Shown: in pieces, positions 1 through 64,000 of the stretch | How the letters are laid out: the number at the start of each line of letters is the position of its first letter | How positions within the stretch are numbered: position 1 is the first letter of the stretch | Source of the DNA: Blastocladiella emersonii ATCC 22665 | Lineage: Eukaryota > Fungi > Blastocladiomycota | Assembly: GCA_025594325.1 (NCBI GenBank) | Contig: JANHCV010000008.1 | Location: 496,001-560,000 of the forward strand | DNA: 64,000 bases | Direction: 5' to 3' | Notes under the pieces: generated by a model | What the model was told of the DNA's origin: nothing | Seen by the model: the letters and a program-made list of their open reading frames with translations, nothing else | The model's database searches: none | Program-made: the position numbers and the translations under genes

Positions 1-201
1 GAGGTAGTCGACCGACTCGCGCGTCACGCCCACGCGCGCGAGGTCGGAGAGGAGGACGGATTCCGGCAGAGCGGGGGGAAGGTGGCGGACGACCACCTTG
101 AGCCGGTCCGGCGGCGGCGTCAGCGTCGCGGGCGTGCCCGACCGCGTGCGCGGCGGCGTCGGCGCAGAGTCGCTCGGCAGGTCGGGCGATGATTGATTCA
201 T
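1..201 (-). CDS. UPF3: 5' end of nonsense-mediated decay factor UPF3-like gene (runs off window start)
   Basis: My minus-strand translation from ATG at 201 gives MNQSSPDLPSDSAPTPPRTRSGTPATLTPPPDRLKVVVRHLPPALPESVLLSDLARVGVTRESVDYL. The LKVVVRxLPP.L.E motif is the start of the Smg4/UPF3 RRM. Only 67 codons are visible and it is not in the ORF track. Confidence 0.65.
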   Translation of the reverse strand, partial: MNQSSPDLPSDSAPTPPRTRSGTPATLTPPPDRLKVVVRHLPPALPESVLLSDLARVGVTRESVDYL

Positions 202-641
202 GGTTGCTGCGTGTGGCGCTCGAGAGAGAGAAGAAACGAGCGAACGAACGAGCGAACGAGAGAAACGCGAAGTTCAGCAAACCGGTCACGCGGGCGACCT
301 GCCACGGCTCGCGGCGCCGGCTGACCGCGTCGCGGGACGCGTATTTTTTCACCCGCCGAATCCGATCGGCCCGGATATCATCCCCCACCCCCGATGTCTC
401 CGTGCCACCAAGCGCAATTACGATGCAACATGGACCGGTGCTGCTCCCCTGTGCGACCGCCTTTCCCTGCTCGCCGCAGGTGTCCCCCACCGCGAGCGAA
501 CCGGATCGCAGCAGGAGCAGGAGTGAATATCTGAGCGGTTGAGCGGATCCAGCGGCCGGTTCTCCCCCCTCTCATAATCACCTCCAGTATCATCATCATC
601 GCCACACTCGGAAAAACTACGGATCAAGCACTTCGTCGAGA

Positions 642-1844
642 ATGAGCCACCCGGACTCCCACCACGCCGCCATGGCGGCCACGGGGACGTGCATCTGCAA
701 GCTGTGCGACTGCGGCAAGCACCGGTGCGGTCGGCCCGCGCTGCCGACGGTCGGCATGCCCATGGACTCGGCGACCGAGTACAAGGACCGGTTCCCGGCA
801 CACCCGCTGCAGTACGCGGGCAAGAAGAAGCCGCCGCCGCACGTGGCCGGGTCGCACGCGCCCATGAGCAGCATGACCGAGAACCGCGAGCAGTTCACGC
901 CCAAGGCGGTCCCCGAGCGCTTCAAGCCCGCCAAGCGCGAGTACCACCCGAACCTGGCCGCGCTCGAGGCCACCACGGGGTACATGGCCGACTACCAGCG
1001 GTGGAAGGACGCGCCGCCGCGCGAGTCGTCCAAGAAGCCCGAGGTGTACCGGCCGTCGGGCGCCTTCGACGGCATCACCACCAACAAGGCCGACTACCAG
1101 CCGTGGGCCGTCGCCCAGCGGTACCGCCACCCGAAGCAGGTGTATCACGCGAACCCGGCCAAGCTCGAGGCCGACAGCTCGTATAAGGCCGACTTCGCGC
1201 CGTTCCAGGTCAAGCGGCCGCCGCCGCGGCCCGCCGAGGTCTTCGTCCCGGCGCCCGAGGACCGCGAGTTCCGCACCACCATGAACCAGTCGTTTGTCGG
1301 GTTCACGGGCCCGCGCCCGCACCGCCGCGTCCAGGCGTACGTCCCGCCGGGCACCACCTTCGAGGGCATCTCGACCTCGCAGGCCGACTACATCCCGCGC
1401 CCGCTCGAGCCGCGCAAGTCGTGCAAGCCCGCGCCCTCGGTCCCGCCCGAGCTCCCCTTCGACGGCCGCACCGAGTACGGCGCCGTGTTCACCCCGAAAT
1501 CCAGCGTCCCGCCGAAACGCGTCCCGCTCGCCTACGTCCCGCCCAACACCGTCTTCGAGGGCATCAGCACCATGAAGGCCGACTACGGGTCGACAGCTGG
1601 TGCCGAGGGCCGCCGCGCCGACTTCGGCCCGCACCCCGTCTACCGCCCCGAACCCGACGACCGCAGCTGGGTCACCGAGACCCGCGACCAGCACGGCGTC
1701 AAGGACGTGCCCACGTGCCGCGCCGTCTGCGCGAAACGTGCCCTCGGCGGCAGCAAGACCGAGCTCCACCGCGAGCGCGACGGGCATATCTACATCTCGG
1801 CCGTCGCCCCGCCGCAGCAGGTCAAGCCCGGCCAGCGCATCTGA
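642..1844 (+). CDS. SAXO/FAM154-like (STOP-repeat) axonemal microtubule inner protein
   Basis: 400-aa ORF with an N-terminal CICKLCDCGKHRC motif and repeated S/T-T-x-x-x-D-Y/F-x-x-W/P modules (ATEYKDRF, TTNKADYQPW, ISTSQADYIP, ISTMKADYG), which are typical of SAXO proteins. Strong GC3 codon bias. Confidence 0.8.
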   Translation: MSHPDSHHAAMAATGTCICKLCDCGKHRCGRPALPTVGMPMDSATEYKDRFPAHPLQYAGKKKPPPHVAGSHAPMSSMTENREQFTPKAVPERFKPAKREYHPNLAALEATTGYMADYQRWKDAPPRESSKKPEVYRPSGAFDGITTNKADYQPWAVAQRYRHPKQVYHANPAKLEADSSYKADFAPFQVKRPPPRPAEVFVPAPEDREFRTTMNQSFVGFTGPRPHRRVQAYVPPGTTFEGISTSQADYIPRPLEPRKSCKPAPSVPPELPFDGRTEYGAVFTPKSSVPPKRVPLAYVPPNTVFEGISTMKADYGSTAGAEGRRADFGPHPVYRPEPDDRSWVTETRDQHGVKDVPTCRAVCAKRALGGSKTELHRERDGHIYISAVAPPQQVKPGQRI

Positions 1845-1984
1845 GTGGGTGAGTGAGTGAGTTGTATCGTGTATTGGCGTGATCTTGTACAGTTTGTGAT
1901 GTATCGGTAAGTTGTATTCGCAATGACTGAGATGAGCGACGCGTCGACGGCGGAGCACTTGCCCTCCCACGTCGCCGCAGCACC

Positions 1985-3927
1985 ATGATAGAAGCCAATG
2001 GATTCACACCGCAACTTGCTGCATCGCGGCCCGCGGGCAAGACGCATGAACTTTCTGCAACTGACAGTGTGAATGGAGACGCGACCAAAGTCCTCCTCGC
2101 GCTGCTCGGCTCGCGCATCGCCTACATCCGCCTGGGCCTCTCGCACCGACCCTGCAACGCGCCTTCTCGTCTAAGCCTGGCACACCGACACCCGGTCGCC
2201 GGTGTTGGAGAACTAAAAATCCAGCTACAGTCGGCGGCGCGGACCCCCCACGGCTTCTTCGGATCGAGGTCAACGGCCCGGTCGGGAAGACCGTTGCCGG
2301 CCGGAACACGGAACGCAAGTTTTGTCATCGAACTCATCTCGATCTGCATACACACAACTTGCTTCGCCGCACTCATCTCGATCTGCATCGCCGTCGCAAA
2401 CACGTTCTCCCTCGCGTTCTCGTACTTTGCCGCATCAACGGCCCGAATCCCGCTCTCGGTCCAGCGATTCCACCCGTCAATCGCGCGGGTCTCGGTCGCC
2501 ATCTCGTTCGCGATCACGGTCAACCAGCGTGCGATGCAGTCTGGAACCGTGAACCTGCTCGCCTGTACCCTGCCCGGCCGATAATGGTATGAACCCAACT
2601 TCGCCAGCTTCTCAAGCTACACAAGTTTCTCGAACTTCTAAATCTTCTCACTCTTCGCCAGCAGTTCAAGATTCTCAAGCTACTTCATCTTCTCCAGCCT
2701 CTCCAGCTTCGCTTTCCTCACTTGCGTCCAGCTTCTCGCACCAAATCGCCGGCGTGGACTTCGCCCGCAGGCCTAGCCCAATTCCGCGTCCTGCTCGACC
2801 AGATCATGGAGCAGGCCGGCCCAGGCACCCTTGCCCAGCTTGCTCTCCTCTGCCGTGCTGACATGCCGCAGCACGTCTTCCACGCGCTCGCCTTCGTTTT
2901 GGACACTAACACGCCCGACGCCGCCGCGCGGGACGCGATCGCCGAGACACTTGACCCGCGAGTCGCGAAATGGCTCGAGCTCACGCGCGGGGAATCCCAG
3001 TCGGCCCCGACCTTCGCGAAGCGGTTCCGCAAGTTTCTCGCTCGCGAGTCTTCCGCGGCCCCGTTCGCCACGCAGCCCGCGCTGCGGTTCGCGTTCATCG
3101 ACAAGGCCCTGGCTAGCGTTGCTGTGAGTGGGCCGGCGCGCGACCGGCTGTACCCCGGTGCACTGCGGTGGACCTCGCTCAACAAGCTCGCGGAGCTCGT
3201 GTGCTGCGCGATCCATGCGCAGCAGCAGCTCGAGAGGGAAATTGGATTGGTCGCGCCGTTCGTCGCGTCGGTGCCGGCGGGTTTGGAGGCACCGGGTCCG
3301 CTTGCTTTGACCGCGCCGAGCGCGTCCGCTGACCACAATGGCGCGAGGCCGTACAGGCAGAGAGCCAGTGCGCTCTCTCGGCTCACCGCGCCTCCAACAC
3401 CGGCTGCCCTGGTCCTTGACGAAGACATCTCCACTGCATCCTCTCCTTCGGCTGCTCTCACTGGTCGCCCACAGTTGATTGACTTAGCTGCCGATCGCAC
3501 ACGCGCTGGTTCGTCCGAGCTCGCTCCACCGAAACCCATGGAGAGCACCCCCATGCTCCCAGCGTGCACCTTCTGCCATCACCTCACCGCCCCCCCGCCC
3601 GCGCTCGCGCTCGACTCGCCGCCGCCAGCACACACGCTCGCGACATGTCCGCGGTCCCGCAACTCGCCCGCGATCGCGGCCGCTATCAGCCTCGCGCTTT
3701 GCACGGCAGGACTCTGGCCGGGTCCTTGCGTCTATACGGACGGCGAGGTCGTGGCGCGGATCCGCGTGCTGGTCGAGCAGTTTCGTGCAGGGGAGCAGGG
3801 TAGTGGGTCCACTGCCGCGGCGGCGGTTGCGGTAGGAGTCGCGAACCTCATTGCGTGCCTCGAGCTCGAGCGGGAGGACCGGTGGAGTGTTTGGTGCGCT
3901 GTGGGTCGCGCGATAAGGGATGGGTAG
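1985..3927 (+). pseudogene. RS/Gag-like family copy 1 (disrupted)
   Basis: All family domains are present but split: frameshift before ~2322, in-frame TGA at 2550-2552, and an apparent 5-nt deletion at ~2758 (GTGGACT|TCGCCC where paralogs read V-D/N-L-E-S-P). Confidence 0.8.
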
Positions 3928-4386
3928 AATGGATGGGATTGGGGGTTGTACGTGACCTGGGAGGTGATGGCTGCGGCGTGGGCTGAGGGACGCGATGGTC
4001 GTGGCCAGGTGACGCGCGCGAGCATGTTGTTGTTGCGCGTTCGATCGGCCGCGGTAGGCTTTCGCTTCACGTGCGCGTTTGATTCATGAGCATCAGTGGA
4101 GACGGAATCGTGTGGTCATCCGAGGGGAGCCGTTGCCCTGATCAAGCTCGTTGATGTACAGGTGGCAGGCGCCGCAACCGCAAAGAGCAGGTGGAGGCGA
4201 CCGAGGTCCGGCGGCGAGCACAGCTTGGTATCGTCGAGAAAGATGCACCTGCTGCTGCCCTGCATCACGCCGAGTAGCACGCCGTCAAACGGGCGGTGCG
4301 TCTCGCAACAAACGCGTCTCCCGCGCCACCGTTGGGATGAGCGTCGCGTCCTTCCGACTCTGTCCTCCCACGCCACACAAACCACC

Positions 4387-6585
4387 ATGATAGAAACGAA
4401 TGAAAATCACTTGCAACTTGCTGCATCGTGCTCTGTGACTACTGTGGGTGACGTTGTCAACGCGACGGGTGACGCATCGCACGAGCGGCCGGCTCCTTCG
4501 AGGTTTGCCCTGCTTGACTCGCGCATTCAGACCATCCGACTGGGTCTCTCGCACCGACTTGGCGTTGCTCCGACCTTGGGCAACCCGACGCAGCTACCCC
4601 CGACGCAGCTACCCCCGACGCAGCTACCCCCGACGCAGCTACCCCCGGCGAATGTAGCGATGGAGCTAGAAAGCGAGATGGCGGTGTTCCTGGCCGCGGC
4701 GCAACTTGCAGCGAACTTTGCCAACGCCGGCGCTGTGGGAACCACGCCTGTCGAGCACCATCTCTACACGGAAAATCCCTCTACTTCGGACTTTATTCAC
4801 AGCTCCCGATCAAACTCACCTTTCGAAGCCGATAATCGCTCTTGGATACCCTCGCGCTCTCGTTCTCGCTCACGCTCACGATCTCGTTCTCGGTATTGGA
4901 CTCGCCGGTCTCCCGAGTTTTGGTCGCCTTCCCGCTCGCCGTCACGCTCGCCTTCTGACATACCGTGGCGGTCCAAGTCCCGTTCAAACTCGCGTTCTCG
5001 CTCCGGTCCTTGGATGCACCAGGCGCGCGAGTATCAGTCCCGCTCTCGCTCTCGGTCACGCCCACCCTGCGAAATGAATTGGCCAGCCAGGTCCCGCTCG
5101 CGTTCGCGTTCTCGGCCCCGACTTCGCCCGTCTCCACCTCCAACGGTTCAGCCGCGGTCGCGATCTCGCTCAACCAGTGCTCGGCGCAGTGCCAGACCAG
5201 AGCCCCGCTTATCTTCTCGAGGCTCGCATGCGCTGCTCTCAAACGAGGACCCGACATCGTACACCCCGCTTACTTCGATTGTTGACGGCTTCTCGTCTCA
5301 AATCTCCGACGTGAACCTGGAGTCACCAGCTGGACTTACCCGTTTTCGCACCTTGCTTGACCACGCCCTTGAAGCAGCTGGGCCGGGCAACCTCGCGCGC
5401 GCCGCGCTCCTCTGTCGCCGCGACATGTCGCAGCGCGCGTTCCACGCGCTCGCCTTCGTCTTGGACGACGAAATGTCCGACTCGACCGCTTGGCACGCCA
5501 TCGTCGAGGCGCTCGACCCAGCGCGCCGAACCGCGCGAGTCACAGAGTGGCTCGACCTTGCTCGCAGGGCAGATGAAACGGCGCAATGCTTCATGCGTCG
5601 ATTCAACAAGTTTCTCAGCCGCGAGTCGGCCGCGGCCCGCTTTGCGACTCGGCATGCGCTACGGTTTGCTTTCGTTGACAAGGCGCTGGCCTGGAAGGTT
5701 GTCGATCGTCGCGAGCGGCTCCAGCTCTATGACCTCGCCTTTCGGCGGACCTCGCTCAACACGCTGTCCGCGGCAGTCCACGAAGTGGTCAATCGTCAAC
5801 AGTCGAATGCGAGCGCCCGCATACGCGATGTGTCGCTGTCTCCGACCCCGCTTGGACGTGGCTCGAGTGCTTCGACAGCGAACAAGCTGGCCGCCGTTAC
5901 ATCGGCCACTAAGGTCGAAGTGGCGTCGACTGGACTGGCTGAGCCTTTGCCAACCGCTTCAACCGGAATCAAACCGGTCGCTCCAACATTACTTGCTCCA
6001 ACGACGCGGGTTCCGATCAAACCAGTCAAGTCTTCCTCTTTAGCTTCATCGGAACCGGACTTGGAAAAATTGACTGCTATTGGAGCACTAAAATCAAAGG
6101 AGCCTGATCATCCTCGCACCGCTCCCGCGTCGGTCAACGATTGCACCCTCGCTGGCTCCAAGGTCACAAAACCACGTACTTATTCCGCCCCCTCGCCTCC
6201 ATCAACGACTTGGAAAAAAATTGAGTGGTCGAACCCGGCTCCAGCTCCCCCGCCCGTGTGTGCCTTTTGCAATCACCTCGGCTTCCCCGTCTTGTTGCCG
6301 CCGCACACGGTTACTTCATGCGAGCTGGCCCGCGACACGCGCCCGATCGTGGAAACGATTAGCGCCGCGATCTCTGCGGCGCAACTCGACGTCAAAATCA
6401 ACGCCGTGACGGACAGTGAGATCGTCGCGCGGATCCAGTTACTCGTCAAGCAGCTCCGCGCGAGCGACTTGCGCACAAGAGCGGCGGCCGCGGTCTCGTA
6501 CCTCGAGGCGTGCTTGGTGCTGGACTGGCCGGAGCGGGGAAAGGTGTGGTGCGAGGTGTACACGGCGGTGATGGCTTGGGAGTAG
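4387..6585 (+). CDS. RS/Gag-like family copy 2 (intact, ~732 aa)
   Basis: ACCATG at 4387 is in frame with ORF 4096..6585. Contains IRLGLSHRL, an RS tract, the core GPGNLARAALLCRR...EWLDLARRADETAQCFMRRF, CAFC-x11-H-x4-C, and the YLEACLVLD...W tail. Confidence 0.85.
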   Translation: MIETNENHLQLAASCSVTTVGDVVNATGDASHERPAPSRFALLDSRIQTIRLGLSHRLGVAPTLGNPTQLPPTQLPPTQLPPTQLPPANVAMELESEMAVFLAAAQLAANFANAGAVGTTPVEHHLYTENPSTSDFIHSSRSNSPFEADNRSWIPSRSRSRSRSRSRSRYWTRRSPEFWSPSRSPSRSPSDIPWRSKSRSNSRSRSGPWMHQAREYQSRSRSRSRPPCEMNWPARSRSRSRSRPRLRPSPPPTVQPRSRSRSTSARRSARPEPRLSSRGSHALLSNEDPTSYTPLTSIVDGFSSQISDVNLESPAGLTRFRTLLDHALEAAGPGNLARAALLCRRDMSQRAFHALAFVLDDEMSDSTAWHAIVEALDPARRTARVTEWLDLARRADETAQCFMRRFNKFLSRESAAARFATRHALRFAFVDKALAWKVVDRRERLQLYDLAFRRTSLNTLSAAVHEVVNRQQSNASARIRDVSLSPTPLGRGSSASTANKLAAVTSATKVEVASTGLAEPLPTASTGIKPVAPTLLAPTTRVPIKPVKSSSLASSEPDLEKLTAIGALKSKEPDHPRTAPASVNDCTLAGSKVTKPRTYSAPSPPSTTWKKIEWSNPAPAPPPVCAFCNHLGFPVLLPPHTVTSCELARDTRPIVETISAAISAAQLDVKINAVTDSEIVARIQLLVKQLRASDLRTRAAAAVSYLEACLVLDWPERGKVWCEVYTAVMAWE
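4585..4644 (+). repeat. 15-bp tandem repeat x4 (CCGACGCAGCTACCC) encoding PTQLP
   Basis: Four exact units read directly; absent from the close paralog copy 6. Confidence 0.95.
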
Positions 6586-6749
6586 GGTAAGACTCATCAT
6601 GTAATGGACTTTCGATGTTGGGAGTGGCGATACCCTTGGTAGCGAGGTCGCGCCGGTCATAGCGGGCTGACCAGCGTGATCACGAAACGGATGCACTCCC
6701 TGCTCAACATGATCACGAAACGGAGACCCTCCCTGCTCCACGCCGTACC

Positions 6750-8494
6750 ATGATAGAAACCGATGAAAGACGATCACCACTTGCTGCAATGAGCTCGAAA
6801 ATACCTGCTGATGATGCACCCAGCGTAAATGGAGGAAACGAGCTGACCGCAATGTTGCTCCGCCTCTGCAACGAACGCCTGCAGCAGATCCGGCTCGGTC
6901 TCTCGCACCGACTTTCCAGCGCACCGTGGCTCTCGAACCGACTTTCCAACGCACCATGGAGTGTATCTTACGGGCCAGCTAGTGCTACGATTGGCGACCT
7001 TGGGGATCTGGCTGTCGCCCCCGCGATCGCATTGGGCTGCGTGGGAACGGCGGGCGAGGACGAACCACGCTTCGCGCCTGTGACCGACCAAGCACACTTC
7101 CGCCTCGAACTTCACCTTCAATCTCGACATACCTCTCAACCGACTCAGGAAATCGTGCAAAAGCCTCGTTTGACGAATTCGAAGCAACACCAATCTCTCT
7201 CTCTCTCAGCCCGCGGCCTGGGACAGTTCCAGGTCGAGGTCTCGCACTCATTTGCACTCTCAAGCTTGCGCTCGAACTTCCTCGCGTAATCGTTCACGTT
7301 CGCGTACTCGTTCTTGGTCCCGCAGTTCTTTGTGGTCCCGGCCGGAAACTCGCTCCAGCACTCGGTCTCCTCCGCGGTCTCCAGCTCCCGAGTCGCGTCG
7401 AACTCAGTTATCACCGGCTCCTAAACCCGGTGCGTCCTCGCGGACCGGCTTCCACAACAGTGGACATTCTCGAGACCTCAGCCCAGCTGCGCCTAGTCGC
7501 CCGACCGCTTCCTTGCCTGCACCCGCGGCGCAACAGCGACAGGGCAAGGCCAAAACGTACGACCCATCGTACCAGTTCTGCGCCCAGATCCGGAAGATTT
7601 CCAGCAGATCGCGGGCGTAGACCTGGAGACCCCGACAGGTTACGTCCTCATGTGCACCCTTCTTGACGAGCTCTTCACCTGCGCCGGCCTGAGAAAGCTT
7701 GCGCACGCGGTGCTGTTTTGCCGCTTCTCGCTTTCGCGGCGCGTGTACCACGCGTTCTCAGCCGTCTTGAACAAGGACACGGCCGATGACGCCGCACGCC
7801 AAGCCGTTCTCTACGCTATCGATCCGGCGCGGCGCTCGCGCCACTTGAACGAGTGGATCGACCTGGCGCGGTTTGTGCACGAGTCGGTCGGTTCGAGCAG
7901 TGTCTTCGCCGCCTCGGGTTCACCGATTTCAACAAGCTAGATATTCCAATTCGGTTCTCATTCCTTGACAAGACTCTCACTGGCGTTCTTAACGGCGGAG
8001 CACTCAACAATCTACGGGGCGAGGTGGTGGACGGACCTATGTCGCTCGCCAGCCTCACCAACCTCGTGCACAGCCGCGTACCTGACCCTCCGGCTCCTTC
8101 TGCTGTCCAGCCCGCGCGTGCTACAACCGAAAATATCCCCATCCCCGCGTGCGCCTTCTGCCAGCGCCTTGAAGGCGTTCTTGGCAGGAGGGACGCTCCA
8201 CACTGCCTTGTGGACTGCGTGCGTTCGCGAATGTTGGACCCAATCGTGTCCGCCATTACGCGAGGGCTTCGCGTCGCGCGGATCAGACTTACTCCCGACG
8301 ATATCGACCCGCCGACAGACGACGAGCTCGAGGCGCGCGTCTCGTTTGTTCTCAAGCGACTCCGCGCTGTCAAGGAAAGTGATGGACCGCTGTCTGCCGC
8401 CATCGCGCTCCTCGAGGCGTGCCTTGTCTTGGACGGCAACGCGCTGCGGAGCGTTTGGAGCGGGGTTTGTGATGCGATGACCACCACCAGGTGA
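6750..8494 (+). pseudogene. RS/Gag-like family copy 3 (disrupted)
   Basis: Three frameshifts: near the TC run at ~7195, a 1-nt loss at ~7604 just before IAGVDLETP, and a deletion at ~7888 inside the MHR-like motif. The knuckle CAFC-x13-H-x4-C and the tail are intact. A 30-bp duplication at ~6900-6960 doubles SHRLSSAPW. Confidence 0.8.
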
Positions 8495-8746
8495 GCCAGA
8501 GAAGAGAGAGCGATAGGCTAGAATACCTTTTTGCCGCGCGCTTTTGTGGGGGATGCGTTGATCTGTTAGAGGCCAGGTTGAGTTAGAGGGCGCGTGAGCC
8601 ATATTTTTTAATAGACGTTCGATGGAGCGATGCGGAGCCGCGGTGGTGTGGGATGGGAGACAAGCCGCCGCGCTCAAGGTGGCGCAGCGGACTTGTGATC
8701 CTCGCCGGATGGCACACACTCGCCTCTCCCCGCCCACCCTCGCACC

Positions 8747-10609
8747 ATGCATGAAACGAATGAAAGACTCCCGCAACTTGATGCAACCCTTTCGGCGGAC
8801 CCAGAAATGCAGGCGACAGCCTCCGGCGAGCGGCGAGGCGAGGCTGCCCTCCGAGTCCAACTCTGCGATGCACGCTTGCGCCATATCACGCTGGGCCTCT
8901 CGCATCGGCTCTCTGGAGCCCCTTGGATGGGCTCCGCAGCTTTCTGGACCTCGGCTGCTCCGATCCATCCTCTTGAACAACGCATCAGCTTGCTGGGAGC
9001 TGTAACCTGTGCGGAAGCGGGCGAACCAGCAAGCTCCAATGCTCAAGCTTCTGCACCCCTAGAGTCTCCAGACGTGCTCGCCGCGGTGCAAACGCATTCG
9101 GGTGCTCCATCAACGCCACCTATGCAAACGCGAACGCCTTCTCGCTCGTCCTCGCGGTCTCGTTCACTTTCACGTTCCCGTTCTCGCTCACGTTCAAAGT
9201 CTCGCTCTCGCTCTCGCTCACGTTCGAAGACTCGCTCTTGCACTCGCTCACATTCCCGTTCTCGCTCACGTCGCCGCTTTCACTCTCGCTCTCGCTCGCG
9301 CCCGCGCAGTAAGCGTCATTCGACTCGGCACCGCTCTCGTCGATTTCGCTCGCGCTCCTCCTCGCGCTCATCGCGGGATCCTGGACCCAGGTCGCGCTCG
9401 CGTCGGCGCACCCGCCGCGACTCTCTATCGCATTCGCAGTCGAGATCACGCTCCCGCTCTGCCGGTTCGCGTCCCGGGTCTCGTTCGCAAACTCGCTCAA
9501 CTTCGCTGCCCCAACGGAGCAACGCATACGAGTCCGGCTCATCGTATCGAACTACGGTTCGTCACAAAAGCGCTCGACGGAGGCTCCGCTGCTTTGTTCG
9601 CAACGTTGCACACTATATCCGGCAGGTGGACCTCGAAACTCCTGATGGATTGCTCAAACTGCGCGACTTTTTTGACGAGCATATCTTGGCTCGAGTTGGG
9701 CCGGGCACGCTCGCGTCCGCCGCACTGCACTGCCGCCGATGCCTGCTTCCGCACGTGTATGCTGCGCTCGCCTTGGTCTTGGAGGAGAACATGGCTGATG
9801 AGGCGGCGTGGGAGGCCATCACTACCGTGCTTGATCCTGCACGCCGTCCCGAGCGGGTCACCGACTGGATCGCTCTCGTGCGGGCTCAATGCGAGTCAGT
9901 TGACGAGTTCACTGGACGCGTGAAACGGTTTCTTGAGCGTAACGCCTTGGATAAACTCTTCGACACGCGGCCCGCTCTTCGACTAGCGTTTCTGGATAAG
10001 GCGACGACGCTTGATATTGGAACCAAGGCGCTAGAACTGCTCCAAGACCGCGCACAAACGCCCGTCACGCTTGGCAAGTTGGCCACTTTTATCAAACACG
10101 CTGAGAGGCGGCCCCTTGGGCGTAACGAGCGCACGGTTGTCGAGGCCCCACCTGTGCGCCTTGCTCCGTTGGTACAAGCGCAAAATCATACTTTGCCGAT
10201 TCCGCACTCGGTGCCGCCTGCTGCAGCGCAGCAGCCACCAACACCACTGTCGACTTTGTCCTGTGCGTTCTGTCGGCGCCTCGTCGTCCCACTTGGCCGG
10301 CGTGCTCCGCAACACCGCCTCGCAGACTGCAATCGAGTCCGTTTCACGCCTCCACTCACTGCCGCGGTCGACCACGCGATACGGGTGACGCGGCTGAACA
10401 TCACTCAAGCTGACCTGGACGCGGCGACGGACGAGGAGCTCACCGCTCGCATCACCTCGCTCGCCGATCGCCTTCGCGCGTTACAAGAGACCAACGACGC
10501 GGTCCCGCCTGGGGTTGGGTACCTGGACGCATGCCTTGTGCTTGATGCCCAGGAAAAGCGGAGGATCTGGAGCGCGGTCTGCGAGACCATTCAGACCAGG
10601 AAGCTGTAA
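8747..10609 (+). CDS. RS/Gag-like family copy 4 (intact, 620 aa)
   Basis: Uninterrupted ORF with all five family modules and a long RS tract. Confidence 0.85.
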   Translation: MHETNERLPQLDATLSADPEMQATASGERRGEAALRVQLCDARLRHITLGLSHRLSGAPWMGSAAFWTSAAPIHPLEQRISLLGAVTCAEAGEPASSNAQASAPLESPDVLAAVQTHSGAPSTPPMQTRTPSRSSSRSRSLSRSRSRSRSKSRSRSRSRSKTRSCTRSHSRSRSRRRFHSRSRSRPRSKRHSTRHRSRRFRSRSSSRSSRDPGPRSRSRRRTRRDSLSHSQSRSRSRSAGSRPGSRSQTRSTSLPQRSNAYESGSSYRTTVRHKSARRRLRCFVRNVAHYIRQVDLETPDGLLKLRDFFDEHILARVGPGTLASAALHCRRCLLPHVYAALALVLEENMADEAAWEAITTVLDPARRPERVTDWIALVRAQCESVDEFTGRVKRFLERNALDKLFDTRPALRLAFLDKATTLDIGTKALELLQDRAQTPVTLGKLATFIKHAERRPLGRNERTVVEAPPVRLAPLVQAQNHTLPIPHSVPPAAAQQPPTPLSTLSCAFCRRLVVPLGRRAPQHRLADCNRVRFTPPLTAAVDHAIRVTRLNITQADLDAATDEELTARITSLADRLRALQETNDAVPPGVGYLDACLVLDAQEKRRIWSAVCETIQTRKL

Positions 10610-11004
10610 TAATATATTGAGTTTTTTTGTCGATACCGAGCTTGAACGAAAACATGCCGAGCCGTTGCTCGATCGCGAAGATAACTGGGACTTAAAGCTT
10701 ATTAGGAAGTAGCGGGCAGGTTCGAGCGGCTGCAAGGACCTGGATCCAGTGTTGATATGCGCCAACAACTACGTGAACAGCCTCAGTGCACTCAAGGTAG
10801 CGCTACTCGTAGTACGTGTTGGGTATTGACCGGCCACGGATGAGATCGAGTCCGAAGAATACGCGACGCGTTGGCTATGCGCAGGTGATCGCCAGCTGCC
10901 CGACAGGCGTGACGTGCCCAGCTTGGTGTGGCGCACAGCTCAACCGCTTCCGCGCTCCCTCCGCCACACATGAATCGAATGGATAACTGCCGTAACTTAA
11001 TGCA

Positions 11005-12954
11005 ATGAGCTCCCCGCCGCCCTCGGAACCGTGTCCAGGACCATGCGAGCAGTCGTCCATCTTGGTCCGCCTGTGCGACCAGCGCATCAAGCTCATTCGG
11101 TCGGCTCTCTCGCACCGATTGTCTGATACGCCTTGGATTGGAACCGCGGCGTACAAAAACTCGACTCTTGCGATATCTGAGCTTGAGCAGGAGCTCTGTG
11201 CGGCTCAAGCAGCTGCGCAGGTTCCACTAGCAACCGACGACTTGGTAAGCGGAGATGAAGTTGCGCGTCATCCAGACCCTTTCCAGTCCTCGTCATCCGC
11301 ATCACTTTGCTCGCGTCGCTCGCCATCCCCGCGGAATTCTCGGTCGGCGTCAACATCCGTTACTCGTGGCCGCTCCCGCTCCCGCTCTCGCTCTCTATCG
11401 CGCTCTGCTGAGAGAGACCGCGATCGGCCATACTCGCGCTCCCGTTCACGCACCACAAAGCGAGGCCGGTCTCGATTGCGGTCTCGTTCGCGGTCGCACT
11501 CGCGCTCTGGAGGGCGATGAAAGACGCCGCATCGCTCTCCATCGCAATCACGCTCCAGCGCAGTGCGACGCAGCGCGAGATTGCGCACTTGCTCGCCGTC
11601 CCGCAGCTCGTACTCGCCCGCGCGACTCGCTGCTCCCAAGGAGCCCATGCCGTACAAAAAACTTCGACACATTGTTCGAGACAACACCAAATATCTTCGC
11701 GGAAAGAATTTAGAAACGCCCTCGGAGCTAAAATGGCTGCGCAGCTTTCTCAATCGGATACTGCGAGACGTTGGTTCTGGCAACCTTGCCAACGTCGCGC
11801 TCCTGTGCCGCCAGTGTCTAGAGCCGCAAGTGTACCACGCTCTGGCACTGGTCCTTGACCCAGATATGTCCGACGACGACGCTTGGGAGGCCATTGCTGA
11901 AGCGCTTGATCCGTCCCGCCGTCCCGCACGAGTCGCCGAGTGGCTTAACTTGTCTCGCGGCAGAGACGAGTCAGTCGCCGATTTTGCCCATCGCTTCAAG
12001 TTGTGCCTTGCCCGTGTCGGGTCCGCGCACTTTTATCGAACCCGGCTTGCAGTGCGGTTCACGTTCCTCGAAAAGGCTCTCGTTCATCCTGTTTCCAAGG
12101 AGACTTTGGATCGGCTCAACAACAGCACATCAAAACTTACTTCGCTGACTCCGCTGGTCGCCCAACTCCAACACCTCGAGACCAAACAGGTTACGCGCGG
12201 CCGTGATGCTCTCGCCAATGGTAAAGCGACTCCGGCTCGCGCGACAGCGATCCCGAGCGCATCGGCCGCTTCAGCTTCGCGGGCAGTCAAGAACGGACCG
12301 TCTCCAATCGTTGCAGCCAACTTGGGTTCACCTCCTCTTGACGCCCCGACTTCAGCTATCAACTCTGCGGCACCGCTTTCACTCGTTCCTGTGGTAGCAG
12401 CTGCAGATACACCCAAGCCTTCTACCAAGCCCATTCCAATCGTATGGGTGGACCCAGCTCCAACAGTCTTCAAGGACGAGGACCTGAGGCGTACTCTCCC
12501 GTCGCGCCCATCTCTCCGTTCGCGCTCACCGCCGCGCAACTCGCTTCCCGCACCGCTGGACCCGCCCGAGACCCCCAAGTCCTTCTCAGTCGCTTCCTTG
12601 ACAGACTCGGGTTGCGTGTTCTGCGAGTGTCTTGTCTTCCACGTTGATCGACGTGGCCCGCCACATATTCTCTCAAAGTGCAGGCGGGCGCGTAACACGG
12701 CCGCAGTTGTGTCGGCTATCAACCATGGCATCCGGGTCGCACGGCTTCGCCTCGTTCGTGCCGATCTCGATGCAGCGAACAACGGCGAGGTTGTGGCACG
12801 AATCCAGGCTCTCATTCAACGGCTCGAGGCGGTCGAGCAGACCAACAACGCGTTGCCGCCGGCCATAGGGTACCTCAAGGGATGCCTTGTGCTGGATCCT
12901 GAGGCGCGGAGTGGGCTCTGGCGCAAGATTAGTATGATGGCAAAGGTTGGGTAG
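11005..12954 (+). pseudogene. RS/Gag-like family copy 5 (single in-frame TGA)
   Basis: ORFs 11005..11520 and 11563..12954 are in the same frame, separated only by TGA at 11518-11520 (likely CGA>TGA in the RS tract). A downstream ATG (MPYKKLR) could still give a core-only protein. Confidence 0.7.
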
Positions 12955-13269
12955 AATAGATTGTTAATCACGACTCGGGCAGCCTAGAGACGTTGCGATC
13001 GGGATTGTTGACGGGGATCAACCTGTCGCTTTGCACAGGGTCGCGGAACACGCTGTTGAGTGACAAGATACGCCGTTCAGAACAGCTCTGCCATGATAGG
13101 CACGTTCAATGTAACGCACGCCGGCAACACTCACCCAAACTTGCTGGCCAAGAAAGCCCATACTCGGTTGGTTCCGCGGTCCAACGCGTCCCGCGACGTG
13201 TCCGGCGCCACACTTCGGATGAGCGACGCGTCCTTGCAAGTCAACTCCTCCCGCGCCAAACGAACCACC

Positions 13270-15564
13270 ATGAACGAAGCGAATGAAACTCCACCGCAAC
13301 TTGCTGCATCGTGCCTTATGAGCACCATGGGTGCTGTCGGTGACATTTCGGGTGGGCGGTCAATTTCTTCCATGTTCGCCTTGCTCGACCTGCGCATTCA
13401 GAACATCCGACTGGGCCTCTCGCACCGTTTCGGCGGCATTCCGGTACTTGATAACCCGATGCAAGTTTCCACACCTGGCTCATCGACGGGGCTAGAGACC
13501 CAGCTGGCCGTGTTGCTGGAAGCGGCGCAGCTTGCTGAATACCCCGCCAACGTCAGCGGCGTGCGGCCCGTGCCCGCGGAGCCTCACCAAAGCGAACGGG
13601 ACACCTTTATGTTGGACTCTTTGAGCAGCTCCCGACCAAATACGTTTTTTGAGGCCGATGATTGGTCCAGGCCTCTTTCGCACTCGCGTTCTAGGTCGAG
13701 TCCACCTTCTTGGACACGTCACTCGCCCGAGCTTCAGTCGACATCCCGCTCGCCATTTCGCTCGCATTTGCAATCTCTCTCACGATCCAGATCTCGTCCA
13801 CGCTCGCGGTCCAGGTCACGCTCAAACTCGCGTTCCCGCTCTCGTCCTCGGACAGGTCACCCGCGCGGACGTTTGTCCCCTCGCCGTTCGCGAACGTGTT
13901 TGCCCTCTGAAATGCATTTGACGACCGGATCCCGTTCACGCTCGCGCTCGCGTTCTCGGCCCCGGTTCTGCTCGTCAACACCTCCAAGATCTCGATCGCG
14001 GTCGCGACCACGGCCGCGCTCGGCCAGCCCTCGGCGCGATGCCAGACCGCGGTTTCGCTCACCCGCTCGCGACTATATCGTGCGATGCTCGGAAGAGGGT
14101 CCAATCTCCTATGCTTCACTTTGCTCGGCTGTCGAACGTTTCTCGTCTCAAATCTACGGCGTGAGCTTGGAGTCATCCAATGGCCTCGCCCGTTTCCGCA
14201 CCATGCTGGACCACGTTCTCAAAGTCACTGGGCCGGGCAACCTCGCCCGCGCCGCGCTTCTCTGCCGCTGCGACATGTCTCGGCGCGCGTATCATGCACT
14301 CGCTTTCGCCTTGGACAAGGACATGTCTGACTCGGCTGCGTGGGAGGCGATCACCGAAGCGCTTGATCCGGTGCGCCGTCCCACTCGGGTCGTCGAGTGG
14401 CTCGACCTTGCTCGCAGGGAAAATGAATCGGAATACGGCTTCATGCGTCAGTTCGACGCGTTCCTGACCCGAGAGGGTGTCGCATCCCGTGTTGCAACTC
14501 AACCAGCCTTGCGCATTGTTTTCATCGACAAAGTGCTGACTGGCAACGCTGTCGACCAGCGCGAGCGGCTTCAGCTCTACGACCTCGCCGTTAGGCGGAG
14601 TTCGCTCAACACGCTGGTTAAGGAAGTGCAACGGATTCTTGAGCGCAAACGACAAATCCCGCGCGACGTGTCGCCACCTGCACTGCCAGCGGAGCCCGCC
14701 TTAGCCGCCCCAGCAGGGATTGAGCCTGCTGCATCGACCGCCCAACCCGAACCGAAAACAATCGACCTGGCCGGACCTATTCCGATCGCTCTGGCAAGAC
14801 TGGAACCACTCGCATCTGTCGAGGGTGCTCCAAGCGCAGCTCCAGACTTGAGCAGGTCGACCAGTCGAACTGTGATTGCACCGCCGGATCAACGCACCGA
14901 GTTGCCCAACCGGCCGAGGACGAATGCTCTCAGCCGCTTGAGCGCGCCTGCTGTGCGGCTTCCAAATACTTCGAGCACCGATCGCTCAAGGCAAAAACTG
15001 CCGGCAGCTTTGTCGTCTTGGATTAGGCCGCTTCTGCGCGCAGCGTCTCCACGTCCTCTACCAGCCTCGAGGGATCCTGATGATTCTTGCAAAGCTCGCG
15101 CGCCAGATTCTAGTTGTGTCCGCGCTGGTTCCAAAGTCGCAAAACCGCCTTCTCCCTCTCGACCTCCGCCTACATCCAAGGCTTGGAAACCCATCGAGTG
15201 GACCAACCCGGCACCGGCACCCGCTCCTTCATCCTTTTGCGCCTTTTGCGAGAACCTCGGCTTCCCCGCCCCGCTGCCGCCGCACACGGTCTCTTCTTGC
15301 CAGCTGGCCCGCGACACGCGCCCGATCGTGGACACAATCAGTACCGCGATTTGCAGGGCGCGGCTCAACGTACGGCTCAACGTCGTTACAGACAGCGAGA
15401 TTGTGGCGCGGATCCGGGTGCTGGTCGAACAGCTTCGCACAAGTGACTTGCGCGAAACTGCATCGGCCGCGATCGCGTACCTCGAGGCGTGCTTGGTGCT
15501 GGACCGGTCGACCAGGAGAATTGTGTGGTGCGAGGTGTCTACGGCGGTGATCGCTCGAGAGTAA
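13270..15564 (+). CDS. RS/Gag-like family copy 6 (intact, ~764 aa), closest to copy 2
   Basis: ACCATG at 13270 is in frame with ORF 13060..15564. All modules are present, and it shares the long linker and the KxIEWxNPAP motif with copy 2. Confidence 0.85.
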   Translation: MNEANETPPQLAASCLMSTMGAVGDISGGRSISSMFALLDLRIQNIRLGLSHRFGGIPVLDNPMQVSTPGSSTGLETQLAVLLEAAQLAEYPANVSGVRPVPAEPHQSERDTFMLDSLSSSRPNTFFEADDWSRPLSHSRSRSSPPSWTRHSPELQSTSRSPFRSHLQSLSRSRSRPRSRSRSRSNSRSRSRPRTGHPRGRLSPRRSRTCLPSEMHLTTGSRSRSRSRSRPRFCSSTPPRSRSRSRPRPRSASPRRDARPRFRSPARDYIVRCSEEGPISYASLCSAVERFSSQIYGVSLESSNGLARFRTMLDHVLKVTGPGNLARAALLCRCDMSRRAYHALAFALDKDMSDSAAWEAITEALDPVRRPTRVVEWLDLARRENESEYGFMRQFDAFLTREGVASRVATQPALRIVFIDKVLTGNAVDQRERLQLYDLAVRRSSLNTLVKEVQRILERKRQIPRDVSPPALPAEPALAAPAGIEPAASTAQPEPKTIDLAGPIPIALARLEPLASVEGAPSAAPDLSRSTSRTVIAPPDQRTELPNRPRTNALSRLSAPAVRLPNTSSTDRSRQKLPAALSSWIRPLLRAASPRPLPASRDPDDSCKARAPDSSCVRAGSKVAKPPSPSRPPPTSKAWKPIEWTNPAPAPAPSSFCAFCENLGFPAPLPPHTVSSCQLARDTRPIVDTISTAICRARLNVRLNVVTDSEIVARIRVLVEQLRTSDLRETASAAIAYLEACLVLDRSTRRIVWCEVSTAVIARE

Positions 15565-15716
15565 GAGGAAACATGTTACGCCCTGATCTGCGATGTCGGG
15601 AGCGGTGATACCCTTGGTGGCGTGGTCGCGTCGGTCATGGCAGGCTGACCGGCGTGATCACAAAAAGAGGTGCGGCGCGGACGTGACGGCCGCTTCTCCC
15701 CGCGCAATTCCACACC

Positions 15717-17389
15717 ATGTATGAAACGAATGAAAAACTCCAGCCACTTGATGCATTACGCTTCACGTGTCCAAATATGCAGTTGGCCGCTTCCGACGAC
15801 CCAAGGCACGAGGTCGACCTCCTGGTCCAAGCGTGCAACACGCGCCTTCACACCATTGTGCTCTACCTTTCAAACCGGCTTTCTGGCGTACCGTGGGTCA
15901 GCTCAGCGGCACTCTGGCCCACTTCTACTGCCCCGATCCGCGGGCTGGAATCTCGAGTTAGCTTGCTGAATCTTTGACGTGTGCGCGCGTGGGTGGCAGT
16001 GGATCGCGGGCTAGCTACGACGTCCGATCCGCTGAACTGAACGCAACGCCAGATCCTCTTGACGCAGCAGCGTCTGGTCCGAGTGCCCGAACCAAGTCAC
16101 CGGGCCCATCTCGAAGGACTTCGCGCACTTTATCGCGCTCTCGTTCCCCTAGGCGCCACATGTCTCGATCCCCTTCGCACTCTTTTCGGGCTTCTCGACC
16201 CAGGTCTCGCTCGCTTACGCGCACCCGGCACGGCTCACGATCGCCTTCGCGGCCAAGGTCGCGCTCCCGGGTACGCGGACGCCAAGGCGACACGTACGAG
16301 CTTGGTACTTCTCGTCGATCTGCCACCTCTCGTCAAATTTCGAGCAAGGGCCTGCGGCTTTATGTGCGCGACATTGCCCATTTCATCCGGCGCGAAGATC
16401 TGGAGACCCCCGGCGGGCTCGCGCAACTCCGCTTCTTCTTCAACAAGCACGTTCTCCCACGGACCGGACCGGGCACACTCGCGCGCGCCGCGCTGCTATG
16501 CCGCCGCTGTCTAGCCCCGCACGTGTTCGCTGCGCTCGCCCTGGTACTGGATCCGGGTATGCCCGACGAGACCGCGTGGAAAGCCATCACTTTGGCGCTC
16601 GATCCAGCGCGCCGATCCGAGCAGGTTTCCGAGTTCATTGCCATCGCGCGGGCAAAGGACGAGTCGGTCAACAATTTTGCGAGACGGTTCAAGCGATTCC
16701 TCTAGCATGTCGCGATGGACAGTCTCTTTGAATCGCGACCCGCGCTGCGCCTAGCGTTTGTAGACAAGGCAGCGACGCTTGACATCGGTTTGCTGGCGCT
16801 CGACCAGCTTCTGGATTGCGCACAGAAGCCCAGCACGCTCGGCACGCTGGCTGCTCTCATTCAGCGCGTCGAGCAGCTGCCCCTTGGTCGTCGCGAGCGA
16901 ACGGTTGCCGAGGAACCTCCCGTGCGCCTTGCTGCCCTGGTGAGTGCGCAACGCAGCCGTTCTCCAACGCTCGCGCGCACAACTCCACTTCCCGCAACAG
17001 TTCGTGAAGCAGCCACGGCACCACCGAGCCCGTCGGCTTCTTGCTCCTTTTGTCGTTGTCTCTTCATCACCCCCGGCCGGCACCTACCACCGCATAGCTT
17101 CGCTAACTGCAGGCGAGTGGGCGTCACGCCTCTGATTGTTTCTTCCGTCAACCACGCGGTCCGCGCGATCCGGTTGCGCGTCACTCAAGCCGATCTGGAT
17201 GCGGCATCAGACGGCGAAGTTGAGGCCCGCATTACCTCGCTCGCCGGTCGCCTCCGCGCGCTGCAAGCCACCAATAACGCGGTGCCGGAGGCGGTTGGAT
17301 ATCTTGACGCATGCCTTGTCCTCGATGCCAAGGAGATGCGGAGGGTCTGGAGCGCCATCTGTGATACTATTCTGGTCAGAAAGTTGTGA
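15717..17389 (+). pseudogene. RS/Gag-like family copy 7 (disrupted), closest to copy 4
   Basis: 1-nt frameshift at ~15972, and an in-frame TAG at 16703-16705 where copy 4 has GAG (KRFLE). Confidence 0.8.
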
Positions 17390-17656
17390 CAATACATTGG
17401 GTTTTTCTTGTTCGTACGGTTAGCATAGAGTTGACCTGACCGTGGAAGCATTGCCCCGTGCGGATGGTTTTGAGTGGTGAGCCATCTGTCTTCGTGACAT
17501 TTCGCCTTCGTGACATTTCGCCAAACCCAGGCAGGGCCACGCGTTGGTTTTATGCGGCTGATCGCGCGTGACTTCGAGTGGCGATGTAGTGGCGTCAATG
17601 TGGCGCAGTGAAACAACAGCTGCGAGTCGCCCCTATCTGCTCTCGCCTATTCCGCG

Positions 17657-19633
17657 ATGAAAACAAATGAAAATCTTTCGTTACTTCATGCAATGAGCTT
17701 GATATCACCTTCAGAAAACAGTCCCGAACTGTGCGAGCAGTCGTCCATCTTGTTCTGCTTGTGTGACGAACGCACCAAGCACATCCGGTCGGTGCTCTCG
17801 CACCGCCTGACTGATACACCGTGGATTGAAACCGCAGCGTATCACGACTCAATCCTTGCAATTTCTGGCCTCGAAAAACAACTCTACGCAATGCAGGCCG
17901 CTGCGCAGTTCCCCCTTGCATCCGACGACGTTGCAAGCGGGGACGGGCTGCACCGGCCGAACTCTTGCCCGGCCTTTTCGGCTGACTCAATCCGTTCACG
18001 TCGCTCGCCATCCCGCTCGCGCTCTCGATCGCGTCCAGTCGGCCGGAACCGTAGCGGCCCACACCCACGCTTACGCTCGCGCTCACGCTCCCCTACTGTC
18101 TCTCGTTCAAGAAGGCGACGCCGGACTCTTTCACGATCGCGCTCGCGCTCAGAAGAGCGACTCAGGTCACCGCCGCGCGCTCGATCGCAGCCACGCTCGA
18201 GCCCAGCGCGACGCGACGTGAGATCAGGCTCTCGCTCGCCGTCCCGCAGCTCACCCGCATTCACGCGACCTGCCGTTTCCAAGGGCCCCATGTCACACAC
18301 CGAACTTCGTCTCTACGTGCGGGATAAAACTAGGCGCCTATGAGGCATCGACTTGGAGACGCCCTCAGGGCTCGCATGGCTGCGCAGCTTTCTCGACCAG
18401 ATCCTGCGCGTCACTGGTCCCGGCAACCTTGCCCAGGTCGCGCTTCTGTGTCGTCAGCGTCTGGTCCCGCGAGTCTATCACGCGCTGGCACTAATTCTTG
18501 ACCCCGAAATGTCCGACGAGGTTGCGTGGGGAGCCATCACCGAGGCGCTGGATCCGGCTCGTCGCCCCGCTTGGGTCTCCGAATGGCTCGGCCTGACTCG
18601 CGGTAGGGACGAGTCGGCCCCCGCCTTCGCCGGCCGCTTTGAGCAATGTCTCGCCCGCGTCGGGTCCACCGATCTTTATCAAATTCGAGTCGCTGTGCGG
18701 TTCACGTTTATGGAAAAGGCTCTCATCCGTACTCTCAACGTTCGATTTATGGATCGGCTCTACGACCGTGCTGCACAGCTGACCTCGCCATCCGAGCTAG
18801 CTGCCTTTATTCAACAACTCGAAACCAAGCAGCTTTTGCGCGACAAGCGTAGCCTTGCCGATGATGAATCGGCGACGGTGTGCGCGCCGGCGAGTCCGAG
18901 CGGATCGGCCGCCCTGTTTCCAGCGGCGGCCATGGACGAAGCGGCCCAACTCGCGGCCACGACCACCGACTCACTTTCACCCGCCGTCCCAATTTCGGAC
19001 ACCAACTCGATGGCATTGGCTTCACCTGCACCGGCGGCATCATCCACAATCACGCCCGAGTTATTCAACAAGCCAGCTCCCATCACATGGGCGGACCCAG
19101 CTCCAACGGCGGCCGCAAAGGAGAAAGTTCCGACGCTTACCTTACCACCGCGCCCATCGCTTCGCTTGCGCCCACTACTGCCCGCGCACCCTCCTTCGCC
19201 GCGCGGTCCACCTCTACGCGACCCGCCACCACGCGATCCAGCTCCTGCGGCTCCCGCTGCGTGGCCCGTCGCATCAACAACCGATTCGGCATGCGCATTC
19301 TGCCGGTGTCTTGTCTACCACGTCGATCGGCTCCATGTCCCACACCTTCTCATTCAATGCAAGCGGGCGCTGAATACCGATGCGACTGTATCGGCCATCA
19401 ACCACGCCATTCGGGTCTCGCGGCTTCGCTTTGTACGGGCCGATATAGCCGCAGCGAACGACAGTGAGGTCATGGCGCGAATCCAAGCGCTAATTCAACG
19501 GTTCGAGGCGATCAAGCAAGTCAACAATGCGGTGCCGCCGGCCATCGGGTACCTCAAGGGGTGTCTCGTGCTGGGCCACGAGCTGCGGGGCCGGCTCTGG
19601 AGCTTGGTTTGTAAGACGGTGAAGCTCGGGTAG
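17657..19633 (+). pseudogene. RS/Gag-like family copy 8 (single in-frame TGA), closest to copy 5
   Basis: ORFs 17657..18343 and 18353..19633 are in frame. TGA at 18341-18343 sits where copy 5 has Arg (YLRGKNLETP vs RL*GIDLETP). Confidence 0.7.
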
Positions 19634-19979
19634 AATACATCGTTATCCATAATGGATTGCTTGTCCGCGTTGCGGTTCTCGCGAACCAAGGAAATATGAG
19701 CACCTGAGCAATGTAGCGCGGCGAGTTTGGCAAGTAGGGTGGCCGTGTTCGCGACGTCGACCAAGTTCAATGTGCGAGCGCCGACTGGGAAAGCGCATCA
19801 AGTGCATGTTGAGTTAGCCAACTAAAACGTATCGCGCCGATAGGGTCTCTCACCGAGACGCGTTGCTCATTCGCGCGCGCGTCAGCCGTCTGAAGCGTGA
19901 GTGATGTAATCGCGATCAAGGTGGCTCGTCGACCGACCCGCGACGACGATCAATTCTGTCTCTCCCTAGCTCTCCTGGC

Positions 19980-21905
19980 ATGAAAACGAATGAAAGGCAG
20001 TTGCTACTTGCTGCAATGAACATAGAGAGACCTTTGGATCAGCCTGCAAAAGCCGGCGGGCTGAGCGATGACATGTCCAATTTGCTCCTCCGTTGCGAGA
20101 CACGCATACAACATATCCGCTTGGGCCTGTCGCATCGCTTACACGGCGCACAACCGAATGGGTCATCAATGCAGCAATCCATCTCGCCCGTGGCTGCTCA
20201 ACTCGATCAAGAGCTTGCCACGCCCATTGCCTCGGCGCCGTGTCCCGCGCAGCCGTCTGAGACAATGATCTCGAATCCGACACCAGATCCGGTGCAGATT
20301 CCCACGCCCATCAATGCCTCCAGCGACGACGGACCGTTGCTTTCGAAAACCGTCACTCGACCTCGCTCTCGTTCATGGTCGTTCTCTCGTGATCCGCCCA
20401 GCTCGCCCGTTCAGCTTAATTCTCGGCACGCTTCGCCTTCGCCTGCTCAGTTGAACAAGAGATCTCAGTCCCCGCTCGGCTCTCGGCCTGCTTCATGCTC
20501 GCGCTCGCCATCAAGGGCTCGGTCGCCTTCTCGCTCGTCACTTTCGCCCTCGGATTCTCGTCTTGCAAAAGAGCATTCCCGATCCCCGCGCACATATCAG
20601 TATCGTAATAGCTCGCGCTCACGGTCACACTCGCGCTCAAGGTCACGCTCACGCTCACGATCCCGGTCACGCTCACGATCCCGGTCACGCTCACGATCCC
20701 GGCCACGCTCACGCTCACGGTCACGCTCACGCTCACGGTCACGCTCACGCTCACGCTCGCGCTCGCGCTCGCGCTCCCCGTACATGCGCCATAGCCACAC
20801 TCGGTCGCGTTCCGGTTCTCGCTCTTACTCGCGCCGGAACAGCACGGCGTCCTTACAATCTCAACCACGCTCTCGGCGTCGCGGCGCTGGATCTCAAGTC
20901 AGCTCATCCTCCCGTGGGAATGCTGAACCCACTGGGTATTCTCCACTGGACGCCGCAATTCGAGCCGCTTCCGAGCGCTTGAAGAACATTGATTTCGAAA
21001 CTAACGCGGACCTGGCCGATTTCCGCGTCTTCCTCGCCGACGTTTGGGTGCGCTCCTACCCAGGCACTTTGGCGCGCGCCGCTCTTGCGTGTCGTCGGTA
21101 CGTGCCGCCGCGCGTCTACCATGCACTCGCGCTCGCGCTTGACGAGAGGATGTTTGACGAACCCGCGTGGGACGCGATCGCCGATACGCTCAGCCCGGAC
21201 GTTGGTTCCGCGCAAGTTTCCGAGTGGATGGACCTCACACGCGGCCACGATGAGCCGGCACTCGAATTTATTCGCCGCTTCGAGACCTGCCTCGCGCGCG
21301 TGGGCTCCGTTCTGTTCTTTGACTCGCGGCCGGCAGTCCGCTTGGCATTTCTCGACAAGGCGCTTGCTCGTCGGATCGACAACGAGTCGGCTCTTTCTCG
21401 TCTCGAGGAGGCTGTGACCCAACCCGGCTCGATCCACGAGGTTGTTGCGCGGATCCTGCGCACCGAAGATGGCATGCCGTCGCGTCAGCAAGCGCAGGTC
21501 CCGCCTGCGGAAGCTCGCCGCGGATCGCTGCCGCCACCCGCTCCGTTCTGCCGTTTCTGCGAGCGTATTTTCCGGGGCAAGGGCAAGGCCGTGGTTGCGC
21601 ACCCGCTGTCCACCTGCGAGCGCGCGCAGAACACGGCCGCGATCGTGAAAACCGTTGTCCTCGGGGTTCGTGGCGCAAAGCTTCAGTTTTCACCGGCCAA
21701 GTTGGACCCGTCAACGAACACTGGCGCGGCCTTGCACTGTTTCCGTGACCTCATCGAGCGGCTGCTAAGGTCCAAGAAGGCAAACCTGTCCGTGCTGCCC
21801 GCGGTCGGATACCTTGAAGCGTGCCTAGACCTCGATCGCGAGGGCACGATACGAATTTGGAATGCGATTTGTGCTGCGCTTTGCAAGCAGCACGAGAGAA
21901 AATAG
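19980..21905 (+). CDS. RS/Gag-like family copy 9 (intact, 641 aa; longest pure RS run)
   Basis: Uninterrupted ORF with a near-continuous (SR)n run at ~20610-20780, the core EWMDLTRGHDEPALEFIRRF, and CRFC-x13-H-x4-C. Confidence 0.85.
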   Translation: MKTNERQLLLAAMNIERPLDQPAKAGGLSDDMSNLLLRCETRIQHIRLGLSHRLHGAQPNGSSMQQSISPVAAQLDQELATPIASAPCPAQPSETMISNPTPDPVQIPTPINASSDDGPLLSKTVTRPRSRSWSFSRDPPSSPVQLNSRHASPSPAQLNKRSQSPLGSRPASCSRSPSRARSPSRSSLSPSDSRLAKEHSRSPRTYQYRNSSRSRSHSRSRSRSRSRSRSRSRSRSRSRSRPRSRSRSRSRSRSRSRSRSRSRSRSPYMRHSHTRSRSGSRSYSRRNSTASLQSQPRSRRRGAGSQVSSSSRGNAEPTGYSPLDAAIRAASERLKNIDFETNADLADFRVFLADVWVRSYPGTLARAALACRRYVPPRVYHALALALDERMFDEPAWDAIADTLSPDVGSAQVSEWMDLTRGHDEPALEFIRRFETCLARVGSVLFFDSRPAVRLAFLDKALARRIDNESALSRLEEAVTQPGSIHEVVARILRTEDGMPSRQQAQVPPAEARRGSLPPPAPFCRFCERIFRGKGKAVVAHPLSTCERAQNTAAIVKTVVLGVRGAKLQFSPAKLDPSTNTGAALHCFRDLIERLLRSKKANLSVLPAVGYLEACLDLDREGTIRIWNAICAALCKQHERK

Positions 21906-22027
21906 AGTAGTTTATTCTTCACGTCGAGGGAGTTAGCGATGGGGGACGGGACGCGGTGGACTTCCCACGCGTCGTGAGGCAAAACGCGTCGCGTCGCGTC
22001 GTCCCCGCTCTTCTCAGTCGGCACACC

Positions 22028-24356
22028 ATGAAGCATAACCCCATTCCCATGCATCAGCACTCTATGCATTCTAACCGCGAGGCCGAGTCGAGCCTCGTAT
22101 TTCGCGAGCTGCCGCCCGAGCTGCAAGTCGCGGTTCTGCTTCTCGCCGCGCCACGCGACTGCGTTCCCGCGTCGTCTCGCGACATACAGGCTGCAGCTGC
22201 GGATCAACTCGTGCAACGCATCTGGGATACTCGGCGCTTGAGCTTGTGGGTCACAAACATGCCCGGTGGGGCCGCTGGTTACGGCGATCTGATCTTCCCT
22301 CGGACTGATCTTGCAATGTCCCTGCAGCACGTCGACCAGAAATCTCCCTTCTACCCCAATGCGCACTTCATTCGCGCAGCCTCCTCATTCTTCCTTCATC
22401 GCATGCGGCCTCTCTTGACGACTCCTTACAAGCTCGCTACTCGTGTCACTCCAGCCGTGTTTACCAGCGCCGGCTTGCCGACTCCCACACTCCAAACGCT
22501 TCTCGATGGAAATCTGCCCACCGTATCATGCATTCTCGTCCCCGTGTACTCGCACGTGCAGCTCTTCGTTGCCTCCTTCTCGCGCAACGACGACGGATCG
22601 GCAGCGTGCGAGATGCTAAAGGCCACACTCACTCGGGCCCCAGCGCTGCTCGACGTCTCCCTAGACAATTGGCTTTCGATCCACCGTCCATGCATCAAAC
22701 GGTTCGAGTATGCCCGAGGCTTTCCCGAGCCCATAACCCTGCTCGCGTACCTCGCCGTTCTCGCAATCTACACGTGGAAGTCCGACCTCCTCGAACTACT
22801 CACTGAGCCTGGCGTCGTCATCAATTCGGCCACGCTGCGCACCGCGTTCACGCAGGTCTTGCCCGGCTTCCCGCCGTGCGACCCCAAGGTTGCTGCGAGC
22901 GGCGATGTTACTCGCACGCTCGACTGGCTGATGCGCGCCTTCCCTTCCGTCATCGACGGCATGATCGAGTCAAGCGATCGCGAGATTCCGAACCCGCGCG
23001 CCTCGACCATGCGCCTGGCCCACGTACACGCTATCGTCATGTTCCCGGACCGGTTTCTGGCTGGACTCGAGCCGCGCGAGATGATCGATGTTGTTCTCAG
23101 GGCGAGCCAAAATCTCTTCGCGCCGGACCTGCTTGCGGTCCTCGCCGATCACGACCTTATCGCTCCCGAGACCCTGGCCCAAATCCTGCCCTACGCCGTC
23201 ACCGACTGGGCGCTCAAACACATGCACCGGCTTGCGGAGCGGGTTCTTGCCGCGGCCGGGTCGCGACTTGGGGATGTGGTTGGTTGCGGTGCGTTGAGCT
23301 AACTGCATCGGTTTCTGTTGATTTACAACGGCTAACTCGTTCACCATGCACGTCCACCTAGCTTTTCACATTTGCCTCACGGCCGCTTTGCCTCCAACTG
23401 ACACGAACGCGTCCGTGGGCTCAACGCACCTTCGAATCGCCAAACCGCGCGAGCTTCTCCAGTTCCTAATCCGACACCTGCCCAACGAGCACCAGGCGTT
23501 CTTGGACCAGATCTCGCAGTGCATCGTCACCGGTCGCGATTTAAGCGGACTGACGCAGCAGCAGGAGGACCCCTCGCCCAATCCGGTAACACGATTCTAC
23601 ACGGTCTTGGGCAAGCCGAGCGTTGATTCGCGCGAAATCGCTCTCCTGTTCGAGCTCGCTGCACGCACCATTCATCACACGCCTGTCGGAGCATGCCACG
23701 TTTACAATTCGGCGTACTGGATCATCTTTGCCGCGCTCCGGAACCCCGAGACTCGCACCGATGCAATCCAGCTCATTGAGCAACTTCCCGGCGTCGGCCC
23801 CATCCTGCTCGGCATCATGATCGAGAAGCAGCTGACACGGGAGCCGACGATCGGCGCCAAGTATACCGTCGGCGCGGACGGCGCCACGTCGTGTGATTTC
23901 TGCCCGCTGTGGAACCAAACGTCGTGGTTTCCGGCGATCACCGACCTCCTCGCCCTCGCGGGCGGCATCTCGCAGGTCCCCGAACTGTGCAAGGCAGCGC
24001 TTCGTAAGCAGCTCAGCTCGATCAAGTTCCTTCGCCTGCTCTCCCCGATGTTCTCGTGCACCAAGACCCGCGCGGGAACAAAGTGGACGTGCGACCCGCA
24101 CATCGTCGTGTGTCCTCATGGCGAGCTGGTCCACGCTCTCGCGTGCAGCGACCTCGGTGCGCTCCTCGATGTGCTGGAAGGCTGCAGCTGCTTGACCGTG
24201 GCCGACTTCTGGAGCTGGGTGCCGACCGGCACGCTTGACTTTGTTCGCGACGCTGCGTGGGTTAAACGCCTGATTGATGATTGCGTGTGTGCGAAGCGCA
24301 AGGATTGCATCGAGCAGATGAAGCGCGTCGCGCCGGTTGGTGCGTGGTCTCAGTAA
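22028..24356 (+). CDS. Two-exon protein with N-terminal F-box-like motif (~751 aa), unknown function
   Basis: Exon 1 is 22028-23288 and exon 2 is 23362-24356. The predicted intron 23289-23361 (GTGCGT...GCTAAC...CCTAG, phase 1) joins the two ORF-track ORFs in frame. FRELPPELQVAVL resembles an F-box start (weak). Confidence 0.7.
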
Positions 24357-24576
24357 GGTGGTTGTTGCAGCCCGTGTGTTTCGTAATATGACTTTGCATT
24401 ATCGCTGATGCAGCGGAGGTCGGAATCGCGTTCGTCGGAGCTGCGAGACATTGGGAGACGCGTCAAACAATCATGTGATATGGCGACGCCGACTTTGATC
24501 GGGCCCGCGCGAGCGTGTCGAGCAAGCGCCTCACTCCGTAAGCAGCTTGCAATGAACTTGATCCACCATTCTCTTA

Positions 24577-27500
24577 GTGCAATGTAACCGAATCGCTGCA
24601 ACGCCTGCTGTCGTGGGCGCCGCCGCGCTCCCAGCGCCACCCGTCCCGTCGCCGGCCCTCAGCGCCGCGGGCACCGACGACCTCGGGCTCGACGGCGACG
24701 ATATCCGGTCGCGGTTCCCGTGGTACTCGGCCGACACGCTGTCGCCCTTTTCCGCGGGCTCGCACGTCTCGCTTCGATCGTCCGAGCAGTCGCCCGACCC
24801 GGAGACGGCGTGCGCGTACGAGGCGACGCCGCTCGCTTTGGCGGTTCTCGCGGGCAACGTGCGCGCCATCGCCGCGATCCTCGACCGCATGCGTCGCGAG
24901 GGCACGCTCGCGCGCGACTTGGCGGCGACGGACTCGCGCGGACGCACGCCGCTCGTCGCGTGTATCTTTGGGGTGGACGCGCTCGAGATCACCGCCGACA
25001 ACGTGCCGCTCGTCTCGCAGACGCACCCGTACCACGTGGCCATCTTCCGCCTGCTCGTCGACGCCACGCCCGATCCCGCCGAGTTCGAGCGCCCGCACGC
25101 GTGTATCCACGGCATCTCGCCGTTCATTCTCGCGGCGTACCTCGGGAAACACGACTACGTGCGCCGCATGCTCGAGCGCGGGGCCGCGGTCGATGCCCCC
25201 GACGCGCAGAACGGGACCGCGCTCATGTACGCGGCGCGCGACGCGCATGTCGCGGTTGTCCGGACGCTGCTCGAGTACGGCGCGGCGCCCGACCGCGTGG
25301 ATGGGGATGGGTGGTCCGCGATTGATTATGCGGCCAAGTACCCGCATGTGCGCGAGCTGCTCGAGGCGGCGCCGCGGTTCGATCTGGTACGTTCCTGGCT
25401 GTTCTCTGTCCCGTACGGCGCTCGTATCTCACCCCCGTCACCAACAGGAAGAGGACCTCGCCAACCAGCACGCCGCAGAGACGATCGACGACGCCGACCG
25501 CCGCAACTCGTACCTCGACGCCGTGCGCCACGCCGAGTCCGGGGTCGCCGCGCGCGGCCTGTCCCCGCTCCCGCTGCACATCCACGAGCTGCACGTCCCG
25601 CCGCACCACCAGAACCGGTCCTCGCTCCCGCCACCACCCGCCCTCCCCGTCCACCCGCACTCGCACGCGTCCGCGCCATCGTCCTCGACGCCTGGGTCCG
25701 CGCACGCCCCGCTCGGGGATATCCCGACGCCCGCGACGTCGCCTGCGGGTCCGCCAAGTTCTGCGGGTTCGGACTCGGAGGAGGGCGAGGAGGAAGAGAC
25801 GAACCCCGTCGTCGAGCGCATCTACGCCGAGTACTGCAAAGTCGCCGAGCACGCCAACGCGCTGCGCGCCGCCGAGGCCGCGTGGATCGACCGCTGGTAC
25901 TCGCTCGCGCGGTGCGTCATCGACTCCGTCTCGCCTTCCCCTCAAACCCTCCCCGCCTCCCCGCCCAACGACGACGGGGCGCCCGACGCGCACCTCCTCG
26001 AGTCCCTCACCGCCGCCGTCGCCCACACCGCGCGCGCCGCGCACGCCGCACACGCGTCCGCCGCGGCCCTCCGCCCCGCGCCCCCCGCATCCCCTACGCC
26101 GTCCGAGGACGAGCGGCACGTGCACGCCGCCGACGCCCTGGCCGCCGCGCTCGCGGAACTCCTGCGGGCGGCGGCGACGCAGCGCGCAGCGGTCGACGCG
26201 GCCGTCGCGGCCCGCGACCGCGCCGACGCGCGTAAGCTGCGCGACGAGGCCGAGGCGGCGTCCAAGGACGCGCGCCAGATCGCCGACGAGCTCGCGGCGC
26301 TCAAGGCGCAGGCGGCCGCCGAGTCCGTGCGGGGCGGCGAGGCCGCCGTCGTCGAGCGCGTCCGCGGGATCGCGCAGCTCCTTCCGCCTCCCCCACCGCC
26401 CGCTGCGTCGGTCGCCGACGAAGACGACGGCGGCGCGGACCTCGCGAAAGAGCCCGAGCCCGAATCCCTCGCATCGGCATTCGCAACCCTCGAGTCCCGC
26501 GCGCGGTACGCCGGGTCGGCGCTGCGCGCGCTGCGCGAGCAGAACGTGCGGCTGATCCGCGAGCTCGACCAGAAGGACGTCGCGCAGCGGCTCCTCGAGC
26601 ACCAGGTCAACTGGCTCAAGATCAACCATGAGACGGTCACGGCGCAGCAGTCCCAGTGTCTCACGCTCCAGGCCCACACGATCCAGAGTCTCGCCACGGC
26701 GAATGGGGGTGTGGGGGCGGGCGCGGTTGGGGGTGGGAAGAAGGAGGTCGAGCAGCAGCAACAGCAGCAGCAGCAGCAGCAGGCGGGCGCAGCATCGGCG
26801 ACCTCGGTCGCGGCCGCCAACATGGCCGACGTCCTCCGCCTCGCCGAGTCGGTCGAGCCGCTCGACCGCGTCGTCGGGCGGGACCGCGCGGCGACGGAGC
26901 CGAACCCGCGGCAGCAGTACCACGCACCACCGCCACCACACCCGTCCGACCGTTCGCGCCGCAGCGGCGGCCGCCGCCACCGCCCGCCGCACGACCCGAC
27001 GCAATCGCCGAGCGTCGACTCGAGCGACTATGACGACGACTCGGACGACCAGTACGCCGACGCCCGCCGCGTCTCGGCCGCCACCAACTCGTCGTCGTCG
27101 TCGTCCGCGGACCTGCGCATCGAGGGCGACGGCGCCGCCGCGATCGCCGCGTCGTGGATGGACCCGCGCGGGACGGCCAAGTGGGCCCCGCCGCCCCCGA
27201 CGTCTTCACGGCGTCGTAGCGGAGGTGGTGGCGGGCGCCGGCGCGTCGACGAAGACGGCGTCGAGTACGCGTCCCACGACGACGACGAGTACTCGGACGC
27301 CGGCGCGGGCGCCAACGACGAGGACCATGTCGCGGCTGCGGCCGAGGGTGGGTCGTCACGTTACACCCGCCAAGTCCCGCCACCATCGCGCCGCCCGCCG
27401 GTCCTGCGCCACGCCGCGTCGCACGGCAACTTTGGTCAGCGGTCGCGTCGCCTCGACGCACACGCGCGCCGCCCGAGCCTGCCGACGGACCTCGACGAGT

Positions 27501-28455
27501 ACAGCGGCGAGGACGGGGACGAGTACGCGTCGTCGTACTCGTCGTCGGGCGAGTCGTCGTCGGTCCCCGACAGCATGCGGTACCATCATCATCACGCGCG
27601 GCATCGGACCCACCACCACGCGAACGACGACGCAGCGACCTTTTTCCCGCACCAGCCCCAGGGCATCCGGTTCGCCGCCGGGTCCACGCCAACGCAGCGG
27701 CGCCGCGCGCGCACCGAGCACGGGCACCCGCAGCACGCGCAGCACCAGTTCCCCGTCGCCGACGTGCACTCGCTCCGCCGCACCCGCGCGACGCCCGCGA
27801 CCGCCGCCGTCGCCGCCTCGATCGCGTCGTCCGCGTCTGGGTCCGTGTACAACGGGATCCACCCGCGGTACGTGCTCGCGCCCGGCACCACGACGTATGC
27901 CGCGGGCCATGGGCCGCCGCCAGGGCTTCTGAGCGGTGGTGGCGGCGGGGATACGCTCGGCCGCGGCACCGAGTACGCGACGCTCCCGCTCCCTCCGGCG
28001 CCGCCCGGCGCGCGGAACGTCGTGCAGCGGTATGCGACCGAGCCGTGGTTTGCGACCGCCGCTGGACAGCAGCAGCCGACGGCTCAGCAGCAGCAGCAGG
28101 GCGGCGGGTTCGTTGGCAGCCGCCAGTACACCGCCGCGTCCGCGTCCGCGGCGTCGCTCGTCGTCCAGGCCATGCCGCAGCGCGCCAACCCGCCGCCGCA
28201 GCCCGCCGCGAGGTCGAGGGCGGGGTCCGAGGCCGCGTCGGTCGCGGCGTCGTCGCAGCGCGAGCTCGAGCGCGAACGCGAGCGGGAAAGAGAGCGCGAG
28301 ACGCGGTCGATCTCGGGCCGGTTCACCAGCTCGATTGTCAAGCGCGTGCGCAAGGTACGGACGGTCCGGGCGGGTCGCAACGTGGATGGGTGACTGACGC
28401 GAGCTCCGTTCTCGTGTGCGTGTAGATGCGGTCGTCCAACGATGCGCGTCGATAG
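24577..28455 (+). CDS. Ankyrin-repeat protein with coiled-coil and long low-complexity C-terminus (3 exons predicted)
   Basis: Ankyrin motifs TPLALAV, SPFILAAYLGK, TALMYAARDAH, WSAIDYA. Introns 25387-25447 (GTACGT..CAG) and 28355-28425 (GTACGG..ACTGAC..TAG) keep the frame; stop TAG at 28453-28455. The true start is uncertain. Confidence 0.8.
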
Positions 28456-28702
28456 TCAAGTATGCAGCAGTAAGTACACCTCCAAGAAGCCATCCCATCA
28501 CCATCGTCATCCCCCTCCCTCCTTCCATCCACTCAAGAGTCCTCCTTCGCTTTTCGGTTTTGTCGCCATGATCTCTCGCCATGTATTCCTTACACGTCAA
28601 TCTCTGCGTCAGTCCATTCCTCCTGGAGAAAGAGCCGCGCTGACTTGAGGCGGCCGCGTTTGGCTCTCCTCCCTCTCACTCCCTCTTCGCGAACGCCCTC
28701 AC

Positions 28703-30607
28703 GTGAAAACTACCATGGACTTGATGCAATGCAAACTTGACGTCAGCGAGATTCTTGCTGATATCCTTGAGCGGGCCGTCCGCATGCACGATCCGCGCGA
28801 TGCCTCCGGCTTGCTCCAGTACGTGAGAGTACTCCCACGTAACCGTGCTCCCGAGGTCACTTCCCTCGTCTTGCAGCTTTGTCCGGCTTTTGACGAGCTT
28901 CAAGCAACGCGTAGCGGCATCCTTGCTCTCCTGGACTTGCGCCGTGCGTTCAACCTCAAGCCGATCGAGCCTTCTCATAAAGACGAGACAAATCTTGATA
29001 CAGCGCTCGACGCCGCATTCAAGCGCGGCGACGAAGCAGTGCTCGAGTGGTGGCGCACGGCAAAACTCGATTTTCTACGCCGGTGGGGGTTTCCTGCTCA
29101 CCTCAGCGTGGCACTTGACCTCAAATCCGCAGCCGAGGGGGGCGTCGCACCTGGCGATGTGCAAATTAGTCGCGTTGCCGACGATATTCGGAACGGCAAG
29201 CTGACCGAAGTTGCCATCTCGCAGAAACGTATAACGTCATGTGGGATTGCGGCGCTCAACAGTGCGCTCGCGGTGCCCAACCAGCGGATGACTTCTGTCA
29301 CGCTCAACATGTGCCATTTGGACATCTCCTGCGCCCTTCAACTCAGCCTTCCAGATTCCGTCGTGTCGCTCGATCTCTCTGGCAACGCGCGCTGCCATAA
29401 CACAACAACCCAGAACCGTGGCTTGGCTTTCGGCGCGACGTCATTTCCCATCCACGTCTGGGAGCTTGGGCTCCAAAAATGCTCTTGGGCTACGGAATAC
29501 GTTGCATCTCTCGCGTCGCAGATGCCATGTTCCCTTGTCGCTCTTGATCTCTCCTGGAATAGCTTCAGTGCTGCAGCGATCCAGCAGCTCGTGTCATGCC
29601 TGCCTCAATCGCTCAAGCGATTTATCATGGAAACCTGCCAACTCTGCGAAGAGTCCATCTCGTTGGTTGCCAAACATCTTCCGCCGACTCTCACCGATCT
29701 CAGCCTCAAAGGCAGTCGCATAAAAGGAATTGGTGCCTTTACGCTTGCACAGCGGCTTCTTCAGCTTTCTGCGTTGCGTCGGCTCGACCTTCGGTTCTGT
29801 GGCCTGTCTTCTGCAGTGCTCGCAACCGTCGTCCACAGTCTCCCCGACTCCATGTAAGATCTCGACGTGGGCTATAACAAGTTTCAGCGCGAGGTTGCAG
29901 AGTCGTTTGCTGCTCGCGCCCTTCCCCGACTATGCAAACTCAAACTTGAGCGCGTGGAGCTGAATGATGACACTGTGCTCATACTTCTCCAAGGGCTTAC
30001 CTCGGCGTTGGTGTCTCTCGAGCTTTCCCAGAACGAGCTTGGCGCTCATGGAATAGCTGTCATTCTTCGCAAGGTGGCTAAAACCGCGTCTCGATTTCAA
30101 GTACTGGAACTAAGTCGCATGAACAACGTTGATCCCGAGGATATGAAAGAGCTCGCCGCGTCCCTCCCCGAATCGCTGCGTGAACTGGTTTTCAGCTACG
30201 GCCATCACAGCGAGGAAACTCTTCCCACGGGGGAATTCTTTCAGACCCTGGCACTCGTGTCGTTGACGCGGGTTAAATTCTCCTATTGTTCGCTCGACCT
30301 CCCTGAAATCGAGGCGCTCGCTGCATGGCTTCAGGCAACAACTTCTCTCAAGGCGCTGACTTTGTCAAATTGTGACCTGAACGACGAGGATCTTGATCCG
30401 ATTGTTCGGGCGCTTCCCGCATCGATTGAACACTTGGATTTTGGCAGCAACTACTTTGGCGACGGGATCGTCGAACTACTCCTGGCCTCAAACCTCCCTC
30501 AGCTCAGGGAAGCTCACCTCGCGCTGTATGGAGATGTCACGGATGCAATGATGTTCAAGGCCCAATCGGTGCTTGAGCAGCGCGGATGCAAGGTTTTGTA
30601 TGACTGA
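28703..30607 (+). pseudogene. RNI-like leucine-rich-repeat gene 1 with one in-frame TAA
   Basis: LP.SL..LDLS.N repeats preceded by a VLEWW motif. ORFs 28703..29857 and 29867..30607 are in frame across TAA at 29855-29857, which falls inside an LRR unit (LPDSM*DLDVGYN). Confidence 0.75.
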
Positions 30608-31071
30608 ATTTTTGACAAGCGTCAGCTGCTCGCCAGCTTGTCCCTTCATGGCCCTTGATGGGCCACGTCGAACCATCGCTCAAGGATACGTTTCCGAGCA
30701 GCTCTCTGAATAGCGTCTGCCCGCCTCTGTGAATGATGAAAATGATCTTTGTTGACACCTTTGCCACCACTAAGTGCTCTGATCCAGTAATCCTTCCGCT
30801 TTCAATCAGTCGAAACGAGCTCAGACTTGTAACGCGTTGCGCCACTCGTCTGATCGCGACGGATCGACGCGTCGAGGCTCAAGTTCCAAGGGACAGATGT
30901 GGGAGGAACTCCTGTCGTTTATCCCTAAGCGAAACTCATTGGCAGCTTTTGGCCCATACCAGCTACTTGAGCCTCAAACTCCAAGGGACAGGTGCGGGAG
31001 GGATTCCTGTCGTATATTACCCAAATTCATTGACCTCTTCGGCCACACATGCTGGCCGTGCTCGCTGCCGC

Positions 31072-32279
31072 CTACTTGCGCTGCGCCCGGCGGGCGGACC
31101 GCGACGGCTCGGGCGCCTGCTGCGCGGGTCCCGAGGCGGCCTCGCGAAGCTTCACGCGCTGGAACCGCTCGCCCATGGCGAGGCCGAAGGCGCAGTCCCT
31201 GGCGGTGCGACCGAGCATCCACTCCTCGTTGTCGGCCTTGATCGCCTGGATGTCGAGCGAGTCAGCCCACGAGTGGTAGTCGCGGACAAACTCCTTGTCG
31301 CTGGGCTTGGTCGTGTTGATTCCGAGCCGGGAGAGCATGAGCTTCCGGTCGTACTTGAACATGCAGAAGGTGTTGATGGCGGCCTCGCGCGCGTCGTGCT
31401 CCTCGCTCGTCAGCGAGTCGGGCACGAGCTCCTTGTCCTCGCGGAAGATGTCCAGCTCCGAGTCCGGGTCGGAGAGCTTCTTGGTCATGGCCAGAAGCGT
31501 CGCGATGCGGAGGCAGTTGACGCGGCAGCAGAGCTCGTAGCCGATGTTGGCACCCTCGTCAAAGGCCGCGGAGGTGAAGCGGCGCGCGAGCTCCTCGGTG
31601 GTCAAAGTCGCCGCACCACAGGTGTTGAGGGTACCCGGCCTGCCCGTCTTCGGGTCGTGCGTGAAGACCTACACGCGTCGAGCGCGGTGAGCCGAGCTCG
31701 CCATGGCAATGACGCAGCATGTGGACGTACCTTGAGGCCGCTGTCGCTGAATCGCGAGAGCTGCTGAGGCAGGTTTTTGTCCGTCAACATTTCAAAGACG
31801 GCATTGACCATGTTCGGGTTGAACGAGGAGAGGTCGACTCCAGACGTCTCGATCGCCTGCATCAAATCGCTCATTTCAATGGGCCCGTTAGGGAAGTGCT
31901 TTGTCGCACCCGGCTACACGTACAAGTGGAGCGCATGAGTATCCGATATACAACGGTCATGAGAGAAAGTGGGACGCACGGGCTTCTGTGGCTGCTCACG
32001 CGCAGTGCTAGCCTGCGAGGTCGTGGAAGCAGCGGAAGCCGACCGCGCGGCCGTCCACTGCGCGTACTGCACGACGTTGGCGCGGTGGATGACCGACTTC
32101 TTGTGGCGCTTGAGGGCTTCAGTGCGGAAGTGCACGCCGCACGACTCGCACCACTCGTAGCTGCTGCCCGACTCGAAAGCGGGCGGGAGGTCGGCGGGCA
32201 GCTTCGACGGCGGGTTGACGCGGCGCGCGGGCGAGTCGAGCCACTCGCGGCCAAGTTCATTGGCACTCGGTGTATCCAT
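31072..32279 (-). CDS. Three-exon protein with an N-terminal C2H2 (U1/matrin-like) zinc finger
   Basis: Exons 32279-31980, 31913-31731 and 31668-31072. Introns GTGCGT..TAG (66 nt) and GTACGT..TAG (62 nt) preserve the frame. Motif CESC...HKKSVIH. Confidence 0.75.
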
Positions 32280-32449
32280 TGCGGGGAGTTAGGCGAGTTG
32301 CATGGACGGCGCTAGGCGTCGGTTCGGAGGAGGAAGGGATCGAGCGAGATCGGCGGCGAGCTGAGCAGAGTCGATGGCTTTGCGGTGCACGTGGGAGCCA
32401 CGCCACACGTGAAATGAACGACACGCCGCTCGAGGGAGGCGACAACGGG

Positions 32450-35400
32450 TCAAGACTCAATGACGTTGTCGAAACATGACTTTTCCCCACAGCCGACTTC
32501 GATGCGTTTTGTGTTTGCTGCTCATCAAGAACCTCACGCGCGAAGCCGAGGCTCAGAATTCAGGGTTCGAGCGCTGCTGTCGCAACCAGAAGAAGCCTCG
32601 AGCCGGCGCCGTTCACTGCCGCGAACGCGAACACGGCATTGTCGGCGGGCGCGATGATGCTGACCTGGATCGACTTGGAGCGCTGACGGCGCGAGGCGGG
32701 ATCACAACGGCGCGGACGCACGCGATGGGCCATGGACATGACAGTAGCGGAAGCGTTCGCGAAGAGTGGTCGAGCGTACTCGGTCGAGGCGCACACGATG
32801 GGTTTCTAGCGCAGAGCGAAGGGCGAGCGAGCAATGTGTGAGTGATCGGCCATGTTCGCACGACTGAGAGATCCAGCGCGACACGTCCCAAGTTGACGTT
32901 GACCTGAGACCCCGCCGCGTGACGCTCGCCGCCGACTTGAGCTGGTCGTTTGCGTCGCGGCGCGTCGTGTCGTGGCTGGCCAGAGCTTGGTGTTTGTCGT
33001 CGACTAACGGGGAAGACCACCACGCGCGCGTGGTGTTGTTGCGGAAGTCGAGTCGCAGAAGCCGAGTCGCAGTTGTTGAGAGCGCCGTGTTGAGCGTGGG
33101 CTTGGCCATGGACCGCAGTCGAAGATCGAGATGACGGCAGGCGTCGCGGCACTGGAGCGACCGACGTCGAGGCGCCCTGCCGCTTGGAGTAGTCGAAGCA
33201 GCGGAAGTTGAGCTTCGATAACGACAATGACGACGGGTACGCCAGGCTCAGCCCGGCCCGGCTCGACTTGGCGCCACGAGTAGTGTCGATTCGGGCAGAG
33301 GTCGTGGAGTCGTACTCGCCCTAGCCCTGAGCGACGCGTCAGTCACGATGCTGTCAACGAAGACAGACTCTTCGCGTATCATATACGATATCTATCGCTT
33401 GTCCGACTTGCGCACTTGGCGCGCGTGGTCTCGAGGATGGACGGCGATCGTCAGCCTGAAGCGCTGCTCCTTGCCAGACGACCCGCGGCCCGAGCGAGTA
33501 ATGATGACCACGACCGTGACCTTTGCCATGGCCGCGCGCCGGATCTCGATCAGCGAGCGAGTCCTAGAGCGAGTCCTCAAACGAGTGCGTATGTTGAACT
33601 CCTTGATGAGGGCGAGCTGACCCACGCCCAATGCTGCCGCTGCCCTTGAACGCGCGCGTGCTGGTTCTCGGGTCGTCGTGTGTCGCCGTGGAGCGCCAGC
33701 GCCTCGATCGCGCGACACGAAGAGGATCTGGACAAGAACTGCAGCAGCAGCAAGATGTGAGTGGTCATCGGTGATACTTTTCGGGGCCGGCCGACGCGAA
33801 ACGACGACACGTACAATCCATGCAGGGCAGTGTACGCCGCCCGCCGGCTTGGACTCGCGCCGCGCTGCGCGGTCAGTCGAGCGTCGAGCGTCATGCCGTA
33901 TGTTGAACGAGAGCGTCGAGCGCGGCCGACTTGAGGCGTCGTTGTAGCGTGCTGCCGTAGTAGTCGAGCGACTCGGTCCCTCAAGCTTGCGCGCACAGCC
34001 CCCGCCGCGGGCGGCCGCGCAACGGTTACTACAAGATCGGACGTGAGTGAGCAATGAGGGCATGGCGACCACTACGAGACTATTAAAACTCGTCCCGTCG
34101 CTCTGCTTGAGGCAACGGTCGAGAGGAAGCGGCCTTGCTGCGAGAACTGGGCGAGCAACACGAGAAGCAGTTGATGGTCGCGGCACAGCCCGCCGCCGTC
34201 GCCGCAGCCAGTACGCCCGAGTGCGAGCTTGAAGTTGTCGCTGCTACGCGGAAGGCCGATATCCCAGGTTAGTGTTGATCCGAGCGATGGCTGCCGTGAA
34301 AACGCGCGTACCGTCACCGAGTCGTTGCTGCCGCATCGGGATCCACGCGATCCACGTCGAACTTGACCTGCAGCTTGACGCATCGATCACCGACGGCGAC
34401 GCGTTTCGATGAGAGCGCCACGAGTCGGAGCACGTACCAGCCAGACGTTGAGGAGGAGGAGCGTGGATGCGTGCCTGGAACGACGTGCGCCGCGTCAGCA
34501 GAAGCCGCGAAACGTGCCCTTTTCGTACCAGATGTAGCAAAGGTGCCGCCGAACATGACCGAGGACACACGGAGGCGAAGAGCGGGATGCGAAGGGCGCG
34601 TCGCGTTCCGTCAACGCCGGAGTTGCTGCTGTTGCTGACTGGGGACTACGTATGGGTGCAGATTCGAGGTCAGTCATCTCATAGGCGATCGGGCGGCGGT
34701 CGATGGCCATCGGCGTACTGCGTGGATCCCAGTCGCCTGCACACCGGGTACTCAACACGAGCGTGACGAGCGTGACGAACTCCCGCTCCTGATGCTGTGA
34801 GCTCGCGAAACTCGAAGAACATGAGCAGGAGGTTGATCGTCGCGGCGCTCCGTGGAAACGGTCTGCACCACGGCCACAATCGAGCTCTTGGCCACGCACG
34901 ACAAAGTCGAGGTCGGCGAGCAGGAGAGCGAGACCCTTGACCTTGCCCCGCCGAGCCGCGACGCGACGCGCCGCCGAGCCCATCTCAAAGTGGAAGAAGT
35001 AGACGTAGCCGCCAATGTCTCTCGTTGCCGCGGAAGAAGCGCGAGTTTCGGCCGGTCGTCGCGTGCCGCGGCCTCATGTCGTCGAATCTCACTAAACTCG
35101 GGCGAGCTGTCAGCATCCGTGGCAAGTCATCGAGCGAGAGAGCGGCTGGCTTGTCGCATACCCACCCACCGTAGTGTCGCCCGCCACCCGAGCCTTGGCC
35201 GCCGTGCTGCGCGGCAAGCTTGCTATCGAGAAGCGGAAGCAGGCCGACGTGTGGAGGAAGAAGAGCTTGACGCGCGCATCGCAGCCTTGTTGACCACGGC
35301 GTCGTTGATGCTGCTCGCGAAGCGGGCGGTCGTCGTCGCCGGATTGCCGCTGTTTTGACTCGAAGCACGATGGACCAGGAGTCACCACTACTAGTGCAGC
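32450..35400 (-). pseudogene. Heavily decayed DUF4470-family-like relic 1 (boundaries approximate)
   Basis: Clear nucleotide homology to 36.6-38.1 kb. Translated fragments GRVALDLSVV and RSKSIQVSIIAP..AVNG resemble ARPALDLSDV and RSKLSVKLVP..LING of the intact gene at 50860-54205. Many stops. Confidence 0.45.
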
Positions 35401-35499
35401 GCAGCGGGCGAGCGAGGCGTGAGTGATCGATCATTGGCTAATTAGAGGGAGTTGCGGCGGCCCAGGAAAACACGTTCCATGATGGACGACGACCTGCTG

Positions 35500-38400
35500 C
35501 GCCGCCGCCAACACGACCACGACAACGACTTGGGCTTGGACTCGAGCGTGCGGGCGCGTAGCTCGAGAATGAGAGTCGTTGGTTCGTGTCACGCGCTCCG
35601 AGCCCGATCATGTCGCGCGCGGGTCATGAGCCATAGTCGATGCCCTCCGCGGCCATGGCCACGGCGCGAGGCCACGGACACGTGCTGATGGGCTGGACGA
35701 TAGCGAATGCGAAGCGTGGCGAGGCATCGAGGTTGCCAAAGCAGCAGATGAGCGACAATGAGGACGATGATCCAGACACGCCCAAGGAGGAGGAAGAGCG
35801 ATGGTGGCGATACGATAGATGTGCAGCCTTTGTTGAGCGTGCAGCGCCTACTCGGAGGAACAAAGTTCGCGCGCGTCAGTCCGCCGTATTCGCAGCAACC
35901 ACTACACGCGGAAGAGATGGCGCTTACCGTCACGGAAACAAGTCGTTGTCTTCGTGAAGCACCGCTGGTCGCGGTGGCGGCAGCGTCAAAGATGGAGGCG
36001 AGCACGGGCGCGCGGAGGAAGTAGGACTCGAGGACGGTCAAGTCGGCTACACGGCGGATGCAGTTGCGCGGCTTGGTCAGTCAGTATGAGCCGCCGTGCG
36101 GATGGTCTCGTCTCGTCTCGGCCACGCGTACCGATATCACCGAGTTGCTGTGTGACTCGCCCGCGGCCGCGGTTCTCCTTGAGGCTGACGTCGTGTCTTG
36201 GTCGACGCGTACATGACTCGGAGCGGTGGTGGAGATGCAGCCGAGGCCGTCCGTGTACGTGTACGCGTACGAGGCGAGCAGCTGCAGCCGCGGACAAGCG
36301 AGCAACGGCGTGGTAGCTGAGTGTTGGTCGACAAGTTGATGCCGTAGGTAGGTCGCCGTCGCGTGGATCGTGATGAGCTTGCACTCGATCCCGCCGTTCA
36401 TCTTGATCGTGTAGTTCGTGGCCGTCGCCGCTGCTGCACGAAGCCGAGGTTGCTGGCAGCGACGAGTTGCAGACCTTGGCCTCGCGGCCGAGATGCGTGC
36501 CCGAGTGCATGCCGTAGGTGTTGGAGTAGTTGTGGCCGTCATCGTCGCGCGCCAACGGAGCCCCGGCCGTGCTCCGATCGGGAGATTCCAGCCCTCTAGA
36601 CTCGAGCGACGCGTCATTTCCCCGTGATGACGCGGTGGCAGCAGAGGATTTGGAGCGTACCTCCGTAGCAGTGCCACCGCCCACTGGCGCAGCGGCAGCG
36701 GACGCGAACACGGCAATGTTGGCGGGGCGCGATGAGTTTGACCTGGATCGACTTGACGCGCTGGCCGAGGCGGGACTCAACGCGGACGCACGCGATGGTC
36801 ATGGACATGGCGGCAGCGTAAGCGTTCGCGAGCGTGTGGTAAGATTGTTGGGCGAAATCGATTAAGGCACACACGATGAGTTTCTAGAGTAGCGCGACGA
36901 GCGAGCGAGTAAGTCGTGAGTGATGGGCCGTGTTCATACGGGTGAGAGATCCGGCGCGATACGTCCCAGGTTGACAATAATGACCTACGACCTCGCCGCC
37001 GACTTGAGCTGGTTCGCGTAGCGCCGCGTCGTGTCGCGGCGGCCGCAGTTGCAGTTCTTGAGCGAATTCGAGCAACTTAGCTTCTTGACGAAGGCAAAGC
37101 TGAGTAAGTTGAGCTTCGACCACGACGCAAACGCGATCCCCAGCGGAGTCATGAGGCGGTGGTCGTCGTGCTGCTTACGGTCCTAGTATCGAGCTACGCG
37201 TCATGATTCTGCGGACGGCGGCGGGCCCTTTCGCGTACCAGATGATGGCACCTGCTCGCTCGCCATGGACTTGGCGCGCGCGTGTGCTCGGGGACGGATG
37301 ACGATGGTAAGCGTAGACCACTGCTGCTTGCTGGACGACTCGCAGTCGAGCCATGACGGTCGTCTCCCATGACCCCGCGCGCTGGAATGAGATGAACGAG
37401 TCCTCGAGCGAGTGACAAGCTTCTTGATGAGCACGAGCTGGCCCACGCCCGATCCAGCCGCCCTTGAACGCGCGCGAGTCGGTTCTTGGTCGTCGTATGT
37501 CGACGTGGTGCTTCAGTGCTTCGATTGCGAGGCACGTCGAGGATCTGGTGAACAGTGGCAGCAAGATGTGAGTGATCGTCGGTGAGGTTCCGTTGAGGCA
37601 AGAACAACACGTCCCGTGCCATCCAATGTGCGTCCCCGTATTGGACTTTTGACGCAGGGGTCGAGTGTCAGGCCGTGCGCTGATCGTGATTGTGACCGTG
37701 CGCGTGGTCGACCTCACGCGTCGGAGCAGCGCGTCGCAGTAGTCGAGCGACTCTGGCGGGGACCTTGAACTTGTACACGCACGGGTTGTTGCACAACGTC
37801 TACTACACGGTTGGTCGCCGTGAGTGAGCGACGGATGCAAGAGCTGCCAGGATGAGACCATGGACACGTACCACCGCCATGCTTGAGGAAAATGCTGGGA
37901 GGAAGCGAGGTCGCTGCGAGAAGTGGCCGAGAACGGGGAGAGGTTCATGGTCGCAGAACTATCGCCGTCAGCACGACCGAAAGGAAACGAGCATGAGGTC
38001 GATACTACATGGAGGAGCCAGCCAAGGTCAGTGCGAGTAAAGTGACGGATCTCGGAAGCAGACGTACCAACCAAAATTGAGCCGATCCTACTGCTGGGAC
38101 GCAGCCCATGTCGAGCTTGACCTGCATCTCGGCACACGACTTACTTGGCGAGCTTGAAGAGGTGTCCGGAGCGGGCGAGCGTGTGTTTGAAAACTTGCTC
38201 GCGCGACGCGATCTGAACGGGGAGCGAGACGCGACGCAATGAGTATACGGTGAGAAGGAAGCGATCGACGACACGTGCCGTGGTAGTTGATGATGTACCG
38301 TATGCGAGGCCGGCGAGCTCAGCCGCACGTAGTGGCCGCTCAACCGGCCCGGCCGAGGATCTCCTTGACGTAGTCGCCGTTACCTTGACAGACGTGTGTC

Positions 38401-38825
38401 GCGTCAGTAGACGTCTCGCGGCGTGTTCTGGCCGTACCGGATGTAGAGATCCCGAGCATAGCCGAGAACGCGACGTGCGAGACCTTGAAACCGTGCGGCG
38501 ACGCCCGGTTGACATACACGAGCGGACGCGCGCGTTAGCGTTGCCGGCGAGCGACGCGTGCGACAGTGTGCGTACCGGCGCGGACTGAGCCAGTGGTACT
38601 GCACGCGCGTGAGGCGCCCAGTGCCGCGACGGCCATGATGCTGACCCGCGCGGCTCGCATGAGCGACAAGCGGTCGCGCTACACGGAACCCGGGACCGCG
38701 TCGTGTCGCGGGGTTCGGCCGCGCGCATCGGCATGCGTGTACCTGAGCGGAGACCGCGAGCACGTCCAGTAGATGTGGGTGGTGCTGGAGAAGCGCGCGT
38801 GCGGACGAGTCGGGGTTGATGGCAT
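35500..38825 (-). pseudogene. Heavily decayed DUF4470-family-like relic 2 (boundaries approximate)
   Basis: Begins CTTGCAATG at 38825, like the intact copies. Fragments HTVA, QPGVAARF, YGDAHWM and IKMNGGIECKLITIH occur in the same order as HTLA, RPEQIARS, LGDAVSVM and LRLNGSVARGVIALVYFH. Assignment is by eye. Confidence 0.45.
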
Positions 38826-39949
38826 TGCAAGGAGTCGATGGGTGTATCAAGGGAGCGTTTTTCGACGCGCCGCGCGGACGCGTTTCTGGAGGCTGGCACA
38901 GACAGCACGCGTCTTCAGCGGTTGCGAGACAATTTCGCGCACGCACCTGACACGCGTGACGGCGAAATCTCGCGACTCTCACCTCGCGTCAACCCGTCAA
39001 CAAGTCCAAGAGGTTTCACAAAGTCTCTCACTTGAGCCCATTCCAAGCACTGGCGCCGCCGTAGACCCATCGCGCTGTGCCACGGAGTGTGGTGGCGAGC
39101 GCGTTGCGCCACAGCTGCGCGGGGCGCGTGCCATGGCGTCACTGCAAAGTCGGCGCACTCCCGCGCTCGCTCACGGCGGAGGCCGCTTCTCCCCCCCATC
39201 CCTCCCCTCGTCGGCGCGTTCACAGGCGTCTTGCGACATCATGGACCGCACCACCCTGCGCGACTGCCCGCAACGGCACTCCCGCAGCTGTCCCAAGCGC
39301 CCGTCGCGCTGGACGCGTTCGGGCCCCGCTTGGCCGACTGAGGCGGCCACGGAGTGCTCGATCGGCACCGTTGAGTGTGCCATACGTTGTCTCCACCGCG
39401 CTGAGACAGTGACGCGAGGCGATCCGGCTGCGGACTTGTTCCGCCACGGCCGACGCGCTCGACCGTCGCCGCTCCCCGCGCCCGCACTGCAGACATGAAC
39501 GCGCATCCTCACATCTCATCCACTTCATGGCTCCCATGAACGATCTTGGACGGCGGCGAGATGCGCGTCATGGATTCCCGTCCCCCGTGGCCTGCCGCGA
39601 GCGGCCCCGCTTCGACGGTTCCACCGCGTCGCCAGTAGTCCTGACGAGGGCCGTCGTCCATGTTGCTGCATGCGATCGAGGCGAAGAGCGTGGACTGGCG
39701 AGCGCGTGCCGATGCCCAAGGACGTGCTTCGATGCACCGAGCACGCCGTTGCCCGCTTCCGCGACGCGTCGCGTCTCCGTCCGTCGCCTTACGCGATCGT
39801 CGTTCTTCTATGCCTTCGCGGGTCTCTCTTGAACCGCGATCGAGAGTTGCTGGACGGTACCCTTCATGACGTGCGGTGTCGGTGGGCCCAGCGTCGCCAT
39901 GAACGCCGCGTCGAGTCGACCGACCGTGCTCTCCCCCTGCGCCGCTCTG

Positions 39950-40116
39950 CCGCGAACGCATCGCATGGAAACCAACCGCCACTTGCTGCATTTTATCTCT
40001 CGGGCGCCCTTGACGTCCTGGTCGCCGTCGCGAGCGAGGATCTGGTGTGCGCGCTGCGCCGGGACTTGACGAGGCGCGTCGCGCGCGCGCATCGCCCTGC
40101 GCTTCGGTACCACTGA
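39950..40116 (+). pseudogene. Remnant of an accessory-gene 5' end (leader motif only)
   Basis: GAACGCATCGCATGGAAACCAACCGCCACTTGCTGCATT matches the starts of copies 14 and 16 (NASHGNQPPLAA vs NDSHENLSPLAA). No downstream family domains are recognisable. Confidence 0.5.
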
Positions 40117-40529
40117 CCGCATCGAGCTACTTATCGTCGGCGAATGCGGCGTCGGCATGCCCGCGGACTCGATCTTGAGCGAGGGCTGCTCGGGCTGTGG
40201 GAACACGGGCAAGTGGACCCCGCTGTGCGCGCTGCCGCCGCTGGAGACAACGGTCTCCACGCCAAGGCGGACGCTGCGCCAAATTCGGCCATTTCGTCGC
40301 TCTTTTATCTCGTAACCGTCGATCGCCAGCAGGCGCATGGCTGTCGTCTGGGCGCTGGCTCCGCTGCGGCCACCTCCATCCTTGAACCCCGCCGCGACTA
40401 ACTCGACGAGCAAATCGAGTACACGCTCCCCGGGCTCAACGTTGAAGCGGCCCGCCGAGTGGGTTGCGCGCATCGTGTTCAGCGTTTTCCCATCGAACCA
40501 TTTCTTGGCGCATGCGCGCGTGGCGCCAC

Positions 40530-40865
40530 CCTGCGAACGCAGGAGCAACGCGTGCTTGAGCTTGCCCTTGAGGCTCGCGAACCGCCGCGTCCATGGCCGT
40601 CGCGTCCTTTTGCGGCACCGGCTTGGTCGGCAGGAACCGTTTGATATCGCGGATCTTGCGGTCAAGCAACGCCGCGAGGCAGTACTCGAGATACTCGCCG
40701 ATTGCGCCGCCAATCGCACCGAGCCCCTTGATCACCGGAATCTGCACCTCGCACGCACGGCTGTACCCGTTTGCGGCCTTCTCGACGAGCTTGCGCATTC
40801 GCTGCACCGCCGCACGCGTCACGGCCGACCCCGACTTGGGCGGGAGCGGCGAGGCGTGCGCGTAG
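40530..40865 (-). pseudogene. Isolated 3' fragment of a DUF4470-family gene
   Basis: RAAVQRMRKLVEKAANGYSRACE...GEYLEYC...SLKGKLKHALLL matches the C-termini of the genes at 41088 and 50860. It contains an internal frameshift. Confidence 0.8.
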
Positions 40866-41087
40866 CTTTGCTAGCGCATGAAGCGGACGATTGCGATCAG
40901 GATTGGTCACGCAGTGACGCAGTGGCGCAGTGGCGCAGTGGCGCAGGTGGCGCAACGCGACTTCGACCCCGACTCACGCTCGCTTCCCTCTCCGCGTCAA
41001 GATGCACAAAAACGCTATCACAATGTATGAAACTCGTTTGGAGATAAAAAAAAAGACCCGATTATGCACGATGCAAAACGCAGGCGC

Positions 41088-44000
41088 TCAACCCTTTGAC
41101 TGGAAGTGTTCAACGAACGTTGAGAACATTGGCAAGAAAAGCGCACGCTTGAGCTCGCTCTTCATGACTGGAAACGAAGCGACCGTAGCCTCGGCGATGA
41201 CACTGTGCTCCGCCCTCTCAAATTGGCCAATGTCAGGAAGCGAGTGATCAACCGTTGCTGCGTGGCAGTAGCGAAAGTACTCGTCAAACGTGTCGCTGTG
41301 CGCATCCAGCTTCTCGATGCAGGGAATTATCATCCCGCACTTGGCAGAGTACAACTCCTCGGCCGCATCAACGAGCTTGCGCAGCTTCTGCACAGCGAGG
41401 CGTGCGGCGGGCGACTCGGACTTGAGCGGAAGCGGCGGCACAAACACGTAGCTGATGTCAACGGCAGCTGTGATACCGGATGCCTTGCCCTGGGGCGGAA
41501 TCACGGCAGCTTGATGGAAGTATACAAGAGCAATGACACCTCGAGCCACGCTCCCATTGAGCCTGAGAACGCACAGCCCGCTGAACCTGGACGCGAAGTG
41601 GAACATTTCCAAAATGAGGAGCTTGAGCGCCACGGCGTGCCACCCACCCGCCTGGTCCGGTGGCGGTGGTCCAGTGAGACTCTTAAAGCCCCCCTTGGTG
41701 GCAATAGGACACTCCGCGAGCGTAAAGGAACTACCGATATGGCCGTAGGCAACGGAGAAACTGAATTTCGAGACGGGCGGAAAGCCTACGCGCTCAATCA
41801 AGGGTGCAAAGCGAGGAATCGGCGGGCCAAGCCCGAGCATCGGCACTACGGCGTACGATGCTTTGCGGACAGCAACGCGCACGGTGCTGGCCTTGGCATC
41901 AATCTTGACGTTGGTCGCGTAGCCCAGGTACGGCATCTGGCAAGTCCACACTTTATTGTCTATGAGCAACGCGACAGCGCCACGGAACTGAGCAAGGTCG
42001 CGGTCTGGCACCAGTTTCACTGAAGATTTACTGCGACGACGGGGGAGCTGAAGCATGAGCTCAACACAAGCGTCGCTCAAGTCGGAAAAGCTAATTACAG
42101 CGAGGCTCATCGATGGCGAGTGCGAAATGACACGGGACGAGGCCGCTGCAGAAGCAGCCGCGCCGGCCGCAGCTAGTGCGAAATCCATGATCCCTCGAAC
42201 TGCGCTCTGCACAACGTCGGTGCCAACTCGAGTGACAACGATCGAGTCGGTGTCGATGCAGTCCCAAACCACATCCTCGCTGATTAAAGCCCATTCAGCC
42301 GTGGAATCAACGGTTCTGCGTCGATCAAGAGCAGGGCAAGCCCAAAGCGAGAAGGTCGCGCGCGGGGTTGCCGTGACGTCGCGCTCTGCGGCGTACCACA
42401 TTGCATCGACGGTGCCTCCAAGCTCGTCATACGAGTGTTGGATCGCGTGAAACGATAGATGAAGCGGACCGTCAGTGCGACGACGCAGATGACCGAGGTC
42501 GAGTGGATGTTGGGAAGCAGCGTGAACTTGGCGCGGACCAGAACGATGGGCTCGTCAACGCATCCATCGAAGTCAAAGGCAAATCCGTAGGCCCGAGCGT
42601 AAATGCAGCGCTCAGCGTTCGAACTCCCAATGAACCCAATCTGCGCCAAGTCACGCTCAAACAGATCCGTCCCATCGCACGGCCAAACGAGCGAGGAATA
42701 CGGAGCCGTTCCACTCCATACGAGTCGCTTCGCCGCGAAGGCGTACGCGAGGAGCTTCACAGGAAAGGCGGGGGCGACGAAAGAACCGCCTACAACGACG
42801 AATAAGTGTTAGTCAAGTTTGAACGAATTTCGAGCCGTTAAATGTTGACAGACCTTGCGAGTAGTGGTCGGCATCGTTCATCTGATCAAGCGTCCCAACA
42901 AAGCGAACGATCAACCGCCACATGTAGTCGGACCCCGTACCCAACAGAGCAATGGGCACATCGGGAGCATTGACCTTGCAAAATGTGCTCGGGGAGTACG
43001 GCATCGTCGCACGCGACTCAACGACATTGAGAGATAAGGGTCGGACTTGGGCAAGCCAGTGCTCGCTAGCAAGTGGGCGATGCTCCCAGAGCGCGACCCC
43101 GAAGAGAACGGGCAGAGCCGCGGCGGGGAGATTGTATCGGGTCATGAACGCCTCAGCAATTGTCTCGGCCATATCAGTTGCTGAGTTGGTCGCGCAAAGG
43201 CTCAGAAGCGACCGATCGCCCGCCGCAAGGTTGTTGTACTCGAGAAGCACGGACCCGTGAAGGAGCAGGTTCAAGTCACCGCAGCGGTCGGCGAGTGTGG
43301 AAGTGTCGACCACGTCGAATCGCTGCTCTGGATCCGCGGCAAGCTGCTCCATGACCAAGACGGCATCGCCAAGAACGAAAGTGAGGCGGTGCTGAGAAGC
43401 AATGCCTGCATCAGGATAGGGCTTGAACGTATCCGAGAGAGCCTGCAACCACTCGGACACTTGGCGTAACATCGATTGCTCGATTGACTCGCGCGTCACG
43501 TCAACAAAGAACCCGGTTGAAGCCGGCGCGAGGACGCTGACCTCACGCGACTCGGCGCCAAAAAATGTCAAGTTGGGGACCCGTTCCAACGACGTGCATC
43601 GAAAGTAATTGCTGGATTCGACCAGGCGCTCCACGCGACAAAGCGTACGGGCTTTCGTACCCGAGCCAACCTTGTTGGCCGAGTCGAAGAAAACGGCCGA
43701 GGTCGCCCGCTGCACCAGGGCCTCACGCACGCTGCGCCGGCAGTACTCGCAGTCGCTGTTGATACATTCCAAGTGGGGCTCCTCGACGCAAGTGATTCGG
43801 CGATGCTTGAGCGCAGGGGAGTCGAGCATACGGTCGCGTGCAGCCACTTGGTCAGCCAAGGAGGGAAGTGACTCGCTCCGGTCGAGCCAGCGCTTCCAGC
43901 ACCCACGGACCGCGTGGAGAGTCGCATCATCGAGCACACGGATCGAGGACGTGGGAGAGAGCCAGTCGGAGGCGATGCACTTTCGCAGCTGGTCAACACA

Positions 44001-44396
44001 CGTCAAGTGCACACAAGACTCGAGCTGCTCCGAAAACCACACCTGGCCCATCCCCAAGAAGAGGGACTCACGGTGCGGCGTTGGGGCAAATAGGAGCGCA
44101 TGCAAGATAAGAAGCGAGCGGGCAATCGGCTCTGGGCGCAAGTCGTTGAGCGCGAACGACATGGCGGCGTCCGAGCCCTTGCGCTTCGCCTCGATCAGCG
44201 TGTGCGCGACCGAGCGCAAGTCATGGAAGCCGCAGAGTAAGGCGTCAAGCTTGCGGCCGGGAATGCTCTCGTTGTGGTAGAGGAAGACGTCGGCGGCGCA
44301 CGAGTCGCGGTACGGATCGAAGGGGTCGGCCGGGTCGGCGAGCAGGACCGACGCGCTCGTCTGCGTAGGCATGAATTCGAGCTCTGATGATTCCAT
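41088..44396 (-). pseudogene. DUF4470-domain gene A (two exons, one frameshift)
   Basis: Motifs LLCGFHDLRSVAHTL..FALNDLRPEPIARSLLIL and FDVVDTSTLADRCGDLNLL. Intron 42790-42853 (GTCTGT..GACTAAC..TAG). A 1-nt frameshift at ~42470 relative to gene B could be an assembly error. Confidence 0.75.
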
Positions 44397-44600
44397 TGCA
44401 GCAAGTCAGTTCATTCGATTGGCATGGATTGGTGAGTTCCGGGAGAGAAGGGGAGCGGCGAAGTGGAGGCAAGGCGACCGCGGAAACCGGTGGCGGTCCG
44501 GGATCAGGCGCGAAATGAGTGTCGCGTGCCCAGTTCGCTCTCTGACTCGCACACTCCCATGAAGTAATCGAATGGAGCGCCCTTGTAACTTGCTGCAATA
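44397..44600. promoter_or_regulatory. Putative bidirectional promoter bounded by inverted copies of the shared leader motif
   Basis: The minus strand reads CCATGCCAATCGAATGAACTGACTTGCTGCAATG into gene A. The plus strand reads CCATGAAGTAATCGAATGGAGCGCCCTTGTAACTTGCTGCAATAATG into copy 10. Confidence 0.6.
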
Positions 44601-45931
44601 ATGGTTTATGACGATGGGGACCTGCGAGGCGAACTCGGCGAGCCCAGTGAGTACAGCTTGATTCAGCGCTGCGGCGCCCGGCTCAAACACATTCGGCTCG
44701 GCTTGCTCCACCGATTGTCCGGCACGTCGTGGGCGAGATCTCGCGCGTACTCGGACTCTGTCTCCACGTTCAATGGACGCGAACACCGCTCCACGCTTCC
44801 CGCGCGATCGCGCGGGCGCTCAAGATCACAATCCTGCTCACGTTCGAGGCCTCGCTGCGATTCGAGTACCGGCTCCCCGACACGTGGCCGAATCTTGGCT
44901 CAGCCCGTCTCTAGCGCGCAAACCTCGCCCGAGTCCAAACTCAAGCCCGAAAAACTCAATCGTACGCCTGTCAAATCGACGTCAGTCGAGTTCGCCAAGG
45001 TTGATCTGGAGTCCAAATCGGGGCGGGAGGAAATGCGCCGTTACCTCGACTCTCTCGAGAAACGCCTCGAGCCAGGCAATCTCGCGCGCGCCATTCTCGC
45101 TTACCGACGTGACCTGCCGCCACGCATCTACCACGCCTTCGCTGCTTTCCTCGACTGTGGCATGCCCGATGTCGCCGCTCGTACTGCGGTCCTCCATGCG
45201 CTTGATCCCGCCAGCCGCTCGCGTACGTTGAACGAATGGGTCGATCTCGCGCGCCGCAAAGACGAGTCGCTGGACAAGTTTGCGATCCGTTTTGAGCAAT
45301 GTATCATTGGGCTTGGTCCCTTGAATCTCGTGCGCACACGGCTTGATCTGCGCATTGCGTTTGTCGAGAAGGCGTTTGCCGAATTAGAAGACGAAGGGAC
45401 GATGTCCCAGATGCGGAAACTGGTTGTGCGGCCACGGTCGCTCAGTGACTTGCTGACGGCGGTGACTCAAGCTGTTACCGAGCTACCTTATGAGCAACGT
45501 GTTTGCTTGGCCGTGTCCCTCGCTGAGCAAGGAAGTAATGTCGCACCTGCATCGTCTTCTCCTGCTTCGCGACCAACACATTCGATCCCTGATCCCACAT
45601 GCGCCTTCTGTCGGCCGCTCGTCCAGCTGGAGAACCACGCGGTGAAGCCACACCTCTTCTCCGCGTGCAAGCGGTCCGCGATACAAACCTGATTGTGGGC
45701 GCCATCCATCAAGGGCTCCGCATTGCGCAGGTTCGCACAGCTTTCACCAAAGTGAGGCGAGCCTCGCACGCCACGATCGTGGACCAGTTTCACTCGGTCC
45801 TCAGCAAACTCCGCGCCGCGTCACCGTCCAACTACGCGGTCCCGCTTGCAGTGGGGTACCTCGAATCGTGCCTGCTGCTTGACTCGGAGCGGCTCGAGCA
45901 AATCTGGACCATCTTGTGTGGAATCGTCTGA
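44601..45931 (+). pseudogene. RS/Gag-like family copy 10 (short RS tract; one frameshift after the knuckle)
   Basis: 1-nt loss at ~45673 (CGG|TC for CGG GTC), after which the tail continues in ORF 45599..45931. The leader peptide carries two in-frame TAA codons upstream of ATG 44601. Confidence 0.75.
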
Positions 45932-46303
45932 GGATGGAATACTTAAAACAAACTTTTTTGTTGCCAAGCTTGATGTTCGTGTTCTCTTCTAATGTGTCTT
46001 CTCTTTCTCGATCGCGTTGTTGGTCTCGGCCGCTGCTGCGCTCGCAGAGGACCCTCCTTTCGATCACGTTCCCAACGGTAGAGTTCCCCGCACTCAAGTG
46101 CAGCTGGCCTGTTCGCTCGATTGAGGAGCCACAAGCCTGGATTTCCTGCTCGCTTTTCCAACGCAAGATTAGGTATTTACGGGGAGACCTGTGAGTGGGG
46201 CGAAAACCAGCGCGCCAAACATGGGCACGTGAGGGCGCCACCCTCCCGTTTTCAAGCCGAAACGACGTCGCGCGGACTCCGCGCTCCCCAAACCGGACCA
46301 GCC

Positions 46304-48664
46304 ATGAAGCATAAAGAGACTCCCATGAATCAAGACTTGATGCATTCCGCCCGTGAGGCCGACCCGATGCCCTGTCTGAGCCTGTGTGACTTACCATCGG
46401 GTTTGCTTGTTGCCGTGTTGCAGCTCGCGCAGCCCCGCGACGGCGTGCCGGCTGCGTCTCGTGAGCTGGAGAGCGCGGCGGCAGATCCAACCTTGCAACG
46501 TTTATGGACCTATTTGCGTATGACGCCGTGGCTCAAGAGCGCACTCGATCAGTTTGCTGTTTCCGAGGACGAGGAGCCTCCTCGGACTGACCTCGTTGGT
46601 TATCTCGAACGCTCCAAGTCAAATGCGCCGCATTACCCCAATGACCGCCTCTTTCGCGCAGCTTCAGCGCTCTTTCTCCATCGTATGCAGCCTCAGCTGG
46701 CGAACATGGACCAACTTAACGCTCTTGTCACATCACACGTGTGTGACGACGATTACTCGTCCAACGACTATGCCAGCGACGGTGGCTCTGACAGCGCTTC
46801 CGACGACGTTGATGACACCGCCGCCTCGGTTGACTGGTTCCTTGACGCTCTTGAAAATGGGTCGTGTCGTCCGCCGTATAATCACGACGGTATCGTGTCT
46901 CGACGTTCCTGTCTACTCGCAAGTGTGCCTCTTGGTTGCCGCACTTGTGAGCGGCAATGCTTCAGCGACCCCCGAAATGCTCCGGGATACACTCGCGCAG
47001 GCCCCTGCGCTGCTCGCGGTTACCCGCGGCGACTGGCTCTCTGAGCACTGCCCGTCCACTGGTTTCTCCAAGGCCCTCATCAAATAGTTTATGGAGCCAA
47101 TCAGTCTTCTCTCGTACCTCACGATTTTCGCCATCTATATCTGGAACCCCAAGTTCCTCAACGGGCTCACCGAGCTTGATGTCACGGTCGACGTGACCGC
47201 CCTCCGCCGTGGATTCACGGAACTTCTGCCTGGCTTCCCGCCATACAACCCAAAGGTGATGGCTGCCGCTGACGTCACCCGCCCACTCAACTGGCTGCTC
47301 GGCTTGCCCAAAGTTGTTGACAGCATGATCGAGGCGAGCTACCCTTACACTCCTCTCAGCTCGCCATTGAAGCTCGCCCATGCGCTTGCGCTCGCCATAT
47401 CTCCTGATCGGATGTTTGCCGGTATTGGGCCAAAACAGCGCGCCGATCTCGTACTCATGGCGCGCCGGAATCGCGACGCACCGGATATCCTCGCGGTGCT
47501 CAGCAGTAGCAATAGTCTCGAGCTCGAGACCCTTGCGCATCTCTTGCCCCGCGCCATCACCGAGTGGGGTGCCCGCAGCCTCGGCGGGTTCAAGAATCAG
47601 ATGGTCGAGCTGGCGGGTGCGCAGCTCTCTAATGTTGTCGCCCGTGGCACGTTCGTTGTTTCCTGTGGACGAATTGCTGAGCTGACTCTGTTTCTCTCGT
47701 AGCCTTCTAACTCACTCTCACGGCTTCCAATTTCTCGCAAGGCATGCCGCTTGCCAAACCACGCGACTTTCTCAAATTTGTGCTTGAGGACCTGCCCGAC
47801 CAGCGCCCCTCGCTCTTCACGAAGTCTGCTGAATGCATCACCACGGGTCGCGATCCGAGCTCCAGAACACATGAAGGCGCGCCGCTCGATCCACGGAATA
47901 GCTTCATAGCCGTTTTCGGCGACACGAGCCGTGATCCCCTCAAAATCACGCTGCTATGCGACCTCTCTGCTCTCACCATCTTACACACGCCCGTTGCCGC
48001 GTGCAGCGTTTACATCTCCATTTGCTGGCTGGTCGTCGCCTGGCTTCAGAACCCTGTGATGTGTTCCTACACGCTTCGCCAGCTCGAAGCGTCTCCGTTT
48101 CTCGCACCAATTCTTCTTGCGATAATGGTTGAGGCGCAGCTTCATGACGGACTTCCGGTTCACGCGAACTTTATCGTTGGGGCTGATGGCGCGCAGTCGT
48201 GTGACCAGTGTCCGCTTTGGAGCCAGCGGCCTTGGTTCGCAACCGTGTCCGACCTTCCCACTTTGGGCAGCGGACGTTCGCAGCGCCCCGACTTTGGCAA
48301 GGCGACGCTTCGCAAACGGATCATCGAGCCGGACTTCCTCCGTTCGCATCACAAGGACGAAGTCCACTCCGAAAAACTCAGCCAGATCCCCGTAGTGTGC
48401 TCCTCGCATGTCGTGGCGCGCCCTCAGCACGAGCTCGTCCGCGCGTTCGTTCTAACCGATCTCGGCTCAGTCCTTGACATGCTCGAGGGCAGCAGCACCT
48501 TGATCACGGATGACTTCTGGCGCCTTGTCCCCGACGGCGCGCTGGACCTGGTCCGCGATCGTGCTTGGGTCCAGCGGGCCATCGCCGAGTGCAAGCACGC
48601 GTCCCGCACAGTCTGCATCGAGCAGCTCAAGCGCGTTGCTCCAATTGGGTCGGCGTCGGAGTGA
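46304..48664 (+). pseudogene. Paralog of the F-box-like gene at 22028-24356 (disrupted)
   Basis: Colinear homology with the intact copy. Frameshift at ~46880, TAG at 47085-47087, the homologous intron 47647-47702 with a GC donor, and TAA at 47708-47710 where the paralog reads AFH. Confidence 0.8.
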
Positions 48665-48993
48665 AATGGAATGATGCCGCGGGGATGCGCCTTGTATATT
48701 TTGATAATTGACTCGCTCGTTTGCTTGCCTCGAAACATGTCGAGCTTCTGCCTGGACTAAGAAAGTGCGGGCGGCAATCGCGTAAGCTTGCATACGTAGA
48801 TCTAAAATGCATGCTGAGATACCAAATTGAGGCTGGGTCGACCTGAATACCTAGGGTGAGGCCGCGTTCGCGTTAGCTGCGAGACGCGTCGATCAATCAT
48901 GTGATGTGACGTGGTAGCGGCGTCGCTTCGCTGAGTGCAGCAACTCGTCGCAGACGAGCCGCTCTGCTGCGAACGGTTCAGAATACCCTTTCA

Positions 48994-50455
48994 ATGAATC
49001 CAATGGAAAATCAACTACCTGCATTGCCGTTTGCAATCCTCGAAGCTATCCTGTGTGCGGCTGTTGCGCTCCATGGTCCGAGCGAGCTAGACGGACTCCC
49101 CAAGTTCGGGCGCGTCATGCCGCGAGCGTGTGCCCCCAAGGTTCACCTCGCAATCCGTCGGCAGCTACTCTTGCGCATTTCCGTGGACGAAGCTACTTCT
49201 CAGGGCCGCGTCGACGTGCTTGAAGCATGGCGGCAGTCGGGCTTCCCGCTCAGCTACTCTCGAAAGACTTTTGATGACGTGGGTTCGTTCGAGGCTCTTG
49301 ATTGGTGGTATCGCTCGGATCTTCCAATGCCAGAGGATGCGAACCGTTATCCGGTCAAAGTCGCCGTTTACTTCACGGGCCTGGTTAACACGACGAGTGC
49401 ATTGGTGCGCTGTTGCGATTTAGTTTCGATCTGAACCGGGACTCACTATTGCGACTCCACAGGAACTCACCCGCGAGGGCGAGGAGGTCGGCGATGATGT
49501 CGCGAAAAAGGTTGCAGCCGAGCTTTCTTCAATGCGGCAAAACTCGTGCGTGCTCAACCGATTTCGGATAACCGATACCGGTGCAGCCGCGATTTCCAAA
49601 GCCCTGGCAGTCAATCACACGATCAAACTCGTTGAAATCGCCTATTGCTCGCTGACTTATCCGCTGCTGTCCTTGCTACGCCTCCCCGTCACCATCACGC
49701 GCCTCATCCTGAGGGGAAACTGGGTGTTCACGGGCGCAGGAAGCTCTCGCTTGACGAGCGCGTCCGCGCTCCCATCCAATCTCGAACGGCTTACTATTTT
49801 GGGGGACAGTTATGTGAGCGACTCAGACGCCGAGTCGTTCTTCCGCCAGCTCCCACCGTCACTCAAGGTGCTCAAGTTGTCCGCCAATCGCTTTGATCGC
49901 GACTTCGACTTCTCATGCAGCCTTGGACAACACTTCCCGCCCGGTCTGCGCATGCTTGACTTGTGCCGGTCCTCGCTCCATTCTTGCGATTTGACTGGGC
50001 TTTTTAGTTCCCTACCAGCAAGGCTCGCCCACCTCAGACTCGCTGAGAACAAGCTTGACTATTCTGGCGCCAAGTGTCTCGCGCGGCATCTCCCGCCTGG
50101 ACTTGTTAAACTCGACATCAGCCGAAACGGGATTGGCGACGCTGGTGTCGCTGCCCTTGCGCCGCGTCTCCCAGGGACCTTACAAGGACTCGATGTTGGC
50201 TATGTGGACTTGACCGACCTTGGCGTCGATGTGCTGATCTCACACGCTCCTTGCAATCTCACCTGGCTGGTCTTGGACGGGGCCGAGCTCACGATCGAGT
50301 CCGTCGGGGTAATTCTTGGACAACTTCCTCCACGACTAGAACGTCTATCAATGACCCACTTGTTCGGCGAGGCAGCTGACCCCAGCTTTATTCAGGAATG
50401 TCGTCTGCGGGTGCCTGAAGGCATTGACTATCAAATCTCCTCAAGTGATACGTGA
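48994..50455 (+). CDS. RNI-like leucine-rich-repeat gene 2
   Basis: N-terminal SQGRVDVLEAWRQSG..LDWW motif, then LP..L..LDLS.N repeats. The frame change near 49420 is either a 58-64 nt intron ending GATTTAG or a frameshift. Confidence 0.65.
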
Positions 50456-50859
50456 GCTATCGGTAGAATCATGCGAGCAAAATATATCTGCGGGGCTCCA
50501 CCCATGACTTGCATTCCGTCGACTGAGGGATAAATGCGTCAATCCTTTGGTCCGGTTAGCGAGCGAGCAGTCTACGTAACCGGTCGATCCTCCAACTCGA
50601 AAACGTATGACTGTTAAGAACGAAACAAGCTGCAAACCTGCTCGCCGCCGAGCACGTTGGCCCGAACTTGGCTCGGGAGAATTCCTGACTGAGTGATGTG
50701 CGTATCATTTCCCAAACTAGCCCCGAAGAGATCGGCAATACTGGGACTCATATGTTTGGCAAGGAAACACACCAACTCGCGGCGCATTCCGAACTCAGGA
50801 CAAGCAGCGGTTTTCTAGCCAAAGTGCAAGAATAAAGTGTATCAAATCGTTCGGCCAGT

Positions 50860-53800
50860 CTACTCCTTTGCCTTGCAGTTGTCAAAGTAGGTCGGGAACA
50901 GCGACAGCAGCAGAGCGTGCTTGAGCTCGCCCTTGAGACTCTCGAACGCCGTCGCCGTGGCCGGCGCGACCTTGGCCATGCCTGACTTGGTCTGCGGGAA
51001 CTGGTTGATGTCAGGCAGCGAGCGATCGACCATGGCAGTGTGGCAGTACTCGAGATACTCGGCCACGGCGTCGCTGTACCCGCCGGGCCAGTTGATGGCC
51101 GAGAAGGTCTGCTCGCACGCGCGGCTGTAGGCGTTCTCTGTCTTCTCGATCAGCTTGCGCAGCTTCTGCCCCGCCGCGCGAGCCGCGGGCGACGCGGCCT
51201 TGGTCGAGAGCGGCGGCACGTACACATAGCTGACGTCGAGCACGGGCGTGATACCGATCCCCTTGCCCTGCGGCGGGAGCACGGCGGGCCGGTGCACGAA
51301 GAGGACGGCGACGAGGCCGCGCGGCCCGCTGCTCTGGATCTTGACCACGAACGCGCCGGATCTGCTCGTCGTGCACTCGAAGAGCTTCGTAATCACGTCC
51401 TTGAGCAGCCGCGCGTGCCACTCGCCGGCGCGGCCCGGCAAAGGCGCAGTCAGCGCCTTGGTGGGGCGAGACGCTTCGCTTGGCCATTCATCGCTCGTGT
51501 ACATTTTGTTGAGCGCGGCGCGATAGACGGTCTCCATGAACGCGGAAACAGGCGGGCCGCACTCGGGGACGGGCAGCGGCGCATGGCGCGGGATCGGCGG
51601 ACCGAGGCCAAGTGCAGGGACGACGGAGTGCGAGACCTTCTGAACCGTGACGGTCACGCACCGCGACTTGACGTCGACTTTGACGTCCGTCGCGATGCCC
51701 GGGTACGGCAGCTGGTATGTGTGCACGTTTCCGTTGATGAGTAGCGCCACAGTGCCGCGGTACTGCCCAAGATCGCGCTCAGGAACAAGTTTGACGGAAA
51801 GCTTGCTGCGGAAGCGAGAGAGCTCGAGGGCGAGTTTGAGACGAGAATCATCAAGGTCGACGACCTCGCCGACGATAGAGAGGCGCGTCGGTAGTGAGCG
51901 CGAGGCAGTTTTGACCCGATTCGCCGCGTCAGTAGCGGACGCAGCGGAAGCCATGATTCCGCGAACCGCGCCCTGAACAAGCTTGACGGGGACGCGGATC
52001 ACGATGGCCACCTTCATGTTGTAAGCGATGATTGGGAGATGGGCGTGATGGCCAACGATAGCGTTCACCTCGTTTGCGATACAAACCCACTTGGCTGCGA
52101 CGTCAAAAACGTCGGACAGGTCGAGTGCAGGTCGCGCCCAAAGAGAGAAGCGGGGTTTGGTCGTCGGCGAAGGCTCGGCGTCACACGCCTCCATGTACCA
52201 AAGTACTCTGATTGTCCCACAAACCTCGTCGTAAGCGTGGCAAATCGCTTGGTGCCACTTTGGCTTGAGGCCCTCGCCTTGGCTCACGACGCAGATCACA
52301 GACGTCGGGTGCGAGTTGGGAAGCAGCACGAAATTAGCGTGGGCCTGACAAACTTTCGGGAGTTCCTTGATATCTGCGGCATTCGATTCCGAGACACTGG
52401 AAGCGAAGCTGAATCCATGAGCCCGCGCAAGGAAGCCACACTCGGGGTTCAACTCGTCAAGGAAACCCAAGTCGACCAGGTCCTGCTTACGGACATGGGT
52501 GAGGTTGTCACACGGCCACGGAAGCTGGGTGTAAGGCTCAACACCGGAGAAGACGAGTCTTCGTGCCGCAAAAGCATATGCAAGAAGTTTGGCGGGAAAC
52601 GCCCAAGTCGTGAACGATCCACCTAAATTGTTGCACGAGTTAGTATGCGCCAGACAGAGTGGGTAATGAAGATGGCGAACCTTGAGCAAAGGAGGTGCGA
52701 TCATCCATGCGGTTCAGCTTCGAGGTGAAGCGAACAATCTGAGACCAGTGATGGTTGGATTCGGCTGCAAGGAGAGCAATTGGCGCGTTGGGGACATTCA
52801 CCTTGAAAAAGGTGCTTCGACGATACAGCAACAGCGAAGCTAGCTCGACGATGTCGAACGAGAACGGCCGGACGTGGGCAGCCCAATGGTCCAAGGTGCG
52901 GGGAGCTTGCTCCCATAGCGTGACGCCGAAAAGAACGGGCAAGAGTGATGCAGGGAGGCTGTACCGAGCCTCGAGTGATTCCTCCATGGATGCCGGCGCC
53001 GTGTTACGCGATTTCGTGGCGCAGAGCTGCAAAAACGACCGGTCGCCCGCCGTCGGGTCGTTGTAATTGAGAAGCACGGACCCGTGAAGGAGCAGGTTCA
53101 GGTCACCGCAGCGGTCGGCGAGCGTGGAAGTGTCGACCACGTCGAATCGCTGCTCTGGATCCGCGGCGAGCTGCTCCATAACCGAAACCGCGTCGCCGAG
53201 AGCAAAAGTGAGCCGATGAGGAGATCCAGAACCAGCCGCGAACGCATCCGCCAGAGCTCCGAGCCAGGCGCTCAGCTGTCGAATCATCGACTTCTCGATC
53301 CGCTCGCGCGACACGTCGACAAAAAATCCCCGTGACTGCGTCGCAATAATCTTGGCCTCTCTCGACTTGGCACCGAAAAAGGTCGGGTTGGGGAAGCGTC
53401 CCGAGTCCTTGACCAGAAAGAACGAGTTGGCATGGACAAGACGCTCGACCTCGCACCGTGTGCGCGCCTCGTCGACCTGGCCGATATCGCGTTGACAGTC
53501 AAAGAACACGGAGCAGGTGGCGCGAAATGCCAAGACGTCTTTCAGCCGCCAGCGGCTGTGCTCGCAGTCTCCGCTCGTGCACCCAGTATGTGCTTCTTCG
53601 AAGCAGGTAATTCGACGGTGTTGAGGCGCAAGCGTGTCAAGCAGAGCGGTTCGTGTCTCGCCTCGCTCGTGCGAGGTGCAAGAACTGTCGAATTGACTAA
53701 TCCAGCGACTCAGGCAACTGCGGATCGATTGCTGGGCAGTATCGTCAGCGATGCGTACGGGTGATGACGACGTAAGCCAGTCAGTCGTGAGGCAGTTGAG

Positions 53801-54205
53801 CATTTGATAGCCCCAGAACATGGCTGCAGGTCGATCGAGGTGCTCGGAGAACCAGAGCTGTCCAATGTGGCGGTCTAGAGTGGCGGGATCCAGCTTCGAA
53901 TGTGCGAGTACGTGTAAAATGAGGAGAGAACGAGCAATCTGCTCCGGGCGCAGGGCGTTGAGCGTGAAGGACATGGCGGCGCGCGAGCCCTTGCGCTTTG
54001 CCTCAGCGAGCGTGTGCGCGACCGAGCGCAAGTCATGGAATCCGCATAGCAGCGCGCTCAGCTTGCGCTCGGGGATGCTGGCATCGTGATAGAGAAAGAC
54101 GTCGGCGGCGCAAGAGTCGCGGAACGGGTCGAAGTGGTCAGCCGGGTCGGCGAGTAGGACCGACGCGCTCGTCTGCGTTGGGACGAATTCAGGCGCTGAT
54201 CCCAT
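50860..54205 (-). CDS. DUF4470-domain gene B (intact, two exons, ~1095 aa)
   Basis: Exons 54205-52681 and 52622-50860. Intron 52623-52680 (GTTCGC..TACTAAC..TTAG) is at the same position as in gene A, and the spliced frame is open (FAQG|GSF). Confidence 0.8.
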
Positions 54206-54550
54206 TGCAAGATGTTATTTCATCAGCTAATCATGCAAGTGCGAGGAACAGGATGGCTTGAGGCGGGACGACGGCGTGAGAAGTGGGTGCGACGCGTCGC
54301 GTTCCGTGCTCAACGCCCTCACGTGCTTTTTACGCGTTCCGCAAACCTCTCTCCCCTCCGCTCGCCTGAGCCGAGCTTGGACTCCGTAACTGATTCAACT
54401 CTTGCCATTAACGCTCAAATGTGTGGAAGGCAAAGGCGCCCAAGTAAATCTGCGCTGTTCGGGTAAACTGACGCGAGAACGACGCGTCGCGCCACTTCAC
54501 GCCAGGAGTTCGGTTCACACGCGTCGTCGTCTCTCTCATACATCGCAACC

Positions 54551-56318
54551 ATGGAAGAAAAGAATGAATTATACGCTGTATCACTTGCTCCGGGCAGCTT
54601 GATGAGATTCCCAGGCCGGTTGACGACATGTGCGACGAGTCGGCATTGCTCGTCCGCGCGTGCGAATCGCACTTGAAGCGCATTGCACTCGGTCTTTCTG
54701 CTCGACTGCACAGTCTTCCCATGCGATGGGACTCGACACTAGAACTCCCAAACCGAGTTTTTGCGCGTCAGACCGCGGCGCTCAATCGCTCTCGAACCCC
54801 AAATCGGTCCTCGTCTGTCTCCCGATCCAGGTCTACGTCTCGATCGCGTTCTCGCAGCTCAAGTCGATCTTGTTCACGTTCTCGCAGCTCAAGTCGATCC
54901 CGTTTACGTTCGCGAGCGCACACACGATCCAGTTCTCCGCCTGCCCGCTCCGACTCCGCCTCACCTTATCGAGGCCGCTCTCGCCCCAGATTTCATTTTT
55001 CATACGGCTGGAGATGCAGGTCTCGCTCTCACTCATGGTCTCGTTCGCGTTCACGCTCTCGCTCTCGCTCGTGGCCCAGGAAAGCGCCACGGAGGTGCTC
55101 GCCGCGTCCACCTGCCGCTTCCGGTCGGCGACGCAAACGAGGTGGACGCAAACGAGGCCCACGGAAACAGCAGACACGCGCATACGGCAACAAAGCACGT
55201 ATGCCCTCCCCGCCTCGAACCGCTCCGGCAAGCTCGCTCACTGACGGGTCTTCTTCCACGGGCCCAGTTTCACTTGAGCAGTTGCGTGACATTATCCAAA
55301 GATTCTCACACTTGATCGAGGTGTTGGACTTGGAAACCGCGGCGGGCGTCGAGCAATTTCGGTGCATCATTGACTCCGTTCTCCAGGCAGCGGGGCCGGG
55401 CAACCTCGCGCGGGCTGCTTTCGCTTGCCGCGCGCACATGCAGCGTCGCCTATATCACGCACTTGCCATCGTCCTTCACGACGAAATGCCTGACGAGGTC
55501 GCGTGGGACGCCATTTCCGAGGCACTCGACCCCGCACGCCGCTCCGCAAAAATCAAGCAGTGGATTGGGCTCGCTCGGCGCAAAGACGAGTCGGTGGAAT
55601 ATTTCGCGCGCCGCTTTGAGTGCTGCCTAAACGACGTTTCTTCTTCGAATGGCTGTGCAACTCGGCTTCCGTTGCGCGTCACCTTCATCGAGAAAGCGCT
55701 TGCCGATATGAATGTTCCCGATCAATCACTGGACTGCCTTCGCGACCTCGCGTCGAGGCGAGCCTTGCTCAAGGACCTGGTTTTGCTTGTCCAGGTCACC
55801 GAAGTCGAACATTCGAAGTTCGCCCGCCGCCGTCGCCGTCCAGTCACTTCACTCGACCCTGCTCCTAAGGTGCCGCGTCCTCCGATGCCTTCTTTAAACG
55901 CGCCTCAACCCCTCTTTCGCCGCGTCCAATCCGCCCCACAGCTGCTACTAGAGCAACCCGTGCCTCACGCCGACAAGTCACATTGCCCATTCTGCGCCCG
56001 GCTCGCAGGCGGCCGCGACGCTGCCTTGGTCGTACATGATATTTCCGAGTGTGTCCATGCGCAAAACACGAACGCAATCGTGCTTGCCATACAAACTACG
56101 GTCTCCGCGACGCGCAGATTAGCTGCCCACCCGATGATGCACGTCCGTCTCGAGTCGACGAGCTGATAGTGCGGGTCAATATGTTGACGGACCGCCTCAG
56201 AACTTTGGCACGCGGCAGGCTTCTCGTCGTGCGCGCAGTCAAGTACCTCGAGGCGTCGCTTACGCTCGAACCCCAAGCGCTCCTGGCGATCTGGAACGCA
56301 ATTTGTAGGCCGCGGTGA
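54551..56318 (+). pseudogene. RS/Gag-like family copy 11 (frameshifts in leader and tail)
   Basis: Leader ATG 54551 is out of frame with ORF 54628..56166. A second frameshift at ~56090 puts the tail in ORF 56049..56318. The core and knuckle are intact. Confidence 0.75.
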
Positions 56319-56522
56319 TTAACTGCAATAAGTAAACAACAGATCTTTGCGAATGTCACGGAGCACTATGCGAGCGGAAGGCGGGCGATGTGAGAGCGAG
56401 GGTAACGGGAAGCGCGTTGCGCCACATCTGCGCTTGGCAGGTCCGTCGCGTGACTGTGGCGCCTCAAGCCCGCCTCCAAGGAGCGCTCGAGACAGCAGCT
56501 CTCCCCATGAAACACTCAAACC

Positions 56523-58061
56523 ATGAATAAAACGAATGAATTGCGCTCACCACTTGCTGCATTAAGCCCGGCGGTCCCAAACGAGTGTCCGGCCACTTCT
56601 AGCGACCCCAGCGGCCAGTCGGCCTTTCTGCTGGACTTGTGCAACGCGCGCCTGGCACACGTTCGACTGGGCCTTTCCCACAAGCTCGGAGCGGAGACGT
56701 GGTTTGGTTCAAGGGCATGGAGCACTTCTGCTGCTCCGGTTGTTGATTTGGAGCGGCGGCCTCAAACGCTCGAGGCCACGGCGCAGTTCTCTGAATCGAC
56801 TCTATCCGGAGCAAGCGACAACATCAACGGAACACCATTTTCATCTTCGCTTTGCGCGTTTGAAACGGTCTTGATCTCGGGCGAAACCCGTACGGGTCGT
56901 CTAAACCGCGCGGATTCACTGTCACGCTCCCGCTCGCGCTCGCATTCGCGGTCTCGCTCTGTGTCACAACAACACCCGAGTGTGATGTACAAGCGGATCT
57001 CGAGCGGCGTTTCGTCCAGACAGCGCACATTCCTCAGCGGAATTGTCAAGCGCTCGGCCGATTGTATAGCAAACGTGGATTTGGAGACGATGGTTGGCTT
57101 GCAGCGACTGCGCGTCTTTCTTGACAATATTTCAGTGCGCGCCGGTCCAGGAAACATTGCTTGCGCCGCCCTCCTCTGCCGTCGCGTCATGGCGCCGCGC
57201 GTTAACCATGCTCTCGCCTTGGTCCTCGAAGACGAAATGTCTGACGACACCGCTTGGAAAGCAATTACAGAGACACTCGACCCTGCTCAACGCACCGAAC
57301 GATTCACCGAGTGGCTCGACCTCGCGCGCGGTCGCGGCGAGTCGATACAAGAGTTTAAGCGCCGCTTCGCCTCGTGTCTCGAACGCGTCGCGCCCTTGCG
57401 ATACTTTTCCGATCGGCTTGCGGTCCGTCTTGCGTTTGTTGACAAAGCCATCGTTGGCACCTTGAGCGAGGATGTGCTCAACCGATTACGCGCCAAGGCA
57501 CTGTCGCGGATGTCGTTGGGCGAGTTTGCTGAGCTTGTCCAGCATGCCGAGACCGAAGAGAATCGGTACCAGCAACAACACGGGCGGGTGGTTCGCAATG
57601 CGCTGGCGACTTGTCCACCTTCCCCTGCTCCATCGGCACCAGCTTCAGTGTTACCACCAGTTTTAGCGTTACCACCAGCACGGCAGCAATTCCAGGACCA
57701 TGACCCAGTGTGTGCCTTTTGTCGCCACATTACTCCATTCGTAGCGAAGCGACTCGCTCCACACGAGCTCTCTGAATGCAAACGGGTCCGAGACACGCGG
57801 CCAATCGTTGCGGCCGTCAACCAGGGGCTCCGAGTTGCCCGAATCCGGTTCACGTCAGCCGATGCCAATCCCGCTTCAGATCGGGACCTCGAGGCCCGCG
57901 TGCGGTCGCTGCTCGAGCGGTTTCGCGCCATCGAGCATGACAATTCCGCGTATCCGCCGGCCGCCAAGTACCTCGACGCGTGCCTCGAGCTCAATCGCGG
58001 CGAGCTGCGGAAGATCTGGAGTCTGATATGTGATTCGGTCAATCCTAAGAAAAGGAGCTAG
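56523..58061 (+). CDS. RS/Gag-like family copy 12 (intact, 512 aa)
   Basis: Uninterrupted ORF with a short RS tract, the core EWLDLARGRGESIQEFKRRF, and CAFC-x13-H-x4-C. Confidence 0.85.
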   Translation: MNKTNELRSPLAALSPAVPNECPATSSDPSGQSAFLLDLCNARLAHVRLGLSHKLGAETWFGSRAWSTSAAPVVDLERRPQTLEATAQFSESTLSGASDNINGTPFSSSLCAFETVLISGETRTGRLNRADSLSRSRSRSHSRSRSVSQQHPSVMYKRISSGVSSRQRTFLSGIVKRSADCIANVDLETMVGLQRLRVFLDNISVRAGPGNIACAALLCRRVMAPRVNHALALVLEDEMSDDTAWKAITETLDPAQRTERFTEWLDLARGRGESIQEFKRRFASCLERVAPLRYFSDRLAVRLAFVDKAIVGTLSEDVLNRLRAKALSRMSLGEFAELVQHAETEENRYQQQHGRVVRNALATCPPSPAPSAPASVLPPVLALPPARQQFQDHDPVCAFCRHITPFVAKRLAPHELSECKRVRDTRPIVAAVNQGLRVARIRFTSADANPASDRDLEARVRSLLERFRAIEHDNSAYPPAAKYLDACLELNRGELRKIWSLICDSVNPKKRS

Positions 58062-58119
58062 CTTGCGTTGATCCGCTGAGTCTTCTTCACCTTGTGTTTG
58101 CGAACTCTTGAGTGTTTGC

Positions 58120-58571
58120 CCGCATGCTGAGCGGATCGCAGAAGGCAGACGCGTAACCTCGCGCGCATCGCGCTTGCGGCTCGCGAGTACATGCTCCCTC
58201 GCGTCTACCATGTGCTTGCCCTTGTCATACACGAAGAGATGTCCGACCGCGCCGCGTGGGATATCGTTGCCCAAGTACTCAACCCGTCGCGCCGCAACGC
58301 CAATATCACAGAGTGGATCCAGCTGGTCCATCAGTCGGGCGAGTCAGTCGAGGATTTCGCATACCGATTTTCGCTGTGCCTACACCGCATGGCTTCCTTA
58401 CAACACTTTGCGACCCGGCTCCCGCTGCGCATCGCGTTCGTCGAAAAGGCGCTCGCCGGTAGCGCTCGTGTCTGGGCGCTCGCCCAGCTCCAAATACGTG
58501 AAGGGAAGTGTGCCTCCCTCGTTGATGTGACCGCGCTTGTTCAAGAGGCCGATTCTGAGGACCGGAGGTAG
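58120..58571 (+). pseudogene. RS/Gag-like family copy 13: capsid-like core only
   Basis: ORF 58191..58571 (MLPRVYHVLALVIHEEMSDRAAW..EWIQLVHQSGESVEDFAYRF..LRIAFVEKAL) has no N-terminal helix, RS tract, knuckle or tail. Confidence 0.75.
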
Positions 58572-58920
58572 CTCGAGACTGCGCCCTCTCTTTCTGCGGC
58601 CCCGCCAGAGCTACCCTCCGTGTCCTATCTCTCGTCTCGCAATGGATCTTCTCCGCGCAACGCTGGTCCTTGAGGCGTGCCTCAATCTTTGTTGTTATGC
58701 ACTCTGAACAGTTTTAGCTTTGTACTAAGACACGTCAGGTGAAATACATTTGTCACCAACCCCAGGCTATATATTCTAGGAGCCGCGTTGTTGAACATTT
58801 TAGCCCGCGTGCTGGCTCGGTTTTGCAGGCATCAAGACGTGGCGGGTGACGCGTCGGTTTTGAGGTGAACGTTGCGACGACGCAGTGCCGCGGTTCAATC
58901 TCCGCTCTCCACGAACTTCC

Positions 58921-60494
58921 ATGAACGACTCGCATGAAAATCTATCGCCACTTGCTGCATTGTGTTTCGTGAAGCAGATGGATCACTTTGACGCGTCATC
59001 GAAGCAAACGGCCGCACCGCTGCAATCCTGCTTGAGCAGTGTAACGCGCGACTCCGACACATCGCGCAGGGCATCTCGCACCGCCTGTCTGGATCGACAA
59101 CTATAGCTTTTTCAGCGCACTTGTCTGCTGTCGGTCCCACTTGCGATTCGAGAAACCCGTCGGTGCTGACTGAGTGGGATTGGATTGCAGCCGGACCAGC
59201 GTTTTGGGCCCGCTCCCGCTCACATTCTCGTTCCCGCGCACCGTCTCGGGATCGCGATCGCCCTGGTTCCCGCAAGCGTTCTCGATCGCCGCGACGGTGC
59301 AATGAAAGATCGCGCTCGCGTTCTCGTGCGCAATACGGATCTCGATCTCGGTCTCGCTCGCGCTCCCAATCGCGTCCTCGTACCGTGCCCCGAAACCACT
59401 CTCCATCACATAACAAAGGGCGCAATCGTGATCGTGACCGCCAGTGCGCAAAAAGTGACAAGACAGCGTTCCAGAAGCTCAAAGTCGTTGTGCTCAACGC
59501 CGCCCAGTCCATTGCGGGCGTAGACGTGGAGACACCGGAGGGACAGGCGAAGATGAGTAATTTTTTGAACCTACTTTCGAGCCGAGTTGGACAAGGAAAG
59601 CTTGCACGCGCCCTTCTCATTTGCCGACGTTCGCTACAGCCGCGCGTTTTTCATGCATTCGCCCTGGTCATCGACATCGAAATGACGGATCAGGCGACGC
59701 GAAAGGTCGTTTTCGAAGTGCTCCACCCCGCGCGCCGATCCCAAGGGTTGTCAGAGTGGATGGATCTTGCTCGGCGCGACGGCGAATCGGTTCGAGAATT
59801 CAGCAAACGCTTCGAACAGGTGCTCGACCGCATCGCTTCAACCAAACTAATTCCCGAACGGCTTGCCATGCGACTCGCGTTCATAGAAAAGGCTCTCACT
59901 GGCTTCGCGAATGAGGCGACAATTATGCAGGCCCGTAACGCTGCTGCGGTCCATCTTCCACTCAGCGTCCTCGCTCGCGTGGTTGAGCAGGCCGAACGCA
60001 TGCCGGAGCAACAAAAGCCGCACGAGACAATTATGTTTCGGTCGTCCACCTCTAAGATGATTGTGCATTCTCGACCACACTCGCGTGGTCCTGCTCCGCA
60101 GCGCCTTTCCGCCCCGGAGCAGCGGGCATCTCGACGTGAACCCAGCCCTCTCGACTCGCAATGTGCCTTTTGCAGCTGCCTCGCGCCATTCCATTACAAG
60201 GCCACGAACCCGCACAAGTTTTCAGACTGCGGACGAGCGCGTGACTCCCATACCACGGTTCAGGACATCAACCACGGGCTCCGCGTCGCACGGATAAAGC
60301 TCGGCTGTGGGGACCGGCGCCTCGTTGACACAAACGAGGTTGCGGGCCGCGTTCGGTCGCTCATTGGTGAGCTTCGAGCTCTCGTACAGCCGCATCAAGC
60401 GTCACTGCTCGCGATTGGCTATCTCGAGGCGATCCTGGTTCTCAATCCCGAGAAGCTGCAGCGGATTTGGATGTTGGTTTGTAACTCGTTTTAA
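58921..60494 (+). pseudogene. RS/Gag-like family copy 14 (one early frameshift)
   Basis: The leader frame breaks at ~59015. The rest (LLEQCNARLRHIAQGISHRL through to the stop at 60494) is a single open frame. Confidence 0.7.
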
Positions 60495-60652
60495 TTCCAC
60501 TTTAACCTTGATCTTGTGAAAGCGGATTTCTTCATACATATGGAGCAATGGAGTGACGATCCTGTAAGTGACATGAGGCGGAGAGAGCAGGGCGACCAAA
60601 TGATCGACGCGGTGAGCAGCATTTGACACGCGTCCTCCCACGCCTCGAAACC

Positions 60653-62571
60653 ATGAACTCATCTAATGAAGAAGCTTGCTCAGCACTCGGTGCAATGACT
60701 TTGTCCATGTCATCCGATCCACCACCGGGGCTCGCAGTTGACGAGCGCAACATGACGGGATCGCTTGCGCGCCTGTGCGACGCGCGCATTCAGCACATCA
60801 CACAAGGCCTCTCCCACCGCCTGTCACACTCGCCTTGGCTTGAAACCTCAGCATTTGATCGCTCATCAGACCATTTACGCGAGCTCGAAGGCCGGGTTGC
60901 AGTTCTCGAGGTGTCGCTGCCATCTTCGCCGTTTCCTCGCGAGCCGTCCATCTCGGCTTCGCACCGTGCCCCAAGATTTCCTCATACTTCGCTTCCTCAT
61001 GATTTATTGGCGTTCCGCTAGCGCTCACGCTCACGCTCGAAATCGCGCGCGCCCCTTGTCGCCACTTTCAGTTCTGGTTTGCAGTCACCGTCGCGGACTC
61101 TTCAAGGCGAATCCTTAACACCATCCTTATCCCCGCCGCGGGAGGAGTTTGACTCCGAGTCGCAGTCTCAATCGCAGTCAATTTCTCGTTCCGATTCGGA
61201 ACTCCAGCTTCGCTTATCACCGCACGGCCAGCGGATTCCCCAGCCGGTTTCCACCCGACCCAACCGTACTGCTGGTCCTATCCCGCGCGGCAGGCTGCGC
61301 TCTCTTGTCCGCTCGTCCTGCAACATGATCAAAGATACTAACATGGAGGCACCGGCGGGACTGGCCGATTTCCGCGAGTTTCTCGAAGACTTCCTCAAAA
61401 GATCCGGCCCTGGTCATCTCGCATACGCAGCTCTTATATGTGCCGCCCCAGCCTTCAGCCGCACATCTTCCACGCACTGGCCCTCGTATTGGACGACGAA
61501 ATGCCCGACGCGGCGGCATGGGAGGCCATCGTCGAGGTACTCAGCCCGTAGAGTCGTCCGCACCACGTTTTCGAGTGGATCCGTCTCGTGCGCCGCCACG
61601 GCGAACCGCTTGGCCAGTTTGCGGCCCGATTCGAGCAGTTTCTCAACTGTTTTTCGTCCGCCAGCCGAATTACCACCCAATTTTCCTTGCGCCTGACTTT
61701 CCTTGAAAAGGCATTTCCACAAACACTTGACAGACGGATGTGGAATTATCTTTGCGAACTTGTACGAAGAGATGCACCTCTTCGCGATCTAGTTCGTAGG
61801 AACGAGCAAGTTGAGGCCGACTTTCAGAGCGAGCGGGGCCGTACTCTGCCTGTTCAACCTCATCGTTCAAAACAGCGGCTCAACTGCTGCACGGCAGCAA
61901 CAAACGAGACCAGCCTACTTCAACCGAGACTCAACAGCCTCATTCGCGTGCTGCAGTTCAGCTGCTTCCTCCTACACCGCAATCGACCCGGCGCGTACCC
62001 CCTCGGTATTGCCAGCTCGAGCGTCTACATCAAGCTCAGCTACGCGTGATACAGTGTTTTCTTTCGCAGCTCAAGCTTGTTCCTCCTTCCTTATTTGAGA
62101 GCAAAAGTCTTCGACTACCCGCCCGTGGAAGGCTCAGCGCTAAGCTCAGCTCAAGTCGCCCCAGGCGACGCACCAGCTCGATCGCAAGCACGCCCCCAGC
62201 CCATCAAGCACAAAAGGCCCGAAGCCCATGACCCAATATGCGCGCTTTGCCGGTTCCTCGTACCATTCGATCACAAGGTCATGGTGCCGCACCATCTCAA
62301 AGACTGCAAGCGGGTGCGTGACCCTGGCCCAGCGATCCTGGCCATCAATCACGGTCTTCGCGTCGCGCGTATTCGGCTCTACCACGCCGATGGGATGCTC
62401 GCTGCCGGAAACAGACTTGAGGCCCGTATTCGCTTCCTTTTGGGCGACCTTCGAACGAAGAAACACATCCACGAGTCGATTTCGCTCGCCGTTGCGTTCT
62501 TCGAAGCGATCCTAATCCTCGACCCCAAGGTCATTGAGCGGATCTGGCGGAGGCTCTGTGACATGGTCTAA
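60653..62571 (+). pseudogene. RS/Gag-like family copy 15 (multiply disrupted)
   Basis: TAG at 61019-61021, frameshift at ~61442, a second TAG at ~61549, and a further frameshift before ORF 62077..62571. Confidence 0.8.
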
Positions 62572-62848
62572 CGTGTCGAGGACGAGAATCGCCACTTGTG
62601 CTGTGTCTAAGGAATAAAGGCATCGTTTGTGATGATTCAAGGACCTTCGCTACACGCACGGACGTCAGAACTTTAATGGATAGCAGGAAGCCTACAAAGG
62701 TACAGCGAGATCCGACTCGAGCCGCGAAAATCGACGCGCTCGCGATGTGTGGCTGCGCCACACACGTGCATAGAAGTGGTGTCGTTGGAGGGCAGGCGTG
62801 GCGAACCTATCGGCCGTCAATCCGACCTCGCTTCCCCGTCGAGATTCA

Positions 62849-64000
62849 ATGAATAGCTCCCATGTAAATCAACCTCCACTTGCTGCATATTGCTCGCCGA
62901 CGGTCATGGATCAGCCAGACGTGCCCGCTTTGATCTCTAGCCAAACTACCGCGCTCCTCCTCCAACTGTGCAACGCGCAGAATGAGCACATCCTCCAAGG
63001 TCTCGGCCACCGTGTTTCCGGCGCACCGTTTCTGGAGACACCGGGTTATCTCCAATCGGTCGCAATCGGTCGCCCCTATCCAAGCGCTTGCGCATGACCT
63101 CGAAGGGCTGGAGCGAGAGCAAGCCCGACTTGCTGTAAGCTCGCACTTGGCACCCGCACACTCGCCGTCCCGAGGCAGGTCTTTGACCTTGTTCCCTTCT
63201 ACTATGCATAAACGGGCCAAAGAGAGTCCTCGATCGCGCAGCCCACCCCGCTCACTGTGCAAGTCACGCGCCCCTTCGCGTTCGCGCTCGCACTCGCACT
63301 CTCGTGAACGCAGTAAACGCACATATTTATCCCGATCTCGTTCCCGTTCGCGCTCTTATTCTCGCTCGCGCTCTCGCTCTCGCTCTCGCTCTTGTAAACG
63401 CAACAAGCGCAGATCGTTACAGCGGCCACGCTCTCGTTCTCGTTCTCGTTCTCGTTCTCGTTCTCGTACTTACTCAAACTCGCGGCTTAGGCCACGATCA
63501 TTGAGCCGCTCGCCGACTCGTGCGACTCGAGCTGCACTACACTTGAGCACAGTAACGCCGGGTTTACACCGTTTGCAACCCTCAAACTTGGAACCCCCAT
63601 CGGCTATCAAGCCGCAAGCTGCACCGGACCGTCCTGGTCACGTCGAACCAAAGTGCGCCTTCTGCCAGCGCATCGTCCCTTTTGAGCGCCTACGCTTTGC
63701 GCCACACGTGTTTTCCAGGCGCCCTCGAGTGCGCGATCCGGTGAAAGCGGCAGAAGTCATCCACCTAGCTGCCCGTGTTGCGCGCCTTCGGTTGACTAAG
63801 GACGACATCGTCCCCTCCGCCAACTTGATTGAGGGCCCGTTTGGTCCAAAATCGCGTCAGAACGCCACGTCAGAACAGAACCGTGAGAATGACCTCATTC
63901 CGCTCCAGCCCGTTCTGCTCATAACCGTGACCCAAACGTCATCGCCTCATTTCATTCTCACACTCGCTGAGAACGCTCGCTGCGACCCGACGAAAGCGCG
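62849..64000 (+). pseudogene. RS/Gag-like family copy 16 lacking the capsid-like core (runs off window)
   Basis: N-terminal helix, then a frameshift at ~63070. My translation then gives an RS tract followed directly by EPKCAFCQRIVPFERLRFAPHVFSRR with no core, and the frame stays open to 64000. Confidence 0.7.

Follow-up and report, generated by a model that had tools for sequence, protein, structure and literature searches.

Gene starts in the window

The window, a 64-kb stretch of the Blastocladiella emersonii ATCC 22665 genome, holds a series of Gag-like copies together with LRR, DUF4470 and F-box-like genes. The label F-box-like comes from reading the sequence by eye, and Pfam recognises no F-box in the genes that bear it, nor in L089, L100 and L122. 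Many gene starts of these families carry the ten-mer ACTTG(C/A)TGCA, either exact or with mismatches, at the following sites.

2014..2023, + strand: exact ten-mer, partial Gag-like copy; CCATG at 1983-1987 (ATG 1985)
4416..4425, + strand: exact ten-mer, Gag-like copy; in-frame ATG 4387
6779..6788, + strand: exact ten-mer, Gag-like copy; ATG 6750
8776..8785, + strand: exact ten-mer (A variant), Gag-like copy; ATG 8747
10995..11004, + strand: one-mismatch ten-mer ACTTAATGCA, Gag-like copy; abuts ATG 11005, with both ATG boxes and the CT box
13299..13308, + strand: exact ten-mer, Gag-like copy; ATG 13270
15746..15755, + strand: exact ten-mer (A variant), Gag-like copy
17683..17692, + strand: one-mismatch ten-mer ACTTCATGCA, Gag-like copy; both ATG boxes
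20006..20015, + strand: exact ten-mer, Gag-like copy; ATG 19980
28719..28728, + strand: exact ten-mer (A variant), LRR gene; among the first codons, translated D-L-M-Q
39926..39990, + strand: orphan module; CTCCCC box, single ATGGAA box, exact ten-mer at 39981-39990
44397..44406, - strand: exact ten-mer, first DUF4470 gene; abuts ATG 44396
44588..44597, + strand: exact ten-mer, Gag-like copy divergent to the first DUF4470 gene; ATG 44601
46335..46344, + strand: exact ten-mer (A variant), F-box-like gene; among the first codons, translated D-L-M-H
49014..49023, + strand: two-mismatch ten-mer ACTACCTGCA 5' of the second LRR gene; both ATG boxes
54206..54215, - strand: degenerate ten-mer (7 of 10 matches), second DUF4470 gene; precedes ATG 54205
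54583..54592, + strand: two-mismatch ten-mer ACTTGCTCCG, Gag-like copy; both ATG boxes, long frame from 54628
56552..56561, + strand: exact ten-mer, Gag-like copy; ATG 56523
58950..58959, + strand: exact ten-mer, Gag-like copy; ATG 58921
62878..62887, + strand: exact ten-mer, Gag-like copy running off the window end; ATG 62849

A sequence-only reading of this DNA had described a start-proximal motif shared by the four families. The motif is real: 15 exact ten-mers are present where 0.26 would be expected, and none of 100 shuffles reached that number. They are distributed over 11 Gag-like starts, one LRR gene, one DUF4470 gene, one F-box-like gene and the orphan site, which is followed only by a 34-codon frame (M-E-T-N...), and five further starts carry the ten-mer with one to three mismatches. 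The ten-mer lies 29 nt downstream of the ATGs that had been quoted at 4387, 6750, 8747, 13270, 56523, 58921 and 62849, and 26 nt downstream of that at 19980. The CCATGA and (G)AATGAAA boxes are also found at the spacing that had been claimed, the CCATGA box at -31 to -26 from the ten-mer in window copies. The earlier consensus had missed a CTCCC box at about -50.

The assignment of the motif to whole families holds in part. Besides the 11 exact Gag-like copies, those at 10995 and 17683 have one mismatch and that at 54583 has two. One DUF4470 gene carries an exact ten-mer (44397-44406, - strand), but the gene starting at 54205 matches at only seven of ten positions; similarly, the LRR site at 28719 is exact but that near 49014 has two mismatches, and the F-box-like gene at 46335 has an exact copy but its paralogue at 22028 has none. 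Positions 1-2013 of the window, in which the SAXO-UPF3 intergenic region lies, contain neither an exact nor a one-mismatch copy.

Occurrence in the genome

The ten-mer occurs 1218 times in the listed contigs of B. emersonii ATCC 22665, as compared with 116 occurrences of a reversed-pattern control. About 10% of the copies are expected by chance, so that a single case, such as the KDEL-receptor gene described below, may be accidental. The motif had been taken as the mark of a co-regulated cluster, which is not borne out by this spread over the contigs; the three-box form that corresponds to the earlier consensus occurs 29 times, with eight of these copies in the window, and is present on nine contigs. 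The sixfold density of ten-mers in the window arises because the motif-bearing families sit there in tandem copies. Carriers in the genomic sample are mostly not Gag-like, and Pfam identifies among them Nop/PRP31, Cut8, cyclophilin, a DEAD helicase and a methyltransferase. The motif of the window is the local and fullest form of a ten-letter signal found near about 1000 gene starts, including those of housekeeping genes. For the Gag-like cluster the lesson is a negative one: the leader common to its genes is simply the kind of promoter usual in the expanded families of this genome, and no sign of a special unit.

Outside this species, 21.8 kb of Catenaria sequence around PRP31 contain no ten-mer and the corresponding 22.1 kb of Allomyces contain one, with none at the PRP31 start in these 44 kb of the two genomes. 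A literature search found no paper describing the motif and nothing relevant on promoters of Blastocladiella or core promoters of chytrids, and strings of the ten-mer were matched only by chance, for example in primers.

Structure of the element

The first A of the ten-mer is essential. With this base the excess is 10.5-fold, whereas any other base at the same position gives 698 copies against 450, a 1.55-fold excess. Among 49 copies the flanks are unconserved except for an A at +10, and the ten-mer is therefore not a dispersed repeat. Of the two variants only A contains an ATG (22 of the 49 copies), which opens the long frame in two of 40 loci in one sample and three of 75 in another.

The pyrimidine box CTC(C/T)C is present 30-55 nt upstream in 318 of 621 reverse-strand ten-mers (51%; control, 5), with a peak at -55 to -46, and it is oriented with the ten-mer (37 against 2 mirrored). 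Its distance is similar whether the ATG lies upstream (median -50) or downstream (median -42) of the ten-mer, and is tighter than the distance between ATG and ten-mer, which ranges from about -31 to +40. Spacers between the boxes are variable, an ATG(A/G)A box lies 6-14 nt upstream in 264 copies of the ten-mer, and the CCATGA box has no fixed place genome-wide. No enrichment of TATA is detected at ten-mer promoters. A mirrored-ATG control is uninformative because CATG boxes are identical on both strands. No propensity for RNA folding is seen around the ten-mer (mean z +0.49 for 119 sites).

Reading frame and codons

The ten-mer had been proposed to act as nucleic acid and not as peptide, independently of the reading frame, and this is upheld. 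Gag-like copies translate it as L-A/D-A, the F-box-like and LRR genes as D-L-M-H/Q. At the DUF4470 gene with ATG 44396 and the Gag-like copy with ATG 44601 it is untranslated and lies 5' of the ATG, as it also does in leaders of unrelated housekeeping genes. Where the ten-mer is translated, the same non-preferred codons always recur: CTT, used for 21% of Leu; GCT and GCA, used for 23% and 15% of Ala; and GAT, used for 35% of Asp. Two frames together with fixed non-preferred codons indicate that the constraint is on nucleotides. The ten-mer thereby dictates early codon choice in dozens of genes, being a natural regulatory signal laid over coding sequence.

A long frame passes through the ten-mer, which is thus transcribed, in 28 of the 40 composite loci, a count inflated by paralogy, and starts from an ATG at -31 to -4. 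In the Gag-like copy at 56552, the sole in-frame ATG ahead of the conserved N-terminal block is that at 56523, 5' of the ten-mer. The first 31 residues encoded by the KDEL-receptor gene align to residues 1-31 of the receptor of known structure, so that the ten-mer falls in codons 9-12. The leader arrangement also occurs, with the first downstream ATG within 30 nt of the ten-mer in 45 of 80 sampled copies; classification of the unbiased sample by longest open frame is too noisy for use in this GC-rich genome. In most cases an upstream ATG serves as the start codon of the gene and does not open a separate frame ahead of it. Upstream ATGs closed by stops are found in nine of the 40 composite loci, again subject to paralogy, and in two genes of the window: the DUF4470 gene at 44396 has two upstream ATGs that open frames of four and two codons, and those of the Gag-like copy at 44601 end in TAA stops, the second of which overlaps the main ATG (44599-44603). 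Control of the GCN4/ATF4 type depends on short frames in the leader, 5' of the main start; a module of this kind is possible, as judged from the DNA, for about a quarter of the composite loci.

A probable promoter-proximal DNA element

The ten-mer, usually followed by A, is probably an oriented promoter-proximal DNA element of B. emersonii that lies in transcribed DNA, a reading to which we give a probability of roughly 0.55. It sits 40-55 bp 3' of the pyrimidine box and about 40 nt or less from the start codon, on either side. By analogy with the pyrimidine boxes of other fungi, transcription may start near this box, and the ten-mer would then fall in a short leader or in the first codons. 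A putative sequence-specific DNA-binding protein would read the ten-mer and set or boost initiation. The Gag-like, LRR, F-box-like and DUF4470 families of the window have the fullest form, in which one or two ATG(A/G)A boxes are added; these supply the start codon in most copies, so that the ten-mer is read as codons.

Several known systems provide comparisons. In animals, some factor sites are oriented and start-proximal, such as Drosophila Motif 1, bound by M1BP, and the YY1 site just downstream of the start. The ten-mer seems comparable to these in being a specific, gene-oriented site (10-12 nt in animals) tens of bases from the presumed transcription start, in serving a sizeable subset of genes including housekeeping ones, and in that it may overlap the start of the coding sequence. 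It has no sequence similarity to them, belongs to another kingdom, and its binding protein is putative. On this analogy the ten-mer would resemble such sites more closely than a contact of TFIID. In filamentous fungi, pyrimidine-rich (CT) boxes occur upstream of transcription starts. CTC(C/T)C is likewise a short pyrimidine tract of the coding strand, upstream of the presumed start region in TATA-less promoters, with the frequency and orientation given above (51%; 37 against 2), but differs in that a second element of high specificity accompanies it at a nearly constant distance. We know of no pairing of a CT box with a specific element in other fungi. In Phytophthora, a lineage-specific core promoter consisting of an initiator, a flanking region and a downstream element has been found by positional bias (PMC3599244). 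Its elements are similarly short, oriented, stereotyped in place near gene starts of TATA-less promoters, recognised from sequence alone and, as far as seen for the ten-mer as well, restricted to one lineage. They are unlike the ten-mer in sequence, and they are degenerate, ten near-invariant bases being far more specific.

Some familiar elements were also considered. Sites of bZIP proteins are symmetric or nearly so, act in either orientation and do not need a flanking A. The ten-mer recalls the C/EBP-like TTGC-GCAA and the C/EBP-ATF composite TGATGCAA, but a palindromic bZIP site is rejected because the flanking A carries most of the excess (10.5-fold against 1.55-fold), because the ten-mer shares the orientation of the pyrimidine box and the gene, and because just 7 of 49 copies have G at +11. 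Elements of the DPE/MTE type are fixed at about +18 to +33 from the transcription start, and have the degenerate consensus RGWYV, which no five-base stretch of either variant of the ten-mer fits. The RFX X-box is also rejected, and so is a structured RNA, in view of the folding score.

Alternative explanations

An oriented element in transcribed sequence fits a signal in the RNA equally well. The ten-mer might be recognised in mRNA, near the 5' end and the start codon, by a putative RNA-binding protein that controls translation, storage or localisation of about 1000 messages, in some genes jointly with the short upstream frames opened by ATG boxes. The strand specificity of the ten-mer within transcribed sequence, the unstructured surroundings expected near a start codon, and the stop-closed upstream ATGs, with the stop/ATG overlap at 44599-44603, are consistent with such a signal. 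However, the distance to the start codon is wide and that to the upstream DNA box is tighter, ten near-invariant positions are long for a single-stranded RNA site, and upstream ATGs are mostly the main start codon. We consider this explanation unlikely, if worth keeping in mind. TISU, a translation initiator of short 5' UTRs, holds the start codon at a fixed place. The ten-mer shares with it a position at the boundary of leader and coding sequence, constraint at the nucleotide level and short leaders, but here the place of the start codon varies, from about 31 nt 5' of the ten-mer to 40 nt 3' of it, and the ATG of the A variant seldom serves as the start. Blastocladiella zoospores are said in the older literature to hold messages silent until germination. 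It is conceivable, with a lower probability than for an RNA signal in general, that the ten-mer is a leader tag by which an RNA-binding protein marks about 1000 messages, such as those silent in zoospores, for timed translation or storage; in the expanded families, re-initiation after tiny upstream frames that stop at the main start codon would provide a further switch.

An initiator is similarly doubtful. Transcription would then begin at the A of the ten-mer, with the pyrimidine box (-50) and CCATGA (-30) as upstream core-promoter elements. The essential A at position 0, the place of CCATGA at -31 to -26 in window copies, which is usual for a TATA box, and a start codon 0-30 nt downstream in most leader-type genes all argue for it. 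On the other hand, the start codon is needed 5' of the ten-mer in the 28 composite loci, in the Gag-like copies at 4387 and 56523 and in the KDEL-receptor gene, and CCATGA is not fixed in place genome-wide. The human initiator consensus is BBCA+1BW, with C at -1 (PMC5287114); at the ten-mer, just 20 of 49 copies have a pyrimidine there (A 17, C 17, G 12, T 3).

A peptide conserved at the N-termini of these families (M-E-T-N-E ... L-D/A-A), with a role in sorting or stability for instance, is very improbable. Several families do begin with M-E/N-x-N-E and read the ten-mer as L-A/D-A, and the orphan site at 39981 retains M-E-T-N with different codons. For the ten-mer itself, the peptide is already contradicted by the other frame in LRR and F-box-like genes, by its untranslated position in the DUF4470 gene, the Gag-like copy with ATG 44601 and most housekeeping genes, and by synonymous sites that never vary. 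Least credible is a sequence that spread to gene starts, whether as part of a mobile element or repeat or, as suggested earlier, as a signal for packaging into Gag-like particles. The 11 exact copies at Gag-like genes in one window speak for it, but the genome-wide sample already contradicts it. A retroelement packaging signal is specific to the RNA of its own element and usually structured, whereas the ten-mer has 1218 sites mostly at unrelated genes, unconserved flanks, variable spacers and no stable fold (mean z +0.49).

Uses of the element

Work is under way to establish B. emersonii as a model of phototaxis and of early evolution in fungi, and its genome paper does not mention promoters (PMC9730499). 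A ten-base, oriented element that hardly varies and is present at about one gene in ten would offer a handle for expression constructs and a bait for purifying the factor that would read it. It may also aid the prediction of gene starts, many annotated starts possibly lying just before or after the ten-mer.

Ten-mer copies in the window

Shuffled sequence predicts 0.26 copies of the ten-mer ACTTG(C/A)TGCA in the 64-kb window; 15 are present, 14 plus-strand and one minus-strand. At 11 of these 15 sites the exact ten-mer precedes a Gag-like copy, and wherever the conserved I-R-L-G-L-S-H-R-L block of the Gag-like copies is intact, the ten-mer lies 100-110 nt ahead of it. The remaining exact copies, and degenerate ones at further gene starts, are listed below.

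28719: exact, inside the opening codons of an LRR gene
44397-44406 (minus): exact, directly next to a DUF4470 start codon
46335: exact, among the opening codons of the gene named F-box-like in the sequence-only reading
39981: exact, with only a 34-codon frame behind it
10995, 17683 and 54583: degenerate, at three further Gag-like starts
49014: degenerate, at the second LRR gene
54206-54215: degenerate, at the second DUF4470 gene

The excess bears out the start-proximal motif that the sequence-only reading had described as shared by these gene families, although some of the starts it named carry a degenerate form and the second F-box-like paralogue (22028) is without the ten-mer. Ahead of the window ten-mers stand further boxes, CTCCC near -50, CCATGA at -31 to -26 and (G)AATGAAA at -17 to -11, counted in nucleotides upstream of the ten-mer start.

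A full promoter-like module (CTCCCC box, ATGGAA box and exact ten-mer) is found at 39926-40069 on the plus strand, facing the 3' end of a minus-strand gene; the 34-codon frame, the sole one behind it, begins M-E-T-N, and the module may be the relic of a lost gene or the start of an unrecognised short product. At 24000-28400, in the interval separating the F-box-like and LRR genes, G+C is 68-75%, and both strands carry long open frames that overlap and have low-complexity translations.

Distribution in the genome

The assembly searched comprises 32.65 Mb in 21 contigs, the window being C20:496001-560000; a PRP31 reading frame from its contig C1 has 100% identity to the NCBI protein of B. emersonii ATCC 22665. 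The published assembly of that strain likewise comprises 21 contigs, with 10,031 genes, and promoters and leaders are not mentioned in the genome paper (PMC9730499). In the assembly searched, the ten-mer occurs 597 + 621 times on the two strands and the reversed control pattern 64 + 52 times, an excess of ~1100 copies over background, or about one gene in ten; its density in the window is 6-fold the genome average. Among 80 copies fetched from contig C1, the nearest downstream ATG is within 30 nt in 45, and Pfam identifies PRP31 (Nop domain), Cut8, cyclophilin, a DEAD-box helicase, a methyltransferase and an F-box protein among the products downstream of sampled ten-mers.

An ATG(A/G)A box stands 6-14 nt upstream of 264 ten-mers in the genome and of none in the backwards control. 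The full three-box pattern of the sequence-only reading, two upstream ATG boxes followed by the ten-mer, occurs 29 times, 8 of them within the window and 6 on the opposite strand in a second cluster of the window's own contig (C20:341951-415209), the remainder being on contigs C1, C3, C4, C6, C8, C11, C17 and C21. When 40 composite loci (ATG box plus ten-mer; counts include paralogues) were fetched and searched by tblastn, 5 were Gag-like, all in the sister cluster, 10 were relatives of the window LRR genes and one matched the F-box-like gene; Pfam added a 2OG-Fe(II) oxygenase, an ankyrin protein, NTF2 and FNIP repeats, and many had no match. Given this mixture, the composite form is typical of expanded, fast-evolving families genome-wide, and it is not confined to the window cluster. 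The second-box ten-mer, AACGAATGAA, recurs with a ~3.3-kb period in two long tandem arrays (G000:C10:159697-213133 and G000:C11:2817085-2833736 of this genome).

With the ten-mer spread genome-wide and the composite form on many contigs, the proposal that the motif marks the cluster as a co-regulated unit finds no support, and nor does that of a packaging signal for Gag-like particles. Absence from the SAXO and UPF3 genes does hold, no ten-mer being present in window 1-2013, which contains their intergenic region, but it only places these genes among the ~90% without the ten-mer.

In Catenaria and Allomyces 44 kb was checked, too little to tell presence in Allomyces; 22 kb of Allomyces macrogynus contains a single exact ten-mer (L082:3845-3854, minus), which precedes a same-strand gene by ~310 nt, measured to its annotated start.

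Constraint on nucleotides

A long frame extends back through the ten-mer to an ATG at -31 to -4 in 28/40 composite loci and 10/14 window copies, often with no other in-frame ATG for at least 80 nt, which puts the ten-mer in transcribed sequence; the Gag-like copies 4387 and 56523 have no alternative start before the conserved block. The LRR family reads the ten-mer in two frames: one gives L-A/D-A immediately followed by L-P-x-E-L-L, and the next gives D/N-L-L/M-Q, several residues nearer the N-terminus. In frame 0 its codons are invariably CTT, GCT or GAT, and GCA, whereas in window genes CTT makes up 21% of Leu codons, GCT 23% and GCA 15% of Ala codons, and GAT 35% of Asp codons. In 9/40 composite loci, stop codons end the frames opened by the upstream ATGs, with the main ATG placed after the ten-mer, as also at the DUF4470 gene at 44396 and the Gag-like copy 44601. 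With the two reading frames, the fixed codons and the untranslated ten-mers at 44396 and 44601, the ten-mer is constrained as nucleotides, and the sequence-only reading was right to propose a signal that works as nucleic acid instead of as a peptide.

At 44557-44603 (plus), the second upstream frame of Gag-like copy 44601 passes through the ten-mer and ends in a TAA (44599-44601) that shares one base with the main ATG (44601-44603); another fetched locus, L091, has a comparable overlap.

In a housekeeping gene, that of the KDEL receptor (L075, G000:C1:2789655-2792154), whose exons were searched separately, residues 1-31 of the product align with the same residues of the solved receptor (E = 1.6e-7), which places the ten-mer at codons 9-12. 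It lies inside the highly conserved N-terminus at an S-to-M difference, D-L-M-H against D-L-S-H in the solved homologue, and is either a chance copy or a DNA signal that altered a conserved residue. A velvet-factor gene has the same layout.

A coupled pyrimidine box and possible mechanisms

Same-strand CTC(C/T)C boxes cluster 40-65 nt ahead of the ten-mer. CTC(C/T)C lies 30-55 nt upstream of 318/621 reverse-strand ten-mers in the genome, compared with 5 control-pattern matches, and is oriented (37/75 upstream, 2/75 at the mirrored position). Its median position is -50 where an ATG precedes the ten-mer and -42 where ATGs are only downstream; the ten-mer is thus tied more tightly to the DNA box than to the start codon. 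No TATA signal was seen upstream of sampled ten-mers.

In other fungi, transcription starts near a pyrimidine box. By analogy, the most economical reading would place the transcription start near CTC(C/T)C, and the ten-mer would then lie a few tens of bases within the transcribed region, where a candidate sequence-specific binding protein would read it; such a protein is favoured over a general-factor contact by the ten near-invariant bases. Oriented start-proximal factor sites exist in animals and are the closest analogues that can be named. The ten-mer may instead act at the RNA level. Over 119 sites the sequence around it is not inclined to fold (mean z +0.49), in keeping with recognition as DNA or as single-stranded RNA alike. 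An initiator, in which the ten-mer itself marks the transcription start, is weakened: in many genes the start codon precedes the ten-mer, so that transcription must begin further upstream in these, and the pyrimidine expected of an initiator at -1 is lacking when ten-mer copies are compared. A palindromic factor site is ruled out by asymmetry, since replacing the first A by any other base lowers the genomic excess from 10.5-fold to 1.55-fold, and a dispersed repeat is rejected because the sole conserved flank is A at +10 (34/49).

A sister cluster on the same contig

A sister cluster with Gag-like copies lies ~90-150 kb upstream of the window on the same contig in opposite orientation. Two of its loci were compared with window 44557-56561.

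L095: G000:C20:401015-403514
L096: G000:C20:412979-415478

Two sister-cluster proteins are 100% identical to the window Gag-like copies at 56523 and 44601, and motif-to-motif spacing is 11,964 bp in both pairs; the sister cluster reflects a recent inverted segmental duplication or, alternatively, a duplicate introduced in assembly.

What the first reader, a model, noticed from the sequence alone, without database searches (positions are those of the whole stretch)
11700..12190. Core domain maps onto the retrotransposon capsid fold, including an MHR-like motif with Q replaced by R
Seen: across copies the motif reads EWLNLSRGRDESVADFAHRF, EWLDLARGRGESIQEFKRRF, EWMDLARRDGESVREFSKRF, EWIRLVRRHGEPLGQFAARF and QWIGLARRKDESVEYFARRF. 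It is preceded by AWEAI.EAL and followed by FL(D/E)KAL and SL..L...E. Established: the Gag major homology region is h-x-Q-x3-E-(S/P)-x3-(F/Y)-x2-R-F (HIV IRQGPKEPFRDYVDRF; Arc LPQKQGEPLDQFLWRK), flanked by W..hK..h upstream and F..GL downstream. Inference: the whole CA N- and C-lobe is retained, and the normally conserved Gln is mostly Arg, a family-specific change that may alter assembly.
Basis: partly seen in the sequence, partly recalled or inferred. Interest (0 to 1): 0.8.

Follow-up and report, generated by a model that had tools for sequence, protein, structure and literature searches.

The report
Tandem capsid-like gene family in Blastocladiella
The flagged motif belongs to a largely unannotated gene family, repeated in head-to-tail arrays in the water mould Blastocladiella emersonii, whose central domain is predicted to fold like a retrovirus capsid protein although its sequence matches no known family significantly and no retrotransposon machinery lies nearby.

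Summary
The motif E-[S/T/P]-x3-[F/Y]-x2-R-F-x3-L occurs 11 times in the window, always inside one paralogous family and never elsewhere; 0.04 hits are expected by chance.

The window is Blastocladiella emersonii ATCC 22665, contig JANHCV010000008.1, about 496-560 kb. It holds 16 head-to-tail copies: 5 intact, 9 with stops or frame changes, and 2 fragments. Each copy has an N-terminal helix box, an Arg/Ser-rich region, a ~190-aa helical core, a C-x2-C...H-x5-C box and a C-terminal helical domain. Five further loci on the contig hold about 40 more cores, most of them uncalled.

AlphaFold models are confident (pLDDT 93). In PDB fold searches of the C-terminal lobe, every match with TM-score at or above 0.4 is a retroviral CA C-terminal domain or MOAP1 (TM 0.5-0.64), but E-values are poor (>=0.7). 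Pfam hits to Gag families are all below threshold. The N-lobe was not tested alone.

The "Q" position is Arg in the window copies but Pro in many relatives. No LTR, RT, protease or integrase was found.

Verdict: a probable Gag-derived, pol-less, birth-and-death gene family. The fold is supported, homology is not proven, and function is untested.

The parts
11005..12954 (+). Copy 5, the flagged copy: a full-length reading frame of 649 codons with one in-frame TGA
   Evidence: Translation; domain hits in one frame
11038..11187 (+). N-terminal helix box of copy 5 (L-x-L-C-D-x-R-I-x2-I-R-x2-L-S-H-R-L type)
   Evidence: HMM hit E 2.8e-24; conserved DNA family D6
11311..11640 (+). Arg/Ser-rich low-complexity region of copy 5, holding the premature TGA at 11518-11520
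   Evidence: In intact copies this region is 18-25% R and 22-31% S, lower in the short region of copy 12
11641..12210 (+). Capsid-like helical core of copy 5 (about 190 aa): N-part 11641-11913, C-part 11914-12210
   Evidence: Alignment A1; HMM hit E 1.2e-82; models on the copy-12 sequence; fold matches
11938..11997 (+). MHR-like motif EWLNLSRGRDESVADFAHRF
   Evidence: conservation counts
12604..12945 (+). C-terminal domain of copy 5; C-x2-C-x13-H-x5-C box at 12613-12681, followed by helices
   Evidence: no Pfam family and no zf-CCHC hit
1985..3927 (+). Copy 1: frame change between N-box and core
4387..6585 (+). Copy 2: intact
6750..8494 (+). Copy 3: three stops and a frame change inside the core
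8747..10609 (+). Copy 4: intact (620 aa)
13270..15564 (+). Copy 6: intact
15717..17389 (+). Copy 7: frame change and a stop in the core
17657..19633 (+). Copy 8: one in-frame TGA at 18341, at a different site from the stop in copy 5
19980..21905 (+). Copy 9: intact (641 aa)
44601..45931 (+). Copy 10: frame change in the C-terminal domain
54628..56318 (+). Copy 11: frame change in the C-terminal domain
56523..58061 (+). Copy 12: intact (512 aa); the sequence used for both structure models
58149..58562 (+). Copy 13: core fragment only (profile positions 46-183)
58921..60494 (+). Copy 14: domains in one frame, but the conserved ATG is out of frame and no ATG lies upstream in the open frame
60653..62571 (+). 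Copy 15: several stops and a frame change
62939..63818 (+). Copy 16: N-box and part of the C-terminal domain; no core detected

Best explanation
The motif marks the most conserved stretch of a lineage-specific multigene family of Blastocladiella emersonii.

Each gene encodes a short N-terminal helix box, an Arg/Ser-rich disordered arm, a ~190-aa all-helical core, a variable linker, a C-x2-C-x11-18-H-x5-C box and a C-terminal helical domain. The C-terminal four-helix part of the core has the fold of the retroviral capsid (CA) C-terminal domain. The MHR-like turn-helix sits at the start of that part, which is its position in orthoretroviruses.

I read the family as derived from a gag gene of a reverse-transcribing element. 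It has lost all pol and LTR context and was amplified by unequal crossing-over into head-to-tail arrays. These evolve by birth and death: old duplicates under purifying selection, with frequent recent inactivation.

Inferred mechanism: the CA-like lobes mediate self-association into oligomers or shells. The RS-rich arm and the zinc box bind nucleic acid, in the way that arginine-rich arms of other capsid proteins do. Rapid diversification in arrays fits a role in conflict with retroelements or viruses, as a Gag-derived interfering or decoy protein.

Shown here: family, architecture, copy map, selection signature, predicted fold and its best fold matches, absence of pol and LTR. Inferred: homology with Gag, self-assembly, nucleic-acid binding, biological role.
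For: Family and architecture.

Genomic setting:
- The window is B. emersonii contig JANHCV010000008.1; L001 is identical over 5691 nt.
- Only 6 hits turned up among 1.84 billion representative proteins, all on this contig.
- About 40 further cores lie in L001-L005, spread over about 800 kb.

Fold:
- Model quality: pLDDT 92.9, pTM 0.86 for the core; pLDDT 93.0, pTM 0.82 for the C-part.
- C-part against PDB, all retroviral CA-CTDs: MLV 6gza_A (TMq 0.53, TMt 0.59, rmsd 3.6, prob 0.87), HIV-1 1a43 (TMt 0.64), BLV, HIV-2, HTLV-1 and RSV. The Gag-derived MOAP1 7lgc_B scores 0.57. The other matches are mostly kinase chains at TM about 0.25.
- Whole core against PDB and BFVD: mostly full-length retroviral CA/Gag, plus Ty3 and caulimovirid coat proteins.

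Sequence:
- Motif positions conserved across 26 cores: W 26, E 20, S/T/P 24, F/Y 26, R/K 22, F/Y 24, L/I 24.
- Weak but convergent Pfam hits: PNMA E 9e-5, Retrotrans_gag, and Gag_p24_C aligning the motif to profile positions 5-48.

Evolution:
- dN/dS of 0.26-0.32 in the closest pairs.
- Independent stops in sister copies.
- The assembly is PacBio HiFi with Pilon polishing, so the lesions are probably real (PMC9730499).
- The RS-rich region is kept in divergent subfamilies.
Against: - No sequence search reaches significance against any Gag family or solved CA structure.
- Foldseek E-values are 0.06-7, and TM-scores of 0.5-0.64 for a roughly 80-residue helical domain are borderline.
- The motif stretch matches His_Phos_1/CobC as well as it matches Gag models.
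- The N-part was not searched alone. Whole-model TM-scores are low (0.2-0.4).
- The canonical MHR Gln is absent in all 26 cores.
- The zinc box is not a C-x2-C-x4-H-x4-C knuckle.
- No relative linked to pol was found, so no donor element is known.
- Two thirds of the window copies are broken and most are not annotated. No evidence on expression was available, so a host function is not demonstrated.
Confidence: 0.55

Rival explanations
1. A selfish relic. The copies are gag-only remnants of a defunct or non-autonomous retroelement, or a satellite-like repeat that happens to carry an ORF. They were amplified in a gene-poor, repeat-rich part of the chromosome and have no host function. The fold is CA-like, but the arrays are decaying junk.
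For: - 11 of the 16 window copies are broken or fragmentary.
- Most copies are not called as genes in the public annotation.
- Arrays continue over about 800 kb of one contig, with PIF1-like fragments nearby.
- No orthologue turned up outside this species among 1.84 billion proteins, and a metagenome scan found none.
Against: - No LTRs or inverted repeats flank the units.
- No RT, PR or IN was found in about 170 kb sampled.
- Paralogues are old (35-47% identity in the core, synonymous sites near saturation) yet show dN/dS of 0.26-0.32.
- Five copies keep 512-765-codon ORFs with a conserved start context.
- Lesions in sister copies are independent and recent.
Confidence: 0.2
2. Not Gag-related. 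The core is a novel lineage-specific helical domain. The MHR-like motif and the resemblance to the CA C-terminal domain are convergent, or a by-product of small helical bundles looking alike.
For: - All Pfam and PDB sequence hits are sub-threshold, and unrelated families (His_Phos_1, SPK, AppA_4HB) score alike.
- No Foldseek match has E below 0.001.
- The MHR Gln is absent, the zinc box is non-canonical, and there is no pol linkage.
- The published case of the Ty3 'MHR' shows that such motifs can mislead (PMC6525542).
Against: - Among 350,542 PDB chains, the best matches of the C-part are CA-CTDs of six retroviruses from five genera plus MOAP1. The only other matches are far weaker.
- The whole core independently retrieves full-length CA and Gag from two libraries.
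- The motif sits at the start of the four-helix lobe with the same spacing as in retroviral MHRs.
- The only Pfam families hit by members of both subfamilies are Gag-clan ones.
Confidence: 0.25
3. Only the C-terminal lobe is CA-derived, as in a SCAN domain. The protein would be a nuclear dimerising factor (RS arm for nuclear or speckle targeting, zinc box for nucleic-acid binding) and not a capsid-former.
For: Fold support is firm only for the C-part. RS-rich arms and a Cys/His box are typical of nuclear RNA- or DNA-binding proteins (general knowledge). No internal N/C duplication signal was found.
Against: Whole-core alignments span about 200 columns of full-length CA proteins. The N-part is as conserved and as confidently folded as the C-part.
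Confidence: 0.15

Closest known systems
Orthoretroviral capsid protein CA (HIV-1 p24, MLV p30, RSV, BLV, HTLV-1), especially the C-terminal domain with its major homology region
   Same: The C-part is a four-helix lobe with a turn-helix motif at its start. The pattern E-[S/P]-x3-[F/Y]-x2-R-F-x3-L and the spacing to the upstream polar residue are the same. These are the best fold matches in the PDB (TM 0.5-0.64). The overall length (~190 aa) and helix count (11) are similar to those of CA.
   Different: Sequence similarity is not significant. The MHR Gln is replaced by Arg or Pro. There is no matrix domain, protease sites or canonical NC knuckle, and no pol, env or LTR. Equivalence of the N-part is untested. 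The host is a fungus and the genes lie in tandem arrays.
Domesticated Gag genes of animals (PNMA/MOAP1, Arc, RTL/SIRH, SCAN domain) and the fungal Crtg12-14 genes
   Same: A gag-like CA domain is kept without pol. MOAP1 CA-CTD (7lgc_B) matches at TM 0.57. The PNMA Pfam model is the best Gag-clan sequence hit (E 9e-5 on P0002). The coding sequence is under purifying selection.
   Different: The known fungal cases are single-copy and found in Dikarya (PMC8321522). Here there are dozens of tandem copies with many pseudogenes, in Blastocladiomycota. No orthologues in other species and no donor element were identified. An RS-rich arm and a long-spaced Cys/His box are added.
Ty3/Metaviridae Gag (Pfam Retrotrans_gag, PF03732)
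   Same: Weak hits of three proteins put the motif on profile positions 42-80. Ty3 CA 6r24_B appears among whole-model matches (rank 49).
   Different: Scores of 12-15 bits lie far below the 24.1-bit cut-off. The Ty3 'MHR' is reported not to be structurally equivalent to the retroviral one, whereas here the motif opens the C-terminal lobe. No Arc or Ty3 chain ranks among the top C-part matches.
Gag-derived restriction factors (mouse Fv1, sheep enJS56A1, yeast Ty1 p22); from my own knowledge, not tested
   Same: These are Gag-like proteins without pol, and rapid diversification is expected under conflict.
   Different: This is a functional analogy only. No target element, expression data or assay exists here.

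Membership tests
Retroviral/retrotransposon Gag capsid (CA) superfamily | C-terminal domain: four-helix CA-CTD fold | tested here: met
   C-part model has pLDDT 93. Top PDB matches are CA-CTDs of MLV, BLV, HIV-1/2, HTLV-1 and RSV plus MOAP1, with TM 0.5-0.64 and rmsd 3.4-4.9 over 76-94 columns. E-values are weak (>=0.7).
Retroviral/retrotransposon Gag capsid (CA) superfamily | N-terminal helical domain equivalent to CA-NTD | tested here: inconclusive
   Whole-core searches align about 200 columns to full-length CA, but with TM 0.2-0.4 and rmsd 16-18.
Retroviral/retrotransposon Gag capsid (CA) superfamily | Significant sequence-profile match to a Gag-clan model (PF03732, PF00607/PF19317, PF14893) | tested here: not met
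   Best scores are PNMA 22.4 bits (cut-off 25), Retrotrans_gag 12-15 bits (24.1) and Gag_p24_C 13.1 bits (25.9). A profile search of PDB sequences found no CA. HHsearch against Pfam was not available.
Orthoretroviral major homology region | Q-G-x2-E-x7-R with conserved Gln, Glu and Arg at the start of the CTD | tested here: not met
   Glu (20/26), Arg/Lys (22/26), the aromatic residues and Leu are kept with the right spacing. The Gln position is R 17, P 8, A 1 and never Q. The residue-level superposition is not printed by the tool.
Gag polyprotein of LTR retroelements | Nucleocapsid zinc knuckle C-x2-C-x4-H-x4-C downstream of CA | tested here: not met
   The box is C-x2-C-x11-18-H-x5-C. There is no zf-CCHC or other Pfam hit on ten C-terminal domains.
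LTR retrotransposon / endogenous retrovirus | Linked pol (PR, RT, RNase H, IN) and flanking LTRs | tested here: not met
   No such Pfam domain occurs in 29 window ORFs or in 10 long family ORFs of other loci. Direct repeats are confined to coding parts and the start region, and there are no inverted repeats.
Domesticated (co-opted) gag gene | Purifying selection on the coding sequence | tested here: met
   Nei-Gojobori dN/dS of 0.26-0.32 for the closest paralogue pairs and 0.16-0.40 for the 20 least-diverged pairs. These are paralogue comparisons only.
Domesticated (co-opted) gag gene | Orthologues retained across species at a syntenic site | tested here: not met
   All 6 hits among 1.84 billion representative proteins are from the same B. 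emersonii contig. A metagenome scan was empty. Genome DNA of other blastoclads could not be searched.
Domesticated (co-opted) gag gene | Expression and a host function | not testable with these tools
   No transcript or proteome data could be reached. The genome paper does not mention the family.
Capsid-forming Gag-like protein (Arc/PNMA2 type) | Self-assembly into closed shells | not testable with these tools
   Requires recombinant protein and EM.

The most novel reading that the evidence does not exclude
An early-diverging fungus maintains a chromosome-scale array of pol-less capsid genes that arose independently of animal Arc, PNMA and RTL. Their products (RS arm + CA fold + zinc box) would form RNA-binding capsid-like assemblies or act as an evolving Gag-derived restriction system. 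The family would also carry an orthoretrovirus-type MHR placement outside Retroviridae, which bears on when that motif arose in reverse-transcribing elements.
Probability: 0.2. Interest if true: 0.85.

Novelty: new variant of a known kind. Interest (0 to 1): 0.62.

Why it matters
Co-opted gag genes are well studied in animals. The fungal cases reported in the one survey I read are three single-copy genes in Dikarya (PMC8321522).

If homology holds, this would be the first capsid-like family described in Blastocladiomycota, as far as my searches show. It would also be by far the most amplified one, with a new domain combination of an RS-rich arm, a CA fold and a long-spaced Cys/His box.

It also shows how such families escape notice. 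Most copies are not in the public annotation, and no sequence method recognises them. Only structure prediction links them to capsids.

The family offers a natural series of diverged CA-like domains for testing which MHR positions matter for assembly. B. emersonii is a laboratory model fungus in which to ask what a pol-less capsid array does.

Tried and rejected
Searches that led nowhere:
- Two word-indexed protein searches with the intact copy 56523-58061, once whole and once for residues 170-512, returned nothing. The RS-rich words probably swamp the index, and the window copies are not annotated.
- An exact look-up of that protein found no record.
- Profile and single-sequence searches of PDB sequences gave no capsid hit. 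They returned only SH2D3C, CobC and a mosquito protein at E above 0.09.
With A1 it found nothing in metagenomes.
The third word-indexed protein search was left unused, because the exhaustive profile search had already answered the question.

Ideas rejected:
- Kinetoplastid origin was my first guess, from the GC content and the intronless arrays. It was rejected when L001 proved identical to the window end.
- Frameshift in the flagged copy: rejected. The lesion is a single in-frame TGA.
- A stop shared by sister copies 5 and 8, which would suggest read-through: rejected. The stops lie at different sites.
- Internal duplication of the N-part and C-part: hhalign probability 0.4%.
- Rfam and tRNA scans of the window: empty.

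Not possible:
- A profile-profile comparison with real Gag alignments. No Gag sequence was obtainable from a tool, and I did not type one from memory.

Full report
**1. What is at the coordinates**

In the flagged copy the motif lies at 11938-11997. AWEAIAEAL lies upstream (11881-11907), and FLEKAL and SLTPLVAQLQHLE lie downstream.

A stricter form of the motif, E[STP]x3[FY]x2[RK][FY]x3[LI], has 11 six-frame hits in the 64-kb window. All are inside copies of one gene family. Codon-shuffled windows give 0.04 hits. The repetition reflects paralogy, so the statistical weight is that of one origin.

**2. The gene family**

HMMs for three conserved modules were run on all six frames, and direct-repeat families were mapped. 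Together they define 16 head-to-tail copies on the + strand:
- ten between 1985 and 21905, with a period of 2.0-2.6 kb;
- one at 44601;
- five from 54628 to the window end.

The shared architecture is:
- a conserved start (M-x-E-T-N-E type);
- a helix box (L-x-L-C-D-x-R-I-x2-I-R-L-G-L-S-H-R-L type);
- an Arg/Ser-rich stretch of 90-240 residues, 18-25% R and 22-31% S in most intact copies;
- a ~190-aa core;
- a variable Pro/Ala/Ser linker;
- a C-x-F-C-x11-18-H-x5-C box;
- a helical tail of about 90 residues.

Five copies are intact: 4387-6585, 8747-10609, 13270-15564, 19980-21905 and 56523-58061. The others carry stops or frame changes or are fragments.

The flagged copy (11005-12954) is a 649-codon frame with a single TGA at 11518-11520 in the RS region. 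Its sister copy (17657-19633) has a single TGA at a different site.

Cores are 35-47% identical. Synonymous sites are near saturation, and dN/dS is 0.26-0.32 in the closest pairs. These are old duplicates that evolved as coding sequence, with recent independent inactivations. That is a birth-and-death pattern.

**3. Where the window comes from**

A profile of the core was searched against 1.84 billion representative proteins and gave only six hits. All six are hypothetical proteins of Blastocladiella emersonii ATCC 22665 on one 1.8-Mb contig.

The locus fetched for one of them (L001, JANHCV010000008.1:554310-576481) is identical over its first 5691 bases to window 58310-64000. The window is therefore about 496001-560000 of that contig.

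The assembly is PacBio HiFi polished with Pilon (PMC9730499), so most lesions should be real. The genome paper does not mention the family.

In the public gene calls, the window copies inside L001 are not annotated at all. Four other loci on the contig (727-748, 948-969, 1153-1177 and 1277-1302 kb) hold 5-11 cores each, most of them uncalled. About 55 cores were seen in about 170 kb sampled. This sampling is biased, because the loci were chosen for holding a member.

Divergent subfamilies keep the RS-rich region. One copy has it C-terminal of the core.

**4. Is the core a capsid fold?**

Sequence evidence is weak.
- Retrotrans_gag hits two window proteins and one relative at 12-15 bits.
- Gag_p24_C hits two cores at 13 bits, aligning the motif to the MHR end of that model.
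- PNMA hits P0002 at 22.4 bits (E 9e-5).
- All of these lie below the curated cut-offs.
- The motif stretch also hits histidine phosphatase/CobC at like scores.
- Profile searches of PDB sequences find no capsid.

Structure evidence is better.
- AlphaFold2 on the 11-sequence alignment gives an 11-helix model with pLDDT 92.9 and pTM 0.86.
- Foldseek of the whole core against the PDB has no significant E-value. About 35 of the top 50 are full-length capsid proteins of BLV, HTLV-1, HIV, SIV, MLV and RSV, plus Ty3, aligned over about 200 columns. The low TM-scores fit a different hinge angle between the two parts.
- Against BFVD, retroviral Gag and caulimovirid coat proteins dominate.
- The C-part alone (residues 92-190, from just before the motif) folds with pLDDT 93.0. 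Its best PDB matches are CA C-terminal domains:
  - MLV 6gza_A (TMq 0.53, TMt 0.59, rmsd 3.6, prob 0.87);
  - BLV 4ph1 (TMt 0.56-0.59);
  - HIV-1 1a43 and 3lry (TMt 0.64);
  - HIV-2, HTLV-1 and RSV (TMt 0.60).
- The Gag-derived MOAP1 7lgc_B also matches (TM 0.57). The remaining matches are mostly kinase chains at TM about 0.25.

The targets are 71-87 residues long and are covered almost entirely. The motif helix must therefore pair with the first CTD helix, which is the orthoretroviral MHR position.

**5. The motif in detail**

Across 26 cores from the window and four other loci, conservation is as follows:

| Position | Count out of 26 |
|---|---|
| Trp before the motif | 26 (invariant) |
| Glu | 20 |
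| S/T/P | 24 |
| First aromatic residue | 26 |
| Arg/Lys | 22 |
| Second aromatic residue | 24 |
| Leu/Ile | 24 |

The position four residues before the Glu is where orthoretroviruses have Gln. Here it is Arg in 17 cores (all window copies), Pro in 8 and Ala in 1. It is never Gln. The Gln-to-Arg change is thus a subfamily trait.

**6. What it is not**

- No reverse transcriptase, protease, RNase H or integrase domain was found in 29 window ORFs or in ten long family ORFs elsewhere.
- No LTR-like or inverted repeats flank the units.
- The Cys/His box is not a retroviral zinc knuckle and matches no Pfam family.

This is not a retrotransposon locus. It is a tandem array of gag-like genes without pol.

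**7. Explanation and rivals**

Best reading (about 0.55): a Gag-derived CA-fold family, amplified by unequal crossing-over and evolving by birth and death. The products self-associate through the CA-like lobes and bind nucleic acid through the RS arm and zinc box. The RS arm resembles the arginine- and serine-rich arms of other capsid proteins, such as hepatitis B core (my own knowledge). The role may be in conflict with retroelements or viruses.

Rivals:
- a decaying selfish gag-only relic (0.2);
- a novel helical domain with convergent resemblance (0.25);
- a SCAN-like case in which only the C-lobe is capsid-derived (0.15, overlapping the best reading).

**8. Comparison with known systems, and novelty**

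The closest known are orthoretroviral CA-CTD (by fold), PNMA/MOAP1 (by fold and by the best sequence score) and co-opted gag genes in general. The fungal co-opted gag genes reported so far are single-copy and occur in Dikarya (PMC8321522).

This family differs from them in host lineage, copy number, tandem organisation, the RS arm, the long-spaced Cys/His box and the lack of any recognisable sequence signature. I rate it a new variant of a known kind, with the homology still to be proven.

**9. Limits**

- No contig here is human.
- The broken copies were read only piecewise, or with X at the stop.

Noticed in passing
window 58310-64000 = L001 1-5691: The window is B. emersonii ATCC 22665 contig JANHCV010000008.1 at about 496-560 kb. 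The public gene calls list no gene for the family copies in this overlap, including one with all domains in frame. Most of the family is therefore missing from protein databases.
   Followed up: yes
L003 10001-13458 (P0002) and L001 10001-12172 (P0001): The annotated protein P0002, with 'three tandem cores', spans three neighbouring genomic copies (cores at 10034, 11302 and 12946) joined by predicted introns. P0001 contains stretches that look like an RS region read out of frame. Both gene models look like artefacts of predicting across an array.
   Followed up: partly
window 21956-24356 and 46121-48664; 42813-44396(-) and 52640-54205(-); 28703-29857 and 49532-50455: Neighbouring genes are also duplicated as a block. 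Two unknown families appear after a gag-like copy in both places, two DUF4470 genes share 82-86% identical DNA segments, and there are two LRR genes. The whole region is a segmental-duplication hotspot.
   Followed up: partly
window 24500-28600: A stretch with GC of 0.68-0.75 holds long overlapping ORFs on both strands. One of them (24577-26235) carries ankyrin repeats, and a 1141-codon ORF (24968-28393) has no Pfam hit.
   Followed up: no
window 642-1844: An ORF matches Pfam SAXO1-2 (stabiliser of axonemal microtubules, E 1.3e-9), which fits a flagellated zoosporic organism. A longer antisense ORF overlaps it.
   Followed up: no
L002 20328-20942 and L003 20736-21826: PIF1-helicase-like gene fragments (weak Pfam hits on record) lie next to family arrays in gene-poor stretches. 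They may be Helitron-type remnants.
   Followed up: no
L005 9437-11398: One divergent copy has its RS-rich region C-terminal of the core instead of N-terminal, followed by a C-x2-C...H...C box. Domain order has been shuffled within the family.
   Followed up: no
motif region of the cores, e.g. window 11914-12030: The stretch W-x7-9-G-E-[ST]-x3-F-x2-R also scores against histidine phosphatase (His_Phos_1, CobC structures 6nru and 6e4b) at E 0.01-0.3. This is a reminder that the motif alone is not diagnostic.
   Followed up: yes
window 1959-2023, 4361-4425, 8721-8785 and seven more (repeat family D5): A segment of about 65 nt around the start codon (C-rich tract, ACCATG, then codons for x-E-T-N-E and Q-L-A-A) is conserved between copies that are otherwise only 35-47% identical in protein. 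This suggests a conserved translation-start or 5' regulatory element.
   Followed up: no
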